This document shows, one piece after another, positions 1 to 56,476 of a stretch of 56,476 bases of DNA. Below the pieces are notes generated by a model. It searched no databases and was not told the DNA's origin. It saw only the letters and a program-made list of their open reading frames with translations. How positions within the stretch are numbered: the first letter of the stretch is position 1; every line of letters begins with the position of its first letter. Source of the stretch: Chrysochromulina tobinii (taxonomy: Eukaryota); NCBI GenBank assembly GCA_001275005.1, contig JWZX01002988.1, positions 1-56,476 of the forward strand, given 5' to 3'. The translations under genes and the position numbers were made by a program.

Positions 1-750
1 CTTCGCTCCCTGAACCTCTGCGCGTTGCCTAGTGCCTGAACGATAATAAAGATGATTCACGACAAACGAGCGTTGGCCAAGCTCAACAGGCGGGACCGCG
101 CGCGGTAGCCCGCCGCGCCGGGTAGGCGAAGGCGTACACCCGGCGTTCCTTTATCTTTATCGTTTCTTTTTATTACAATCGTTTAGCGACTACGTTTCCG
201 TATAGCGTATTCCGACTAAAAAATCGATTCGCCTTCGAATCACCCGAATCGGACCGCCCGGTCCGCCAGTCGGTTTACACGCCACACAGCCCGGCACGCC
301 GGCAGGCGGCAGCCCCAGCCACGAGCGCAGCATGCAGCAAACTAAGCAACGGAAGCAGGACTGCCCGTCGCGCGGCGACTGCGGAGTGTATTTAGTGACT
401 AGTGACTACTGGCTAGAGAGTAGTCACTACTCACTAACTACACACTAACTACTCACTAACTACCCTTAGCGCTAACTACGCGTGTCCCAGGGTCGACCGA
501 CTCCGAGCGAACGCTAACGGTCACGCCGGGCAGACCCCAAATTAAGAGACTACAGAAGTACAGTGTATCTCCCCAAATGGCTCGTTGTTTGATCCAGCAC
601 GACCCTTGCCCCTCCGTCCGGATCGTGGCGCATCGTGGACAAATAATCATGTGGAATTTTGGGCGAAACGTCATTTCGAGCGCCGATTCCGAAAAAAGGC
701 CCAGCGCCTGTCGGGTTGCGTTTTGCCGTCGCAGTGCTCAGAAGCGACCC

Positions 751-3323
751 ATGAATAACGTTTGGCAGAAGCATTTGACGGGGTGGGGAAAGCGTCACCC
801 AACCGATACCAACCCATTGAAGCCGCCGAGGCCAGTTCAGACGTCATCACCACTCGGGTCATCGTCGGCCAAGGCGGCGGGCAAAATTCCATTGTCTGTC
901 ACCGCACATAGCCCTGTCGTATACGATGCACAGACCGGCCGCCGGCACCTGCCGACGCCGCCGGGCTCGACAGGTGCGCGTACGATGACACCGTCTCGTG
1001 GTGAGTCGGGCTTGACCGCGCAAACGGGCATGGCTATGTCCGTCGTAGGCGATATCAGCACAGCGGGGGCAATTACGCCGCACCAGAAGCAGCGGCAGCA
1101 GCAGCTCGAGGCGCTGCTCTCGCTGCCCTCGCGCTTCGCGCGTGTTGGTGGTGGCTATGAGCGCGTGCCGTACGCTGCGGACGAGCTCCTTAATGCCGCC
1201 GTCGTCGCGGTGACGCGCGAGCGCGGCTACGGCGGCATGACGATCGACGACGACAAGGCCAAGCTGTGCGACGCTCTCGGTTTCGCGATCGCCGAGGCGG
1301 ACGAGCTTCGCGCTGCACTGGGCGAGCAGCCAGTGCTCGAGCAGATGCGCCAGCGCGTCCAACAAGCGCAACTCGACGCGGCGAGGCACGAGGAAGGGAT
1401 CGAGGTGGTGCGACTCGAGGCGACTGCGGCGCGTAAGGCTGCGAGCGAAGTGCAAAGCATCCAGGCCGACCTCGTGCAGGTGCAGCGGCAGCTCGCAAGC
1501 TGGGTGCTAACCGCGGTCGAGCACAGCCGCGCTCAGCGCAAGGCGGCCGACCCCAACTCGTCATCGAAGCCGACGCAGCTGTCCAACACCGCGCCGTCGG
1601 ACTCGGAGCTGCTTGGCGAGACGAGCCCTGGCTCGACCCACGAGGGCCCATTGTCCGTGCAGGCGAGCCCGGGTCCAACGTCCGTGCAGCAGCAGCAGCA
1701 GCAGCAGGCGCAGTACACGGAGAGCCTTCTCGAGTCTCTCGCCTACTTTTATGCGTCGCGCGCGCAGCTGAAGCAGCTGGTGACGGGCATGCGTGCGTGG
1801 CAGGCGTGCGCGGCGCTCCATCGGCGAGATCAGGCGGCGGTGCGCTTTGCCGAGATGCTGATTGTCTCTGATGGCCCTACTGATGATCACCGATGATCAA
1901 TGACTGCTCCCCTCATCAGGTGCGCTTCGCCGAGATGCGCGCGCTCTCGTCGGCGACCATGTCCCTCCAAGCGGCCGCCCAAAATCACGCGCTCGTCGAT
2001 CGTGGCGTGCGTCGCTTTGCGCGCACCCAAGCTCAGCGTGCCTTCCACAATTGGGTTTCGTTTGTGACCAATCGTGCGCTCACGCAGCACACGCAAGTGC
2101 TCGCGGCACAGCACGCGTCCGTGCAGGCGGCGAAACGTGCGGTGGGCAGCTTGAGGGTGAAGCCCCCCCAGGACGACCAGCCCGAGTCGTCGTCTGCTCC
2201 CGAAGAGGAGTTGCCTGTGAATTCACAGTTGAACCACGGCGCGGCTGCAACCTCCTCCGCGCACGTGGCGGCGTGCGCTCCTGCGGCGCGCACACAGCCG
2301 CCCTTTTCGTTCACGGGCAGTGCTCTAGCCTCCTCCCCGAGGGGGGCGAGCTGCTCCACCGCGGGGACCACCGCGGGCATGTCGGAGGATGCCGTTCGAT
2401 GGATGGCAGCGGCGGCGACCGCGGCAGCCGCCCTAGGCGACGTGGTCGCGCAGTTCGGACGTTACACGGGTGGTGACACCGCGCGGTCATCCTCAGATCC
2501 CGACGCGACCCCCGCTCCGCTGAGTGCAACGCAGCGGGCCCAGTTTGATCGCACTTGCGAGCGCGAGATGCCCGAGTGGCTTCGCGCCGCGGCCGATGCC
2601 GCCTCACTCATCAGCGACGCGGCCGAGCGCCTACAGTACGGCTCTTCACACCCCGCTTCACACCCCGCCTCCCGCTCGGGCTCGCGCCCGAGCTCACGTT
2701 GCGCTGCCGAGCCGACGAGCACGCCAAAAGGCCGCATCGCCATCATCAATGAGCGATCCAGTTGGTTCGGCTCCAGCCTCTCTGTCTCTCCCGTGGCGTC
2801 GGGCGACAAGATCTTCTACATGTGTGAACACCTCATGAAGGCCTGCGACAAGATGGGCAACCGGTGCGTGCTCGGCGGTGCCAACATCGCGTGTGGCTTC
2901 CTGCAGCGCGTGCCTGGGCTGTCTGGGGAGCTCTCTGGTGAAGCGGCGGCCGGCTCGGATGCACCGGCAGAGGGCGGCAGCGGCGCGGCTGGCCGCACTG
3001 CCGGCACGTTCGCCGCGCTCGACGCTTCCCACGCGACGGACGCCGGCGCGAGTGGGCAGCAGCACGCGAGCTGGGCTGACTTGGGCGACGGCACCTACCT
3101 GCTCCGATGGGCGGCCGACGCTCCCGGCGTCTTCGATGTCTTCGTCAAGATTGATGGGTTGCATGTGCTTGGCTCTCCCTCGAGGCTAGTGCTCGCGCCG
3201 CCGCTGCCGCCGCCCACGCGCCGAGCACGCCTATCCAGCAATTTAACTTCCGTGGTGGACTCACCTAGCGGCACGAAAGGGTCCGCGGAAACAGCCTCGA
3301 AAGTGGGCGGCACGGACAGCTGA
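751..3323 (+). CDS. Coiled-coil protein with C-terminal filamin/Ig-like repeat (exons 751-1839, 1920-3323; ~830 aa)
   Basis: ORFs 577..1896 and 1893..3323 join in frame via GT-AG intron 1840-1919. The C-terminus WADLGDGTYLLRW..PGVFDVFVKIDGLHVLGSP matches the filamin-repeat pattern. Start ATG 751 is inferred. Confidence 0.7.
1840..1919 (+). other. Spliceosomal intron, 80 nt, phase 0, flanked by 20-nt direct repeat
   Basis: GTGCGC...CCTCATCAG restores the frame. ggtgcgctttgccgagatgc (1839-1858) vs ggtgcgcttcgccgagatgc (1919-1938), 19/20 identical. Confidence 0.85.
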
Positions 3324-3658
3324 GCACGGAGATGAGGAATTGGGTGCGGCCTAGGTGCGGCCGTGGGAGAGACTTTGCGCACGCGCTCTTGTGTGTGCAA
3401 GGCCATGATTTCGAAGGCGAGTGAGGGCAGCGCAGTGTGCGGGCGCACAGACGAGACACGAGGGTGTGTGCAGTGTAGCGGAGATGAACGAAGTGGGCGC
3501 GGTGTGTGAGTCCTGGTCCTGCATGCAAGCTAGGGTGTCCGAAAGGCCGGCGGTAATGCGTAATCGAATAGGCGATGCGTGTGTTCTGTATGTCGTCATA
3601 TTATATTGATATATTGTCGTGTGTGCAAGCAGGGTGCGTCACGAAGAACTTACATGTA

Positions 3659-6495
3659 CTACGAGCACTGGGCTGCCCCGCCTTGCCCTTGGAGATAGAA
3701 GAAGTCGGGGCGCTCGTGACGCGCTGCCTCGAGCAGCTCGGGTGTCTCGAGCACCCGGAGCGCGTGCCAGCACACCCACGCATCGGTCGCGGCGTAGCGC
3801 AGCTGCGCCTCGCTCAGCGTGGGCATCTCCCAGTTGGACATCTGCAACGACTTGGGCTTGTGCATGCGCAGCCCCAGTAGCGCGGCGACGAAGCCGGCGA
3901 CGCCCGTGCAGAGGCAGCCAGCGGCGCGCGCACTTGGGGCCAGCTCGATGAGCGTTGCGCCGACCGAGGCCGCGCCCACGACGGCGCCCGTGGATGCGCC
4001 CACCACGGCGCCGACCGAGGTGGCGACCGGCGCGTCGGCCGATGCCGCCGGCGTCGCGGTCAATCGCGGTGGCGTGCAGCCCAGCCCACCCGCGCGCACA
4101 TCAGACTCGTGGAGCTGCGCTATCTCGCGCCCGATCTCCTGACCGACCAAGGTGAGTGTCGGGTCGCTGAGTAGCTCACGCAGCGGTGACGGCAGCGGCT
4201 GATGACGAACCAGCCGGAAGAGCACCGCGACCTCCGGCGTAGCGAGCTGAACGAGGCAGATTGGGTTGAGATTCTTCTCTCCGGCCCGGAAGGTCGGCTT
4301 CGTCTCGGTGTCGAAGCCGATCACTACACGCCCGTGGAGCTCGCCGCTACGCCGCAGCGCGGCGCACCACGTCGCCGCAGTCATCCTTTCTTCTTCGGAG
4401 CGCCCAGCGGAAGCTTTCGCAGGCGCCCATGCGCTGCCGTCGACCACAATGATCCTGACCGTGTCCTCATCGGGTGGGGGACGAAGGTGAAGGTCCGCGG
4501 GATGCAGCAGGCGGACAGGAGGGAGGGTCGTCGCGAGCGTCTGGAACTGTTCCGACTTGGCTCCTATCAAGGGCCACCGGCGCTTCTCATAGTCCGCCCA
4601 GCACGCCTCGCAGTAGAGCCGGCCGCTGGCCGGGTCGCGATGGCCTCGCCCCGGGTAGCCACACCACAGGCAGAGCCCATCCTCCACCAAGCAGTCGACT
4701 GACACGCCAACGGCCGCCACGTCGTCGACTGGTGCGGCAGGCCGTCCGTCGGCTGGTGCGGCAGGCCGTCCGGCGGCTGGCGCGGCAGGCCGTCCGTCGG
4801 CTGGCGCGGCAGACTTCTCCACCAGTTTCAAAAGGCCGACCCGATGCACGAGCTCGTCCGCGCTGATCGTCCTCGCCGCCGGAGGAGGAGGAGGGGGTGG
4901 GACCAGCCCCTGCATCGACAGCGCGTCTTCGACTCCGACGGCGTGTAAGGATTGCTCACGCCGCAGCCTGGAGGGGAAGACGCCTGCAGGGAAGCACCCC
5001 TGGAGGCAACACCGGGCAATGTGCTCCAGGGCGCTCAAGGCAGCCCGTGCCTGTATCTGCGCGAATGGGTGCAGATGACGCTCGCGCCATGCACTCGACA
5101 ACAGTTCGGCAAAGGGTACCCACGCGACACCTAGCAGGCTCGGGTCGTTCCCCGGATCTGGCGGCCGGCCGAGAGCAGCAGCCACGCGCTCGGCGAGGTC
5201 GGCGTCCTCGGCGTCGAGCTCATGCAAAAAGAGAGCGTACCTGATGAGGAGGCAATCAGCATGCACTCAGCATGCACTCAGCAGCATGGCATGCACCCAG
5301 CAGCAGCAATTCGACACGCAACCGCATACTTGCTCTGGCCCACCCAGACGACGGGCTTCGCGTGCTGCTCGATGCGCGCCCGAGCGCTCGCAGACAGCTG
5401 CCCGCCTGTCTCCTCCGAGCACTCCCTAGCAGCCACGTGGCGAGGGCTCTCGTGGATGGAGTCACGCTTGCCGCCGAGAAAGTTGTACCTCTTCTCCACG
5501 CGGCTGTTATTGGTACGCTCTTCGATCGCGAGTAGGGCATGGGGGTTGCCGCTCTTCTTGTGCCACAGCAGTGCGCCGGCCGCACAAAAGTGCTTCGCAT
5601 CGAGCTCGCGCAGCTGCCCATCTGCCGCTGTGTACGCATCCGGCGTCACCGCCTTACCCTTCCAGGGCCGCTCCGGTGACGACTGCCCTGGAGGCCGCAG
5701 GTCTGGTCGAGTCGGGTGTTTCAGGTGCTGCCACGTCGTCGGATGCGCAAACGCGCACGAAACGTTCGTGCACGTGTCGCCATTGCGGCAGCGCTTGTCG
5801 CCATACTTGCCGCACTTGACCCACTCAACCAGCGAGGTGGTCGGCAAGGCGCTCTGTCGGTTCGATCCGTTTACGTCGACACGGTCGATCGGGCCACGCG
5901 CAGACGATCGCTCGCTCGCCACCTCGCCCACGTAGCCGTCTGTCGGTCCGAAAGCCAGTGGCGCAATCGCGACGGGGCTCCCCCAGTAGGGGTGTGAGCT
6001 AAAGGGCTCTCCGTACGTGGCCGCCTTGTGTCGCGGCTCGCCGCTAGAGCTCCAGCCAACGTTGCGGCCCACAGGGCCATCAGACACGTGCATGGGCACT
6101 GGCAGTCGCTCCACGACAAACACCTGTGGTGCTACCACGTCGTGCCATTCGACAGGATCTCTAGGATCCGGATTGTACTGAATGCGCATGCGGACGTTAT
6201 GCAGCTTACCGAGGACGCGCATTTGGACCTGGCCACTGAGAACACGCTCACTGTCCTCCACCGGTTTCAGCGCCTGCAGCGCTGCCACACCATATGATGG
6301 CAGTGACGCAAGAAACGCAGCATCGATCAAGAAGCCTTGCAGCGCTGTGCCCATGTCGTTGGAAGCAAACACCTTCCGACCATCGATCTCCACACGCGAC
6401 GGCTTGCAGAGGTTCGGCCCGTACAGCATCTCACGAACGTTCCCACGGCCGGGCCGGTGCGGGGGCACGTTGCCAGGAGCCCCCGAGATCGACAT
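3659..6495 (-). CDS. CCCH zinc finger + Nudix hydrolase + DEDDy (WRN/EXD-like) 3'-5' exonuclease fusion (exons 6495-5330, 5240-3659; ~915 aa)
   Basis: C-x5-C-x4-C-x3-H (CRNGDTCTNVSCAFAH); Nudix box GGKRDSIHESPRHVAARECSEETG; CxxC..CxxC; ExoI IGFDTE; SNWE..LSEAQLRYAATDAW. The intron joins the two ORFs in frame (..GQSK|YALF..). The start could instead be ATG 6612. Confidence 0.8.
5241..5329 (-). other. Spliceosomal intron, 89 nt, phase 2
   Basis: GTATGC...GCTGATTGCCTCCTCATCAG with internal TGCATGCTGAG repeats. The downstream exon begins GTACGC, a weak echo of the donor. Confidence 0.85.
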
Positions 6496-6808
6496 TGGCG
6501 GGGAGGGTCCGCCCGCCTCTGCCTCTGAGGGAGCACAAGCACGCACGAGCAAACAAGCACGCAAAAGGAAGCAGAAAAAAGTGTCACAAAGCACTCGCGT
6601 CCTTCTGAGCATTCCAAAATTTCGCGGCCGCGTTAATTGCTCGCGTCGCGCACTTGAAGTCCATAGTTGTTTCAAAGGCGGGGTTCGGCTCAACCGTCAG
6701 TCAAGCCAGGCCAAGAGCGCCGTGTTGGTTAAGTTTCGCCAAAATTCGTTTGCGACATTTGAAGCGTTGGAGGCACAATCCGTGCGCCAGTCTGCGGATA
6801 GCTGCACG

Positions 6809-8839
6809 ATGGCCGCACTGAACGAGGATGCGACGTGGAGTGCTGGGCCGTTCGCCCACGAGGAGTCGCAGCTGAGCTTGCAGCTTCAACTGGAGCAGGC
6901 GATGGCCGCTCTGCAGACCGAGCGAGCACGTGTGGAGGCGGAGGCGAACAAGCACGCGCAGGCGGAGGCGCGCTTGTCGCAGCTGGAGAGTGAGCTGGAG
7001 AAGCTCCGACCACGCGTGTCGTGTGCTGCGCCCGATAGTGCTTGCGCGCCTCACACAAGCAGCACGGTGTGGTCCGACGACCCGACGCCGCTGCGCTCCT
7101 CACGCTCGGCGGCGGGGCTGTCGCAGCTGAAGCTGCAGCTGAACCTTTCGGAGCTGCGCGGCGAGCGCGAGAAGCTGCAGCGGGCCATCAGCCAACTGCA
7201 ACCCTCCGTTGAGCACGTGCTGAGCGCCTTCGACAGGGATCCTCGTGATGGGATGACGCCACGAGACACTCCGCGCAGCGCGGAATCGGTCCAGGAGACG
7301 CCGCTCAGCGATTGGGAGTCGACGTCCTCCTCGGCGCTGTCGTCGGATCGGACTGTACTCGCGACGGAGCCGGCGGACACGCCGCTCCCTCGCATCTCCT
7401 TGCTCTCCCCCTCCGCCACTGGATCTCGCGATCCACGCAGCAAGGATGCAAGCGCCTCGCTCGAGTACGACCCACGTAAAGAGGTCATCGACTTTGCTGC
7501 ACTGAGGCGGGAATGGGAGGCGAAACGCAACGCAAGGCTGAGCGCCTCGGCCGACACCGCCTCTCCCGCCGCCCCTCCCGCCGCCGCCCCTCCTCGTGCC
7601 GCCCCTCCCACCGCCGCGGTCTCGGTCCCTTGGCTACCATTGCTGCGTCGTGGCGCCACGTGGCAAGCCGCAGCCCCAGTGGCGGCGGAGGTGGAGGTGC
7701 CGTGCATCGCAGAGGTGGAGGTGACCGCCGATGCGAGCGCAGGCATCCACATGAGGGAGCGTCCGGAAGGCATCCATATCAGGGACGCGGAGGTGCAGGT
7801 GACCGCAGACGCGAGCGTTGCTGAGGACGAGACGCAGGAGGACCGCCCCGAAGGGCCGTTCACCGCCCGCGAGAGGCGCATCCAGGCGCTCGAGAAAGAG
7901 ATTAGCGATGCGGCGGCCGGAGCGGCGGCGGCGGCGGGGAGCAGCAGCGGGCGCCCATCGTGGGCAGCGCTCGAGCCGCCCTCATGGGCCCTACCCAGCG
8001 CAGCCATCGAGCCACTGCTGCGCACCGCCCGCGACCGTGGGGATGAGATCGCCATCGAGCTCAAGGGTCTGGGCGACAAGGTGTGCCAGGACGTGTGCCG
8101 CGCCGGAGACGCCGTCGGCGAGAACGTGGCCAAGTTTGGGGATGCCGTCGGCGAGAACGTGGCGAAGCTGGGTGACGCCGTCGGCGAGAATGTGACCAAG
8201 GTGGGCGACTCGATTGGGAACCGTCTGCTTCGCGTACTTGCATGCACGCCGAGGGACGTGAGAGGTCCGGGCGAGGTGCCTGTGGAACGCATGTACCTGT
8301 TCCACAACGGGCAGGCGCGCGACGGAAAGCGCGCCGTCGCGGGCTCCAAGGGGCTTGTCGCGGGCTCCAAGGGGCTTGGATGGGGCGACAAACTCGGCGA
8401 GGAGCGCGCCAAATTGGAGGCCCAAATCGGGCGCCTTGTGGGCATGGGCCAAAACTTGGGCCTCAACGTGCGCGAGATGGCGGCGGCAGTCAAGAGTGAC
8501 ATGGACGGCCAGCTCGCACCGATTGCGTCGTTAGCTGCGTCCGAATGGGAACAGATCACGTCCGAATGGGACCAGAAGGCCAAGGAGGCGGGGATGAAGC
8601 TGCGCGAGATGGTGGCCGATGGGCGCCAGGCTGGGCGCAGCCGCAAGCCGACGGACCGGCCGCCATCCGACACGGCGACAGAGAGCCGACCGTCAGAGGG
8701 GGGCTCGAGCCACTCGCGTGAGGGCGGCGAGTCGAGGCGTCGCCGCCCCAAGACGCGAGACGGGCGCGAGGGACGTGCTGAGGGGCGCGAGGGACGCGAG
8801 ACCCGCGAGGCGCGGGAGGCTCGGGCGCAGCCAGCTTGA
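6809..8839 (+). CDS. Hypothetical coiled-coil protein with 11-aa (GDAVGENVAKx) repeats
   Basis: Long ORF with GC-rich codons from ATG 6809; heptad-rich N-terminus; 33-nt tandem repeat at ~8105-8220. Confidence 0.7.
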   Translation: MAALNEDATWSAGPFAHEESQLSLQLQLEQAMAALQTERARVEAEANKHAQAEARLSQLESELEKLRPRVSCAAPDSACAPHTSSTVWSDDPTPLRSSRSAAGLSQLKLQLNLSELRGEREKLQRAISQLQPSVEHVLSAFDRDPRDGMTPRDTPRSAESVQETPLSDWESTSSSALSSDRTVLATEPADTPLPRISLLSPSATGSRDPRSKDASASLEYDPRKEVIDFAALRREWEAKRNARLSASADTASPAAPPAAAPPRAAPPTAAVSVPWLPLLRRGATWQAAAPVAAEVEVPCIAEVEVTADASAGIHMRERPEGIHIRDAEVQVTADASVAEDETQEDRPEGPFTARERRIQALEKEISDAAAGAAAAAGSSSGRPSWAALEPPSWALPSAAIEPLLRTARDRGDEIAIELKGLGDKVCQDVCRAGDAVGENVAKFGDAVGENVAKLGDAVGENVTKVGDSIGNRLLRVLACTPRDVRGPGEVPVERMYLFHNGQARDGKRAVAGSKGLVAGSKGLGWGDKLGEERAKLEAQIGRLVGMGQNLGLNVREMAAAVKSDMDGQLAPIASLAASEWEQITSEWDQKAKEAGMKLREMVADGRQAGRSRKPTDRPPSDTATESRPSEGGSSHSREGGESRRRRPKTRDGREGRAEGREGRETREAREARAQPA

Positions 8840-9424
8840 GAGAGCGCACTTACTATCGTCGCAGTTCTCGCGGCCGCGTGAAGTGGTATTCCTCGCTGGG
8901 TCTCGCCTGTCGCCTGACCCTGTCGCGAGTGATGTTGCGCGAGCGCGGCCGAGGCGTCGGAGGTCGTGCTGTTCGAGTATGCAGAGATACCAGAGTTCTG
9001 AGTTGAGATTAGATCAAATGGTTCCGTTAGTACTTCCGAAGCAGGCAGAAAGGCGGTGTCGAAGAAACGCTGTGACATGCTGTCAAGTCTGAACACTGAA
9101 GTCTTATTACAGAAACAACAGTGAACACCAACACGACAACCAAACGGAAGGGGAAGTATGTGTGCTCCGGAAGCCAGCAGGGGAGGACGGGAGGCGATGG
9201 AGATGGCGGAGGGGGTGGTGACACTGGACTTGATTTGACTTCAGACTTGATTTGACTTGACTGTTGGTGCGAAATTTTCCGCTTGCTTTTCCCCCGCGAG
9301 GCTCGCCGCGTCTCGGCTGCTCGTAATTAGCGACGACCACCACGTCGCGAGCACCAGCTGTACTGCCGGCGCGCTGCTCAAGCAGGCTCCAGTCGTCTAG
9401 ATTGCCACGTGGCCGCACAAGCCG

Positions 9425-10234
9425 ATGAATACCCAGCGTGAGGACGAGCCCTCCTCGCCCTACGAGCCTTATGAGCCCCGGGAGGAAAAGGACGAGGCTG
9501 AGCAGGTCGTCCAAGTGATGGCGACAGAGGAGACGCGGCGGCAGCGCCTGCTGCTGTACTCGTGCATTGGCGCGTGCGTGGTGGCTGTGTCCGCCGTCGT
9601 GGCGGCGCTCGGGGCCAATGGTGCCAGTGGTGCTGCCTCCTCTGTGCCAATGGCCGCCGCCTCCTCCGCACTCGCAACGCAAGGCGGCATGCAAGCGGAG
9701 GCAAGCCAGTGGGCGCTCGCCTTTCGAGACGCGACGCAAGGGCTATTGGACAGGGCGACGTCGCGAGGCGACCAGGCAGTCCTCGCGGCGACGCGCTGCA
9801 CGGCCACCCTTGAGCAGGCGCGCCATCGCATGGCACAGCTCGAGGAGCGGCTGCAAGAGACCCGAACGGCGCTCACGGCAACCCAGGCGGCACTGCGTGA
9901 TCGCGATGAGGCGCTACGGGCCAAGGAGGAGGCCCTCGCGCGTCTAGAGGACCTGCACAGTTCACATTCACAGCAGCTCGATAAGGAGGCCGCGTGCTGT
10001 CAGTCTTCGCTCCAGGCGAGGGGTCGGCTCGAAGAACGCACTCGCCGTTGCGAGCTGCAGCTCGGGCGTATGGAGCAGCAGCTGGAGCAGGCGCGCGCCA
10101 CACAGCAGGCGGCGGCAGCGGCGGCAGCGGCGCGAGCGACGCAGCAGCAACTTGAGCGGGCGGCGCGCGCGGCCGCGGGCGCCGTGCACCGGCAGCATGT
10201 GAACACTTGGGCGTGGGGCCGGCCTTATAAGTGA
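9425..10234 (+). CDS. Single-pass membrane coiled-coil protein
   Basis: Hydrophobic stretch LLLYSCIGACVVAVSAVVAALG followed by a long Q/E/A/R coiled coil. Confidence 0.65.
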   Translation: MNTQREDEPSSPYEPYEPREEKDEAEQVVQVMATEETRRQRLLLYSCIGACVVAVSAVVAALGANGASGAASSVPMAAASSALATQGGMQAEASQWALAFRDATQGLLDRATSRGDQAVLAATRCTATLEQARHRMAQLEERLQETRTALTATQAALRDRDEALRAKEEALARLEDLHSSHSQQLDKEAACCQSSLQARGRLEERTRRCELQLGRMEQQLEQARATQQAAAAAAAARATQQQLERAARAAAGAVHRQHVNTWAWGRPYK

Positions 10235-10344
10235 TCACTGCGTTTCGAACAAGGTCTCGGGTGGTATGAACATCATGCTTCGATTTTCTGAATTGCGTTC
10301 TCATTCACAGCCAACGAAGTCGAGTTTCGTGTCTCTCGCACTGA

Positions 10345-12024
<1,680 letters not shown>

Positions 12025-12778
12025 CAGGGGCGTGTGCGTGTACACGGATGACTGCTTCCGACGACGACAGCTGGAGACTTGAGGTGCGCGCGCCTCGTGC
12101 GCCGAGTGGAGCGCGCGTGCCGGGCGCCCCAGTTGCCCAGAGCCCCAGAGTCCTCCTCGACCTCGTGGAGCGCGCGAGGCGTGGCGACGTTGCTCGCGCT
12201 CCGCCGTGCGGTGCAGCGCCCTCTCCGGTGTCCGGGCCCGCTCCGCTCTGCCGCGTGTTTTTGGTTTTTAGTACAGTGCGGTTGTTTTTTTACTCTCAAA
12301 CAGACTTTAAAAGTGCCACTTTAAAATACGCTCCGCACGTCCGCGAAGCGAAGCGAGATCTAGCGTGTAAGCTGGTGTATATTCTATCGACTAGTGCAAC
12401 TAACACGGTCGCCCGTAGAGCAGCAGTAAACAGCAGAGGTCGTACAAACTACAATATCTTATATCTACCAACTATGTGCTCGACTTGTAATACGACGACT
12501 CGCTTGGTGCTGACTGCTGAGTTCACCACCAATTCCGTGTGTGTGACGCTGCCGACAAAGAAGCCAATCAGAGGTCCCGCGATTCCCCACTATTCGCGCA
12601 TCACGCCTGCCGTTCGTTTGTTTGTAACTTGAAGAGTTCATCACGGCGCTCGTCGCGTTCGCAAATCCAAATTTACGCCGCGTCGCGCCCGACCTTGTCG
12701 AGCGCTCCTTGCTGGTCTCCGTCAAAGTGGACTGTTCCAACAGTCCATGAGTCTGCGCGGCCGTGAGAGCGTAGCACC

Positions 12779-15700
12779 ATGCTCAGATTCTTCGGATGGG
12801 GTTATCGTCGACGTCGCCGCGCGGTGAAACAGGGCGCGACCACCGTGGAACAGTTGTGGCTGAGTGCAGCTTTCGGCGTCTGGCAGCATAAGGTGGACGT
12901 GGCCCGAAAGACTGATCTTGCGGTGCGAAGCTTACAGAACAGCCACATCCGCAAAGTCTGGACTTCGTGGATCATGGGCACCGCCGAGAAACTGCACGAG
13001 CTCAACAAGCTCTCGCACAGCCTCAAACATTGTCTGCACCGCGAGTGTTCACGCGGATGGGTCACCTGGCAAGCCTTCCTCGAGGTGCTCCTGCAGTTGG
13101 AGGTCCTGAAAGGCGCACTAGCTCGTCTCATGCAGCGAGAACTGGCACGCGGGCTGTCAGCGTGGCTGGTATGGTGGGAGGAGCTGACGCAACGGCACAA
13201 TGCCTTGCAACGAGGGCTTTCTCGCATGCTTCATCAGCAGCTGTCTGGCGCGTTCGGCACGTGGACCGAGGTGTCAGGCGAAGCGGCCCAGCGAGTTCGG
13301 CTGAGTCGCAAAGGCATGGGCTTCATCATGCATCGTGGGCTCGCGCTCGGTATGGCCTCATGGCGCGCAGCGCACGAAGAGCGCGCACCATTTGCGATTG
13401 CCATCAATTTCTTTTGCCATCGAGAGCTTGCACGCAGCTGGATGTCCTGGCGGACGCTCTTTGAGGAGTACTCGCAAAAGCGCGAGGCGCTCGGCCCGGT
13501 GCTTGTGCGCTTGCGCCAGCGCCAGCTTTCTACGGCCTGCGGCTCGTGGGTGGACAGTGCGAATGAGCGTGCCGAGCAGGATCGCGTCGCTCGCAAGGCT
13601 TTGAGCTTTGCACTCCAGCGTGGGCTCGCACTTGGGATGGGGCCGTGGCGAGAAATGTGCGCCATGCAGAGGGCAGAGGCAGCTGTACTGACTCGCATGA
13701 TAAACAGGCACCTTGCTCAAGGCTTCGGAAGCTGGTACAAGTGGCACGTAGAGCTTGCGCACAAGCGGGACACCAAGAGCCGATCCTTGAGCCGCATGCT
13801 CCGTCGACAATTAACCCTGGCATGGCTTTCGTGGTCAGAGGCCGCCATGGAGCAGCGGACTGCGAAGGAGCGGAAGCTGGAGGCCGCCCGTCGGGCTCTG
13901 GTCAGTCACGAGCTTTCTCGCGGTTGGAACTCGTGGATGGCATACTACGAGGAGATCGCACAGTTGCATCTGGCGCTACGACAAGGGCTCGCTCACATGC
14001 TCCATCAGCAACAGGCTCGAGTCTTTGTCTCTTGGACGGAAACAGCTGCTGAGCGCGCCGAGCAGACGCGGCTTGGACGCAAAGTGATAGCCTTTACGCT
14101 CCATCGTGGGTTGGTGCTCGGGATGGTCTCGTGGCGCGCCGCGACCACCTTACGAACCGCTCTCAATTTGGCAGAAGCGATGCTGCATCGTTTGATCAAC
14201 CGCCAGCTCTCCTTAGGTTTCAGGTCTTGGGCGGAATGGGTCGAACAACAAGAGATGAATAGGCAGAGATTTTTGGAAGCTCTGGGATACTTTATGAATC
14301 GAGAGGCTGGCCGCAGCTGGACTGCGTGGCGAGAAATGATCGAGGACTTGGCTCACAGGCTGGGAGCGGTGAACCAGACAATGAGCCGAATGATGCAACG
14401 CGGCATGCTCCGCGGTTTCGAGGCTTGGAAGCAGGCATATTGTCGATGGTGCGAGGCATATTCCGACAATCCGATGGTGCGAGCCGCGAATCATCTGCGG
14501 AGCCGCGAGCTTACCCATGGGTTCAGCGCATGGTTGGGCGCGTTCAGGGAGTGGCAGCGCTCGCGCAAGGGCCTGAAGTTCATTGCCAATCCTGGGATGG
14601 CTCATGCCATGGCATTGTGGCGCGGGCTCGTCATGGAGCTCCTTCATGTACGCGAAGCCTTGATCCATGTGATCAATAGCCGGCTTTTGCGTAGCTTGTA
14701 CACCTGGCACGAGGCGGTCAAGGAGCTCTTGCATGTACGCAGGGCATTGATTCGTGTGATCAATCACAGAATTGCGCGTAGCTTGGACGCCTGGCATGAG
14801 GCAGCTAGAGAGCGGGCTGCAGATCGGGAGATATCGCGTATGGCTCGCAATTTTATCGTCAACCCTGGGATAGCTCGGGCCATGGCATCGTGGCGCGAGC
14901 TAGTCGCAGAGCTCCTGCATTTGCACGCGGCTTTGATCCGAGTGATCAATAGCCGGATATTGCGTAGCCTGTACATTTGGCACGGGGTAGTTGGGGAGCA
15001 GCTCGATCAACGCAACGCGATCCAAAAGGCGCTGCAGCGTATGCTCGAGCAGCGGCTAGCGCGCGGCTGGTACACCTGGCATGAGGCGGCCATCGAGCAG
15101 ATCGAGCATCACTATGCGATCCAGCATGCGCTGCAGCGAATGTTCGGGCAGCGGCTTGCGCGCGGCTGGAGCACGTTTTGTGAAGCACTGGCTCCGCGCG
15201 ACGATCCGATGGCAAGTGCGCTCCGTCACCTTCTCTATCGCAGCCTTTCACGTGGCTGGATAGCCTGGTGCTTGCACCTGGAGGATGTGGCCCATTGGAA
15301 GAGCGTCATGCAAAAACTACTTCATCGTGGCCTCTCACATGGCTGGGTGGCGTGGTGCTCGCACCTGGAGAACTTAGCTTACGGGCAGAGCGTGATGAAC
15401 AAATCCGTTGGGCGCTTGCGGCAACCGCGGGTTGCGCGGGCGATGCATTTGTGGCTCGAGGCGTACAATGCCCACGTGATCATGCGGACGGCCAAGGTCC
15501 GCCTGAGCAAGCGAGATCTCAACCGAGGCTTCGTGGCCTGGCTCGAGGCCTACGACGCCCATGTGACCTTTCGGATTGCCATGGTCCGCTTGCGCAAGCG
15601 AGGTCTGGCCCGTGGCTTCGTGAGTTGGACCGACTGGTGCTACGACCGCAAGTATGGTTTGCGAGCGAACGCTGGCGCGCTCCGCTACTTTTTGCGCTAT

Positions 15701-18457
15701 TTCACCAATCGCAGCCTGAGCCATGGCTTTCGTTCGTGGCGCAGCTTTGCGTGGGATGGGGCCTACAAAAAGGGCGTGATCCAGCTGATCATTAAGAAGC
15801 TCTCACAGCGCGGGCTTACCAACGCCTGGAACACGTGGCGTGGGAACGTGATAAGGCCGATGGTCGGCGTGGCCGGGCGGCTCATGAACTCAGCCCTCGC
15901 GCGTGCCTGGTGCGCGTGGCTCGAGCTCATCGAGTCGATCAAGCATCTCGCGGCCGCGATGCGCCACCTCACACATCGTGGGCTGTCACGTGGTTGGTTG
16001 GGTTGGCTGGCTGCGTGGCAGGAGTCGTCGCAGACGCGCAATGCATTCAAGGGCTCAATCGGTCGCTTGATGCATCGTGAGCGCCTTCGGTGCTGGAATG
16101 CCTGGATGGAGCATGCTGCAGAGCTTCGGGCGGACAAGGCTTCCCTCGGCCGCTTGAAGCGACGCGAGAGCGTTCGGTGCTGGAATGCCTGGATGGAGCA
16201 TGCTGCAGAGCTTCGGGCGGACAAGGCTTCCCTCGGCCGCTTGAAGCGACGCGAGAGCGTTCGGTGCTGGAATGCCTGGATGGAGCATACTGTTGAGCGT
16301 CGGGCAGAGCGGAATGCGCTGCGACGAGGTTTAGGCCGGCTGATCAACCGTCAGCTGACGAGTGCGTGGGGTGCGTGGGCCGAATTGGCCGCATTTCGAG
16401 GGCAGCAACTTCGCATTGTGAGGAAGTCTGCGAGCAAAATGTTACACAGTCGTCTCGCCGCGGCCATCGAGACGTGGTACAGCTTGGTCATCCCAGGTGC
16501 CAATGACCCTGCTGCGCCTCCTCGCGGCGTGATTCACGCCCTCAGGAGAGCAGGTTGGGTCGTCTCGGTGCGCATGGACCCGTTGGTAGGAGCCGTGGGG
16601 GCAGGCATGATGATGAAGACGCCATTTGCCAAGGGCTCCTCGACGCCTGGGACGGGCCCGCCAGCGTCCTCACCGTCGCTCGGCCTCTTTGACAAAATTC
16701 CTTCGCCAGCCTCGTCGCTACGTTCGCCAACCCCTCGTTCACCGTCCTTGGGGGGGAGCACGACGCCATATGCCCATAGCGGCGGCGAGAGGTGGGTTGT
16801 CCCGGCCAATGAGCACCGAGTTGTGCTCGTGGCCGAGCGCACTGTGGCCGCTCATCTGCTCAAGTATTCCAGCGCTGCTGAAGCAACGCCCATGTCCCGT
16901 GCCATCGGTTTCTTAATCAATCGAGAGCTGTCGCGCGGCTGGCAGGCGTGGCTGATCCTTTTCCAGATCTGCTGCACTCGCAATTCGTTGCAGGTTGGCC
17001 TCCTTCGGCTGATGCATCGCCAGTTGCATCGTGGCTGGAGCGCATGGGCGGCCATGGCGGCGGCCAACAGCCCACTCATGCACCTGGCGCGCAAGGCGAT
17101 GCACCGGTTGGCGAAAAGCCAGCTGGCCTTCGGCTTCACAGCTTGGCGCGACAAGGTGGGGCGCCCGTGGCGGGGTTGGGTGGTGCCCCTCTACTCCGAA
17201 GAGGCTCGTGCGATTCCGGTCCACAGGGTCAAGGCAGACTCGACTGCCCCGAGCACCGATTGGAAGAAGTGGTTGCGCGGAGAGCTTGGAAAACCCTCGG
17301 ACTCGAGCATCTACGCGGCCGCCGTCGGCAGGGATGGTGACATCTACTGCGCGGGGAAGGACGGGGACCTGCGGATCATCGATCCGAAGAGTGGGCGGGT
17401 CCTGACCCAGCTGCCCGGCCACACGGAGCGCGTCTGCGCGCTCGCCAAGATGTCGGACGAGCTGCTCGCGTCGGCCAGCAACGACAAGACGATTCGGCTG
17501 TGGCGGATGAACGAGGCATCGTGCTTTGGCACGCTTCGCGGCCACAAGGGCGCCGTGTCAGCCTTGCTCGCTGTCAACGATCGGATACTCGTATCGGGCG
17601 CCCACGACCAGGCAGTCAAGGTCTGGGATCTGCGCGACGGCCTCGGGTGCACGGCAACCTTCCGGCTCGACGGCAGCTCCGCGTCCAAGACGCGCGATGC
17701 CACCAAGTATCGCGCCCCTAGCCCGATCACCAACGCGCCCTCGTGCGCCGTCGTGTCGCTTAGCAGCCGCGAGCAGATTGTCGCCGCAGGCACCTGGGGC
17801 GGCGCGGTGCACCTATGCGATGTGCAACGTGGCCGCCCCTCGACGAGTTTCGAAGCCTGCTCGGGCGCCGTGTGGTCGCTGCTCGCTCCCAAGGAGATCT
17901 CGGGATGGTCGGCGCCCGGGATGTTGCTGACCGCGGGCTCCGACGGGCTGGTACGGCTCTGGGACATACGTGCGGACGTTCGGGAGCCCGCAAGCGTGCT
18001 AGCGGGTGGCGCGAGCGCCGCGGGCGGCGCCATATACGCGATGGTCGAGGACGAGGGGCTTCTGATCACTGGTGGCCACGACCATATGGTCAAGGTGTGG
18101 GACTGCCGGATGGGGCGCTGCCTTTTCGACCTGCCCGGTCACAGCGAGCCCGTGCGCTGCCTGGCAGTCGACGAGCATGATCGGACGCTCATTTCGGGCT
18201 CGACGGATGGGACCGTGCGCCTCTGGCAGCTCGATACGGTGCACAAGGGGCCGAGGGCGGCGCCGCCACGAGAGGAGGACGATGCGCTCGACCTCGAGGG
18301 CAGGCCGGAGTTTCGACAAACAAGTGTCGAGGAGAGTTTCGAGGGCAAGCCGGAGGTGCAGCCGGAGCAAAGTGCCTCGTTGTCTATGGCGACCGGGAAG
18401 CAAGTTCGGGCTGGCCGCTCGAAGAATGTCAAGGCTAAGGCGCTGCCAGAACTATGA
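12779..18457 (+). CDS. Sfi1-like Trp-repeat helical protein with C-terminal WD40 propeller (1892 aa)
   Basis: Dozens of ~28-33 aa L..R.L.RG[W/F]..W repeats, then WD40 repeats (GHTERV..ASASNDKTIRLW, GHKGAV..SGAHDQAVKVWD, GHSEPV..SGSTDGTVRLW). Confidence 0.75.
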   Translation: MLRFFGWGYRRRRRAVKQGATTVEQLWLSAAFGVWQHKVDVARKTDLAVRSLQNSHIRKVWTSWIMGTAEKLHELNKLSHSLKHCLHRECSRGWVTWQAFLEVLLQLEVLKGALARLMQRELARGLSAWLVWWEELTQRHNALQRGLSRMLHQQLSGAFGTWTEVSGEAAQRVRLSRKGMGFIMHRGLALGMASWRAAHEERAPFAIAINFFCHRELARSWMSWRTLFEEYSQKREALGPVLVRLRQRQLSTACGSWVDSANERAEQDRVARKALSFALQRGLALGMGPWREMCAMQRAEAAVLTRMINRHLAQGFGSWYKWHVELAHKRDTKSRSLSRMLRRQLTLAWLSWSEAAMEQRTAKERKLEAARRALVSHELSRGWNSWMAYYEEIAQLHLALRQGLAHMLHQQQARVFVSWTETAAERAEQTRLGRKVIAFTLHRGLVLGMVSWRAATTLRTALNLAEAMLHRLINRQLSLGFRSWAEWVEQQEMNRQRFLEALGYFMNREAGRSWTAWREMIEDLAHRLGAVNQTMSRMMQRGMLRGFEAWKQAYCRWCEAYSDNPMVRAANHLRSRELTHGFSAWLGAFREWQRSRKGLKFIANPGMAHAMALWRGLVMELLHVREALIHVINSRLLRSLYTWHEAVKELLHVRRALIRVINHRIARSLDAWHEAARERAADREISRMARNFIVNPGIARAMASWRELVAELLHLHAALIRVINSRILRSLYIWHGVVGEQLDQRNAIQKALQRMLEQRLARGWYTWHEAAIEQIEHHYAIQHALQRMFGQRLARGWSTFCEALAPRDDPMASALRHLLYRSLSRGWIAWCLHLEDVAHWKSVMQKLLHRGLSHGWVAWCSHLENLAYGQSVMNKSVGRLRQPRVARAMHLWLEAYNAHVIMRTAKVRLSKRDLNRGFVAWLEAYDAHVTFRIAMVRLRKRGLARGFVSWTDWCYDRKYGLRANAGALRYFLRYFTNRSLSHGFRSWRSFAWDGAYKKGVIQLIIKKLSQRGLTNAWNTWRGNVIRPMVGVAGRLMNSALARAWCAWLELIESIKHLAAAMRHLTHRGLSRGWLGWLAAWQESSQTRNAFKGSIGRLMHRERLRCWNAWMEHAAELRADKASLGRLKRRESVRCWNAWMEHAAELRADKASLGRLKRRESVRCWNAWMEHTVERRAERNALRRGLGRLINRQLTSAWGAWAELAAFRGQQLRIVRKSASKMLHSRLAAAIETWYSLVIPGANDPAAPPRGVIHALRRAGWVVSVRMDPLVGAVGAGMMMKTPFAKGSSTPGTGPPASSPSLGLFDKIPSPASSLRSPTPRSPSLGGSTTPYAHSGGERWVVPANEHRVVLVAERTVAAHLLKYSSAAEATPMSRAIGFLINRELSRGWQAWLILFQICCTRNSLQVGLLRLMHRQLHRGWSAWAAMAAANSPLMHLARKAMHRLAKSQLAFGFTAWRDKVGRPWRGWVVPLYSEEARAIPVHRVKADSTAPSTDWKKWLRGELGKPSDSSIYAAAVGRDGDIYCAGKDGDLRIIDPKSGRVLTQLPGHTERVCALAKMSDELLASASNDKTIRLWRMNEASCFGTLRGHKGAVSALLAVNDRILVSGAHDQAVKVWDLRDGLGCTATFRLDGSSASKTRDATKYRAPSPITNAPSCAVVSLSSREQIVAAGTWGGAVHLCDVQRGRPSTSFEACSGAVWSLLAPKEISGWSAPGMLLTAGSDGLVRLWDIRADVREPASVLAGGASAAGGAIYAMVEDEGLLITGGHDHMVKVWDCRMGRCLFDLPGHSEPVRCLAVDEHDRTLISGSTDGTVRLWQLDTVHKGPRAAPPREEDDALDLEGRPEFRQTSVEESFEGKPEVQPEQSASLSMATGKQVRAGRSKNVKAKALPEL
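16086..16287 (+). repeat. Exact 87-nt (29-aa) tandem duplication, ~2.3 copies, inside the Sfi1-like gene
   Basis: ttcggtgctggaatgcctggatggagcat recurs at 16086, 16173 and 16260. Confidence 0.95.
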
Positions 18458-18740
18458 AAACCGTCCGTAGCCTTTGCGCTGTGGCGCGTGTCGTGTTCGC
18501 AGACGCACAGTGGTCAGTGTGACAGAGCAGCAAACTGGGGTTGCACAGTGCGGCCGGCCGTCGGCGTGCTGCCCGTGGCCGTGCGAGCGGACCCGTTCGC
18601 GGTTCGGATCCTTCTAGACGAGACAAATCTTCAACCCTTAGATGTATTTGTGACATGTGAATCTGAATCTAGAACATATAGATCTGAAACACGACATGTC
18701 ACACTCAACGCGCGGAATGACTACTCACGCGGCCCTGCCC

Positions 18741-20983
18741 TCAGAATCGTGACAGTCCGGCACTCAGAGGCGCCCCCTGGTCAGGCGGCATTTCGAGCTT
18801 GGAACTCACTGGCGGCGGTCGATGAGCACGAGAGTGGATGAGGAAGTCGGACGGCATGAGGACCGTCGGGTCGACCGATGTGGCCGTGCCGCCGGAGCTC
18901 GAGCTCACGCTGGCACCGTCGGCCAGCGAGTCCGCGACCGAGTCCCGACGGGGCAGCGTGACGGCACGCGTCGAGCATGAGGACGACGCAGCAGCGGCCA
19001 TGGGCGTGGCGCTCACGGATGCGGGTGAGACGGGTGGCGAGGCGTCCTCAAACGGCCGCGGTGTACCGACGACGCGCAGCGCGAGCCGGTTAATGGCAGC
19101 CTCGACGAGTGCGACCGCGAGCGACGCGTTGTGCTGGGCGATCTCGTCGGCGTGCTGCGCCTCGATGTGTACCGCCAGCGCAGCCTCGAGGCCTACAGCG
19201 AAGGATAGACCAAATCGAGTTTGGGCTGTCTGACGTGCGATGGAGGCGAGCTCGGCGGGCGTGTAGTCCTCGAGGAGGAGCGTCTTGGGGAAGCGTCGCA
19301 CTAGCCCCGGGTCCGCGCGCATCAGACCGTCCATTGCATCTCGATAGCCTGCCAGCACCACGCAGAGCGAGGTGCGATTCGACTCGACCTCCGTGAGCAG
19401 GGTCCGGATCGCCTCATCAGAGAATGCGTCGCCGCGCGCCTCGCCGTTGCGACTCGAGCCCGCGAGCGCGTACGCCTCGTCCAGGAAGAGGCAGCCGCCC
19501 AGGGCCGCCTGCACCATCTCCTTGACTTGCGGGCACGTCCACCCAATGTGTGTGCCCTTGAGCTCGAGAGCGTTGCGTTCGACAAAGACAGGGCGCTTGA
19601 GTAGCCCGTAGGCTCGGAGCGCCTTGAAGAGGAGCCGAGCTGCCGTCGTCTTGCCGGCGCCGGGGTTGCCGGTGAGCACGAGGTTGAGGCACGCCTCGAG
19701 GAGCCTCGGGTCGCCACCGCGCTCGACGAATTCCACCTTGGCGCGCAGCATCAAAATGGGGGCAATTAGCATGCAATCGGGGGGCAGCCAGCATGCAATC
19801 GGAGGCAATCAGCTCGTCACCTTGGCGCGCAGCTCGGCGAGGTACCGCTTGAGCGGTGCCATGCCGATCAAGCCAGCAACCTCCGCGTCCACCGCGGCCC
19901 GCTCGGCCAGCAGTGACTGCAACCCGTGGGCCTGCAGCCCCAGGTCCGCGGCGGAGAGGATGAGGGGCGCCGAGAGCAGCCGTGGGAGCGCGAGCCGCCC
20001 GTTGCGGTGCGTGACCGCACGCTGCACGAGCTCCGAGGCGAGGTGGGCGTTCCGCATCGCGAGCACCTGTGGGGAGTGAGAACGTCGTGGTGAGCACATG
20101 CATGCCTCGGGGGCTCTTGGGTTGTCCGCATCGCGAGTACATCACGCGACCACGTGGCGCTGAGGGCGATCTGCAGCTCGCAGGGGCCGAGGCCGTCGGC
20201 GAGGGCGTAGCCGCGCTCGACGAGCCGGCGCTGCGCGATCTCGGCGAGCTCCGCCGGCGCGTAGTTGGGCAGCTGGAGCCACACGGGCTCCACCTTGCGA
20301 AAGTGGCTCACCGCGCCGTGGAGTGCTTCGATTCGATCCGTCGGGCCGAGGAAGATGAAGCAGTGGTCGGGGTAGTTGGCGAGGACGGCATCGACTTTGC
20401 CGCGCATGCTCTCGATCTTGTCGAGCCCATCGATGATCACGCACGACACGTCGCGCCGCACGTCGAGCACCAGGCCCTCGAGCGTCGTGCGTGTGGAGAC
20501 CATCCCGCGCGCGACGCCGAGTGCGCGCAGCAGCTCGGTCAGCGTCTCGGCGGCGAGCTTCTTGCCAACACCGAGGTTGCCCGAGATGAGCACGTTACGC
20601 ACGCACGGCGGCTCGCCCAGCGCTGTGCGCGCGAGGCAGTCACGCCGCTGGCTAGCGCAGTACTCCTTGATCGGCACGAGGCCGATCAACCTCTCGAGCG
20701 CCATGTCGACGCGGGCGAGCTTGGCCGGGTCGGCGGCCTTGCAAAGGCGGGCGATCTGGCGATACTCAGGTGTGCGCAGCCGACTGGCGATCACGGTCGA
20801 CTCGTGCTCTCGCCGTGCAGCCAGCAAGCTGTTCGCTGCCGCCTTCCGGCGGACTGCCAGGCCCTCCTGTCGCACTGTGAAGCCGCGCCAGGCGGCCTGC
20901 GCTTTGGTCGCGGCGACCAAGGGCGTCGAATGCAAGGTTGTTGAAAATTCCGAACGGGCCCGCTTGAACGGGCGCTCCTCCAT
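18741..20983 (-). CDS. CbbX/CfxQ/SpoVK-family tandem AAA+ ATPase with N-terminal IQ-like motif (exons 20983-20141, 20066-19821, 19736-18741; ~694 aa)
   Basis: AATKAQAAWRG IQ-like motif. Module 1: LIGLVPIK..GNLGVGKKL. Module 2: LIGMAPLK..GNPGAGKTT, FLDEAY, VLAGY, DPGLVRRF, DYTPAEL. Two introns join three ORFs in frame. Confidence 0.85.
19737..19820 (-). other. Spliceosomal intron, 84 nt, phase 0, flanked by perfect 16-nt direct repeat
   Basis: GCTGCGCGCCAAG|GTG occurs at both junctions (+ strand 19734-19749 and 19818-19833). An in-frame TGA inside means splicing is required. Confidence 0.85.
20067..20140 (-). other. Spliceosomal intron, 74 nt, phase 0, flanked by 16-nt direct repeat
   Basis: The intron starts GTACTCGCGATGCGGA and the next exon starts GTGCTCGCGATGCGGA (15/16). 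It ends CTCCCCACAG. Confidence 0.85.
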
Positions 20984-21358
20984 GTGGAGCGAGAGCTATT
21001 GGATGGAGACCTCCAGCCTCTGGGAGGCCCGAAAATAGGAAATTCCTAGGACGGGCGCTTTTGTGTCTTCTTTGAAAAGGCATGCAAAAACTCGCGGTTT
21101 CAGATGCGACATGTAGAACGACCTCGATAGGCTCTGCCCGCCTAGGCGACTTTCGAAGTTCACACTCGCGCCGACTGAGAAGCGCTGAGTGACTCTACTA
21201 CGGTACGTCAGACGCACGCGCGCGCATCTCGACCTTCGGGTGGGATGACCAGCCTGTGTTAGGTATGTGTCGTTCCCCAACACGTGAAAGTCAAACCTTT
21301 CTTGTTACTACTAGATATCCAAAAATTCTCTCCAACGCGCTCGCTTTACCATGTCGCT

Positions 21359-22763
21359 TCACAGAAAAGTTGAGAGCAACTCATACAGCTCGTGAGGCGT
21401 CTCGTTGCCGTATCCGTACTTCGCTCGGCGCAGCAGCTGGTGCGTGGCGCACGAATGCGGGATGCACCGGAAGGTGCAGAACTCGCCTGTGGACTGGCGA
21501 CACTTGTACGTGTCGGCCGTCGTTCGCGCCGGTAAGGTCTCGTTGCATGCAATGGGGCCGCCGCGAGTCGTGAGCCGTTTCGTCATGGCGTACTTGCGCC
21601 GCACCTGACTCGAACAGTGGCAAACAGTGGCAACCCATATCAATCCGTGGCAGTCAGTGGCAGTCAGTGGCAGTCAGAGGCACTCCAAGGCACTCCGTCT
21701 AACTGGGCAGCACTCTTCACAGTACTCTTCACAGCACCTGTCTCGACCACAAGCGCTCTTGCTCGAAGGTGTCCTGGCCGAAGCTGTTAGGAAAAAGCCC
21801 CTCGTAAGGCTCGAACTCCCACGTGACCGCCGCGTTGCGCTCGGGCCCCGTGCGGATCTGGTGCCACCACCCTTCGGGGATGAAAAGCGCGTCGCCGCCG
21901 CGCAGATGCGCCACCATGCCGCCCTCGAGCTGCGCGAACATGGGCCACTTGTCGAGATCGACGCGCTCCGGGTTGACAGGCGATTCGCCATATCGGACGT
22001 GATAGTCCATGTACATCTTGTGCGACTGCGAGGGCGGGAACAAGTAGATCGACTTGGTGCCAAAGACCTGCAGCATCAGATTATCTTTTGTGTCAATGTG
22101 AAGTTCGCTCGTCGTGTTGCCCGAGCTCATCCACAGGCGCGTCTCATGCACCGACTCGTGCATCTCGGGGCACTGGAGCACCGCAGGCATCTCCACGTGT
22201 TTGCCAAGCTGCACGCCCGGGTCAGTCAGTGGCGCGATCAGGTACATTTTATCCTTGAACTCCGGTTTGAGGTAGTCGCGCAGGAAAGTGCAAAAATTGA
22301 TCGGCTCACGCGGACCGCGCGTGCTGTTCACAACCACCTTGCTCATTTCCACGTTCGCCAGCCATGGGCCGCCGCCGTGAGCGTCGTCGAGGTGGCACCG
22401 CCGTGATAGGAAGTCATCGGTCCACGCGACTCCACCAGTCGCGGCCGCGGCCGCACCAGCGAGCACGACGGGCTCAGCCGCAGCAACATGCTTCTCGTAG
22501 AAGACACGCGGGTCCGACATCGTCACGCGGGGCACATTGGGCATCGATTTCTGCTGCGACCCCATCCGCTCAAGGTGGCCCTTGCGACGGTGGCATTTTC
22601 GCGCCGTGAACGTCTCATCCGACGGCCAGCGCTCGCACTTGTGCACGTGGCACTCACGTTGGGTCTTGGCCGGCCGAAAGGATGGAAGCACGTCGCGGTA
22701 GCGCGTCTGGTCGCCGATCACAGGTGATAGCAAGAAGGGTAAGCAAAACACCCTGTGCAGCAT
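21359..22763 (-). CDS. Secretory-pathway JmjC/cupin-like (JMJD5/JMJD8/FIH-type) 2OG-Fe(II) oxygenase (exons 22763-21738, 21604-21359; ~423 aa)
   Basis: LWMSSG..SELHIDTKDNLMLQVFGTK..FPP; L.GGDALFIPEGWWHQI. Hydrophobic N-terminus after ATG 22763. Confidence 0.85.
21605..21737 (-). other. Spliceosomal intron, 133 nt, phase 0, flanked by 13-nt direct repeat
   Basis: TCGAGACAG|GTGC at the donor vs TCGAGTCAG|GTGC at the acceptor (12/13). The interior has CTGACTGCCA x3 and GAGTGCCT x2. Confidence 0.8.
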
Positions 22764-23023
22764 TTTTTTCCGAGCGCGCGGGCGACTTTGGGTGAGAATG
22801 GTGTGTGAAAAGGACAGCTCTGGATTTTCTCGATTCTGGCGTCCCCGCGCTCTCACTCTGCAACGACGAGTTCCTTGTGTGTTGATGTCATGGTTGACTG
22901 TGGAGCTTTTGTTAACGGTCACCAGAGGGGGGGAGGACAGACACGTGTTGCTATGGTGACGTTTTGCATCTACAAACAGTCGGGCATCTTACTGAAGAGG
23001 GAGATGCCCACCACCTTGCGCAC

Positions 23024-24067
23024 CTAGCTACGAGCTTGCCTCGATGGCTTGCCCAGCGCATCAAGGAGCGCATTCGCCTGGTCGGCCGGGCTCAGCCTGG
23101 ACGCCGAGTGGCTCAGCCCCATGCGCACGTTGGCCTCACTGAGCACATTGGGGACGACCGGTAGGAGGTCCTCGAGCTCGAGCTCACGTGCGATGAGGCG
23201 TACAAGCTTCATCAGGGGCGGAGCCTGTTCGGCGGCGTCTGCCCCCTCAAACGGATTGGGGGGTGGAGGGTAGATTGCGGGATAGAGTGCCCGAGAGTGC
23301 CCGAGATTGCCCGAGATTGCGGGAGGATAGAGTGCCCGAGACGCCAAGCGCAAGCGAGCCATCGGTGACGGGGCGACGGGCGATGACGTCGGCTCCGATT
23401 CCTCGGAGTGGTCTTCAGAGGACTCCGACTCGGATGACTCCGACGATGACGCCCACGACGGCGCTCTCGGCGGCGCTGGCGCATACGAAGGCGATGAAGG
23501 AGGCTCGGGCGGTGGCGGCGGCGGTGGTGCTCGAGGCGACGCTCCTGCAGGTGGCGACGGCTCTGAGTGGTCCCTAACCATATTTGGGTGGTCCCCGGGA
23601 AGGTTGAGACGATGGCCCATAGAGCCTCTCGTGAGACTGCTCACGTCCACGCGGCGCACCGCGGCGTACGATTCGTACGATTCGGTGGCTCCGATGACTC
23701 CGACGATTTCCAAGGCAGGTCCCGCCGTGGGTCTTCCCATCGTCGGCTTGCTCCGCACAGGCCCACGCGCTTTGTCTAATTCAGGTAATCCCATCGGAGC
23801 TGAAAGATGGCCATATGCCGCGAGCCTATCCATCTCCTCGGAGGCGAGTCGCTTGCGCTCGGACGCACGGCGCCGGTCCTCATCGCGCTGCCACAGCGCA
23901 GAACTTTTAGAGATCGGAGCTGATAGACAGCCAAACGCCGCGAGCCGCGCCCTCTCCTTATCGGCAAGTCGTTTGCGCTCGGCCGCACGCCGCTGTTCAT
24001 CCCTAACTTGCCACAGCGGCTTTGTGATAGGCTTCATGGCTGCGCGCATCTCCTCGACAGAGGGCAT
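23024..24067 (-). CDS. Hypothetical protein with duplicated ~39-aa N-terminal unit and Pro/Ser/Glu-rich linker
   Basis: 347-aa ORF; LWQ.RDE.RR.A.ERKRLA.....RLAA.G.LSAP occurs twice; divergent from the gene at 24357. Confidence 0.6.
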   Translation of the reverse strand: MPSVEEMRAAMKPITKPLWQVRDEQRRAAERKRLADKERARLAAFGCLSAPISKSSALWQRDEDRRRASERKRLASEEMDRLAAYGHLSAPMGLPELDKARGPVRSKPTMGRPTAGPALEIVGVIGATESYESYAAVRRVDVSSLTRGSMGHRLNLPGDHPNMVRDHSEPSPPAGASPRAPPPPPPPEPPSSPSYAPAPPRAPSWASSSESSESESSEDHSEESEPTSSPVAPSPMARLRLASRALYPPAISGNLGHSRALYPAIYPPPPNPFEGADAAEQAPPLMKLVRLIARELELEDLLPVVPNVLSEANVRMGLSHSASRLSPADQANALLDALGKPSRQARS

Positions 24068-24356
24068 AAGAAGACGTCCCTCTTGATCCTTCGTTCGCGG
24101 GGGCGCGCGCGGGCCACACGAGGCACCGAAACGCGCACCGAATCCCTGCGCGTGCGTAGCGTCAGATCGCGCCGCGCGGACAAGTCAAGTCAAACATGTA
24201 TTTCGTCACTAGTATTTCGTCTCGCACTACCCGGCCAATGCACGTGCACTTGCGCAATGTCTTCGTAAGAAACGTCTCCACTCAGGGTTCGTTGGAGACC
24301 ACGAGTCGAGCGGGCGGCGCCTTTCCAGGAAATTGCCGTCGCCAGGATTCTCTTCG

Positions 24357-25253
24357 ATGAAGCGATTTTCGCAAGTCGTTCTCGCCGGCCTTCTGGCCAC
24401 GGCATCGGCCTTGCGCTTTTCCACCATCAAGATGCAGCTCACCATGCCCGGCGCGGACAAACGTAAATTGCTCGTCATCGGCGGCAATGGCTTCGTCGGT
24501 CGGCAGGTGTGCAAGTACGCAGTCCGTTCCGGTAAGTTTGCGGTGACGTCGCTCTCACGGCGCGGCGAATGCCCCAAGCCGAACGACCCCGAGCTCGCGT
24601 CGGTCACGTGGGTCGCTGGGAACGCACTCGACAAGCCCACAGTCGACAAGTACGTCGGGCAGTCCGACGCGGTCGTCCATGCCATTGGGCTGCTCTTCGA
24701 TGTCAACTCGGGTCTGACATTCCTGAACACGTTCACTTCGGCCTCCAAATCCAAGCCCGACGAGGGCGAGTCGACCTACGACAACATCACGCGCAAGACG
24801 GCACTCCTCGCCATCGCGGCGCTGAAGGCGAAGAATGCGCTCCCAGCCATGATGGGCAAGCGCGCGCCCTTCGGCTTTGTTTCGTGCGCCGAAAGCGGGT
24901 GGCCTGACGTGCAGTTTGGCGAGCAGGTGGAGGCCGCCGCGCCCGAGTGGCTCAAGCGCTACCTCGTCGCCAAACGCGCAGTCGAGGCCGAGCTCGCGTC
25001 CTCGACGGGCAGCTTGCGCCCAGTCATCGTGCGCCCGTCCCTTATTTGGGACTGGAAGAAGTTTGACGTGCTGCCGATCATCCCATTCTTCAACCTCGCC
25101 TCGGCCATCGGCGTGCCGTTTGTCGACAAGACGGTGCGCGTCGAGGACGTGGGCCGCTCCATCGTTGCCGGCTTGCTCGACGAGTCGGTGAGCGGCGTGC
25201 AGCGCTTTGAGGCGATGGAGCAGTTGTCCGAAGCACTGGAGGTGCCCAGGTGA
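24357..25253 (+). CDS. NAD(P)-binding Rossmann-fold atypical SDR (NDUFA9/Coq11-like), probably plastid-targeted
   Basis: LLVIGGNGFVGRQVC, DAVVHAIG, YLVAKRAVE, IVRPSLIW. The N-terminus MKRFSQVVLAGLLATASA-LRF looks like a signal peptide followed by a transit peptide. Confidence 0.85.
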   Translation: MKRFSQVVLAGLLATASALRFSTIKMQLTMPGADKRKLLVIGGNGFVGRQVCKYAVRSGKFAVTSLSRRGECPKPNDPELASVTWVAGNALDKPTVDKYVGQSDAVVHAIGLLFDVNSGLTFLNTFTSASKSKPDEGESTYDNITRKTALLAIAALKAKNALPAMMGKRAPFGFVSCAESGWPDVQFGEQVEAAAPEWLKRYLVAKRAVEAELASSTGSLRPVIVRPSLIWDWKKFDVLPIIPFFNLASAIGVPFVDKTVRVEDVGRSIVAGLLDESVSGVQRFEAMEQLSEALEVPR

Positions 25254-25452
25254 AGGGTGCATCGCGAAGGATGAGGATTTGAACCGTAGACGGAAAACTG
25301 GAACACACACTTCCACGCAGATTTCCGCGATGCAAACGAAATACGAAAACGGCCATCTTGTACGGTAGAGTTCGGGTGTGTGCTGTGCGCAGATCGCAAG
25401 CCCAACTGACAGAGATGAGGCACACACGCCAAGAGGGAGCCCACACAAAAAT

Positions 25453-28400
25453 CTAAACGTCCTCTTCTTCTAGCCGCAGCAAAAACTCTGTGTATGCATG
25501 GTTGTCGCTGCCAGTTGAGAGCACAAAGATGCTCGGCGTCTGCAACGAATCGACCATGCTCTCATAGAGCACTGCACCTCCGCCAGGCTTCTTGGCAGGC
25601 TGTCTCATGCCCTGCTTGCCAACGCACGACTGACCCACAAGGACACGCACGAGCAGTACCCATTGCGATCCTTCGTTGTCAGGCTTCGCGTACTCCTCAT
25701 TGAGAGAGTATTTCAGTTGATTTGAAAAGTAGGATCCAACGCCATACATTCCCCGCTCGTTCATGTTGCGATCGAAACCGTTAGCCATGATAGACTCCAG
25801 CGTGTCGCGCGAAGTGCCGTGCCAGAGCCAGGCCTCGTTGAGCTGCGCTCTCCCAATGCGTGAGATCAGCGCGTCGCGAGCTGCCTGGTATAGGTTGAAG
25901 CGAGCCTCGCTGCGAATGTGCGAGATTGTGAGCAGGCGCGAACGCAGCTGTGGAGGCATCATGCTCCGAACGAAGTCGCACAGCGCCACGTGCCGCTCGA
26001 TGGGCATTGGCTTGGGCGTGAACATCCCTCCCTTTGGCGTCGAGAGGATCTCACCCAGCACATATGGAGCGTGGCCTATACCCTGTGTGGAAGCTGACCC
26101 AGGAAGCTGGCTTGCGGGGAGAAGTGCTGCCCAGTACGGCGGTGCTTGCCCATAGCTGCCTGGAAAGTGACTCAGGCTCGGCAGGTCCTTGTCCACATCA
26201 GTCAGTGCATGCCTTTTGAGGTTGCGCAAGAAGCCTGTTCGCACATTCTTCTGCGTGCATAGCCTCAGGTCCACATCGTACGCCTGCCCACGGATTTCGA
26301 TTCGGAAGCGCAGGACACCCGACGCCTCTTGGTTTCGGAACGTCTCCTCCGAGGCGGTGTCGAAGAGCTGCCACGCCCCGCTACCAACAGCACCATCCTC
26401 CCACATCCACACGTGCGCTGGCCGAGTTTCAGCCTTGTTCGTATCGTCATCTGCCGCCAGAATCTGCAACGCGCTGGCGGCCTTCGCCTTGCCTAGAGCG
26501 TCGCCGTCACGCACGAGCGCCGCGAGCGGCACGAGGGCGCCCGCCGCTACGATGGCCGCCTTGTTGGCAGCGTCGCCGGCCGCCAGACTCCACAACGCGG
26601 TGGCGGCCTTCGCCTTGCCTTGAGCGTCGCCGTCGCGCACGAGCGCCGCGAGCGGCACGAGGGCGCCCGCCGCTACGATGGCCCCCTTGATGGCAGCGTT
26701 GCGCGCTAGCTTCCACAAGGCCTCTGCGGCTGCAGCCTGCTCCTCAGCGGTGCCATTTCTCAGCATCGCCACCAGCGGCGGGAGGGCGCCGGCCGCGGCG
26801 AGTGCCCCACGCATCGGATCCGTCGACTGATCTGGCGGTGCGTCGGCGAGGATGGCGATGCCACTCGCCACCGGCGTCCGCGCACCGATGGCACACGCTT
26901 GGAACAACGCCACAAGCGCGGCTGGATCCGCGTCGGCCACTGCGCGCTCCACCGCGGCGGCGCTCGGAGAAGGAGCTTTCAAATTGCTAGTTACTGTGGG
27001 CGATCTTGGGGAACCTGCAGCTACCGGCGTGTTGACCACCGCCAGCGTGCTTACCGCTGCCGGCGTGCTGTGTCGAGTGCGTAGCCCATCGGCCAGTGCG
27101 TAACCCATCGGCGGATCCACGGCCCAGCCCATCGGCGGTTGATCCAAGGGCCAACCCATCGGCGGCTGATCCACGGGCCAGGAGCCCATTGGTGGCTGAT
27201 CCACGGGCCAACCCATTGGCGGCTGATCCACGGGCCAGGAGCCCATTGGTGGCTGATCCACGGGCCAACCCATTGGGACCGGAGGAGGCGCCGAGGAGGT
27301 GGAGGTGCCATAACCTGCAGCTGCCAGCGTGTTGACCACTGCCAGCGTGCTTACCACATGTAGTGTCGAGTTGCTACCATAGACAGGGGATAGAGGGGCA
27401 GGCTGAGGTGGCATGGGCTTTGTAGCCGGCGGCGCGGCGGGCGGCTTGGGAGGCGCGGCGGGAAGCTTCTTGGGCGCACTGCCAAAGAGCCCACCGTCAT
27501 CGTCGTCGTCGTCGCCAAAGAGGCCGCCGCCGCCGCCCTTTTTGGCGGCAGGCTTGGGAAGAGGCGGCGTGGGAAGCTTCTTGGGCGCACTGCCAAAGAG
27601 CCCACCGTCATCGTCGTCGTCGTCGCCAAAGAGGCCGCCGCCGCCGCCCTTTTTGGCGGCAGGCTTGGGAAGAGGCGGCGTGGGAAGCTTCTTGGGCGCA
27701 CTGCCAAAGAGCCCACCGTCATCGACGTCGTCGTCGCCAAAGAGGCCGCCGCCGCCGCCCTTTTTGGCGGCAGGCTTGGGAAGAGGCGGCGCGGGCGGCG
27801 CCTTGGCGGCGGCCTTACCCGCCGAGGCGCCAAAAAAGCTGTCGTAGTCGACGACGTTGTCGTTGTCGTCCTCGTCGTTGACGAACACCAGGTTCTGCAA
27901 TGCTCCGGCTGCCTTCGCCTTGCCAGCAGCGTCGCCGTCGCGAGAGAGCGTATACAGCGCCTTGATGCCGCCCGAGGCCCGGATCGCGGCCTTGTTTGCA
28001 TCATCTCCTGCCGACAAACCCCACAACGCGCCGGCTGCACTCGCCTTGCCGTCAGCGTCACCTTCGCGCATGAGCGTCACAAGCGCCTCGATACCGCCCG
28101 CGGCCCGGATCGCGGCCTTGTTCGCATCGTCATCTGCCGCCAGATTCCACAACGCGCCGGCTGCGTTCGCCTTGCCTTCAGCGTCGCCGTCGCGCACGAG
28201 CGTCACGAGCGGCTCGATGCCGTCCGCGGCCCGAATCGCCGCCTTGTTCGCCTCGTCATCTGCCGCCAGATTCTGCAACGCGCCGGCTGCACTCGCCTTG
28301 CCGTCAGCGTCACCTTCGCGCACGAGCGTCACAAGCGCCTCGATCCCGCCCGCGGCCCGGATCGCGGCCTTGTTCGCATCGTCATCTGCCGCCAGATTCC

Positions 28401-31400
28401 CCAACGCGCCGGCTGCGTACGCCTTGCCTTCAGCGTCGCCGTCCCGCACGAGCGCCACGAGCGGTGCGATCCCGCCCGCGGCCCGGATCGCGGCCTTGTT
28501 CGCATCGTCATCTGCCGCCAGAATCTGCAACGCGCCGGCTGCGTTCGCCTTGCCTTCAGCGTCGCCGTCGCGCACGAGCGTCACGAGCGCAACGATACCG
28601 CCCGCGGCCCGGATCGCGGCCTTGTTCACATCGTCATCTGCCGCCAGACCCCACAACGCGCTGGCTGCGTACGCCTTTCCTTTAGCGTCGCCGTCGCGCA
28701 TGAGCGACACGAGCTCGACATGGATGCTGCATCGATGCTGCAACGCGGCGGCTGCCCTCAAGTACATTTGCACGGTGGCGCCGGCAGAAAGGCCGCATTC
28801 CATGAGAGTGAAGCCCTCGTTAAGTGGCTTGCCGGCAAAGGTCAGAAAGAATTTGTCGCATGGAACGCCCGCCTTGCTTGCTGCTGCCGCTCGCAGGGCG
28901 CTGACGTTGTCAGTCGAGCGCATCGCATCCACGGTGAGAGTGCAGCGGTGTCGCACAAAGAGTTGGAAGGGCTGGCTTGAAGGGGCAGGTTGAGTAGGCG
29001 TCGGCATCACGTTGCCGAGGAGCCGGGCATGTGATGGTAAATCATCACCAAAGAGCGACCCCACCTTTGCAGGCTTGCTTGGTGTGATTGCATGCGGCAG
29101 CGTGGCGTCCTCCGCGGGCTCATTGTCGTCGACGGCGGCGGCAGCTGCGGACTTCTTCGAGGGGGGGCGGCGCGCCCGCCAGCCAGCGCCCTTCGCTCGA
29201 GAGAGCTGGGCGGCGAGCAGCGTGTCATCGGCAGTGGGATCGGCTTTGCTGGTCGGCACGGCTGCTGCGCCGCCAGCGGTCATCGAGGCGGCCGTGCCAT
29301 CACCGCTGCTTGACGGCTCATCCTCGGCGGCAGCGGCCTTTGGCCTCCGGGAGGGCGGCGCAGCACTGGGCATCATGAAGTTGAGATTGCCCAGCTTCCC
29401 TTTTAAGGCGGTGACTCTCTTTTTGGGCGCGTCTTCCTCGTCCTCGTTTGCGTCGTTAGCGTCGAGCGCGGGCGCGGGCTTCGGGAGCACGGGCGGCGGC
29501 ACGGGCGGTGGTGCGGACTGTGGCGCGGGCTTAGGGGGCGCGGGCGCGGCCACCGGCTTATCCTCAAACTCGCCGTCATCCTCGTCAACGCTCGGTGGCC
29601 GCGCCCGTCGGTCCTTCATCAAGCCCGCCATCGCCGCCAACGGCCCACCGGCCGCAGCGCCCACAGGCAGCTTTGGCTTTGGCGTTGGCGCCGGCGCCTC
29701 GTCCTCGTCGTCGCCGCCGGACAAGGCGCCCTTGGCTGCGGCTTGTGGCGCGGGCAGCGGTGCGGGCGGTGGCGCAGGCGCGGCGGCCTGCTTGAGTGCC
29801 GCCGCTGGCTTCGCAGGGCCGAACAGTCCGCCATCGCCGCCGTCTTCATCGTCGTCGCCGAACAGGCCGCCGCCGTCGGACATGGGCTTTGTAGCCGACG
29901 GCGTGGCGGGCAGCTTGGGAGGCGCGGCGGGAAGCTTCTTGGGCGCACCGCCAAAGAGCCCACCGTCATCGTCGTCGTCGTCGCCAAAGAGGCCGCCGCC
30001 GCCGCCCTTTTTGGCGGCAGGCTTGGGAAGAGGCGGCGCGGGCGGCGCCTTGGCCGCCGCTTTGGCCGCCGCTTTGGCGGCGGCCTTACCCGCCGAGGCG
30101 CCCAAAATGCCGCCATCATCGGCCACCGGCGTCTCCTCTTCCTCGTCCCAAACTCCAAAGAGAGAGGCATAGTCCACCTTCGTAGGCGGCCCCGAGGGCG
30201 CGGCGGCCGCGGCGGCAGTGGGCCCGGAGCCTGATTTGGAGCCAGGGGAGGCGGCGGCGGCGCCATACTCGCCAAAGAGCCCCCCTGCAAAGAGTGAGTC
30301 CCGCTTGCTACTCGCTCTTTGCAGGGGGTGAGTCAAGTGCGCCGGCAGGAGGTGGAGGCCACCCGCGCCGCGGCCGCCAGAGAAGCCGAAGGGGTCATCA
30401 TCCTCGTCCTCATCCTCGTCGTCGTCCTTGCATTGAGTGTCGGCCGACAGTTTCTCCAACAGGGCGACTGCGTGCGCCTTGGCATCAGCGTCAGAGCTCC
30501 CGTCGCGCACAAGCGCCACAAGCGGCTCGATGCCACGCGCCGCCCGGATCGCCGCCAGGTTGGCAGCACCGCCGTGCGCCAGATTCCACAACGCGGCGGT
30601 TGCGTTCACCTTGCCTTCAGCGTCGCCGTTGCGCACGAGCGCCACTAGCGGTTCGATGCCGCCCGTCGTCGCGATCGTCGCCACGTTGGCAGAGTGGGCG
30701 GCTGCCAGCCTCCACAACGCGCCGGCTGCCTTTGCCTTGCATTCAGTGTCGCCGTCACGGGCAAGCACCACGAGCGCTCCAATTACCACCTCCTGGTTGG
30801 CAGCGTTCCCATCCGCTAGACTCACCAACGCGCCGGCTGCACTCGACTTGCCTTGAGCGTCGCCGTCGCGCACGAGCGCCGCGAGCACTTCGATGCCGCC
30901 CGCTGCTGTGATCCCCGCTTTGTTGGCAGCGTCGAAGGCCGCCAGACTCCACAACGCTGTGGCTGCCTTCGCCTTGCCTTCAGCGTCGCCGCCGCGAGTG
31001 AGCGCTACGAGCGCCTCGACGCCGCCCGCCGCCGCAATCGCCTTCTTGTTGGCAGTGTTGCGCGCTAACTTCCACAACGCCTCTGCGGCTGCAGCCTGCT
31101 CCTCAGCGGTGCCATTTCCCAGCATCGCCACCAGCGGCGGGACGGCTCCGGCCGCGGCGAGTGCCTCACGCATGGGGTCTGCCACTTCCCCTGGCGGTGC
31201 GTTGGCGAGAGTGGCGATGCCACTCGCTGCGCGCGTCCGCACACCGATGGCGCGGGCTTGGAGCAACGCCACCAGCGCCACCGTGTCCGCGTCGGCCACT
31301 GCGCCCACCGCCGCGGCGGCGCTCAGAGGAAGAGCAACGGGCGGCGGTGGCTCGGCTGTCGGTATGATCGGCCACCAGCTCCGCCGGGCGGCGGGGGCGG

Positions 31401-31422
31401 AGTTCCGGGATGAACTCGTCAT
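25453..31422 (-). CDS. Mosaic ARM-repeat / FAM21-like / ubiquitin-like / WWE / PARP-catalytic protein (1989 aa)
   Basis: Three ARM blocks (AAGALWNLA..NKAAIRAAGGIEPLV); GGLFGDDDDDDGGLFG repeats; UBL (FLTFAGKPLNEGFTLMECGLSAGATVQM); WWE (WMWE..WQLFD..YDVDL..QKNVRTGFLR); PARP (LWHGT..NGFDR..YGVGSYFS..YS..RVLVG..SIFVL..AYTEFLL). Confidence 0.85.
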   Translation of the reverse strand: MTSSSRNSAPAARRSWWPIIPTAEPPPPVALPLSAAAAVGAVADADTVALVALLQARAIGVRTRAASGIATLANAPPGEVADPMREALAAAGAVPPLVAMLGNGTAEEQAAAAEALWKLARNTANKKAIAAAGGVEALVALTRGGDAEGKAKAATALWSLAAFDAANKAGITAAGGIEVLAALVRDGDAQGKSSAAGALVSLADGNAANQEVVIGALVVLARDGDTECKAKAAGALWRLAAAHSANVATIATTGGIEPLVALVRNGDAEGKVNATAALWNLAHGGAANLAAIRAARGIEPLVALVRDGSSDADAKAHAVALLEKLSADTQCKDDDEDEDEDDDPFGFSGGRGAGGLHLLPAHLTHPLQRASSKRDSLFAGGLFGEYGAAAASPGSKSGSGPTAAAAAAPSGPPTKVDYASLFGVWDEEEETPVADDGGILGASAGKAAAKAAAKAAAKAPPAPPLPKPAAKKGGGGGLFGDDDDDDGGLFGGAPKKLPAAPPKLPATPSATKPMSDGGGLFGDDDEDGGDGGLFGPAKPAAALKQAAAPAPPPAPLPAPQAAAKGALSGGDDEDEAPAPTPKPKLPVGAAAGGPLAAMAGLMKDRRARPPSVDEDDGEFEDKPVAAPAPPKPAPQSAPPPVPPPVLPKPAPALDANDANEDEEDAPKKRVTALKGKLGNLNFMMPSAAPPSRRPKAAAAEDEPSSSGDGTAASMTAGGAAAVPTSKADPTADDTLLAAQLSRAKGAGWRARRPPSKKSAAAAAVDDNEPAEDATLPHAITPSKPAKVGSLFGDDLPSHARLLGNVMPTPTQPAPSSQPFQLFVRHRCTLTVDAMRSTDNVSALRAAAASKAGVPCDKFFLTFAGKPLNEGFTLMECGLSAGATVQMYLRAAAALQHRCSIHVELVSLMRDGDAKGKAYAASALWGLAADDDVNKAAIRAAGGIVALVTLVRDGDAEGKANAAGALQILAADDDANKAAIRAAGGIAPLVALVRDGDAEGKAYAAGALGNLAADDDANKAAIRAAGGIEALVTLVREGDADGKASAAGALQNLAADDEANKAAIRAADGIEPLVTLVRDGDAEGKANAAGALWNLAADDDANKAAIRAAGGIEALVTLMREGDADGKASAAGALWGLSAGDDANKAAIRASGGIKALYTLSRDGDAAGKAKAAGALQNLVFVNDEDDNDNVVDYDSFFGASAGKAAAKAPPAPPLPKPAAKKGGGGGLFGDDDVDDGGLFGSAPKKLPTPPLPKPAAKKGGGGGLFGDDDDDDGGLFGSAPKKLPTPPLPKPAAKKGGGGGLFGDDDDDDGGLFGSAPKKLPAAPPKPPAAPPATKPMPPQPAPLSPVYGSNSTLHVVSTLAVVNTLAAAGYGTSTSSAPPPVPMGWPVDQPPMGSWPVDQPPMGWPVDQPPMGSWPVDQPPMGWPLDQPPMGWAVDPPMGYALADGLRTRHSTPAAVSTLAVVNTPVAAGSPRSPTVTSNLKAPSPSAAAVERAVADADPAALVALFQACAIGARTPVASGIAILADAPPDQSTDPMRGALAAAGALPPLVAMLRNGTAEEQAAAAEALWKLARNAAIKGAIVAAGALVPLAALVRDGDAQGKAKAATALWSLAAGDAANKAAIVAAGALVPLAALVRDGDALGKAKAASALQILAADDDTNKAETRPAHVWMWEDGAVGSGAWQLFDTASEETFRNQEASGVLRFRIEIRGQAYDVDLRLCTQKNVRTGFLRNLKRHALTDVDKDLPSLSHFPGSYGQAPPYWAALLPASQLPGSASTQGIGHAPYVLGEILSTPKGGMFTPKPMPIERHVALCDFVRSMMPPQLRSRLLTISHIRSEARFNLYQAARDALISRIGRAQLNEAWLWHGTSRDTLESIMANGFDRNMNERGMYGVGSYFSNQLKYSLNEEYAKPDNEGSQWVLLVRVLVGQSCVGKQGMRQPAKKPGGGAVLYESMVDSLQTPSIFVLSTGSDNHAYTEFLLRLEEEDV
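27102..27275 (-). repeat. 27/30-nt coding minisatellite (MG[S]WPVDQPP) x6-7
   Basis: Tandem ggctgatccacgggcca units within the PARP ORF. Confidence 0.9.
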
Positions 31423-31650
31423 AAACGAGGTTCTCCGCTTCGGAGCTAATAAACTGGCTATTCTAGTCGTGCTAGGAACTTTTGAAATGAATTTCCCATG
31501 GTGACCATTGCGTCGCCATTTTAAATTGAATTCACGTCGCTTTCTTCATACACTCTTCATACCGCGGGTAGCGAGTGCAGCGAACCACGACCCGTCCAGC
31601 CGTCCCTGCTGGCGCCTGGCGCCCACGACCCGACCCGACACTGGCATCCT

Positions 31651-33139
31651 ATGTCCGAGACTTCTCGCGTCGTCTGTGTCGGTGAACTTGCACGATCCGA
31701 GTTGGACGGCAAAGATCACCCGGACGACGAGCATGACTCACCTGCAGGCTCTGCACATGGCGCATGGCTGCGGAGTGCCGACCGTCACTTTCCTTCTGCT
31801 CGAGCATGGGACAATGCCTTGAGTGCGTCACTTTGCACGGCACTGGAGTCAGATGCTCGAATGATCAACGCCTCTCCCCAGTTGCCATCGACATTCTGGG
31901 TCGACGCAGCCAACATGGCGACACCTAGTTGTTCGCTCGAGCGCTTCGCATGCAACGTCCTCCAATTCCACACAACAGGCGGTGGCGTGCATGAATCAAC
32001 CGGCACGGTTACACCCGAAGATGGGTCCGCGATTCGCGGGGTGGAGTGGTGGGTCCAAGTACGCAGCAGCGAATCACCCAAGCCGTCCATCAACCTTCAT
32101 TTTGATGCCGATGAGGCCACGAAGAGACAGACTTGCGAGCATCTGCCGCCCTTTTTGTCGACGGTCACGTACCTAGGCTCGCACGGAGGGCCGACGGTCT
32201 TGCTTCCTGCCGTTGGTGATGCCCACGGGCGCGCCCTGCCCCCGATAAGCGACCATGGCGCGTTTATCAGCCACCCGGTGAGGCTGCAGCAGACTCAATC
32301 TCGGGCTCAATCTCGGGCCGCCAGGGCCTTCCAAATTCGGTCCCGAGCTCTCGCATGCACTCTCGCTGACGCTAGTGTGTTGCCGTGCGACGCGACGCGC
32401 GCGCGCGCGTTCGCAGATCGCCGGAAGGCACCTTGCCTTCGACGGCCGCCTCCTCCATGGCGCTCTGCACGACCTCGCCCTCCCCTCTCCCTTGCCGTAC
32501 ATTCGAGTGTCGGTACTGGTCAACATTTGGCATCGCCATCGCCCACTCGGTGTGTTTCGTCTACCAGCAGGCTTTGCCGCAGGGCTGTCCAATTCGCCTG
32601 ATGGGCTGTCCAATTCGCCTGATGGGCTGTCCAATTCGCCTGATGGGCTGTCCAATTCGCCTGATGGGCTGTCCAATTCGCCTGATGGGCTGTCCAATTC
32701 GCCTGATGGGCTGTCCAATTCGCCTGATGCGCTCGCCCCCCTCATCGGAGCGTCCCACGACGAGACGATCGTCACATGGGCACCCGTCCTTGCGGTCAGT
32801 GCCGGGCGCACCGAAGGCGATGGACATGGCGATGGAGCTTCCGAGGCTGACTGGATGTCGTGCCGTGTCGGCTATCTGCCTCTGACCCCAGCCATCGGGG
32901 CGGTGCCGGGCTGGCGGGAGCTCGCGACGAAACACGGGCTCGACATCGGCTTTCCTTTCCGCCACTTGCCAGTCCGCGTGCGCCATCTGCAGCACTCTAC
33001 AGGTATCCAGCGAAGCAGCCATATTCCGTTCCGGTACATGCGGGAGGTAGAGCTGGAGTGCGATCTGTGGTCGGACGGAGAGAGCAGCCAGCGCAAGGAC
33101 TGGTGGGCCATCGCCGTCTTTTTGGCGGAGCTCGGGTAA
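31651..33139 (+). CDS. Putative 2OG-Fe(II) oxygenase (exons 31651-32277, 32417-33139; ~449 aa)
   Basis: EWWVQVR..NLHFDADE..LSTVTYL..GGPT..GRHLAFDGRLLHG..RVSVLVNIW, giving the HxD...H...R pattern. The intron restores the frame. Confidence 0.7.
32278..32416 (+). other. Spliceosomal intron, 139 nt, phase 0, no flanking repeat
   Basis: GTGAGG...GCTGAC (branch-like)...TTCGCAG; joins HP|IAGRHLAFDG in frame. Confidence 0.8.
32582..32728 (+). repeat. Perfect 21-nt coding minisatellite x7 (GLSNSPD)
   Basis: gggctgtccaattcgcctgat repeated 7 times without mismatch. Confidence 0.97.
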
Positions 33140-33196
33140 GACGACGGACGACGCAGGGTATGAATATTGTTGGATTTATGTTCGCGAACCGACTGA

Positions 33197-33432
33197 TTGA
33201 CCCAAAGGGGTAGGGGGAGATTATTCCTTCTGGATTCACACACTCTACCTCCCCATCACCTGCTGATTTTGAACACTCAGTGACGTGATTCTTTGACCCA
33301 AAGGCATGCCCAAAGCCCGGGGGCAAAGGGGCGGAGGGGGCCGGGAGGCGTATTCCTTCTGGATTCACACACTCGATCCCCACATGGATCCCCACCACCT
33401 GATATTTTGAACTCAGTGCATGACTCAGTGAC
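33197..33432. repeat. Intergenic two-copy structured duplication
   Basis: ttgacccaaagg ... tattccttctggattcacacactc (33222-33245 = 33351-33374) ... cacctg..attttgaa..ctcagtg appears twice in the same order. Confidence 0.85.
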
Positions 33433-33909
33433 CCCCGCCCCCGCGTACGAAAGGGCTAACCGCCTTACCGGGTACCGTACGCCTACCATGACGCCTACGC
33501 CTCAATGCTACGCCTCACTACGCGCCGGGTACGCTCCCAGTCACGGCGGAGCGGCATGCGGAGCGGGCGCGGGGGCGGGGCATGGCGCCTTGGCGGGGGC
33601 GGGGCCGGGGGCGACGGACGACGAGCGCGCGCGCCCCACGTCTAGCAGTCGTAGTCTAGTCGAGTCTCTAGAATATTTTCGCATTTCGGCTGATTACATG
33701 TTTTTAACACTGCCCATCCACATATTACACGTTACACCTGTTTGGGAATTGAAGGTACTACCAAAGCCGTATAAACGGCGCCCCCCGGACCTCTTCGCGA
33801 CGGCCGCCCACGTCGCACCGTTCCCAAACGAAACGGCTGCGAGACTCGCCGGCCGAGACGCGAGAGACCACCGACCGATTTCGAACGCGTGAAACATCAT
33901 GCGCCCTCT

Positions 33910-36701
33910 TCACCATGGCAACCACATTGGTGACGCGGGGGGACTTTCTTCGTGGACAGGACTAACAAGCAGCACGAGCGAGACGCAGGAGACGCTCAGC
34001 CAGATCATGAGCGCGCACCGGATGATGTGCCAGTCGAGGCTCTCGAAGTAGATCTGCACCCGGCTGGGCGGCGGCATGGTCTGCAGATCCGAGAAGGCGG
34101 CGGTGTTGCGCAAACGCGCTTCGAAGCTGGGCACCACCTCCTTGCGCGACGGCTCAAGCTTCTTGAAATAGCACTTGAGCTCGTCGAGCGAGATGGAATT
34201 CGAGTTATCAGTGTCGATCAGGCGGAAGAGCTCGTCGCCCTCCATCTTGAACTCCGGCCACAGCTCGCACAGCTCGGGATGTTGTGTGATGGCGCTGGTG
34301 AGCTCCTCCTTGGTCACCGTTTGGTCACCGTCGACATCGGCGAGTTTGAAGAGGGTCTCGGCGAGCCGTTCGGTCGAGAAGAGGTCGTCGGTCCTGGACG
34401 TATGTTCGTCCAAGTAGTTTCGGTCACCAGAGAGGAGGCAGCAAGTGCGAGTGGGAGTGGCCGGCTGGGACTGTCCCAGCCGAGGCCTGCCGCCCCCTGC
34501 CATCAACTGCTCCTGCCGATACGACGCGCCGCCCGGCCGCATGCGTTTGTCGAGCTCGTTTCGCGAAATCATCTGATATTTGACCACGAGACCTTGGCAT
34601 GAGCACATGAGCACCTCCTCCGCCTCCCCTCGGGTGCCCGCTGTGAGGATCGCCTTCGAAAAGTAGCGCTCGGCCGACGCAGACGGCGTACCGCCGGGAC
34701 TGGCGGAGGCAGTGGGGACGCTGGTCGCGGGTTCGATGAGGCCGATCGGGTCGAACCCGCGCCCAGCAATGCCTCCACCGGGTAAGCGTGACGGATCACT
34801 GGAAGCGCGGCGAGGAGAAGTGGACGATCGCGGCGACAGCGACGGCTGAGAGCGCGACGAGACGGCATATGCGATGCGCCTGTCCCCATCCTCGAGGCAG
34901 CCCGAGACGGCGGTAGACCCATCCGAGAACAGACGCACCTGCGAGGCAATCAGAGGTCATCAGAGGCAATCAGAGCTCATCAGAGGCACTCAGGGCTCAT
35001 CAGAGGTCATCAGACGCACCTGCGAGGCAATCAGAGGTCATCATCAGACGCACCTGCGAGGCAATCAGAGGTCATCTGAGGTCATCAGAGGGTCATCAGC
35101 GGGTCATCAGAGGGTCATCAGAGGTCATCAGACGTACCTCAGAGGTCATCAGAGGTCATCAGACGTACCTCCGAGGCAGCTTTGCCGCGGTTGTCCTCGG
35201 CCTTCATGTCTGAGTAGCTCGTGTCGCACATGATGATATCCACACGCGGCCCGGTGCCCGCGGCCGCCGCCGCCGACTGGATCACCGTTGGGCAGTTGCC
35301 GTGCGGAGTGTGGCCGACGACGAGCCGGCAGATGCCGTTGGCGGCGAGCTTGGCCTCGAGGGCCGGCGGCAGCGGCGCGGGCATGCCGCTGTCGTCGAGG
35401 TGGCGGCCGAGTACGACAGAGGGCAGAGTATTGGGCACACAGTAATCCATGAGCCCATGACCTCCGCGCCGATTTTCCTCATACGCGCTCGCATAGCTCG
35501 TCTGATCTCGCCTGATCTCCCACTCCGGGCGCGCCTCCCACTCCGCGATCTGCTCGGTCTTCCACCGATGCAACTGGCGCACCCACATGCGCACGTCTTC
35601 GTACTGCCGGTTCGGTGGCACGAAGCCGAAGCATTCCTTGTGGCCGTCGCGGTAGTTGCCCTGGAGGCCGCCATGGACGAACAGGGTGTCCCCGAGGACG
35701 ACAGCGAGCTCCCCGAGACGCACCTGATGTGGGAGGCAATCACGTGTCATCATGTGTCATCATCAGCCGGATGGACGAGAGTGAGCTCCCCGAGACGCAC
35801 CAGCTCGCGCATCACGCCGCCTCGGGCGACGCTGTCGACGAAAGAGCTCACGACGGCGCTTTCGCTCACCTGGAGGGGTTGGGTGGGTGTGAATTGGAGG
35901 GGTTGGGTGGGTGGGTAAGGGCGAACACACGGCTGTGAATGGCGTCTCTCGGCATTCTCCCACGTGCGTGTTTGGCACGCCCAGTACCAGGCGCACCTTT
36001 GACACGTCGATCTTGTGGATGACGGACAACTCGGCACGTCGCCGCTCAAACTCGCCGTCGGCGCCCATGGTCTCCTTGAGCATCCAGCGCACCCGTGCCG
36101 CGGGCGTGTTCGCCACGCGGAGCGCCGCCTCGTCCACCTCCTCCGGCTGGATCCCGCGCGATTTGGCGATCGTCGCGCGTAGGAAGCCCTCCGGGCTCAC
36201 CCTCTTCGCCGGCGCTACCCAATACGGCCCGGGCACGCCGTGCAGCTCGGCGAGCTGCGAGGGCGCGAGCTCGGAGGTGAAGCGCATCTTGTTGATGTCG
36301 CGGTTACCCAGGATGATGTGCACGGCGGACGGGTACTTTTTCTTGAGCCGCACCAGTGTTGTCGCCACGCGGATCGAACCACCGACCTTGCCGCCCTTGT
36401 CCACCGAGTCGCCGCCGAAGACAAAGTGCCAGCCCGGCTGCAGCTTTATGTCGGCGCTGCCGTCTTCGTGGAGTGACAGCAGTTCAAGCACTGGGCTCAT
36501 TTCGATGCACTTGATAAAATACTCCCAGTTTCCCTCGACGTCGGTCATGAAGGCGACGTTCGGCATGTTCGTCATCAGAACTTTCTTGCGGTGATGACAA
36601 ACGTAGTAGGCGAGCGCGAGCAAGAACCCGAAGACCACGCTGCACACGCACGCCACTGGGTCGTTCCCTGCGGAGGCAACGAACGCCTCCACACCGGGCA
36701 T
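33910..36701 (-). CDS. Membrane-anchored calcineurin-like metallophosphoesterase (GNRD variant) with EF-hand pair (exons 36701-35997, 35869-35801, 35723-35169, 34938-33910; ~785 aa)
   Basis: FMTDVEGN, FGGDSVDKG, ILGNRDINK, LFVHGG, VVGHTPHG, MCDTSYSD. EF-hands DVDGDQTVTKEE and DTDNSNSISLDE. Hydrophobic segments at both ends. Three introns join four ORFs in frame. Confidence 0.8.
34939..35168 (-). other. Spliceosomal intron, 230 nt, phase 0, 19-nt direct repeat, interior made of ~10-nt repeats
   Basis: TGCCTCGGAG|GTACGTCTG vs TGCCTCGCAG|GTGCGTCTG (17/19). The interior is (TGATGACCTC)n with extra copies of both junctions. Confidence 0.85.
35724..35800 (-). other. Spliceosomal intron, 77 nt, phase 0, 29-nt direct repeat
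   Basis: GGTGCGTCTCGGGGAGCTCACTCTCGTCC vs GGTGCGTCTCGGGGAGCTCGCTGTCGTCC (27/29). It ends TGATTGCCTCCCACATCAG. Confidence 0.87.
35870..35996 (-). other. Spliceosomal intron, 127 nt, phase 0
   Basis: AAG|GTGCGC...CCCCTCCAG|GTGAGC; duplicated C/A-rich tract CACCCACCCAACCCCTCCA; frame restored. Confidence 0.8.
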
Positions 36702-36826
36702 GGTTCTCGCAAGAAGCGAGCGACCTTCGACAAGCGTGCCCAGTTCGGGATAGTTTGAAACTCGAGAAATGGAATCGCGGGTCCCACGACACGAAACTTT
36801 CGCAGAGAGTCCCATGGCGACAAGGG

Positions 36827-36837
36827 TTGGCGCGAAA
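36827..36837 (-). promoter_or_regulatory. E2F-like site (TTTCGCGCCAA) in a ~176-nt bidirectional promoter
   Basis: + strand ttggcgcgaaa between divergent ATGs at 36701 and 36878; matches the TTTSSCGC consensus. Function untested. Confidence 0.35.
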
Positions 36838-36877
36838 TTCGTGTACACAAGTCAGCGTCGCTTTTGCGGACACGTGC

Positions 36878-38507
36878 ATGGCTAGCAGTACAGAGACTGG
36901 TGCGAGCGCGGCCGCGAGCGCGGGGCTGTACGCGACGTCCGCGGATTCCCCGCAGGGCCGGTGGGTGTGGATTGGGGGCCTCGCGCCCGACATATCCGAT
37001 GCCCAGCTCATCGAGCGGATCGGCGCTCACCAGGCACGCGAGGGCAGTGGGTCAACCTTCGACGTGCACCGGTTTGAGGGCGGCGCGTGGGTGCATTTTG
37101 CGCGCCCGTCGCTCGCCCATGTGTGCCTCACCGCGCTCAACGGCACCGTGCTCACCGGCCCCAAGGGTAGCGCTTCAACGCTGCGGCTCCGATACGCCGC
37201 CCACCTGGAGGACACGTCGGCGCCGCCCGCGGTCGCATACCTGAAGCGGCCGCTTCCGGGGGCGGCGGCGTTGGCCGCCGGCAGCGACGAGGGCAAAAAG
37301 GTCAACGGCGGCGCCGCTCCCAGCGCCCGCCCTTCGGATCCGCCGGCCGCTAAACGGGCAAGGACTTTCGACAACGCACAGCCGTCGTCCTCGCAGCAGC
37401 AGCAACAGCAACTGCAGCAGCAACAGCCGACAGCGCCGGCGGCGGCAGGAGCGCAGTCCACGTCGCCTCCATCCCAAACGGGACACTCCGCGCCGGCGAG
37501 CGCCGCCGTCAAGACCGAGCCCAAGCCGGCTGCGGCGGCAGGGCGCTCCGCTGCCTCAGCTTCCGCGAGTTCCACAGCAGGCACCAACGGAGCTACCATC
37601 TCCCCGAGCGCACCGCGAGCAGTGGCGGGCGGGAGCGCGGCGACGCGCCCGCCCGCCACGCTGCCGGGAGGCCCCGGCACCCATGCTGACATGCTGCGCC
37701 TAGCACTCAGGTTCGGACCGACCCTAATTAGGATGAGCCCCCCCCGCCCCCCTGCCCCCCCCTTACCCTTGCGAGTGGTTGCATCCCACGTCCCTGGCTG
37801 TCTGTGCATGGTTGCTTGTGCATGCATGGGCGGATGGCGCATGGGTCCCTGGCATTCAAGCCATCCCCCCGCCCCTTGGGCTTCGTGCTACTGCTCGGCT
37901 CTCCACCGCATGCCCCTCGCATGCAATGAGCCGTCCCTAATTAGGATGAGCCCCCCCGCCTCCCCCTCCCCGCCCTTGCCCCATTCGCCCACCACCTCGA
38001 GCGCTTCGCCTTGCGCACATGCTCCCTGCCCCCCCCCGATCTCCCTGTGCCCGGCCTCGCGGCGCTGACGTTCGTCTCCTCTCTCTCGCGTCCCAAATGG
38101 CTGTGTGCATTCACATTCACAGCAAACTTGACGTGGATGTCGCTCTCACCGAGATCCTCCAGTTCCTGCAGAGCGATGAGAGGCTTCCCACACGCACACG
38201 CAAGGCCGTGCAGTTTCTCAATGGCCTGCGGCAGCAGATGGTGCACGCGCAGACGCACGCGTCTCATCCCGAGCTCTTCGACTGTCCATTGAGCGCCGCC
38301 GCCCACGACACCGCCATCGCGCCCATCGCGGCGGTCTACACACTCGCCGACGTGCGCCGCTCCTTCGGCGACGGATTCCAGGAGCGGTTCTGGCCTATCT
38401 TCCGCGCGTTCAATTGCGTGCTGCCGGCGCACGCGCCCGAGATGGCGCTCTTCGGCGGCTCCAAGCGCACGTCCGGCATCAGCAGCATGCTGCCAGCACG
38501 CCAATGA
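36878..38507 (+). CDS. RRM-domain protein with low-complexity linker (exons 36878-37710, 38123-38507; ~405 aa)
   Basis: RNP2-like VWIGGL, RNP1-like GGAWVHF, ALNGTVL..LRLRYA. Intron 37711-38122 joins the ORFs in frame (AG|C = Ser). Confidence 0.7.
37711..38122 (+). other. Spliceosomal intron, 412 nt, phase 2
   Basis: CAG|GTTCGG...CATTCACAG; C-rich interior that does not look coding; frame restored. Confidence 0.7.
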
Positions 38508-39060
38508 TCATCTTCCTACGTCGCAGCGCCTCTTCATTTGGCTCTACGCGCACGTGTGGTGGTGTGCATGGTGAATGAAAGCGCTACTCAACCTTATCTA
38601 CTGGCCGTCGGCTCGAGCGGGAGCGTGCTGTGGCGCCGCATGGAACGGAGTCCTTTAATTGCGGTGCCCTAGAATGACGAAACCTCGATGATCTCTATGA
38701 CGATATCTATAGCGTGGCGGCTCGAGCGGCAGCGTGCTGCGGCGGCGCCGGCGATCACTGCAGAGACATGAGGTGGCGGCTCTTTCGACGATGGTGGTCA
38801 CTGCTTGCTCCCCACTGAGTGGGGCCCCACTGACCCCTGTGGTGCAGCTGCACCTGGGCCAGGCAATGGGGCCAGGGTCCTCTGGGGTGTTGAGCTAAGG
38901 AGGCCGTTTTTCAACTTCCACTGACGTCTCATGGCCCAAGAGCGTCGACATTTTATCGAATTTGCGCTTTTCTCATTCCACAGCTGATTTTCCCACAGGC
39001 GACCCCTACGCTCACCGTCACGCTCCCCACACGGGCCCAACACGCCGGTCGCGCCCAGAG

Positions 39061-40782
39061 ATGGAAAGCGAGGCGGGACTTCTCGCGCCCGTCTACGAGC
39101 AGCCCCATTTCGGTGGCGAGGCTGAACCGCCATACAAGCGCGCCCGCCCGGACGAGGAGGGCCTCGTTCCTACTCTCACCTGTGAGGGAGGCGCCCTCGA
39201 CACGCTGCCAGAGGAAGCGCACGAACAGGCGCCGTACGATGAATCGGCTGCCAGTTCAACTGCCGCGCCCGGCGAGACGATGCTGCTTCCCGCGGAAGGG
39301 CTGGCTCCCGCGCCGCCGCAAGCTGCCCATGAGGAGGCGGGGCCTGCCGAGGCCCACGAGGAGGGCGGGCAGCAGCTGATGGGCCACGAGGAGGGTGCCC
39401 AGCTTGTGGGCCAGGAGGAGTGCGCGCAGCTGGTGGCATACGAGGCCGAGCCAGGTCCGAGCGGTGAGCAGGAGCACACCGTAGCCATCAATGCAGAGGA
39501 GGCCATCGGCGCGCGCGCCCATTCGAAGCCGGAGGCTAAGATCGTATGTCCGCTGTGGCCAAAGGGAGGCAACATCACGTGCACGAACCCAAACACGAAC
39601 CCGGCGGGCCTGCGCGACAAGAAGGTCATCCTAGACGGGCGCGAGTACACGCTGTGCCGCTCGCACGCCAACAAACTGCGCCATCGGCTGCGCGCGGACG
39701 ACGGCGAGGAGGCGGCCGCCAACTGGTTGCGTGACGCGTTGATCAAATGTGGTATGGTGGTGGAGGAGCGTCTCTCATCTCTGACGAGCGCAAACCTGTC
39801 GCAGCACAACCTGTCGCAGCACGCCGGGATGGATGCCGCCGCGATGGCCTCGCCGAACGGCGGGCCGTACACGGAGCACGTCGAGCACGTGGGCGCGGCC
39901 GGTACGGATGGCGCGGCCGTGATCGAGGCCGTCGTGGTGGGCGCCGAGGCCGAGGGTGTGCACGTCCTCGGTCACTGCGCGACACAGGCCATGCCGCAGG
40001 TGCCGTATGCCGAGCACCTGCAGGCATATGAAGGCGCCCAGCCGATGATGGGAGCGGGCGGCAGCGCGCTCATGGCAGGCGGTGGCGGTGAGCTCATGGT
40101 CGCTGAGCCTGGGATGCAATCGCTTGTCTTCCCTGCCCAAAAGGAGAAGACACAGTTCTCGCATGGGCCTCGCACGATCTACGTGTGGGGCGGCGAGGGC
40201 ATCCTGGCGGCCGCGATAGGCGGCCGCACGAGCGTCGTGCTCCCTCCAACAGCAGGGCTGCGCGAGCTCAAGACGCTGATCCGAAAGACGTTTGGACGGT
40301 ATGCGTACCATAAACTTGGCCGCCTGCTGCTCGTCGCGAGTGGGGTCATCACCGACGTCGAGGTGACGCGAGAGCATCTGGTCGAGGGCGCGACCGTCCA
40401 CTGCACGTACACGCACACGACGGGCAACCAGTCGTTACCGCCCGGCGGCCGACCCAAAAGCATGGACGGCTCAGTGCCAAATGGGTCCGACGCCCTGACC
40501 TATCTAGGCGCCGCCGCGAGCGCGGAGGCCTCAGCGCTTGCCGATGCGCATGGCGGCGTGCAATCCGAGTCAGCGTGGCCTGCGGCAGCGTCGGTCGAGG
40601 GGGCGCACGAGGAGGCGGGGGCGGCGACGATGGAGTACGAGGGTCACACGGGAGGTGACGCGGCGGCGCATGAGCATGTCCAGGCTGTCCACACCATCGC
40701 ACAGGCTCCTCTGTCCAGCGTGTTTGTCATGCCTGCAGAGGCTCCCGGCCCACTCATCCACAGCTACATCAGCCCAGGTTGA
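39061..40782 (+). CDS. Hypothetical acidic protein with Cys/His cluster and possible beta-grasp domain
   Basis: 573-aa ORF from ATG 39061; YKRARP NLS-like motif; CPLW..C..LCRSH; RTSVVLPPTAGLRELKTLIRKTFG. Confidence 0.65.
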   Translation: MESEAGLLAPVYEQPHFGGEAEPPYKRARPDEEGLVPTLTCEGGALDTLPEEAHEQAPYDESAASSTAAPGETMLLPAEGLAPAPPQAAHEEAGPAEAHEEGGQQLMGHEEGAQLVGQEECAQLVAYEAEPGPSGEQEHTVAINAEEAIGARAHSKPEAKIVCPLWPKGGNITCTNPNTNPAGLRDKKVILDGREYTLCRSHANKLRHRLRADDGEEAAANWLRDALIKCGMVVEERLSSLTSANLSQHNLSQHAGMDAAAMASPNGGPYTEHVEHVGAAGTDGAAVIEAVVVGAEAEGVHVLGHCATQAMPQVPYAEHLQAYEGAQPMMGAGGSALMAGGGGELMVAEPGMQSLVFPAQKEKTQFSHGPRTIYVWGGEGILAAAIGGRTSVVLPPTAGLRELKTLIRKTFGRYAYHKLGRLLLVASGVITDVEVTREHLVEGATVHCTYTHTTGNQSLPPGGRPKSMDGSVPNGSDALTYLGAAASAEASALADAHGGVQSESAWPAAASVEGAHEEAGAATMEYEGHTGGDAAAHEHVQAVHTIAQAPLSSVFVMPAEAPGPLIHSYISPG

Positions 40783-42076
40783 GAAAGCCTGCCGATCCGC
40801 TGAGCCGACACGTGGTGATGCAGTAGAACTAAGGGGCGCCCGGCCTCTAAAGAGAGAGATGATGTGCAGTAAGAGTGAGAAGACAGAGAGACGACGCGCG
40901 CGCGCACCGGCGGACGCCCCAACTCTTACCGACCAACAAGATGTACATATGGTATTGGATACAGTTTAAGTGAATTCACCGTATGCTTCGAGAGGATACG
41001 GACTCGGGACTGCCGCACTGCCACTGGAGCGACCCCGCCGCGACCGCGCGCCGGCGGTGCATCATTTATCGGGGGGGTGGCAAGGTATCGGTGCGTGTGG
41101 CGTGTCGTCCGGTCCGGTCCTGGTCCGGTCGCACACTAGACACTTAGTACGTGGTCGTCGAAACGCCGACCGAAGTTAATACTCGTAAGTCGAGTACCGA
41201 ACGTCCGATGGAGGTACTAAAGAGCCGAGCGATAGACACGGTCCGAGGCCACGAGGCATGCCACGAGGCCCGAGTTGGGCCCGAGGCCCCCGAGCTCAGT
41301 ACTATGGTGCTGAGTCCTCACCTGATTGCCTATCACAAGATCCCGCCCGGCAGCATAGGGCAGAAATCGACAGGGATCAGGGAACACCGCCGGCGCGCGC
41401 TGGGAATGAGACCGACCTCACAACATGTAGCATAATGGAGGTGACCCGAGAGAGCGAAGAGAGATTTGTAACTGACCAAGCTACCTACACATTGGCAGGA
41501 CCCCCTGAATTGCGGTGGGGGAATTTGAAGGGGGTGTCGGCGTCACGAGAGAGCGAGTACTCAGTACACTTGAATGTTGACCGAGAGGTGCGGAGCCAAT
41601 TGTGTGGAGCCGTCCTTTGAGTCGGTGGCGTGGTGAGCTTCGGGGACCGCGACAAACTATGTCTACTGAGCACAATCGCGCCGCGCGCGCCGTTCGCCGG
41701 CGCCGTTCCAAAATCGCAACAAGTTTCATGAAGTTTGGAACGCCTCGCCCTCACTTCCTCATCCACGTGCTTCATGGGACGGCGCGACAACTGGCCCGGC
41801 CCGTGCGATACGCAGCCCGAGCTGTGGACTGGCCCACAGCACAAGGCCCGACCGCTCAGCGCCTATCGACTAAAGACCCTCAGCACACCGAATGTGCGCG
41901 GCTGTTCTGTGCCGTTGACACAGAGCGGCTGTGCACTGCTTACTGTTGAGACAGAGCGGTGGCCCAAGTCGGCTCGCACGCCGCGCACGGCTAGCCGCCA
42001 GCCGCCTCCGTTCGAAGTCGGATGGGGTGACGGCAGGCCAACTGGGAGCAATCATTCCAGGCCTTTCCAAGCACGA

Positions 42077-42754
42077 ATGCAGCGTCCAAGTTCTGAATTA
42101 GCTGCGCCATCCGGGCCGTCGCCGAGCTGTACGAGCGGCGCACAGGAATCGGAAACCCTCCGCGCGCTCAAGGCAGAAAATGAGCAACTGCAGCACCAAC
42201 TGGAGCTTTTGGCATCGGAGAAGGACCGATTAATTGCCGCTTTCGAGGCTAGCCGTTTGGAAGCTGATGCCATGCGTATGGAGTGGGCGAGGGTGCATGG
42301 TGAGCTTGCTGCGAGGGATGCTGCAGAGGCAGCCCTCAGGCAGATGGGTTTGATGCCGGGCGATCTCAAGAGTCTGATTTCGCCTCGGGCCAGCAGCACA
42401 GCTGCCGTGGCAAAGGAGCACGCGGCCGCGGTAGCGGCGGCGGCAGCACCGGCGGCGGCAGCACCGGCGGTGGCAGCACCAGCGGCGGCTGCATCTCAGG
42501 CGATACTAGCAACTGCGGCACCACTCGCGACGACTAATATCGCCATCAGCTCCACCACCTCTGCCACGCCTGCCTCGTGCCGACCCACGCACGGTTTCGT
42601 TAGCCATGCCGAGTGGGCACCCGAGACGCCTTTTATTTGCCATGCACCACCACCAGCCGCCGCTCCCGCGTCGTGGACTGGATGGCTGACCTCTAGGTGG
42701 CTGGCCTCTCGCGCTGAATTAGCGGACGCGAGCACCCATGATATCTGTGCCTGA
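42077..42754 (+). CDS. Small hypothetical coiled-coil / Ala-rich protein
   Basis: LRALKAENEQLQHQLELLASEKDRL heptads; start ATG inferred. Confidence 0.5.
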   Translation: MQRPSSELAAPSGPSPSCTSGAQESETLRALKAENEQLQHQLELLASEKDRLIAAFEASRLEADAMRMEWARVHGELAARDAAEAALRQMGLMPGDLKSLISPRASSTAAVAKEHAAAVAAAAAPAAAAPAVAAPAAAASQAILATAAPLATTNIAISSTTSATPASCRPTHGFVSHAEWAPETPFICHAPPPAAAPASWTGWLTSRWLASRAELADASTHDICA

Positions 42755-42921
42755 AGAAAACCGCGAGGATTCGCCGACAGCGACGTTCCGTTCTTCAGGC
42801 GTGTGTCTGTACTGTAATCAGTTCAGAAATCTACGGAAGTGCAGCATTTGACTATTTGCGCCCATGACGGCGCCCATTTAAGACTGAAACGCACTCGATT
42901 GGCGACCCCTCCTGTGTGCTC

Positions 42922-45900
42922 ATGCGCCTGTTCAGTACCAAAACGCGACAAGCCAGCATGGCCGGCACGTCAAATGATACGGAGGGCACGACAGGCGCTG
43001 TTCCGACAGGCGGCGTGGCAGACGTCGCCGTTGGAAGAGCTGATCTCATGCCATCAGAATCTTCCGCCATCTCGGCACCATCCACAGCTCTGCGGCCAAA
43101 AGGCGCGGCGGATGGCTTCCAGATCTGGCAACATGCTCTGCTGGGCAAGGTGGCTGAGCTCACACGCGCACTGGCCGAAGCGCCCGCGGGCAGCATTGAC
43201 TACAAAGGCACCCGCAACTGGACGCCCCTCTTTGCAGCTTCCGCCCGTGGTCACACGGAATGCGTTGCCTTGTTGCTCTTGAGGAACGCCGACCCGGACA
43301 TCAAGGCAGACACTGGCTGGACCGCATTGATGACGGCGGCACAGCAAGGCTTTGCGGACATCGCAAGTCTTCTCGTTCAGCATGGAGCTGCCACCGACGT
43401 ACTCAATCCTGACGGCAACTCTGCACACGCTCTTGCAGTGGCAGCCGGAAAGAGTGATACAGCAAGCTTGCTGCTCAAAGGCCGTACCGGAGCGCCTGCG
43501 GCGCCCATCGATGGAGGCTCGAGTGCAATTGATCTTGCAACTGATCCTGCAACTGATCCTGCAATTCCATTGGCGGTGGAAGATGCAGCCTCGGAGAAGG
43601 CCGCCAAAGAGGCCGCCGCCGCGACCAAGGTGCAGGCGATTCAGCGCGGCAACGTGGCCCGCGAGCAACAGGTGAGCACTGCTCGCGAGCGTGCTGCGCG
43701 TATCGAAGCCGAGACGCACGCAAAGGCCGCCTCGGAGAAGGCCGCCAAGGAGGCCGCCGCCGCGACCAAGGTGCAGGCGATTCAGCGCGGCAACGTGGCC
43801 CGCGAGCAACAGGTGAGCACTGCTCGCGAGCGTGCTGCACGTATCGAAGCCGAGACGCACGCAAAGGCCGCCTCGGAGAAGGCCGCCGCCGCGACCAAGG
43901 TACAGGCGGTTCAGCGCGGCAACGTGGCCCGCCAGGCGCCGCATGCTAGGGCCGAGGGGAAGACAGCGGCCGAGAAGGAAGCGGCCGAGGCTAGGGCGGC
44001 GGCCGATAAAGCAGCGGCCGAAACCAGGGCGGCAGCCGTGGCTAGGGCAGCGGCCGAGGAGGCTGCGGCCGAGGCAAAGTTGGTAGCCAAGAAGGAAGCG
44101 GCAGAGGCTGCGGCCGCTGTGACCGCAGTAGGTACCGTGAACGCGCTCCCCGATGACAGCTGGATCAAGGCCCAGGTGAGCAGGACAGGCTCACCAGCGC
44201 GCCGCGCCTCCCCGAGGCGTAAAGACGCGCAGGAGGCGCAGCTCAACCAGGTCATGTACCTCGTCATGGACGAGGCGACGGAGCTCGCGACCCGGCTGAC
44301 GCAAGAGATCGCCGATCTGCGAGGGGAGATGGCGGCACTCAAGGCGGCCTCTGCGGCCTCTAAGTTTGCGGTCGAGACACCATCGAGGCCGCACGCCGCG
44401 GCTTCCCTACGGCACCGGGAAGATTTTGCGAATGCAGCACGCCTCGAGTATCTCACAAAAACTGTAGAGACGCTCGCGGAGCAGATTGCTCGCGAACGTG
44501 CAGAAAGACTTACCGAAGAGATCGCTCGCGAACGTGCAGCACGTATTGCGGCCGAGGAGCTCGCTCGCGAACGTGCTGCTCGTATGGCGGTTCAAGCCCA
44601 GTCTTCAACACCACCTGCTGTGCCGTCTGAGCGAGCTCCCTACACGCCGATGCAGCGTTTCGCCGTCGAGCCGCGGCCTGTGGCGTATGCAAGCCAAGAG
44701 CATTTGGCTGCTCTAACCGATTTGGTTACGAAGCTCCCGCCGTCTTCTTCAGCAGTCGGTTTGGTCGCGAACAATGTGAGAGAGTCGCTTTGGCTCTCTC
44801 ACATGGACGCAGCGGCTTCAGAGCCACTGCTGCTGCGCCAGATGGATCGAAAGCCAGGCCACACAGGGTGGCAGCCGGACGGCAAGGGCGGCTGGACGTC
44901 TCCTCCTACTGCTGCTGTGGCGGCTGCGGCGGTTCCTGCTGCTGCTGCTCGAGAAGGCGCCAGCGATGAGGCATCAGTGCCATCGTCAGAGTCCGCTGTG
45001 CGCACCGATTTCGAGACCTCAAACCTGGCATTCAGCCCGACAGGCGACGAGACTCAGACTTTGGCGGAGAAGATCAACTCGTGCAGCTCGTCAACCTCTT
45101 CGCCGGCTGTCGCCCGGCTGACGCAAGAGCTCGCCGATCTGCGAGGGGAGATGGCGGCGCTCAAGGAGGCCTCGGCGGCAGCCTCTTCGCTAGTCGTCGA
45201 GACACCATCGAACCCGCTCGCAGCGGCTTCCGAAGAGCCGCCGGCTGAATCCGCGAATGCAGCGCGCCTCGATGCTCTCGCAAAGACTGTCGAGAGTCTT
45301 GCAGAGGAGCTTGCTCGCGAGCGTGCTGCGCGTATGGAAGCCGAAGCACAAGCTGCAAACCCAGTGCACGTGGCTGCTCTTTCCACATTGGTCACGAGAC
45401 TCTCACCGGCTTCTCCCGGGCTTGTGCAGGACGCAGCGATTCCAGAGCCTCTGCTGCTCCTCCAGCTCGATCGAAAGCCAGGTGAATCGATCGCTACACC
45501 GACGAAAGGACGGCGCACCGACAGCGACAACGTGGCGTGGCGGCCGGATGGGAAGGGCGGCTGGACGCGAGAAGCATCTAGTGATGATGCATTGATATCA
45601 TACCATTCGACTATACCAGCGTCCGGGTCTGTTTGGTCCATTGATTCCGAGCGAGTGCCGCTAGCATTGGCCGCTGAGCCAGAATTCGCCCCTCATGCTC
45701 TCCCTCTGCCATCGCCGTACCCGTCCGAGCGAGTGCCGCTAAGCGCACCAAGGCGCGCCTCCTTTAGTGATCTCCTATCGGGAAGTGTGGCTCCCGTGGA
45801 AGTTTCTGGAGACCATGGTCATCCCGAAAGACCGAGCTTCCTACAGGATGTCTTCTCCCGCAAGAATCTCCTCTCGGGAAGTGTGGCTCCCGTGGAAAGC

Positions 45901-46095
45901 TCTGGGGGTCATCGTCAACCGGAAGGACCGCCAGCACCGCCAACACCACTGGAGGAAATGTGGATCGACATGACGCGTCTGCCAGATGCACGGCCTCCAG
46001 GAACACCGCTAACACCATTTGAAGCTAAACTTGAGGAAGTGTGGACAACAGTGTCTTCTACCCAGGTGTGGAAGGACATGTTTCGTCCAGATTGA
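42922..46095 (+). CDS. Ankyrin-repeat protein with three IQ motifs and duplicated coiled-coil modules
   Basis: WTPLFAASARGHTECVALLL, GWTALMTAAQQG, GNSAHALA; AATKVQAIQRGNVAR x3. Confidence 0.85.
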   Translation: MRLFSTKTRQASMAGTSNDTEGTTGAVPTGGVADVAVGRADLMPSESSAISAPSTALRPKGAADGFQIWQHALLGKVAELTRALAEAPAGSIDYKGTRNWTPLFAASARGHTECVALLLLRNADPDIKADTGWTALMTAAQQGFADIASLLVQHGAATDVLNPDGNSAHALAVAAGKSDTASLLLKGRTGAPAAPIDGGSSAIDLATDPATDPAIPLAVEDAASEKAAKEAAAATKVQAIQRGNVAREQQVSTARERAARIEAETHAKAASEKAAKEAAAATKVQAIQRGNVAREQQVSTARERAARIEAETHAKAASEKAAAATKVQAVQRGNVARQAPHARAEGKTAAEKEAAEARAAADKAAAETRAAAVARAAAEEAAAEAKLVAKKEAAEAAAAVTAVGTVNALPDDSWIKAQVSRTGSPARRASPRRKDAQEAQLNQVMYLVMDEATELATRLTQEIADLRGEMAALKAASAASKFAVETPSRPHAAASLRHREDFANAARLEYLTKTVETLAEQIARERAERLTEEIARERAARIAAEELARERAARMAVQAQSSTPPAVPSERAPYTPMQRFAVEPRPVAYASQEHLAALTDLVTKLPPSSSAVGLVANNVRESLWLSHMDAAASEPLLLRQMDRKPGHTGWQPDGKGGWTSPPTAAVAAAAVPAAAAREGASDEASVPSSESAVRTDFETSNLAFSPTGDETQTLAEKINSCSSSTSSPAVARLTQELADLRGEMAALKEASAAASSLVVETPSNPLAAASEEPPAESANAARLDALAKTVESLAEELARERAARMEAEAQAANPVHVAALSTLVTRLSPASPGLVQDAAIPEPLLLLQLDRKPGESIATPTKGRRTDSDNVAWRPDGKGGWTREASSDDALISYHSTIPASGSVWSIDSERVPLALAAEPEFAPHALPLPSPYPSERVPLSAPRRASFSDLLSGSVAPVEVSGDHGHPERPSFLQDVFSRKNLLSGSVAPVESSGGHRQPEGPPAPPTPLEEMWIDMTRLPDARPPGTPLTPFEAKLEEVWTTVSSTQVWKDMFRPD
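43588..43935 (+). repeat. 141-nt (47-aa) near-identical tandem repeat carrying the IQ motif
   Basis: gcctcggagaaggccgcc at 43588, 43729 and 43870. Confidence 0.93.
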
Positions 46096-46373
46096 ATAGC
46101 AGTGACGAGAAGGAGAGTGCAGGAGTTAGAGATTTGTAGCTGACCCAAGCTGTCAGTGCAGGGTCGCTGAGGGACCAGGGAGCGGAGGGGATTCGATTGC
46201 GGATTCTTGATGATACTAGAACTCGCAACTCGCGACATGAAGTCAAGGGAAAAGCACCTATTTGAACGCATCAGTCGAGTCATCACGGGAGTATACTACG
46301 GTATTCACAGCGAACTTGGCAAAGGCACACCACAGTACCTAGTTGTACCTGTGCCGCAGCAATTGAAACAGAC

Positions 46374-49300
46374 TCAAATTCTGAGGTCCGACGACGAGGC
46401 TTCATTTTGCTGCCCTAGACGGGCTCTACGCGCTCGGTCGAGGGCGGCGTGCCAAACTTGGTCTTGCTCACTGGTGACAGAGGCGGCGAGGAGGGCGGCG
46501 GCAGTGAGGGCTGCTTCAACATGTCTTAAGTCGAGCTCGGTCTCGATCGTGACGGCTGCAGGGCTGAGCGCCACCTCTAGCGCATCCGATACAGCGGCTG
46601 GATCCCCTTCCGTCTCATGTTGCTTGATCGCCGCCTCTTCGGCAGGCGTGATCGCAAACTTGAGGGCCTCGTCATATGCCCCCTCGGCTACGTAAAATCG
46701 GAGCGACTCAATGCGCCGCGCCTCCTCCAGCGCGCCGCGTGCCTGGTGGCCGCGAACCAGTGACTGCACCTTGACCGCTGCCATTTTGGCCGATGGGTGC
46801 CACCACTGCTGTCTCGTTGGCGTCCTGCTAACTGCCGATTCCTTCTCAACAAGAGGGTTGAGTTCCGTCTCGGGCTCCTCCTCATCCTCCACACTGTCAG
46901 GTCCTGAGGACTCTAGAGGACTAGAGGACTCCTCGTCCTCATACAGCGCTAGGCCGAGGATGGCGGGCGCGACGTTCAGCCGGCGCACCTCGACGGTCGC
47001 CTCCTTGAGCCAGCCCGGTGTACCGCCCGTCGAAGCAACACGCGTCGATGCGCCACTCGTCGATGCGCCGCCCGTGCTGGCCGAGAATCCCGAGAGTCGT
47101 GCCGGCGTCACGCCAAACTGGGCTTCCAGGTCCCTCTCAACATCAAGGTCGGTCGGTGATTCCTCATCCACTGGCTGCAACGACTGGAGCTCGATGCCGC
47201 TTCCCCCATCCCAAGGACCTGGGATGGATGCTGCCCCAGGATGAACGCCGGCAGGATGGACGCCGCCTCCCCCGTCCCAAGGTTCCCTTTGCGGGGTGAC
47301 ATCGCCTTCCACACTGGTCCCCTCGGAACGAGGAGTCCACGGGTTCGGACTGTCCTCGATCGGAAGGCCATTAAGGCCAACAGCGCGCTTCACACGAGAT
47401 AATGGCGTCGGTTGTGCGGCTTGGCGTTTGGGGGTGACGTGACCTTCGTACGTAGCGCGGAAACGCATGATGGCCGCGGACGAGGTTGGATTGCTGTTGG
47501 GACATCGCAACTTCGGCTTGCGTCCTGATGCGCGCAGGTCGAGAGAGCACAACGAAGTCGGCAAGACCGCTGCTAACGCCCCTGCCCCGATGTCGCCGAT
47601 CAAAGGATTTCCAGACAAATCTAAGATGCGAAGTTGCTCGGCGTATGGGAGAATCTCAGCGAGCTGGACACACTCCTGGTCGCCCCAGCCGAATCCACGG
47701 CACTCAAGCCTAGAGAGCGAGCCGAGCGACTCAGTGAGATGTTTGTGATACAGCTGCAGAGCCACATGCATGTCGGCCCTTCGAGCAAACGGATTGTCAG
47801 CCAGAAGAGCGGAGAGCTGCCCAACAGACGCAGGTGCACGCCGAGGTACGCTGCACTGCTGCACAATTTGCTTCTTCCAGTGCTTCACTCGCTCTGGAGC
47901 AATCTGTAGCGCGCTCAAGTCGAGACAGGTGTGCACCTTCTTCAGAATGGTACACGCCAGAGCCTTTTCGACAGTGAGCCATCCTCTTGCACCGCCACGA
48001 GCCCCATCCGTGCCAGCAATCGCGCCATCTAGAATCCAGACTTCGACGGTTGGATGGGCAAAGATGGATGGTATGCTGGCGATCCCTTGCTCGTAAGTCA
48101 TAAGGACGCGCGGGTCCAGACTGCACACGTCAATAAACACAGCCAATTCCAGGCGTGGTGAGTGAGCCTTACGCGCCTTCAGCAGCATGGCAATCGCGTA
48201 CAGGAACGCTTTTGGCATGAGCATCGCTTGAGCGCTCTGCGCCACAGAACTTTCGCCATCGGGCCCAGGATAGGCAATTGCAATAATCTGCAGTGCAGGA
48301 CTATCGAAGGGTCCGTCGTAAAAGTTGTCCTCACTTAGAGCAAAGCGTGGACAGAGCATGTTCCCGGCGCTCCATGCATCGACAAAGTATTGAGCTTTGA
48401 CCAAACGAACAGGCTTCTGAGCGGGCAAGTCTCGAGAGGATGCGGAGACATTGCCAAGGCCTACTTTCATCGCCAGTTGCTCGTACGCAATCTCCTGTTT
48501 GCAGGCAGGATTCTCAAAGAAGGCTGCGCCAACTCCCTGTCTCCATTGCAGGCTGACGGTGCCACCAATGCTATCATCGACATCAGCAATCATCCTATTC
48601 TCGATGTCGATGTGGCTTAGCCCTCGAGGGCTTTCGAGTTTGCCCTTGTCTGACAGCACAGGAGTATGCCACTGCACAGAGCGTGGAACGCCATCGACGA
48701 GAAGTGTGCTCCCCTTGATGGTCACCTGCTTGCCGATATCCGCCTTGGTGATTGCCGGATATTGGCTTAATAGTCGCTTCCCAGCGCAGCTTGCTGGCGA
48801 GCAGTAGCACCCATAGAAATACATGATGCCACAGCACAGCACCGTGCCAATCACGGCACCCACAATCGCTAGAACAATCGCCACGAACTCTGTGGATTTT
48901 GAGGCGAGGTTGTTGACCAGTGCAGTCATGATCGGCGGTTCCGATGGTGAGGTAGGCGGCGATGCTGGCGAAGAGGGTGGAGGAGATGGCGGGGGCGGCG
49001 ACGGCGGAGGCGAGGGCAGTGGTGAGGGTGGTGGCGATGATGGTGGCGGCGGCGAGGGAGGTGGCGGCGAGGGTAGTGGAGAGGGTGGCGGCGGCGAGGG
49101 TGGCGGCGAGGGCGGTGGCGGCGAAGGTGGCGGAGAGGGCGGAGGTGGCGAAGGCGGCGGCGATGGGGGCGGCGGAGAAGGGGGCGGTGAGGGCGGCGGC
49201 GGCGGTGGTGGTGAACAAGGAGGAGGCGGTGACGGTGGCGGGCTCGGAGGTGGTGGCACCGGCGGTGGTGATGGTGGAGGAGGCGAGGGTGGAGGGCTCG

Positions 49301-50857
49301 GGGATGGAGAGGAAGGCGGCCGCGAAGGAGGTGGCGGCGAGGATGGAGGAGACGGTGGAGGTGGCGAAGGAGGTGGTGGCGAGGACGGGGGCGGTGAGGG
49401 CGGCGGTGGCGTGGGCGGTTGCGAGGGTGGAGACTTATAGCGGGCGCCACAGTCGGAGCAGTCCGTGCCCAAGCCGCACTGCGCCGGCACGCCGTACATA
49501 TCTGTGAGCGAGCCTGGCCCGCCGTCCTGGCACCCGCCGTTAATGGCGAAGGTGCACGAGTCGTCGCACCACATCGGCGGCGGAGGCGACGAGGGAGGCG
49601 GCGGTGAGGGCGATGGCGGAGGCGGAGACGGTGGGAACATGTAGCGTGCGCCGCAGTCGGCGCAGTCCGTGCCGAAGGCGCACTGAGCCACTGCGCCGAA
49701 CCGATCAGTCAGGGAGCCAGGGCCACCGTCCTGGCACACTTAGTTCTGAGCGCGCATGCAAGTATTGGTGCACCACATCGGCGGCGGAGAGGGCGGGGGA
49801 GGCGAGGGTGGTGGGGAGAGAGGAGGCGGCGACGGTGGAGGTGGCAAGGGTGGAGGTGGCGAGGGGGCGGCGGGGAGGGCGGCGGAGGTGAGGGTGGCGG
49901 CGGTGAGGGCGGCGGTGGTGACGGCAAAGGCGAGGTCGGCGGCGGTGAGGTCGAGGGTGGTGGCGGCGAGGGGAGCGTCGACAACCCTTTCCCCAATGCC
50001 ATGACGAACTCGCCATATGCCATGACGATTACGGTTGCCAGTGCCACGGCCAACGTTGCACGGACGATGCGACAAAGTCGCTGCCGGTGCGTCGCCTGCA
50101 CTTTCGAGAGATGAGGCTCGATCTCAACCGCAACATTGAGCCGCGCGACGCCATCGCTGCCGGCGGAGGGGCGGTGCTGAATTGCTCGAGCACGCTTGGC
50201 AGCGTGAGCGGCGGGTCCAGCAGCTTGCTTGGGGGCGAGTGCACCCGGCGCGGCATTTGGAGCGACAGCAGTGGGAGACGCTTTAGGGGCTGCTTGGGGG
50301 ACTTCGGGCACGGGCACGGGCTCGGGTTCTGGCTCTGGCTCGGGCTCTGGGAAGGGTGGCTTCAGGGGCGGGCGAACAGCCATGAGCGGCTTCGGCTTGA
50401 CGGGAAGGCCACAGCGCGGAGGGTCGTCCACCAGGATCGCACTGGTCCGCTCCTCCAGCCTGCACAACCACCGCAACTCGGCGCTCTCCTCGCGCGCCGC
50501 GTCGCGTCGCGGTGAGCGGGCCTTGTTAGAAGGGTCGGAAGGGGCGTCGAAAGTGGCGTAAGGGGCGTCGTCGGAAGGCGGCGGTGCTTCAGGGTCAGCC
50601 TCCGGTTTTGGCGGTGGCGCCTCCTCTACATCCGGCTCCGGCTCCGATTCCTCGTCCTGTGCCACAACCAGATCGTCCATTTTCGTGCTGGTGCGCATGC
50701 GTTCGCTGCGGCTGCGGCCAGTTCGGCTACGCCCCACCGGCGCTAGTTCGGATACGCCCCACCGGCGGCTGCGCCCCACTGGCGCCTTGTTCGGAGGCGG
50801 CGCCGAGCCGCCCTCCACGTCGTTTGGCGCGTCACGCGTCGCTCTTGCAGGCTTCAT
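46374..50857 (-). pseudogene. Receptor-like gene (TM - Ser/Pro stalks + 2 Cys-rich CQDGGPGS repeats - TM - HET-like - LRR - IQ) broken by a frameshift (~49865) and an in-frame TAA (49740-49742)
   Basis: ORFs 49709..50857, 49740..50075 and 46374..49739 read as one protein once a base is added to the G5 run at 49863-49867 and the TAA is bypassed. Repeat 1 reads AQN*VCQDGGPGS, repeat 2 reads AINGGCQDGGPGS. Confidence 0.6.
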
Positions 50858-52328
50858 GGAAGGATGAGATCGCTTGCACTCTGGGAGTGCACCCGTCGCC
50901 GCGACGAGGTCGTGCGCTCTTTTGGACCATGGGAGTCGCCCAGGAAGGAAAGGATGAAGTGAAATTCACTATTGACTGACACTAAGATTGCGAGTACCGA
51001 AAACAAAGTAAAGAAAAAGTTTTTTTTCCCCAGGAATGTTGTTTGGCCAAGATTGCATCAAACATGTATGAATACATGTACATGTACTCCTCGGGAACTA
51101 TCGCAACGAATCCTTTGGTTAGTTATGAAATTTGTAATGAATGCCTTTCACAGTCATTAAAAGTGGGAATCTCAGATTACGTCCCTGAAGTCGGCAATGA
51201 TCGTCAACCTCTTAGCCCTCCTCTCTGCGTGCGCGGGTCGCGCTCCGTGGGTGTCGCGCCCATAACGGGAGGCTCGGCGAGCGCCTCAAGATTCGCATCA
51301 GCTTGCCGATGCACCTAGAACATTCTGGCGCAGCGACGACGAGAAACACACGCACCTCGCCACGCTGGGGCGAAGCCTCTGCGCAGTCTGCAGCGTACGC
51401 CTGCTCACCGTGCCTGCTGCTCGCCGTGCACGCTCTCTCACCGCGCTGTTCCAGCGTCGCTTCTTTTTCTCGCAGATCACCTGAACCCGCGGCAGCCATA
51501 GGTATCAACACAACAACATGGTGCTGAACACCCGTCGCGCACAGAACAGGTCCTGTCGCATGACACCGTCTTCGTCACGCGATGGCGTGTCGTGCGACTC
51601 TTTGCGTTCCCCGATGGGGGCGCGCCATCGGGCGCGCCTGTGAACAGGTTCGAAATCTTCGCGATCTGCTCGTAGACTCGCCACGGACAACTAGAACTCG
51701 TGCAAGGCGATCCTGTGCGCAGCTACGCGTCGTGCCGCCCACAACCGCGCATCTGCTCACAGCGCAGCATACGCTAGTGCGGATTCGCGCATGCCATGAG
51801 CGGCAGTATCGCGCGAATGTTCACGAGCGCGTGCAACGCGTCGACTGTGTCGATAGAGCGTTTTTGTGATTGTGTGTGTAATTATTGTTACCGGTAAGAA
51901 GGACGTCGGAAAAAAAAAAAAAAAAAGTCACGAGGGAGATTGCGAGTGTTGTTATAGCATCCCCTCCTTTCTCATTGTGTGGGTCTCAGCCTCGCGCGTG
52001 CGCCCGCGCTGATCGTGCGACGACGCTGCGTGCGCCCGCGCTGATCGACGCTGATCGGTCGGGTATAGGCCTGTTTCGTGGGTGACCGTCCATGGTGACC
52101 GTCACGCTCACGCTCACGCGTCTAGTAAGGTTCATGAGTAAGATTATATCATACCATACGACATAAATCAGAATCGCGTTATGTGGCACTGTTCCGACTG
52201 TTGTATCCCTATCGCTATCACCACCGCTATCGTCATTCGCGTCGTGAAAGTGTGTGCGTAGCGGGGCCGGGGGTGTACCGTAAAATGAATAGCTGCAGAT
52301 CCAGGCTCCAGCATCGTCCATCGACGCG

Positions 52329-53954
52329 TCAAGCTTTCGCCGTACGATCTGTCGCCCGTGGTCCTCCCAAGACGTCGCGCCATTCGAATCGAGCGTCTCC
52401 CAGTAGGGCGGCGAGCCGAGCATTGTATGGCGCGAAGAAGTCGCTCAACAAGGCCCGTGCCTCGGGCGGCATCGCCCCCTGGGCACGCGTGCCCCGGGCT
52501 GGGTGCACGTTGACGACGCGCTTATCTCCCCAGAAGGTCGCGTTACTTCCAGGGAGCACGCTGATGGGCTGCGCCGCGGCTGCCCTGAGGGCGTCGGGAG
52601 TGAGGGCGTCGCTCACGCCGAGGAAGCTAAAGACCTGCTGCAGCACCGGCGCTGGCGCTCGCCAGTAGTCCTCGGCACGGAGCACCAATAGCTTCTCGCG
52701 CCCAAAGGCGGCGTGCCAAGAAGGGAGGTACGCAGCATAGAGCGACTTGAGCAGCTGGTCGGCATGGTAATAGACGCCCTCATTGGCGGCGGAGAGCGAC
52801 TCAAAGTTGATGGCGCACGACTCGAGCGCAGCACGAGCCTCAGGTCGCCCCTCGGCTGCTGCCTCACCGCCCTCGGCACGTAAGCAGGCCCGGAATGCCG
52901 CCACCATTTCGGCTGCATACTTGCCAAAGCCCGTTTGCGCTGCAGGCCCGAGGCCGTAGCGCCGTCGGTATTGCGGCCAGAAAAAATAGGCTGAGAACAT
53001 GCGCGCGCCCGGCTCACGGAGCAGGGCGATGAGCCGCACGTGCTCGTGCCCGTGCACGGCGCGCATGAGCCAGGGGATGGTCAAGGCTCGCTCACGACCC
53101 GCGCCGATCGAGTCTTCGTACTCGACCTGCGCAGCGCACGCGGCTGGGAAGCACGCCGTGCGTGGAGGTGGCTCGCGGCACGCGCTCTGATTGCGATCCC
53201 ACGCGTGGTGTAGAAGGCTGTGCGCGGAGGACCACGTGAAAGTGAACGCGCCACCAGCCACCTCTCCAAAGAATCCCTCTCGAGCGGCTGCGTCAGACCG
53301 ACCTCCTGCGGCAGTGGACTGTACGTGCGCCGCGCCTCTACTCTCGGAGTGCAGCTCGGGTAGCTCCGATAAGGCGAGTGGTTCCGCGCCCACCCCGCGC
53401 CGCCTTGGGCAGCCGCCGTAGTCACAGCCGCGCCACAGCATCAGCTCCCATGGGTGCGTCTCCGTGAAAAAGTACGGGTAGCTGCCAGTATGACGATGGG
53501 CGGTGAGTGCCTTGGGCACAAATGCATGCGGATGCCTCATGATCCGATCGTATAGGTCGCGCACGCCCGCGTGGAAGACGCCCAGCACGTAAAAATAGGG
53601 CACGCAAAACGACTGCTCATTGGTGGTCGCTCTGGTGCACGGGGTTCGCCTTGAGCTATCGAAGCGCTGGTCCTCAGGCGACGACAACAACGTTTTGATG
53701 CCGTGAGCCGTGCACGCGACGCCGAGGCTGCTGGTTCGACCATTTGGATCACATCCGCGCGTCAGAACTGCGAGCGCCGCCCGGGTCAGATTCGGCACGC
53801 TCTCGGGTGCACTCGCGACCGTTTGCGTAATACTTGGCATGCGATCTGGCATGAGGACTATTTTGGTGCGCTCGCCCGCGAGCACGGAAATGTGGCACAG
53901 AAGAGCCACTACGGTTGCGAAGATGGTGAGCAAGATGATATTTCCGAGCGCCAT
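52329..53954 (-). CDS. Type II membrane sulfotransferase-fold protein (CHST15/HS3ST-like)
   Basis: N-terminal TM; CVPYFYVLGVFHAGVRDLY (5'-PSB position); RLIALLREPGARMFSAY (3'-PB); SLYAAYLPSW..FGREKLLVLRAEDY; LLSDFFAPYNARLAALL. Confidence 0.8.
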   Translation of the reverse strand: MALGNIILLTIFATVVALLCHISVLAGERTKIVLMPDRMPSITQTVASAPESVPNLTRAALAVLTRGCDPNGRTSSLGVACTAHGIKTLLSSPEDQRFDSSRRTPCTRATTNEQSFCVPYFYVLGVFHAGVRDLYDRIMRHPHAFVPKALTAHRHTGSYPYFFTETHPWELMLWRGCDYGGCPRRRGVGAEPLALSELPELHSESRGAAHVQSTAAGGRSDAAAREGFFGEVAGGAFTFTWSSAHSLLHHAWDRNQSACREPPPRTACFPAACAAQVEYEDSIGAGRERALTIPWLMRAVHGHEHVRLIALLREPGARMFSAYFFWPQYRRRYGLGPAAQTGFGKYAAEMVAAFRACLRAEGGEAAAEGRPEARAALESCAINFESLSAANEGVYYHADQLLKSLYAAYLPSWHAAFGREKLLVLRAEDYWRAPAPVLQQVFSFLGVSDALTPDALRAAAAQPISVLPGSNATFWGDKRVVNVHPARGTRAQGAMPPEARALLSDFFAPYNARLAALLGDARFEWRDVLGGPRATDRTAKA

Positions 53955-54180
53955 TGTAAGGTTCGCTCCCCGTGCGGACTTTGGATCAACGGAAAAAAGG
54001 TGGATTCATCACGGAAGTCAGACATATGTTCTGGAATATGGGAGATGCGTAATGGCGCCGAACAAAACGACTTGACTTCTCTTGGCGGCACCCTGGCGCT
54101 TGCGCTTGCTCGACCCTGCGCGCGTCAAGACACACCGAGCTCGGCACCGGACGCCGCTCCTGCGTTCAACGCTGGGCGGC

Positions 54181-55644
54181 ATGCAGTCTCAAGGCGGCGA
54201 GATCGTCGACGCTGACCAAATTTTGAACGGCGTCCAGGAAGTTGGCAAAGTCCTCGCGCACGCCGGTTCAGCTGGCGTGTGCGAGTGGGGCAGCGAGCAC
54301 GTGCATCGAGGCTTCGGCTGGGCCGAGTGGCTTGAGATGGTGCTCGCGGACGTGGATGCGCGTGATACTGGGGATCTGAGCGCCGACGTCGCGAGGCTGC
54401 AGGACAGCTCCTCGGACATGCTGGCCCGTTCCGTGATGCCGCTCACCTTTGAGCTGCTGCGAGGTTCGCGATCGGTGCTGCTCAGCACGCTGCTTCGCAA
54501 CCCGCTCACGAGGACCAGCATTCTGGTCGAAGCTCTGCGGCTAGCGGACAGATCGCCTTTGGCGGACTCCCAGATCGCCGCCGCCGCCGCCTCAGTACTG
54601 CTCCCTGCGGCACGCATCGACGCTGAGCTGAGGCTCCTAGCCATGCTCGACCAAACGACCCGAATCGAGAGCGAGCGAGTGTGTGGCGGCAGCGATCTGT
54701 CACCGGCGACGGAGACGGCGACACGCCGCCCGGCGAGTTCCTCCCAGGTCGTTGGTCTTGGCGAGCTGCTTTGGCAGTCGCTGCCGCACGATGACTCGCC
54801 GGGCCACGGCGGCGCGGTGCTGCCCAGGGCTGCAGAGGATGGCCGCAACGCCCATGCGGACGAGCGACGGCAGCGGTGGAGCCGCCTCATCGAGCCCCCG
54901 CACGTGCACGGCACGCCCGTCCAGCGCGTCGACCCGAGTGCGCTCCAGGTGGCGGCATCGCTACTCCTTCGGTCTTGTGAGCCGCGGCCCGCCCATCGGC
55001 GCACGGACCCGAGCTGCTGGTTTGCGCTGCAACCCTTCCAGGTCGCGTTGACGACACTCCGGGCGGCAGCCGTGGCAGCCGTGGCGGATTCGGGTTCCGG
55101 CGCTGAACTGTGGACCCTGAGTGCAGATGCTCTGGCGGCGGCCTGCCACGTGGAGGTGTGTACGACGGCCATGGTACCTGACGCAGAAGCCGAGAGCTGC
55201 CCGCCGCTGCTGGCAGCATACGCGCGGCACCTCGAGCACCAGCTGCACTTGAGATTCGAGTCGGAGGCTGTGGGGACTGCCCCTGAGGCTGGGCCGCCGC
55301 CGACGCACGGTGCCTTGGGACGAACCTCGATGCCAATGGAGTCGGAGGATGTGGGGACTGCCCTTGCAAAACGGCCGCGGCACAGCTCGTCCGAGGATCG
55401 CGCTCACGACGGCGCCCCGCCTTGCCATGAACCACAGCTCAGCTGGCAAGATTGGTGGGGGAGGTGGGAGGCTCTGCTCAAGCATGGACCGCCGCTCGAG
55501 CCGCTATGTGCAAGTGCTTTCCGCACGGTCTGCAAGGGCCTCGCTCCACAACAGCGAAAGCGGCTTAAGTACCTTGCGCAGTGCCGTTCGTCGTCATCCG
55601 CGACCGCGGCGCAGCTGGTGCTGCGGTTGCGGGCTGGGCTGTAA
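54181..55644 (+). CDS. Probable Fanconi anaemia group F (FANCF)-like protein
   Basis: N-terminal VLA....V.EW....V.RG..WA.WL and F..L....VLL..LL.N, and C-terminal W..W..R..AL...PPL...C...., resemble my recollection of the conserved FANCF termini. Compared by eye only. Confidence 0.5.
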   Translation: MQSQGGEIVDADQILNGVQEVGKVLAHAGSAGVCEWGSEHVHRGFGWAEWLEMVLADVDARDTGDLSADVARLQDSSSDMLARSVMPLTFELLRGSRSVLLSTLLRNPLTRTSILVEALRLADRSPLADSQIAAAAASVLLPAARIDAELRLLAMLDQTTRIESERVCGGSDLSPATETATRRPASSSQVVGLGELLWQSLPHDDSPGHGGAVLPRAAEDGRNAHADERRQRWSRLIEPPHVHGTPVQRVDPSALQVAASLLLRSCEPRPAHRRTDPSCWFALQPFQVALTTLRAAAVAAVADSGSGAELWTLSADALAAACHVEVCTTAMVPDAEAESCPPLLAAYARHLEHQLHLRFESEAVGTAPEAGPPPTHGALGRTSMPMESEDVGTALAKRPRHSSSEDRAHDGAPPCHEPQLSWQDWWGRWEALLKHGPPLEPLCASAFRTVCKGLAPQQRKRLKYLAQCRSSSSATAAQLVLRLRAGL

Positions 55645-55937
55645 GCTCAACGGTACCGGAGAGAGTGAAGTGAGTACGGCTTGGCTGTAGTTCTAAGTGG
55701 TGGTTTCGAGACTTTCGTTCCCTAACGAACCTCTTGCCCTTCGGCATCTGACCGACGCGGCACACCAGACACCTGCCAGCAGTCCCCAGGGTCACAAGAC
55801 GCTCAACTGCTCACAGCCCCCTTCCCTTCGCCCTTCGCGTCGGGGGGTCCGGAGACGCGGATGGGTCGTCTCCTCTCGCCCGATGTACATTTATGTGTAT
55901 GGGTCTAGTGCCTCAAAATGCCAGAATTTCTTTTGAT

Positions 55938-56034
55938 TGAGACGAGTCGTGAGACGAGTCGTGAGACGTGTCGTGAGTCGTGTCGCTCTCCGAAGAGTCG
56001 TGAGTCGTGTCGTGAGTCGTGTCGCTCTCCGAAG
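55938..56034. repeat. Stuttered (GAGTCGT/GTGTCGT) repeat with duplicated gtgtcgctctccgaag
   Basis: Directly visible imperfect tandem units. Confidence 0.85.
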
Positions 56035-56057
56035 TCCGGCCCGGTGGATCTCTCCGC

Positions 56058-56476
56058 TCAGGTTCGCACCGAGACTTCGATCGACACGGTGAAGTTCACG
56101 CCACCGGCTGGGAAAGGCGGCAGGGGGGGGTCAAGAGTCCTTTGGGCCCGTCTGCGTCCCGATGCCGCTAGTGGCGGTGCAGACGGTGAGGGCGGAGGTG
56201 GAGACGGCGATGGCGGCGGCGGAGACGGCGACGGCGACGGCGGCGGCTGCGAAGGCGGTGGCGGCGACGAGGGCGGTAGCGAGGGCGGTGGTGGCGAGGG
56301 CGAGGGTGGCGGCGGCGAGGGCGGAGGCGGAGGGGATGGCGGCGGTGGCGAGGGCGGTGGCGAGGGCGGTGGCGAGGGCGGCGGCGGAGAGGGCGGCGGC
56401 GGCGGCGAGGGCGGTGGCGGCGAGGGAGGCGGCGGAGAGGGCGGAGGCCGGGGCGGGGGCGAGGGCGGCGGCGGAG
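56058..56476 (-). CDS. 3' part of a Ser-Pro(n) extensin-like protein, truncated by the window edge
   Basis: Open frame (SPPPP)n...PSAPPLAASGRRRAQRTLDPPLPPFPAGGVNFTVSIEVSVRT-stop; it may instead splice at TCG|GTGCGA. Confidence 0.65.
   Translation of the reverse strand, partial: PPPPSPPPRPPPSPPPPSPPPPSPPPPPSPPPPSPPPSPPPSPPPPSPPPPPSPPPPSPSPPPPSLPPSSPPPPSQPPPSPSPSPPPPSPSPPPPSPSAPPLAASGRRRAQRTLDPPLPPFPAGGVNFTVSIEVSVRT

What the first reader, a model, noticed from the sequence alone, without database searches (positions are those of the whole stretch)
1839..35801. Introns built from exon duplications: 6 of 10 are flanked by 13-29 nt direct repeats that supply their splice sites
Seen: introns 1840-1919 (19/20), 19737-19820 (16/16), 20067-20140 (15/16), 21605-21737 (12/13), 34939-35168 (17/19) and 35724-35800 (27/29), in four unrelated genes, each carry a copy of neighbouring exon sequence across the junction. 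The copy gives the GT donor in all six, and also the acceptor AG in three. Removing one repeat copy plus the filler rebuilds the intronless gene. Established: Introners take splice sites from short fixed-length TSDs or TIRs, and some recent intron gains show short flanking repeats attributed to double-strand-break repair. Here the repeats are long and variable in length, and I see no TIRs. Inference: a high-rate, ongoing intron-creating process by staggered-break or templated duplication plus filler synthesis. This is the best candidate for a novel system in the window.
Basis: partly seen in the sequence, partly recalled or inferred. Interest (0 to 1): 0.92.

Follow-up and report, generated by a model that had tools for sequence, protein, structure and literature searches.

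The report
Introns made by copying intron pieces
In a freshwater alga, about half of the sampled introns that carry either of two shared sequence motifs begin with an 11-55-base copy of the next exon, and close relatives lack some of them, so they are likely new introns made when part of an existing intron is copied into a gene and the landing site is duplicated.

Summary
Confirmed, and much wider than the window. Two junctions are spliced in RNA contigs; four have no RNA junction from me. The organism is a freshwater Chrysochromulina. In metagenome loci, 65 of 128 introns ending in one shared motif (53 under stricter filters) and 18 of 31 ending in a second start with an in-register copy of the next exon (null under 1%); a mirror form ends in a copy of the previous exon. 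Copies are 11-55 nt, with microhomology at the free junction. The filler is not random: it is a truncated piece of two genome-wide intron families, without TIRs. Orthologues (57-81% identity) lack these introns. At 3 of 6 sites outside the window, alleles 92-98.5% identical lack them; none of the six window introns was found absent. Best reading: self-templated intron gain by microhomology template switching with long, variable target duplication; reverse transcription of intron RNA is the main rival. A published Introner screen scored C. tobinii zero. This scan noted the same footprint earlier on another piece of this genome.

The parts
1840..1919 (+). Intron, 5'-type: starts with a copy of the next exon (copies 1839-1858 and 1919-1938, 19/20); family-1 10-mer filler and acceptor end
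   Evidence: reading frame restored by removal; no RNA junction tested
19737..19820 (-). Intron, 3'-type (mirror): ends with a copy of the previous exon (copies 19818-19833 and 19734-19749, 16/16); family-1 filler
   Evidence: 11 orthologous ORFs read across gap-free
20067..20140 (-). Intron, 5'-type (copies 20125-20140 and 20051-20066, 15/16); family-2 core at 20087-20105
   Evidence: 11 orthologous ORFs read across gap-free
21605..21737 (-). Intron, repeat straddles the junction (copies 21734-21746 and 21601-21613, 12/13); family-1 10-mers; weakest and probably oldest case
   Evidence: annotated protein P0181 joins here; a divergent gene copy (P0174, P0187) also has it
34939..35168 (-). Stacked intron: four units, each starting with a 9-nt copy of the next exon; end repeats 35160-35178 and 34930-34948 (17/19); family-1 10-mer array
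   Evidence: sequence; spliced in RNA run X14; gap-free in 42 of 55 spanning homologues
35724..35800 (-). Intron, 5'-type (copies 35773-35801 and 35696-35724, 27/29); family-1 acceptor end
   Evidence: skipped by length in RNA run X13; gap-free in 53 of 56 spanning homologues
5241..5329 (-). Family-1 intron with only a 3-nt repeat (internal control)
35870..35996 (-). Control intron: no family motif, 5-nt repeat
32278..32416 (+). Control intron (predicted): no family motif, no repeat
37711..38122 (+). Control intron (predicted): no family motif, 3-nt repeat
1036..3323 (+). Host gene 1: unknown protein, weak Filamin match (E 0.001, below cut-off)
18741..20983 (-). Host gene 2: AAA+ ATPase (SpoVK-like), two introns
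21359..22763 (-). Host gene 3: JmjC/Cupin_8 protein
33910..36701 (-). Host gene 4: calcineurin-like phosphoesterase with EF hands, three introns

Best explanation
These are likely newly gained introns: in each, an exon site is duplicated (12-29 matching bases here, 11-55 in the wider sample) and a truncated piece of one of two genome-wide intron families sits between the copies, most likely because a broken or stalled DNA end switched template onto another intron. Inferred steps: a 3' end at a splice-like site (G|GTGC or AG|GT) anneals to the matching junction of an existing family intron. It copies part of that intron from the splice site inward, then rejoins the target through 1-7 nt of microhomology some 11-55 nt back, duplicating that stretch. 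Copying from the acceptor gives the 5'-type (family supplies branch region and AG, the duplication supplies GT). Copying from the donor gives the mirror 3'-type (family supplies the donor body, the duplication supplies AG). Selection would keep only products that are spliceable (about 60-95 nt, sense strand) or in frame. Each new intron would be a new template and a new target, which would explain the high copy number and the stacked units. Shown: repeats, register, shared fillers, both polarities, microhomology, absence in relatives. Inferred: template switching, a DNA template, the enzymes (polymerase theta-like or NHEJ/MMBIR-like), and selection as the filter.
For: Family-1 acceptor anchors: 65 of 128 score 10 or more, against 0.96% of 16,256 swapped pairs and 0.4% of 1,706 pairs sharing the first 4 nt; only 3 of 128 when the exon is read from base 41. 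Strict set 53 of 128: copies 11-55 nt, 23 perfect, 55 mismatches in 1,383 nt. Family-2 anchors, not used to pick loci: 18 of 31 against 0.75%. Donor-anchored mirror test: 9 of 28 against 0.13%. Anchor-free scan of 639 kb: 33 5'-type, 21 3'-type and 22 straddling candidates with filler. Microhomology at the free junction averages 2.5 nt (38 of 53 testable) against 1.27 +/- 0.19; 0 of 1,000 permutations reach it. The same donor-side stretch of about 30-55 nt recurs at unlinked loci (L016, L041, L049, L059, L071), mostly before a copy of the upstream exon, so the template is not local. Absence: AAA orthologues at 57-73% read across both junctions (11 of the 17 I examined; contigs up to 14 and 26 kb). 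ProRS site in L007: absent in relatives at 64-81%, one on a 217-kb contig, and in 3 alleles at about 98.5% that still read into an older downstream intron; present in 8. L072 stack: absent in 6 proteins at 92.5-92.8% on 7.5-18 kb contigs. No intron-bearing allele without the exon copy was seen at any site checked. Core copies without splice sites in coding-looking sequence repeat in multiples of 3 (57, 45, 45, 45; 51, 51, 51); those inside introns do not (47, 47, 59, 37, 37).
Against: Fillers are almost only in the sense orientation (69 sense against 3 antisense among clearly scored clusters; 56 scored weakly, 3 were ambiguous and 67 were skipped). The window has one strict motif hit outside introns in 56 kb. 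A DNA template that is blind to transcription should leave neutral intergenic copies, so some coupling to transcription or RNA is likely. Some stacked units copy the end of the intron next to them (L082, L129) or duplicate whole units (L117, L093, L072), which is local slippage. Copy length and filler length are negatively correlated (rho -0.66), as replacement models also predict. None of the six window introns is absent from a close allele. A long direct repeat also allows precise loss, so an intronless allele alone does not give polarity. No donor template was traced for any single event. No enzyme was looked for.
Confidence: 0.5

Rival explanations
1. Retroposition of intron RNA. A LINE- or Penelope-type reverse transcriptase, or a repair polymerase, primes at a nick and copies an excised or nascent intron RNA from its 3' end. 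It truncates, and a second nick 11-55 nt away leaves a variable target-site duplication.
For: In the 5'-type the fixed end is exactly the intron's 3' end, the duplication starts at that junction, its length varies, and the truncated end shows microhomology. These are the hallmarks of target-primed reverse transcription (recalled, not from a call). Fillers are sense-oriented and genic. Non-LTR-derived introners exist (PMC12130899).
Against: The mirror 3'-type is nearly as common (21 against 33) and cannot be primed on a sense RNA. Copies of the central core lack both ends. No poly(A) tail is seen. No reverse-transcriptase partner could be sought without the genome.
Confidence: 0.27
2. Turnover at old intron positions. 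Local slippage duplicates the intron's 3' end plus the exon start and a microhomology deletion removes the first unit; or partial conversion by spliced cDNA overwrites one intron end with exon sequence. No new intron position arises.
For: 28 anchors have an acceptor directly upstream of the copy; some new units match the end of the previous intron. Unit and 10-mer numbers differ between strains. Copy and filler lengths trade off. The six window introns are fixed in close strains, and 21605 is shared with a divergent gene copy.
Against: Orthologues lack the positions. Alleles at 92-98.5% lack three sites. ProRS alleles fall in a stepwise series: neither insert, intron 1 only (inferred for P0500), both; the both-insert alleles group at 94/91 support. 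Many new units end in a pristine consensus not found next to them (L122, L075, L105, L099). 44 of the 65 hits have no acceptor upstream.
Confidence: 0.15
3. A classical non-autonomous DNA transposon (MITE-like Introner) with a fixed short TSD, whose flanks were later extended by secondary duplications.
For: Shared families; one splice site carried and one co-opted, as in Polarella classes 4, 5, 6, 8 and 10 (bioRxiv 10.1101/2020.10.14.339549) and in marine Chrysochromulina (4-bp TSD, no TIR; PMC9860276). Many family-1 introns have only a 3-6 nt match.
Against: No TIRs. No fixed TSD length and no shared second end. C. tobinii scored 0 Introner families in PMC12130899 supplementary file 7. No allele with a short-TSD precursor of a long-copy intron was seen.
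Confidence: 0.06
4. Chance similarity, or intron boundaries picked because of the repeats.
For: Two window cases (21605, 34939) are near the null and partly reflect splice consensus.
Against: About 50% against under 1% in tests anchored without knowing the donor; RNA and homologue support for the junctions.
Confidence: 0.02

Closest known systems
Introners that carry one splice site and take the other from the TSD: Symbiodinium and Polarella classes 4/5/6/8/10 (bioRxiv 10.1101/2020.10.14.339549, parts 1-2 of 4 read); marine Chrysochromulina sp. TARA MAG family (PMC9860276, passages and supplement rows)
   Same: Shared intron families; in the dinoflagellate classes the element gives the acceptor and the 5' end of the duplication gives the donor; the marine Chrysochromulina family has no TIR and carries its donor, like the 3'-type here; strong phase-0 and genic bias.
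   Different: Those TSDs are fixed at 4 or 8 nt and the elements are alike end to end. Here the duplication is 11-55 nt and variable, only one end is shared, both polarities occur, the free junction shows microhomology and units stack.
Intron gain by staggered double-strand-break repair in Daphnia pulex (PMC4202315, passages; review PMC3443670, passages)
   Same: New intron flanked by a direct repeat of the adjacent exon end; repeated events at one site; polymorphism among populations.
   Different: Daphnia: 33 such repeats of 4-12 bp among 90 new introns, with short AT-rich shared motifs. Here the repeats are 11-55 nt, occur in about half of the sampled family introns, and the filler belongs to two high-copy families.
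Non-LTR retrotransposon insertion (target-primed reverse transcription); non-LTR-derived introners (PMC12130899, parts 1-2 of 7 read; mechanism details recalled)
   Same: Variable TSD starting at a fixed 3' end; 5' truncation with microhomology.
   Different: A mirror-image class of similar frequency; no poly(A) tail seen; no autonomous partner identified.
Tandem duplications and templated inserts from end-joining of breaks with overhangs (PMC5730883, passages)
   Same: Variable duplications; microhomology; occasional templated inserts; repeated rounds at one site.
   Different: The inserts there are described as templated in cis and make no introns; here the template is often a distant intron.
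Intron gain by tandem genomic duplication of AGGT-containing exon (PMC3443670, passages)
   Same: The duplicated exon sequence supplies splice sites.
   Different: There the whole intron is duplicated exon; here most of it is family filler.
Replitrons (PMC10288648, passages)
   Same: Variable-length TSDs and fuzzy ends in Chlamydomonas; one locus reported in C. tobinii.
   Different: Kilobase elements with terminal direct repeats and an HUH transposase; no link to introns; nothing like them seen here.

Membership tests
Introner (Gozashti 2022/2025 definition) | Many introns at unlinked loci share sequence | tested here: met
   128 family-1 anchors; 89 family-2 core hits in 682 kb; depth about 17,000
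Introner (Gozashti 2022/2025 definition) | Similarity extends to near both splice boundaries | tested here: not met
   One end is locus-specific exon copy; consensus only over the last 20-25 nt plus 10-mers; C. tobinii scored 0 families
Introner (Gozashti 2022/2025 definition) | One splice site carried, the other co-opted from the target duplication | tested here: met
Introner (Gozashti 2022/2025 definition) | New positions, absent from relatives | tested here: met
   (4 of 6 window introns by orthologue ORFs; 3 of 6 outside sites by close alleles); read from intron-unaware ORFs, not from DNA alignments
MITE / TIR DNA-transposon Introner | Terminal inverted repeats | tested here: not met
   0 pairs of 8 nt or more in six regions; folding z -0.7 to 1.7
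MITE / TIR DNA-transposon Introner | Fixed-length short TSD (3-9 nt) | tested here: not met
   11-55 nt, continuous
Non-LTR retroposon (TPRT) | Variable TSD abutting a fixed 3' end; truncated 5' end with microhomology | tested here: met
   5'-type only; feature list recalled
Non-LTR retroposon (TPRT) | Single polarity of fixed end relative to the RNA | tested here: not met
   donor-anchored mirror class, 9 of 28 and 21 candidates
Non-LTR retroposon (TPRT) | Autonomous RT element sharing the 3' end | not testable with these tools
   no whole genome held
DSB-repair intron gain (Daphnia type) | Direct repeat of the adjacent exon end at the opposite intron end | tested here: met
DSB-repair intron gain (Daphnia type) | Short repeats (4-12 bp) and no high-copy filler family | tested here: not met
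DSB-repair intron gain (Daphnia type) | Dependence on end-joining enzymes | not testable with these tools
   needs genetics
Tandem genomic duplication intron gain | Intron consists wholly of duplicated exon | tested here: not met
   filler of 28-144 nt follows the copy

The most novel reading that the evidence does not exclude
A transposase-free, self-amplifying intron factory. Ordinary spliceosomal introns act as templates for one another at transcribed loci: the repair machinery copies either end of an intron into an exon, a 10-55 nt target duplication supplies the missing splice site, and every product becomes a new template and target. It has built thousands of introns, perhaps a third of all, in one algal lineage, and it is invisible to Introner screens because no two copies match end to end.
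Probability: 0.35. Interest if true: 0.93.

Novelty: new variant of a known kind. Interest (0 to 1): 0.8.

Why it matters
How new spliceosomal introns arise on a large scale is a long-standing question, and mass gain is currently credited to transposon-derived Introners (PMC12130899). This lineage shows mass gain with a different footprint that joins the Introner and break-repair models, and the standard screen scored it zero, so similar systems may be missed elsewhere. The long duplications date each event and record its junctions. Sites that differ between near-identical lineages, in a culturable alga with a small genome, make the mechanism directly testable.

Tried and rejected
No whole genome was held and metagenome records could not be opened by handle, so no true genome-wide count or RT/transposase search was made. 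The motif had 0 hits in viral contigs. The genome-contig scan gave only bacterial homologues at 27-36%. Overlapping locus pairs from different samples (6 compared, 2 aligned in full) showed no intron presence/absence, only filler copy-number change. A first microhomology control was inflated by same-locus matches and was redone. The coding-strand classifier is strict (56% of random positions scored 'noncoding-like'), so it supports the strand bias but not a count of intergenic copies. Rfam on 8 loci gave one chance match at E 0.27, so I rejected snoRNA- and hammerhead-like readings. Hairpin/TIR readings were rejected. Long members of the 1840-gene cluster looked like intronless alleles but begin inside or after the intron. 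Phases called for the wider set (29/16/20) are noisy and not used. RNA junctions for 1840, 19737, 20067 and 21605 remain open. Two tree scripts failed on slicing errors.

Full report
Question and organism. The window is eukaryotic, 64% GC. Its intronless MetAP2 ORF clusters at 90% with proteins named Chrysochromulina tobinii and C. parva. Runs that hold the DNA are mixed-culture and freshwater samples. I treat it as freshwater Chrysochromulina.

The observation. All six introns are GT..AG at the given coordinates, and the repeat counts are exactly as reported. Scores of 10-23 exceed all 90 swapped pairs (maximum 9); the four other introns I called score 1-5. All six are phase 0, and removal restores the frame. 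In RNA, X14 contig 14 joins across 34939-35168, and X13 contig 6 is short by 204 nt, the sum of 35724-35800 and 35870-35996. The joint table of that call showed 15 rows and hid 78. The other four junctions have no RNA support from me. Annotated proteins P0181 and P0213 join at 21605, 34939 and 35724 as predicted. No inverted repeats were found and folding is unremarkable.

The filler is a family. The bin holding the 34939 intron has DNA depth about 17,000 against about 50. Family 1 is a degenerate 10-mer array (TGATGACCTC, TGATTGCCTC and kin) ending in GATTGCCTCCCTCATCAG. Family 2 has the core GCATGCAAGTGCTCACCAC followed by a pyrimidine run and CAG. Seven of the ten window introns carry a family motif, including all six with repeats; the three without a motif have no repeat.

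Wider sample. One metagenome scan for the family-1 end returned 134 distinct loci, 888 kb, from 3 of 64 parts of the collection. I dropped 12 loci as off-GC or single chance matches; 156 anchors reduced to 128 distinct ones, two of them from the window. I did not verify that every locus is the same species. The test needs no donor call: does the sequence after the AG recur 45-290 nt upstream? It does in 65 of 128 (score 10 or more), against 0.96% of 16,256 swapped pairs and 0.4% of 1,706 pairs with the same first four bases; only 3 of 128 when starting at exon base 41. Some of the 65 are repeats inside filler. A strict set (GT/GC start, no filler in the exon part, filler of 25 nt or more) keeps 53, with copies of 11-55 nt, 23 of them perfect. 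For later counts I dropped 12 more redundant loci and trimmed one. Family-2 acceptors, which played no part in picking loci, give 18 of 31 against 0.75%. Donor-anchored introns give the mirror form in 9 of 28 against 0.13%. An anchor-free scan of 53 sequences (639 kb) found 215 unique-copy repeats; 76 have filler and splice sites in register (33 5'-type, 21 3'-type, 22 straddling), 61 of them not holding the selection motif. A few of the 76 are spurious on inspection, and some of the 23 filler-bearing repeats without register look real. One per 8-10 kb, the same density as in the window, would mean several thousand in a 59-Mb genome with about one intron per gene (PMC4580454, passages). This is a rough figure from motif-selected loci.

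Junction anatomy. At the free junction the copy overlaps the filler by 2.5 nt on average (38 of 53 testable), against 1.27 in swaps; 0 of 1,000 permutations reach it. Unit length clusters at 62-95 nt, and copy and filler lengths trade off (rho -0.66). The same donor-side stretch recurs at unlinked loci, mostly followed by a copy of the upstream exon. Fillers are little closer to other introns of their own locus (mean common ending 18.8 against 15.8 nt; the two long matches are 47 and 28 nt). Twenty-eight anchors have an acceptor directly upstream of a copy: some are whole-unit duplicates, some copy the end of the neighbouring intron, and others have different copy lengths and fillers with a pristine end not present locally. 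Fillers lie in the sense orientation, 69 to 3, among clusters that scored clearly; 56 scored weakly, 3 were ambiguous and 67 were skipped.

Gain or turnover. I could not fetch orthologous DNA, so I used ORFs from metagenome contigs. These gene calls ignore introns: they read into them. Whether a contig is DNA is not recorded; I infer it from length or from a retained intron. AAA gene: of 120 listed hits I examined 17, and 11 (57-73% identity) cross both junctions without a gap, two on 14- and 26-kb contigs. Phosphoesterase: 53 of 56 and 42 of 55 spanning homologues (up to 56% identity) are gap-free at 35724 and 34939. Among close strains, no listed cluster member lacks any of the six window introns (6-14 informative members per site, at most 15 listed per cluster). 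Outside the window, six sites could be read. ProRS intron 1 is absent from 3 alleles and present in 8. The first unit of the stacked second site is absent from 4 and present in 13. The three alleles lacking both still read into the older intron there and lie on 2.8-4.8 kb contigs. They form their own haplogroup; the alleles with the extra unit group at 94/91 support, short of the star threshold. The L072 stack is absent from 6 proteins at 92.5-92.8% identity on 7.5-18 kb contigs. L025 (15 of 15), L031 (7 of 7) and L018 (8 of 8, with one or two units) are fixed. Three of ten look-ups were not in the collection. I picked ProRS because it is conserved, and followed the lead that appeared there. 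So 3 of 12 sites show absence in close lineages, and no site shows the intron without its exon copy.

Mechanism. That these are insertions with a target duplication I put at about 0.83. How they insert is less sure. Both polarities, central copies lacking both ends, microhomology and non-local fillers fit template switching onto another intron's DNA (0.5). The fixed acceptor end, sense orientation and lack of intergenic copies fit reverse transcription of intron RNA (0.27). Local slippage clearly acts on stacks but does not explain empty orthologous sites (0.15). All enzyme names are inference.

What is known. Introners with one carried and one co-opted splice site have fixed 4-8 nt TSDs (bioRxiv 10.1101/2020.10.14.339549, parts 1-2 of 4; its supplements are closed). 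C. tobinii scored 0 families in PMC12130899 supplementary file 7 (12 of 14 files searched; main text parts 1-2 of 7). Daphnia's new introns have 4-12 bp repeats (PMC4202315, passages). End-joining of staggered breaks gives variable duplications with microhomology (PMC5730883, passages). Also read as passages: PMC3443670, PMC10288648, PMC11282704, PMC8469720. Ten searches found no description of this footprint; the library lacks most subscription papers. It is unchecked and not independent support, but it pointed me to the dinoflagellate paper.

Verdict. A real, genome-scale and apparently undescribed variant of intron gain, lying between Introners and break-repair gains. Interest 0.8.

Noticed in passing
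window 33216-33420: Intergenic duplicated motif; DNA depth up to about 13,000 at 33402 in run X2, so another high-copy repeat, unrelated to the intron fillers.
   Followed up: no
window 32582-32733: In-frame 21-nt unit repeated 7.2 times inside a predicted exon, 99% identical: a recent coding expansion.
   Followed up: no
window 23250-23340: 10-mer array with a 17-nt direct repeat but no splice sites in register; loosely like family-1 filler, opposite in sense to the long ORF 23024-24067.
   Followed up: partly
window 37717-37956: The 412-nt intron 37711-38122 holds an internal 27-nt direct repeat 213 nt apart.
   Followed up: no
window 22097-22382: Run X2 shows a second, divergent haplotype or paralogue over the JmjC gene at about half depth; proteins P0174 and P0187 are a divergent copy that also has the 21605 intron.
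   Followed up: partly
window 1920-3323: Close strains have exon-2 ORFs of 1,007-1,300 aa that match only the first 280 or so of the window's 467 aa; the window's gene may be truncated or rearranged.
   Followed up: no
window 33910-36701: The phosphoesterase has bacterial homologues (Myxococcota, Bacteriovoracaceae and others) at 27-36%, a possible bacterial origin.
   Followed up: partly
L007:14536-15430 (+); L036 (minus strand, about 7000-7330): Family-2 core repeated in units of 45-57 nt without clear splice sites, all multiples of 3: the same process may also add in-frame coding repeats.
   Followed up: partly
L018:6000-6080: A 41/42 duplication whose family end overlaps the target by one base; splicing at the obvious GT/AG would change length by one: a possibly imperfect insertion.
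   Followed up: no
anchor set: 19 of 128 family-1 acceptors are followed by GC, and 11 of the 65 copies start with GC, which suggests frequent GC-AG introns.
   Followed up: no
window 25453-31422: Intronless 1,989-aa ORF with several arrays of 126-nt (42-aa, ARM-like by eye) repeats and near-identical 111-nt repeats.
   Followed up: no

Follow-up and report, generated by a model that had tools for sequence, protein, structure and literature searches.

Several otherwise unrelated introns in one stretch of the genome of the freshwater haptophyte alga Chrysochromulina tobinii finish in nearly the same way, and the question raised by this locus is how a shared 3' end comes to stand in front of unrelated exons. 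The stretch, here called the window, comprises positions 1 to 56,476 of contig JWZX01002988.1 (56,476 nucleotides) and is gene-dense eukaryotic sequence of about 63% GC, whose methionine aminopeptidase 2 (10390–12021) falls in a 90%-identity cluster with C. tobinii KOO25341.1 and a C. parva protein. An earlier, sequence-only reading had proposed that a common template is added between duplicated exon ends, and had seen in it a minimal intron-generating element. As described below, the template is real, with an identity of 72 nt between unrelated loci, but the single element is not.

The module and its introns in the window

Every string quoted in the sequence-only reading is present where it had been placed. 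The intron ends are TGACTGCTCCCCTCATCAG at 1919 (+ strand) and, on the − strand, CTGATTGCCTCCTCATCAG at 5241, GTGATTGCCTCCCACATCAG at 35724 and CTGATTGCCTCGCAG at 34939; CTGATTGCCTCC and TGCATGCT lie inside 19737–19820, and TGCATG occurs in 5241–5329 and in 20067–20140. The last of these had been taken for the same module but belongs to a second type of filler (type B, below). The module consists of CTGATTGCCTCCCTCATCAG behind tandem 10–11-nt units, and we call it type A filler. Exact TGATTGCCTC is found seven times in the window against 0.13 expected for 56 kb, and all seven matches lie inside introns that cover about 2.6% of the window; four of the seven share one expanded intron, giving four independent introns in all. 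The excess is weaker when one mismatch is allowed (11 matches against 3.82 expected from shuffled window sequence, with 1 of 100 shuffles reaching 11).

Table 1. Introns and host genes considered in the window. Paired coordinates give the two copies of each duplication.
Feature	Coordinates	Strand	Length (nt)	Content	Duplication
Intron	1840–1919	+	80	GT-AG; type A	First 19 nt (1840–1858) copy exon start 1920–1938, 1 mismatch
Probable intron	5241–5329	−	89	GT-AG; ends CTGATTGCCTCCTCATCAG; TGAGTGCATGC units	3 nt exact (GTATGC/GTACGC)
Probable intron	19737–19820	−	84	Type A units	16 nt exact (19818–19833 / 19734–19749), spanning AG/GT
Probable intron	20067–20140	−	74	Type B (GCATGCATGTGCTCACCAC...CCCCACAG)	16 nt, 1 mismatch (20125–20140 / 20051–20066)
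Predicted intron	21605–21737	−	133	CTGACTGCCA units (type A-like); frame open across junction	4 nt
Intron	34939–35168	−	230	Array of CTGATGACCT in which acceptor plus exon start occurs three times	19 nt across junction, 2 mismatches (35160–35178 / 34930–34948)
Intron	35724–35800	−	77	Type A	28 nt, 2 mismatches, first 18 exact (35773–35800 / 35696–35723)
Intron	35870–35996	−	127	No module; internal control in the same RNA contigs as 35724–35800	No clear duplication
Host gene	18744–20983	−		Double AAA+ (SpoVK-like) ATPase; introns 19737 and 20067	
Host gene	33910–36701	−		Calcineurin-like phosphoesterase with EF-hands; introns 34939, 35724 and 35870	

The architecture of exon copy, tandem 10–11-nt units and acceptor is observed directly, and RNA contigs document the splicing of two module introns and, indirectly, of a third. 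For intron 1840, one contig of run X11 (depth 3.5) has a joint 1838>1919, with GT..AG at a cut of +1, and contigs of run X13 end at 1847 and begin at 1919. In two further RNA records (X11 record 11 and X14 record 27), 288 window bases are skipped with 84 between, and the 204 bases removed equal 77 + 127, so that introns 35724 and 35870 are both spliced. As intron 35870 is spliced in the same gene without the module, splicing does not depend on the module, and the view that the shared template goes beyond splice consensus is upheld. The indirect case is intron 34939, where contigs of runs X14 and X12 break off at 34940 and 35167. At this intron the public C. tobinii model KOO25338.1 passes from KAASE to VRLFSD, and the model uses all three junctions of the gene (34939, 35724 and 35870); other RNA contigs begin at 35047, inside the intron, and unspliced RNA or DNA must therefore also be present.

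The remaining introns are argued from sequence and, for two of them, from orthologous proteins. Read-through of 5241–5329 meets stops in all three frames, and we infer that it is spliced; no joint for it occurs among the RNA contigs. Introns 19737 and 20067 are both probable; the RNA contigs do not reach either of them, which, like the missing joint at 5241, speaks neither for nor against splicing. The first would bring an in-frame stop if read through, and the spacing of 100 residues that its removal gives is found in 15 of 18 homologous proteins, with 101 in two and the anchor missing in one; across the site of the second, orthologues run directly from ATWARD into VLAMRNAH. The predicted intron at 21605, built from the same 10-nt units, had escaped the sequence-only reading.

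Two of the earlier claims hold in part. Duplicated exon ends are clear at 1840, 19737, 20067, 34939 and 35724, whereas 5241 offers three exact bases only. Likewise, the CATCAG end is absent from 34939 and 19737, where the 3' end of the filler is cut off and the acceptor AG comes from the duplicated exon. In 19737–19820 the duplication supplies both splice sites, and in 34939–35168 it again gives donor and acceptor, with module and exon copy meeting through a common TGCCTC. In 1840–1919 and 35724–35800, one splice site is carried in and the other is provided by the duplication.

Several further observations concern repeats in the window. The exon starts that follow introns 34939 and 35724 (34927–34938 and 35712–35723, − strand) both read GTGCGTCT, with 8 nt in common; at least 7 nt are shared by 0.6% of random pairs. 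At 35489–35525, CTGATCTCGCCTGATCTC lies opposite to the gene strand inside an RNA-covered exon (protein EWEARPEWEIRRDQ), and is possibly an antisense unit retained in frame. About eight tandem 21-nt units (GGGCTGTCCAATTCGCCTGAT) at 32582–32750 (+) are followed by CCCCCCTCATCGG, resembling a decayed type A acceptor, and may be an in-frame insert. A predicted 412-nt intron at 37711–38122 (+) holds two copies of CCCTAATTAGGATGAGCCCCCCC, and introns in metagenome loci L002 and L063 also end in CCCTAATTAG. ATCTCGGGC-type units occur in a predicted intron at 32278–32416 (+) and a low-complexity stretch at 23250–23340, perhaps as a further filler family. Finally, an intergenic repeat at 33194–33587 (summed DNA depth 767–3315, against about 80 nearby) represents another repeat family.

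Duplications and fillers in metagenome copies

Judged from sequencing runs and pattern matches, the module is present in high copy across the genome. In DNA run X1 (1230 records over 5.9 kb), summed depth reaches 41,927 and 58,660 at intron 34939 against about 80 on its flanks, an excess that roughly indicates hundreds of similar contigs and is not a copy count. The C. tobinii genome is 59 Mb, with about one intron per gene (PMC4580454); six type A introns per 56 kb, extrapolated over that length, would amount to thousands. A pattern scan of metagenomes returned at least 131 loci from an estimated 1800 stretches. Since the pattern required the module and a following GT, the figures below describe this selected set, in which 139 distinct acceptors were reduced to 120 non-redundant ones with enough flank and to 106 with a module-free downstream exon. 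Identities of 33–72 nt between unrelated loci were seen.

For 50 of these 106 acceptors, the first bases of the intron repeat those of the following exon at a score of at least 10, against 0.1% of shuffled pairs; at a score of at least 6 the numbers are 76 of 106 and 10.7%. No significant long duplication is present in the other 56. The 50 significant copies are 11–55 nt long, with no fixed length, and contain 56 mismatches in 1259 bases, 20 of them being perfect. In duplication-flanked introns the copied exon start supplies the GT donor. The base before the duplication is G in 34 of 44 cases, and 49 of the 57 duplications found begin at the first base after AG. GT comes next at 165 of 220 module ends and GC at 23, and exact duplications may also start with CT, AA or CC (L128, L060, L085 and L111). 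Tandem copies of acceptor plus exon start, as in intron 34939, are common (L032, L044 and L119).

The fillers are arrays of 10-nt units (85 spacings) and 11-nt units (25) that end in CTGATTGCCTCCCTCATCAG. Where the start of the filler is in register (26 of 50), it falls at 10 of 11 unit phases, so that there is no fixed 5' end, and 5 of these 26 joints have microhomology of at least 3 nt, against 1.8% in the null. What the copies have in common is their 3' 20–72 nt; the 5' parts derive from the target, and there is no end-to-end similarity. The median filler is 57 nt and the median duplication 24.5 nt, and the two lengths are anticorrelated (rho −0.60) beyond what the detection floor produces (0 of 2000 simulations at floors of 46 and 50, and 1 of 2000 at a floor of 60). 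Two further ideas were rejected. Donor drift towards GTA is seen in introns 20067 and 34939, though mismatches at +3 occur in just 2 of the 50 copies; as for targeting to existing junctions, the 5–6 cases in 50 are, by a rough estimate, compatible with random insertion and selection. The arrays of L049, L113, L009 and L105 give sub-threshold C/D-box snoRNA matches, likely from the TGATGA and CTGA in their units, and we give these matches no weight.

Three types of filler leave the same footprint: type A, type B (the GCATGCAAGTGCTCACCAC type) and telomeric CCCTAA repeats. Type B is accompanied by the duplication in 9 of 33 cases and in none of the shuffles, A–B chimeric fillers exist among the metagenome loci, and at L101 and L107 two different fillers occupy the same nucleotide. 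The telomeric type is known from L057 (− strand; introns at about 190–279 and 3–40), in which CCCTAA arrays end in CC(C/T)TCATCAG before GT, like type A, one of them with an 18-nt duplication. These are 2 of 228 C[CT]TCATCAG ends, both in one gene, and none is among the window introns listed. A telomere-plus-CCAG pattern in viral contigs matched eight loci, seven of which we read as chance. The small contig L145 (about 905–1016) resembles a circular single-stranded DNA virus, with a genomovirus-like Rep by sequence reading; an intron predicted in this Rep closes with CCCTAA repeats plus CCAG, and within it lies a 15-nt near-copy of the beginning of the following exon.

The introns are thus not copies of one discrete element: their 5' ends and the lengths of their duplications vary, and a terminal repeat is absent. 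It is here that the minimal element of the sequence-only reading fails, given the variable unit phases and duplications, the exon-derived 3' end of two window introns, the three fillers with one footprint, and a closest filler match that tends to lie in the same locus.

Local donors, intron gain and mechanism

Neighbouring introns tend to resemble one another. When the 21 bases upstream of the core were compared, same-locus acceptors were more alike than acceptors of different loci (9.82 against 7.58 of 21 bases; 116 pairs, 0 of 2000 permutations). A stricter test, which leaves out same-record pairs closer than 130 nt and any pair whose exon starts are similar, gave 10.63 against 7.56 +/- 0.68 for 104 pairs in 31 loci (0 of 3000, highest null 10.61). 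A pair matching at 17 or more of 21 bases occurs in 9 of the 31 loci, compared with 3% of between-locus pairs, and is lacking in 22; the four type A ends of the window itself have little in common (3–11 of 21). Two introns of L071 with different duplications share 42 identical nt, with a private core found in no other locus, and other variants private to one locus are a 24-nt stretch in L037 (type B) and the telomeric filler, present twice in L057. Private variants common to neighbouring introns point to local donors, although the similarity of neighbours could instead come from later gene conversion.

Some copies are inverted. One of them, an in-frame part of an L084 exon, carries the variant of the neighbouring introns, and its next 7 bases match the neighbour's exon start; in L087 (255–440) an inverted block of three module-plus-duplication units is nested in a sense intron. 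Copying from DNA or pre-mRNA accounts for both more readily than copying from an excised lariat. Across similar neighbour pairs, shared exon-start bases show no overall enrichment (mean 2.43 against 2.19), and 3' microhomology with the donor's exon start was rejected on these figures.

The introns were likely gained in this lineage. Proteins predicted from metagenome assemblies read into the introns and stop there, and a continuous frame on a long contig can therefore be taken as absence of the intron. AAA orthologues on contigs of 26, 14, 11, 9, 7 and 66 kb (representatives 62–80% identical) cross both sites uninterrupted, as phosphoesterase homologues (46–50% identity, 8–17-kb contigs) cross all three, and four window introns are absent from orthologous genes on long contigs. 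These orthologues are distant (46–80% identity), and loss in them may account for the difference instead. Cluster members from close strains (15 listed for each cluster, of 21–141) yielded no empty allele, and three strain pairs kept all introns and differed only in array length.

On balance, we think it probable that the introns arise when repair of a staggered break copies the 3' end of a nearby intron, and that selection retains the products that splice cleanly. A staggered DNA break in an exon would be repaired with duplication of 4–55 bases of the gene, and the gap would be filled with sequence copied from the 3' end of an intron already present, in many cases a neighbour. For this, the broken 3' end may anneal briefly to that intron, copy 20–100 bases and be rejoined, perhaps by polymerase-theta-type end joining. 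Selection would keep those cases in which the first copy opens with GT or GC in a donor-like context and AG stands at the second copy, so that the spliced mRNA is exactly the original one; the seemingly constant end of the filler would follow from such selection. Units may later expand by slippage, with total length held near 50–110 nt, and each new intron would itself become a donor, giving copy-of-copy lineages of filler (A, B and telomeric) and no master element. A bolder version, which we offer tentatively as the less likely proposition, is an element-free chain reaction in which break repair clones the acceptor ends of neighbours, the products serve as new donors, telomerase repeats seed fillers and thousands of introns result. 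If true, this would be a genome-scale route of intron gain without a transposon, missed by introner screens that look for end-to-end similarity.

Of the alternatives, the one that survives best, though we consider it unlikely, is a retro-mechanism in which 5'-truncated copies of the 3' ends of intron RNA (or of a SINE-like RNA) enter at nicks, through a LINE-type reverse transcriptase or through reverse splicing, with variable duplications. Target-primed reverse transcription leaves duplications of varying length and copies that are shortened to varying degrees at the 5' side, with microhomology, while their 3' end is mostly constant. All of these features, including the mostly constant AG end, are observed here, and the 49 of 57 duplications that begin directly after AG fit as well; nearly all copies are in sense, and the gene's own transcript could be the local donor. 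The copies, however, end in CATCAG with no A-rich tail, introns 19737 and 34939 lack the 3' end of the filler, and inverted local copies occur, one of which matches exon bases beyond AG. Nor was a source found: ARAGORN reports no tRNA in the window, and Rfam gives no match at gathering score (just sub-threshold miRNA, sRNA and C/D-box matches, and none to U2 or U6). No partner element was detected in viral or prokaryote collections, in which the module pattern gave six viral matches, none with arrays or duplications and all read as chance, three further patterns gave none in viral contigs, and a 20-mer gave none in prokaryote genomes.

Renewal in place seems to us improbable. It would have local duplication or abortive mRNA-templated repair overwrite the 5' part of an old intron and gene conversion homogenize the 3' ends, with few new positions. 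Such renewal would suit the common acceptor-plus-exon-start tandem copies, the arrays that vary between strains, the lack of presence/absence polymorphism among close strains, and the duplications that often start right behind an acceptor already in place (L085 and L037; CATCAG precedes 5 of 50). It does not suit the four window positions that are uninterrupted in long-contig orthologues; the different fillers at one nucleotide in L101 and L107 need an outside template, and the first spread of the family is left unexplained.

We give little credence to the idea that telomerase heals staggered breaks and adds CTGATG and TTAGGG repeats on the template strand, creating branch point and acceptor, with type A descending from such inserts. 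The two CCCTAA introns of L057 share the type A end, one with its 18-nt duplication, and the strand geometry is as expected; TTAGGG is the telomere repeat of haptophytes (PMC3622300), and inserts flanked by telomerase-RNA sequence are described at breaks in rodents (PMC2246262). But telomeric ends are rare (2 of 228) and confined to one gene, CCCTAAC also simply matches a branch-point consensus, and a word search of the accessible text of PMC8287931 gives no haptophyte telomerase RNA.

Still less plausible is a DNA-transposon introner (MITE) with inverted ends CTGATGA/TCATCAG, even though CTGATGA, with which the unit starts, and the terminal TCATCAG are reverse complements and introners are present in marine Chrysochromulina genomes (PMC9860276). 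Duplication length and 5' end are not fixed, and there is no stable fold (z −0.44 to +1.73 in 9 of 9 sequences); the hairpin was dismissed on this absence of excess folding. Least credible of all is the view that each intron has independently been selected for a strong branch point, a pyrimidine tract and YAG, and that the motif is nothing more. CTGAT does fit the branch-point consensus CTRAY about 17 nt before a YAG, but long identities between unrelated loci, the splicing of module-free introns and the duplications are not explained by such selection.

Relation to known systems

The module introns form a real, high-copy class flanked by duplications, which works in an introner-like way but lies outside the introners as these are defined. 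A 2025 survey has C. tobinii at 0 introner families in its available text (PMC12130899), which suggests that such surveys may miss a self-copying class of introns. The accessible parts of PMC13685798, PMC8469720, PMC11782384 and PMC10996645 contain no duplication-plus-filler architecture in haptophytes, and no description of the C. tobinii family was found in the literature searched, which covers few subscription journals. The source of new intron sequence is an old open question, and here the donor is traceable, often to the next intron in the gene. The alga is in culture, its genome is small, and a sister strain and abundant populations in lakes are available, so that repair-templated gain should be testable against retro-templated gain in existing data.

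Introners (PMC9860276; PMC12130899; Roy 2020, bioRxiv 10.1101/2020.10.14.339549, Polarella classes 4/5 and 6/8/10) share with these introns a repeated intron sequence, a carried acceptor, a donor from the target duplication and restoration of the mRNA. An Emiliania family of five is entered in a supplement row as "co-opt 5', carry 3'", with 10-bp terminal direct repeats. In the introners described in these sources, however, TSDs are short and fixed per family (3–9 bp), often with inverted ends, whereas the C. tobinii introns have duplications of 11–55 nt and no fixed 5' end, and differ also in their tandem-unit interior, several fillers and local donors. In the Chrysochromulina introner family that is figured, the TSD is 4 bp and the splice-site logic is reversed. 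For PMC9860276 the comparison covers places 1–32 of 214 in the supplement, and marine families for which TSDs are called there may overlap the C. tobinii family.

The tandem genomic duplication model (PMC3443670) also takes splice sites from a duplicated AGGT, as in 19737 and 34939, but the interior of the C. tobinii introns is foreign filler and not duplicated exon. Interstitial telomeric insertions (Nergadze 2007, PMC2246262) resemble L057 in that the repaired break contains telomeric repeats and in some cases a duplicated target; unlike these insertions, the rare L057 fillers end in an acceptor and are predicted to splice. Templated insertions and partial tandem duplications of alternative end joining (PMC7407515) share the duplication with nearby filler, direct or inverted, and the microhomology, and rice insertions copied from within 200 bp of the break are cited there. 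The account given in the available text of that paper does not treat templated insertion as a self-propagating source of introns, which our reading of C. tobinii does.

The preferred account, repair of staggered breaks from local donors, has a counterpart in break-repair gain in Daphnia pulex (Li 2014, PMC4202315). There too the end of the adjacent exon recurs as a direct repeat on the opposite side of the new intron, internal direct repeats are present, and the gain is attributed to staggered breaks. The exon-terminal repeat at the opposite intron end and a nearby filler in either orientation, by which such gain is recognized, are both found here. In Daphnia, a source was identified for only a few of 90 new introns, and the repeats are 4–12 bp (PMC4202315); in C. 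tobinii the duplications are longer, and the filler can be traced to other high-copy introns.
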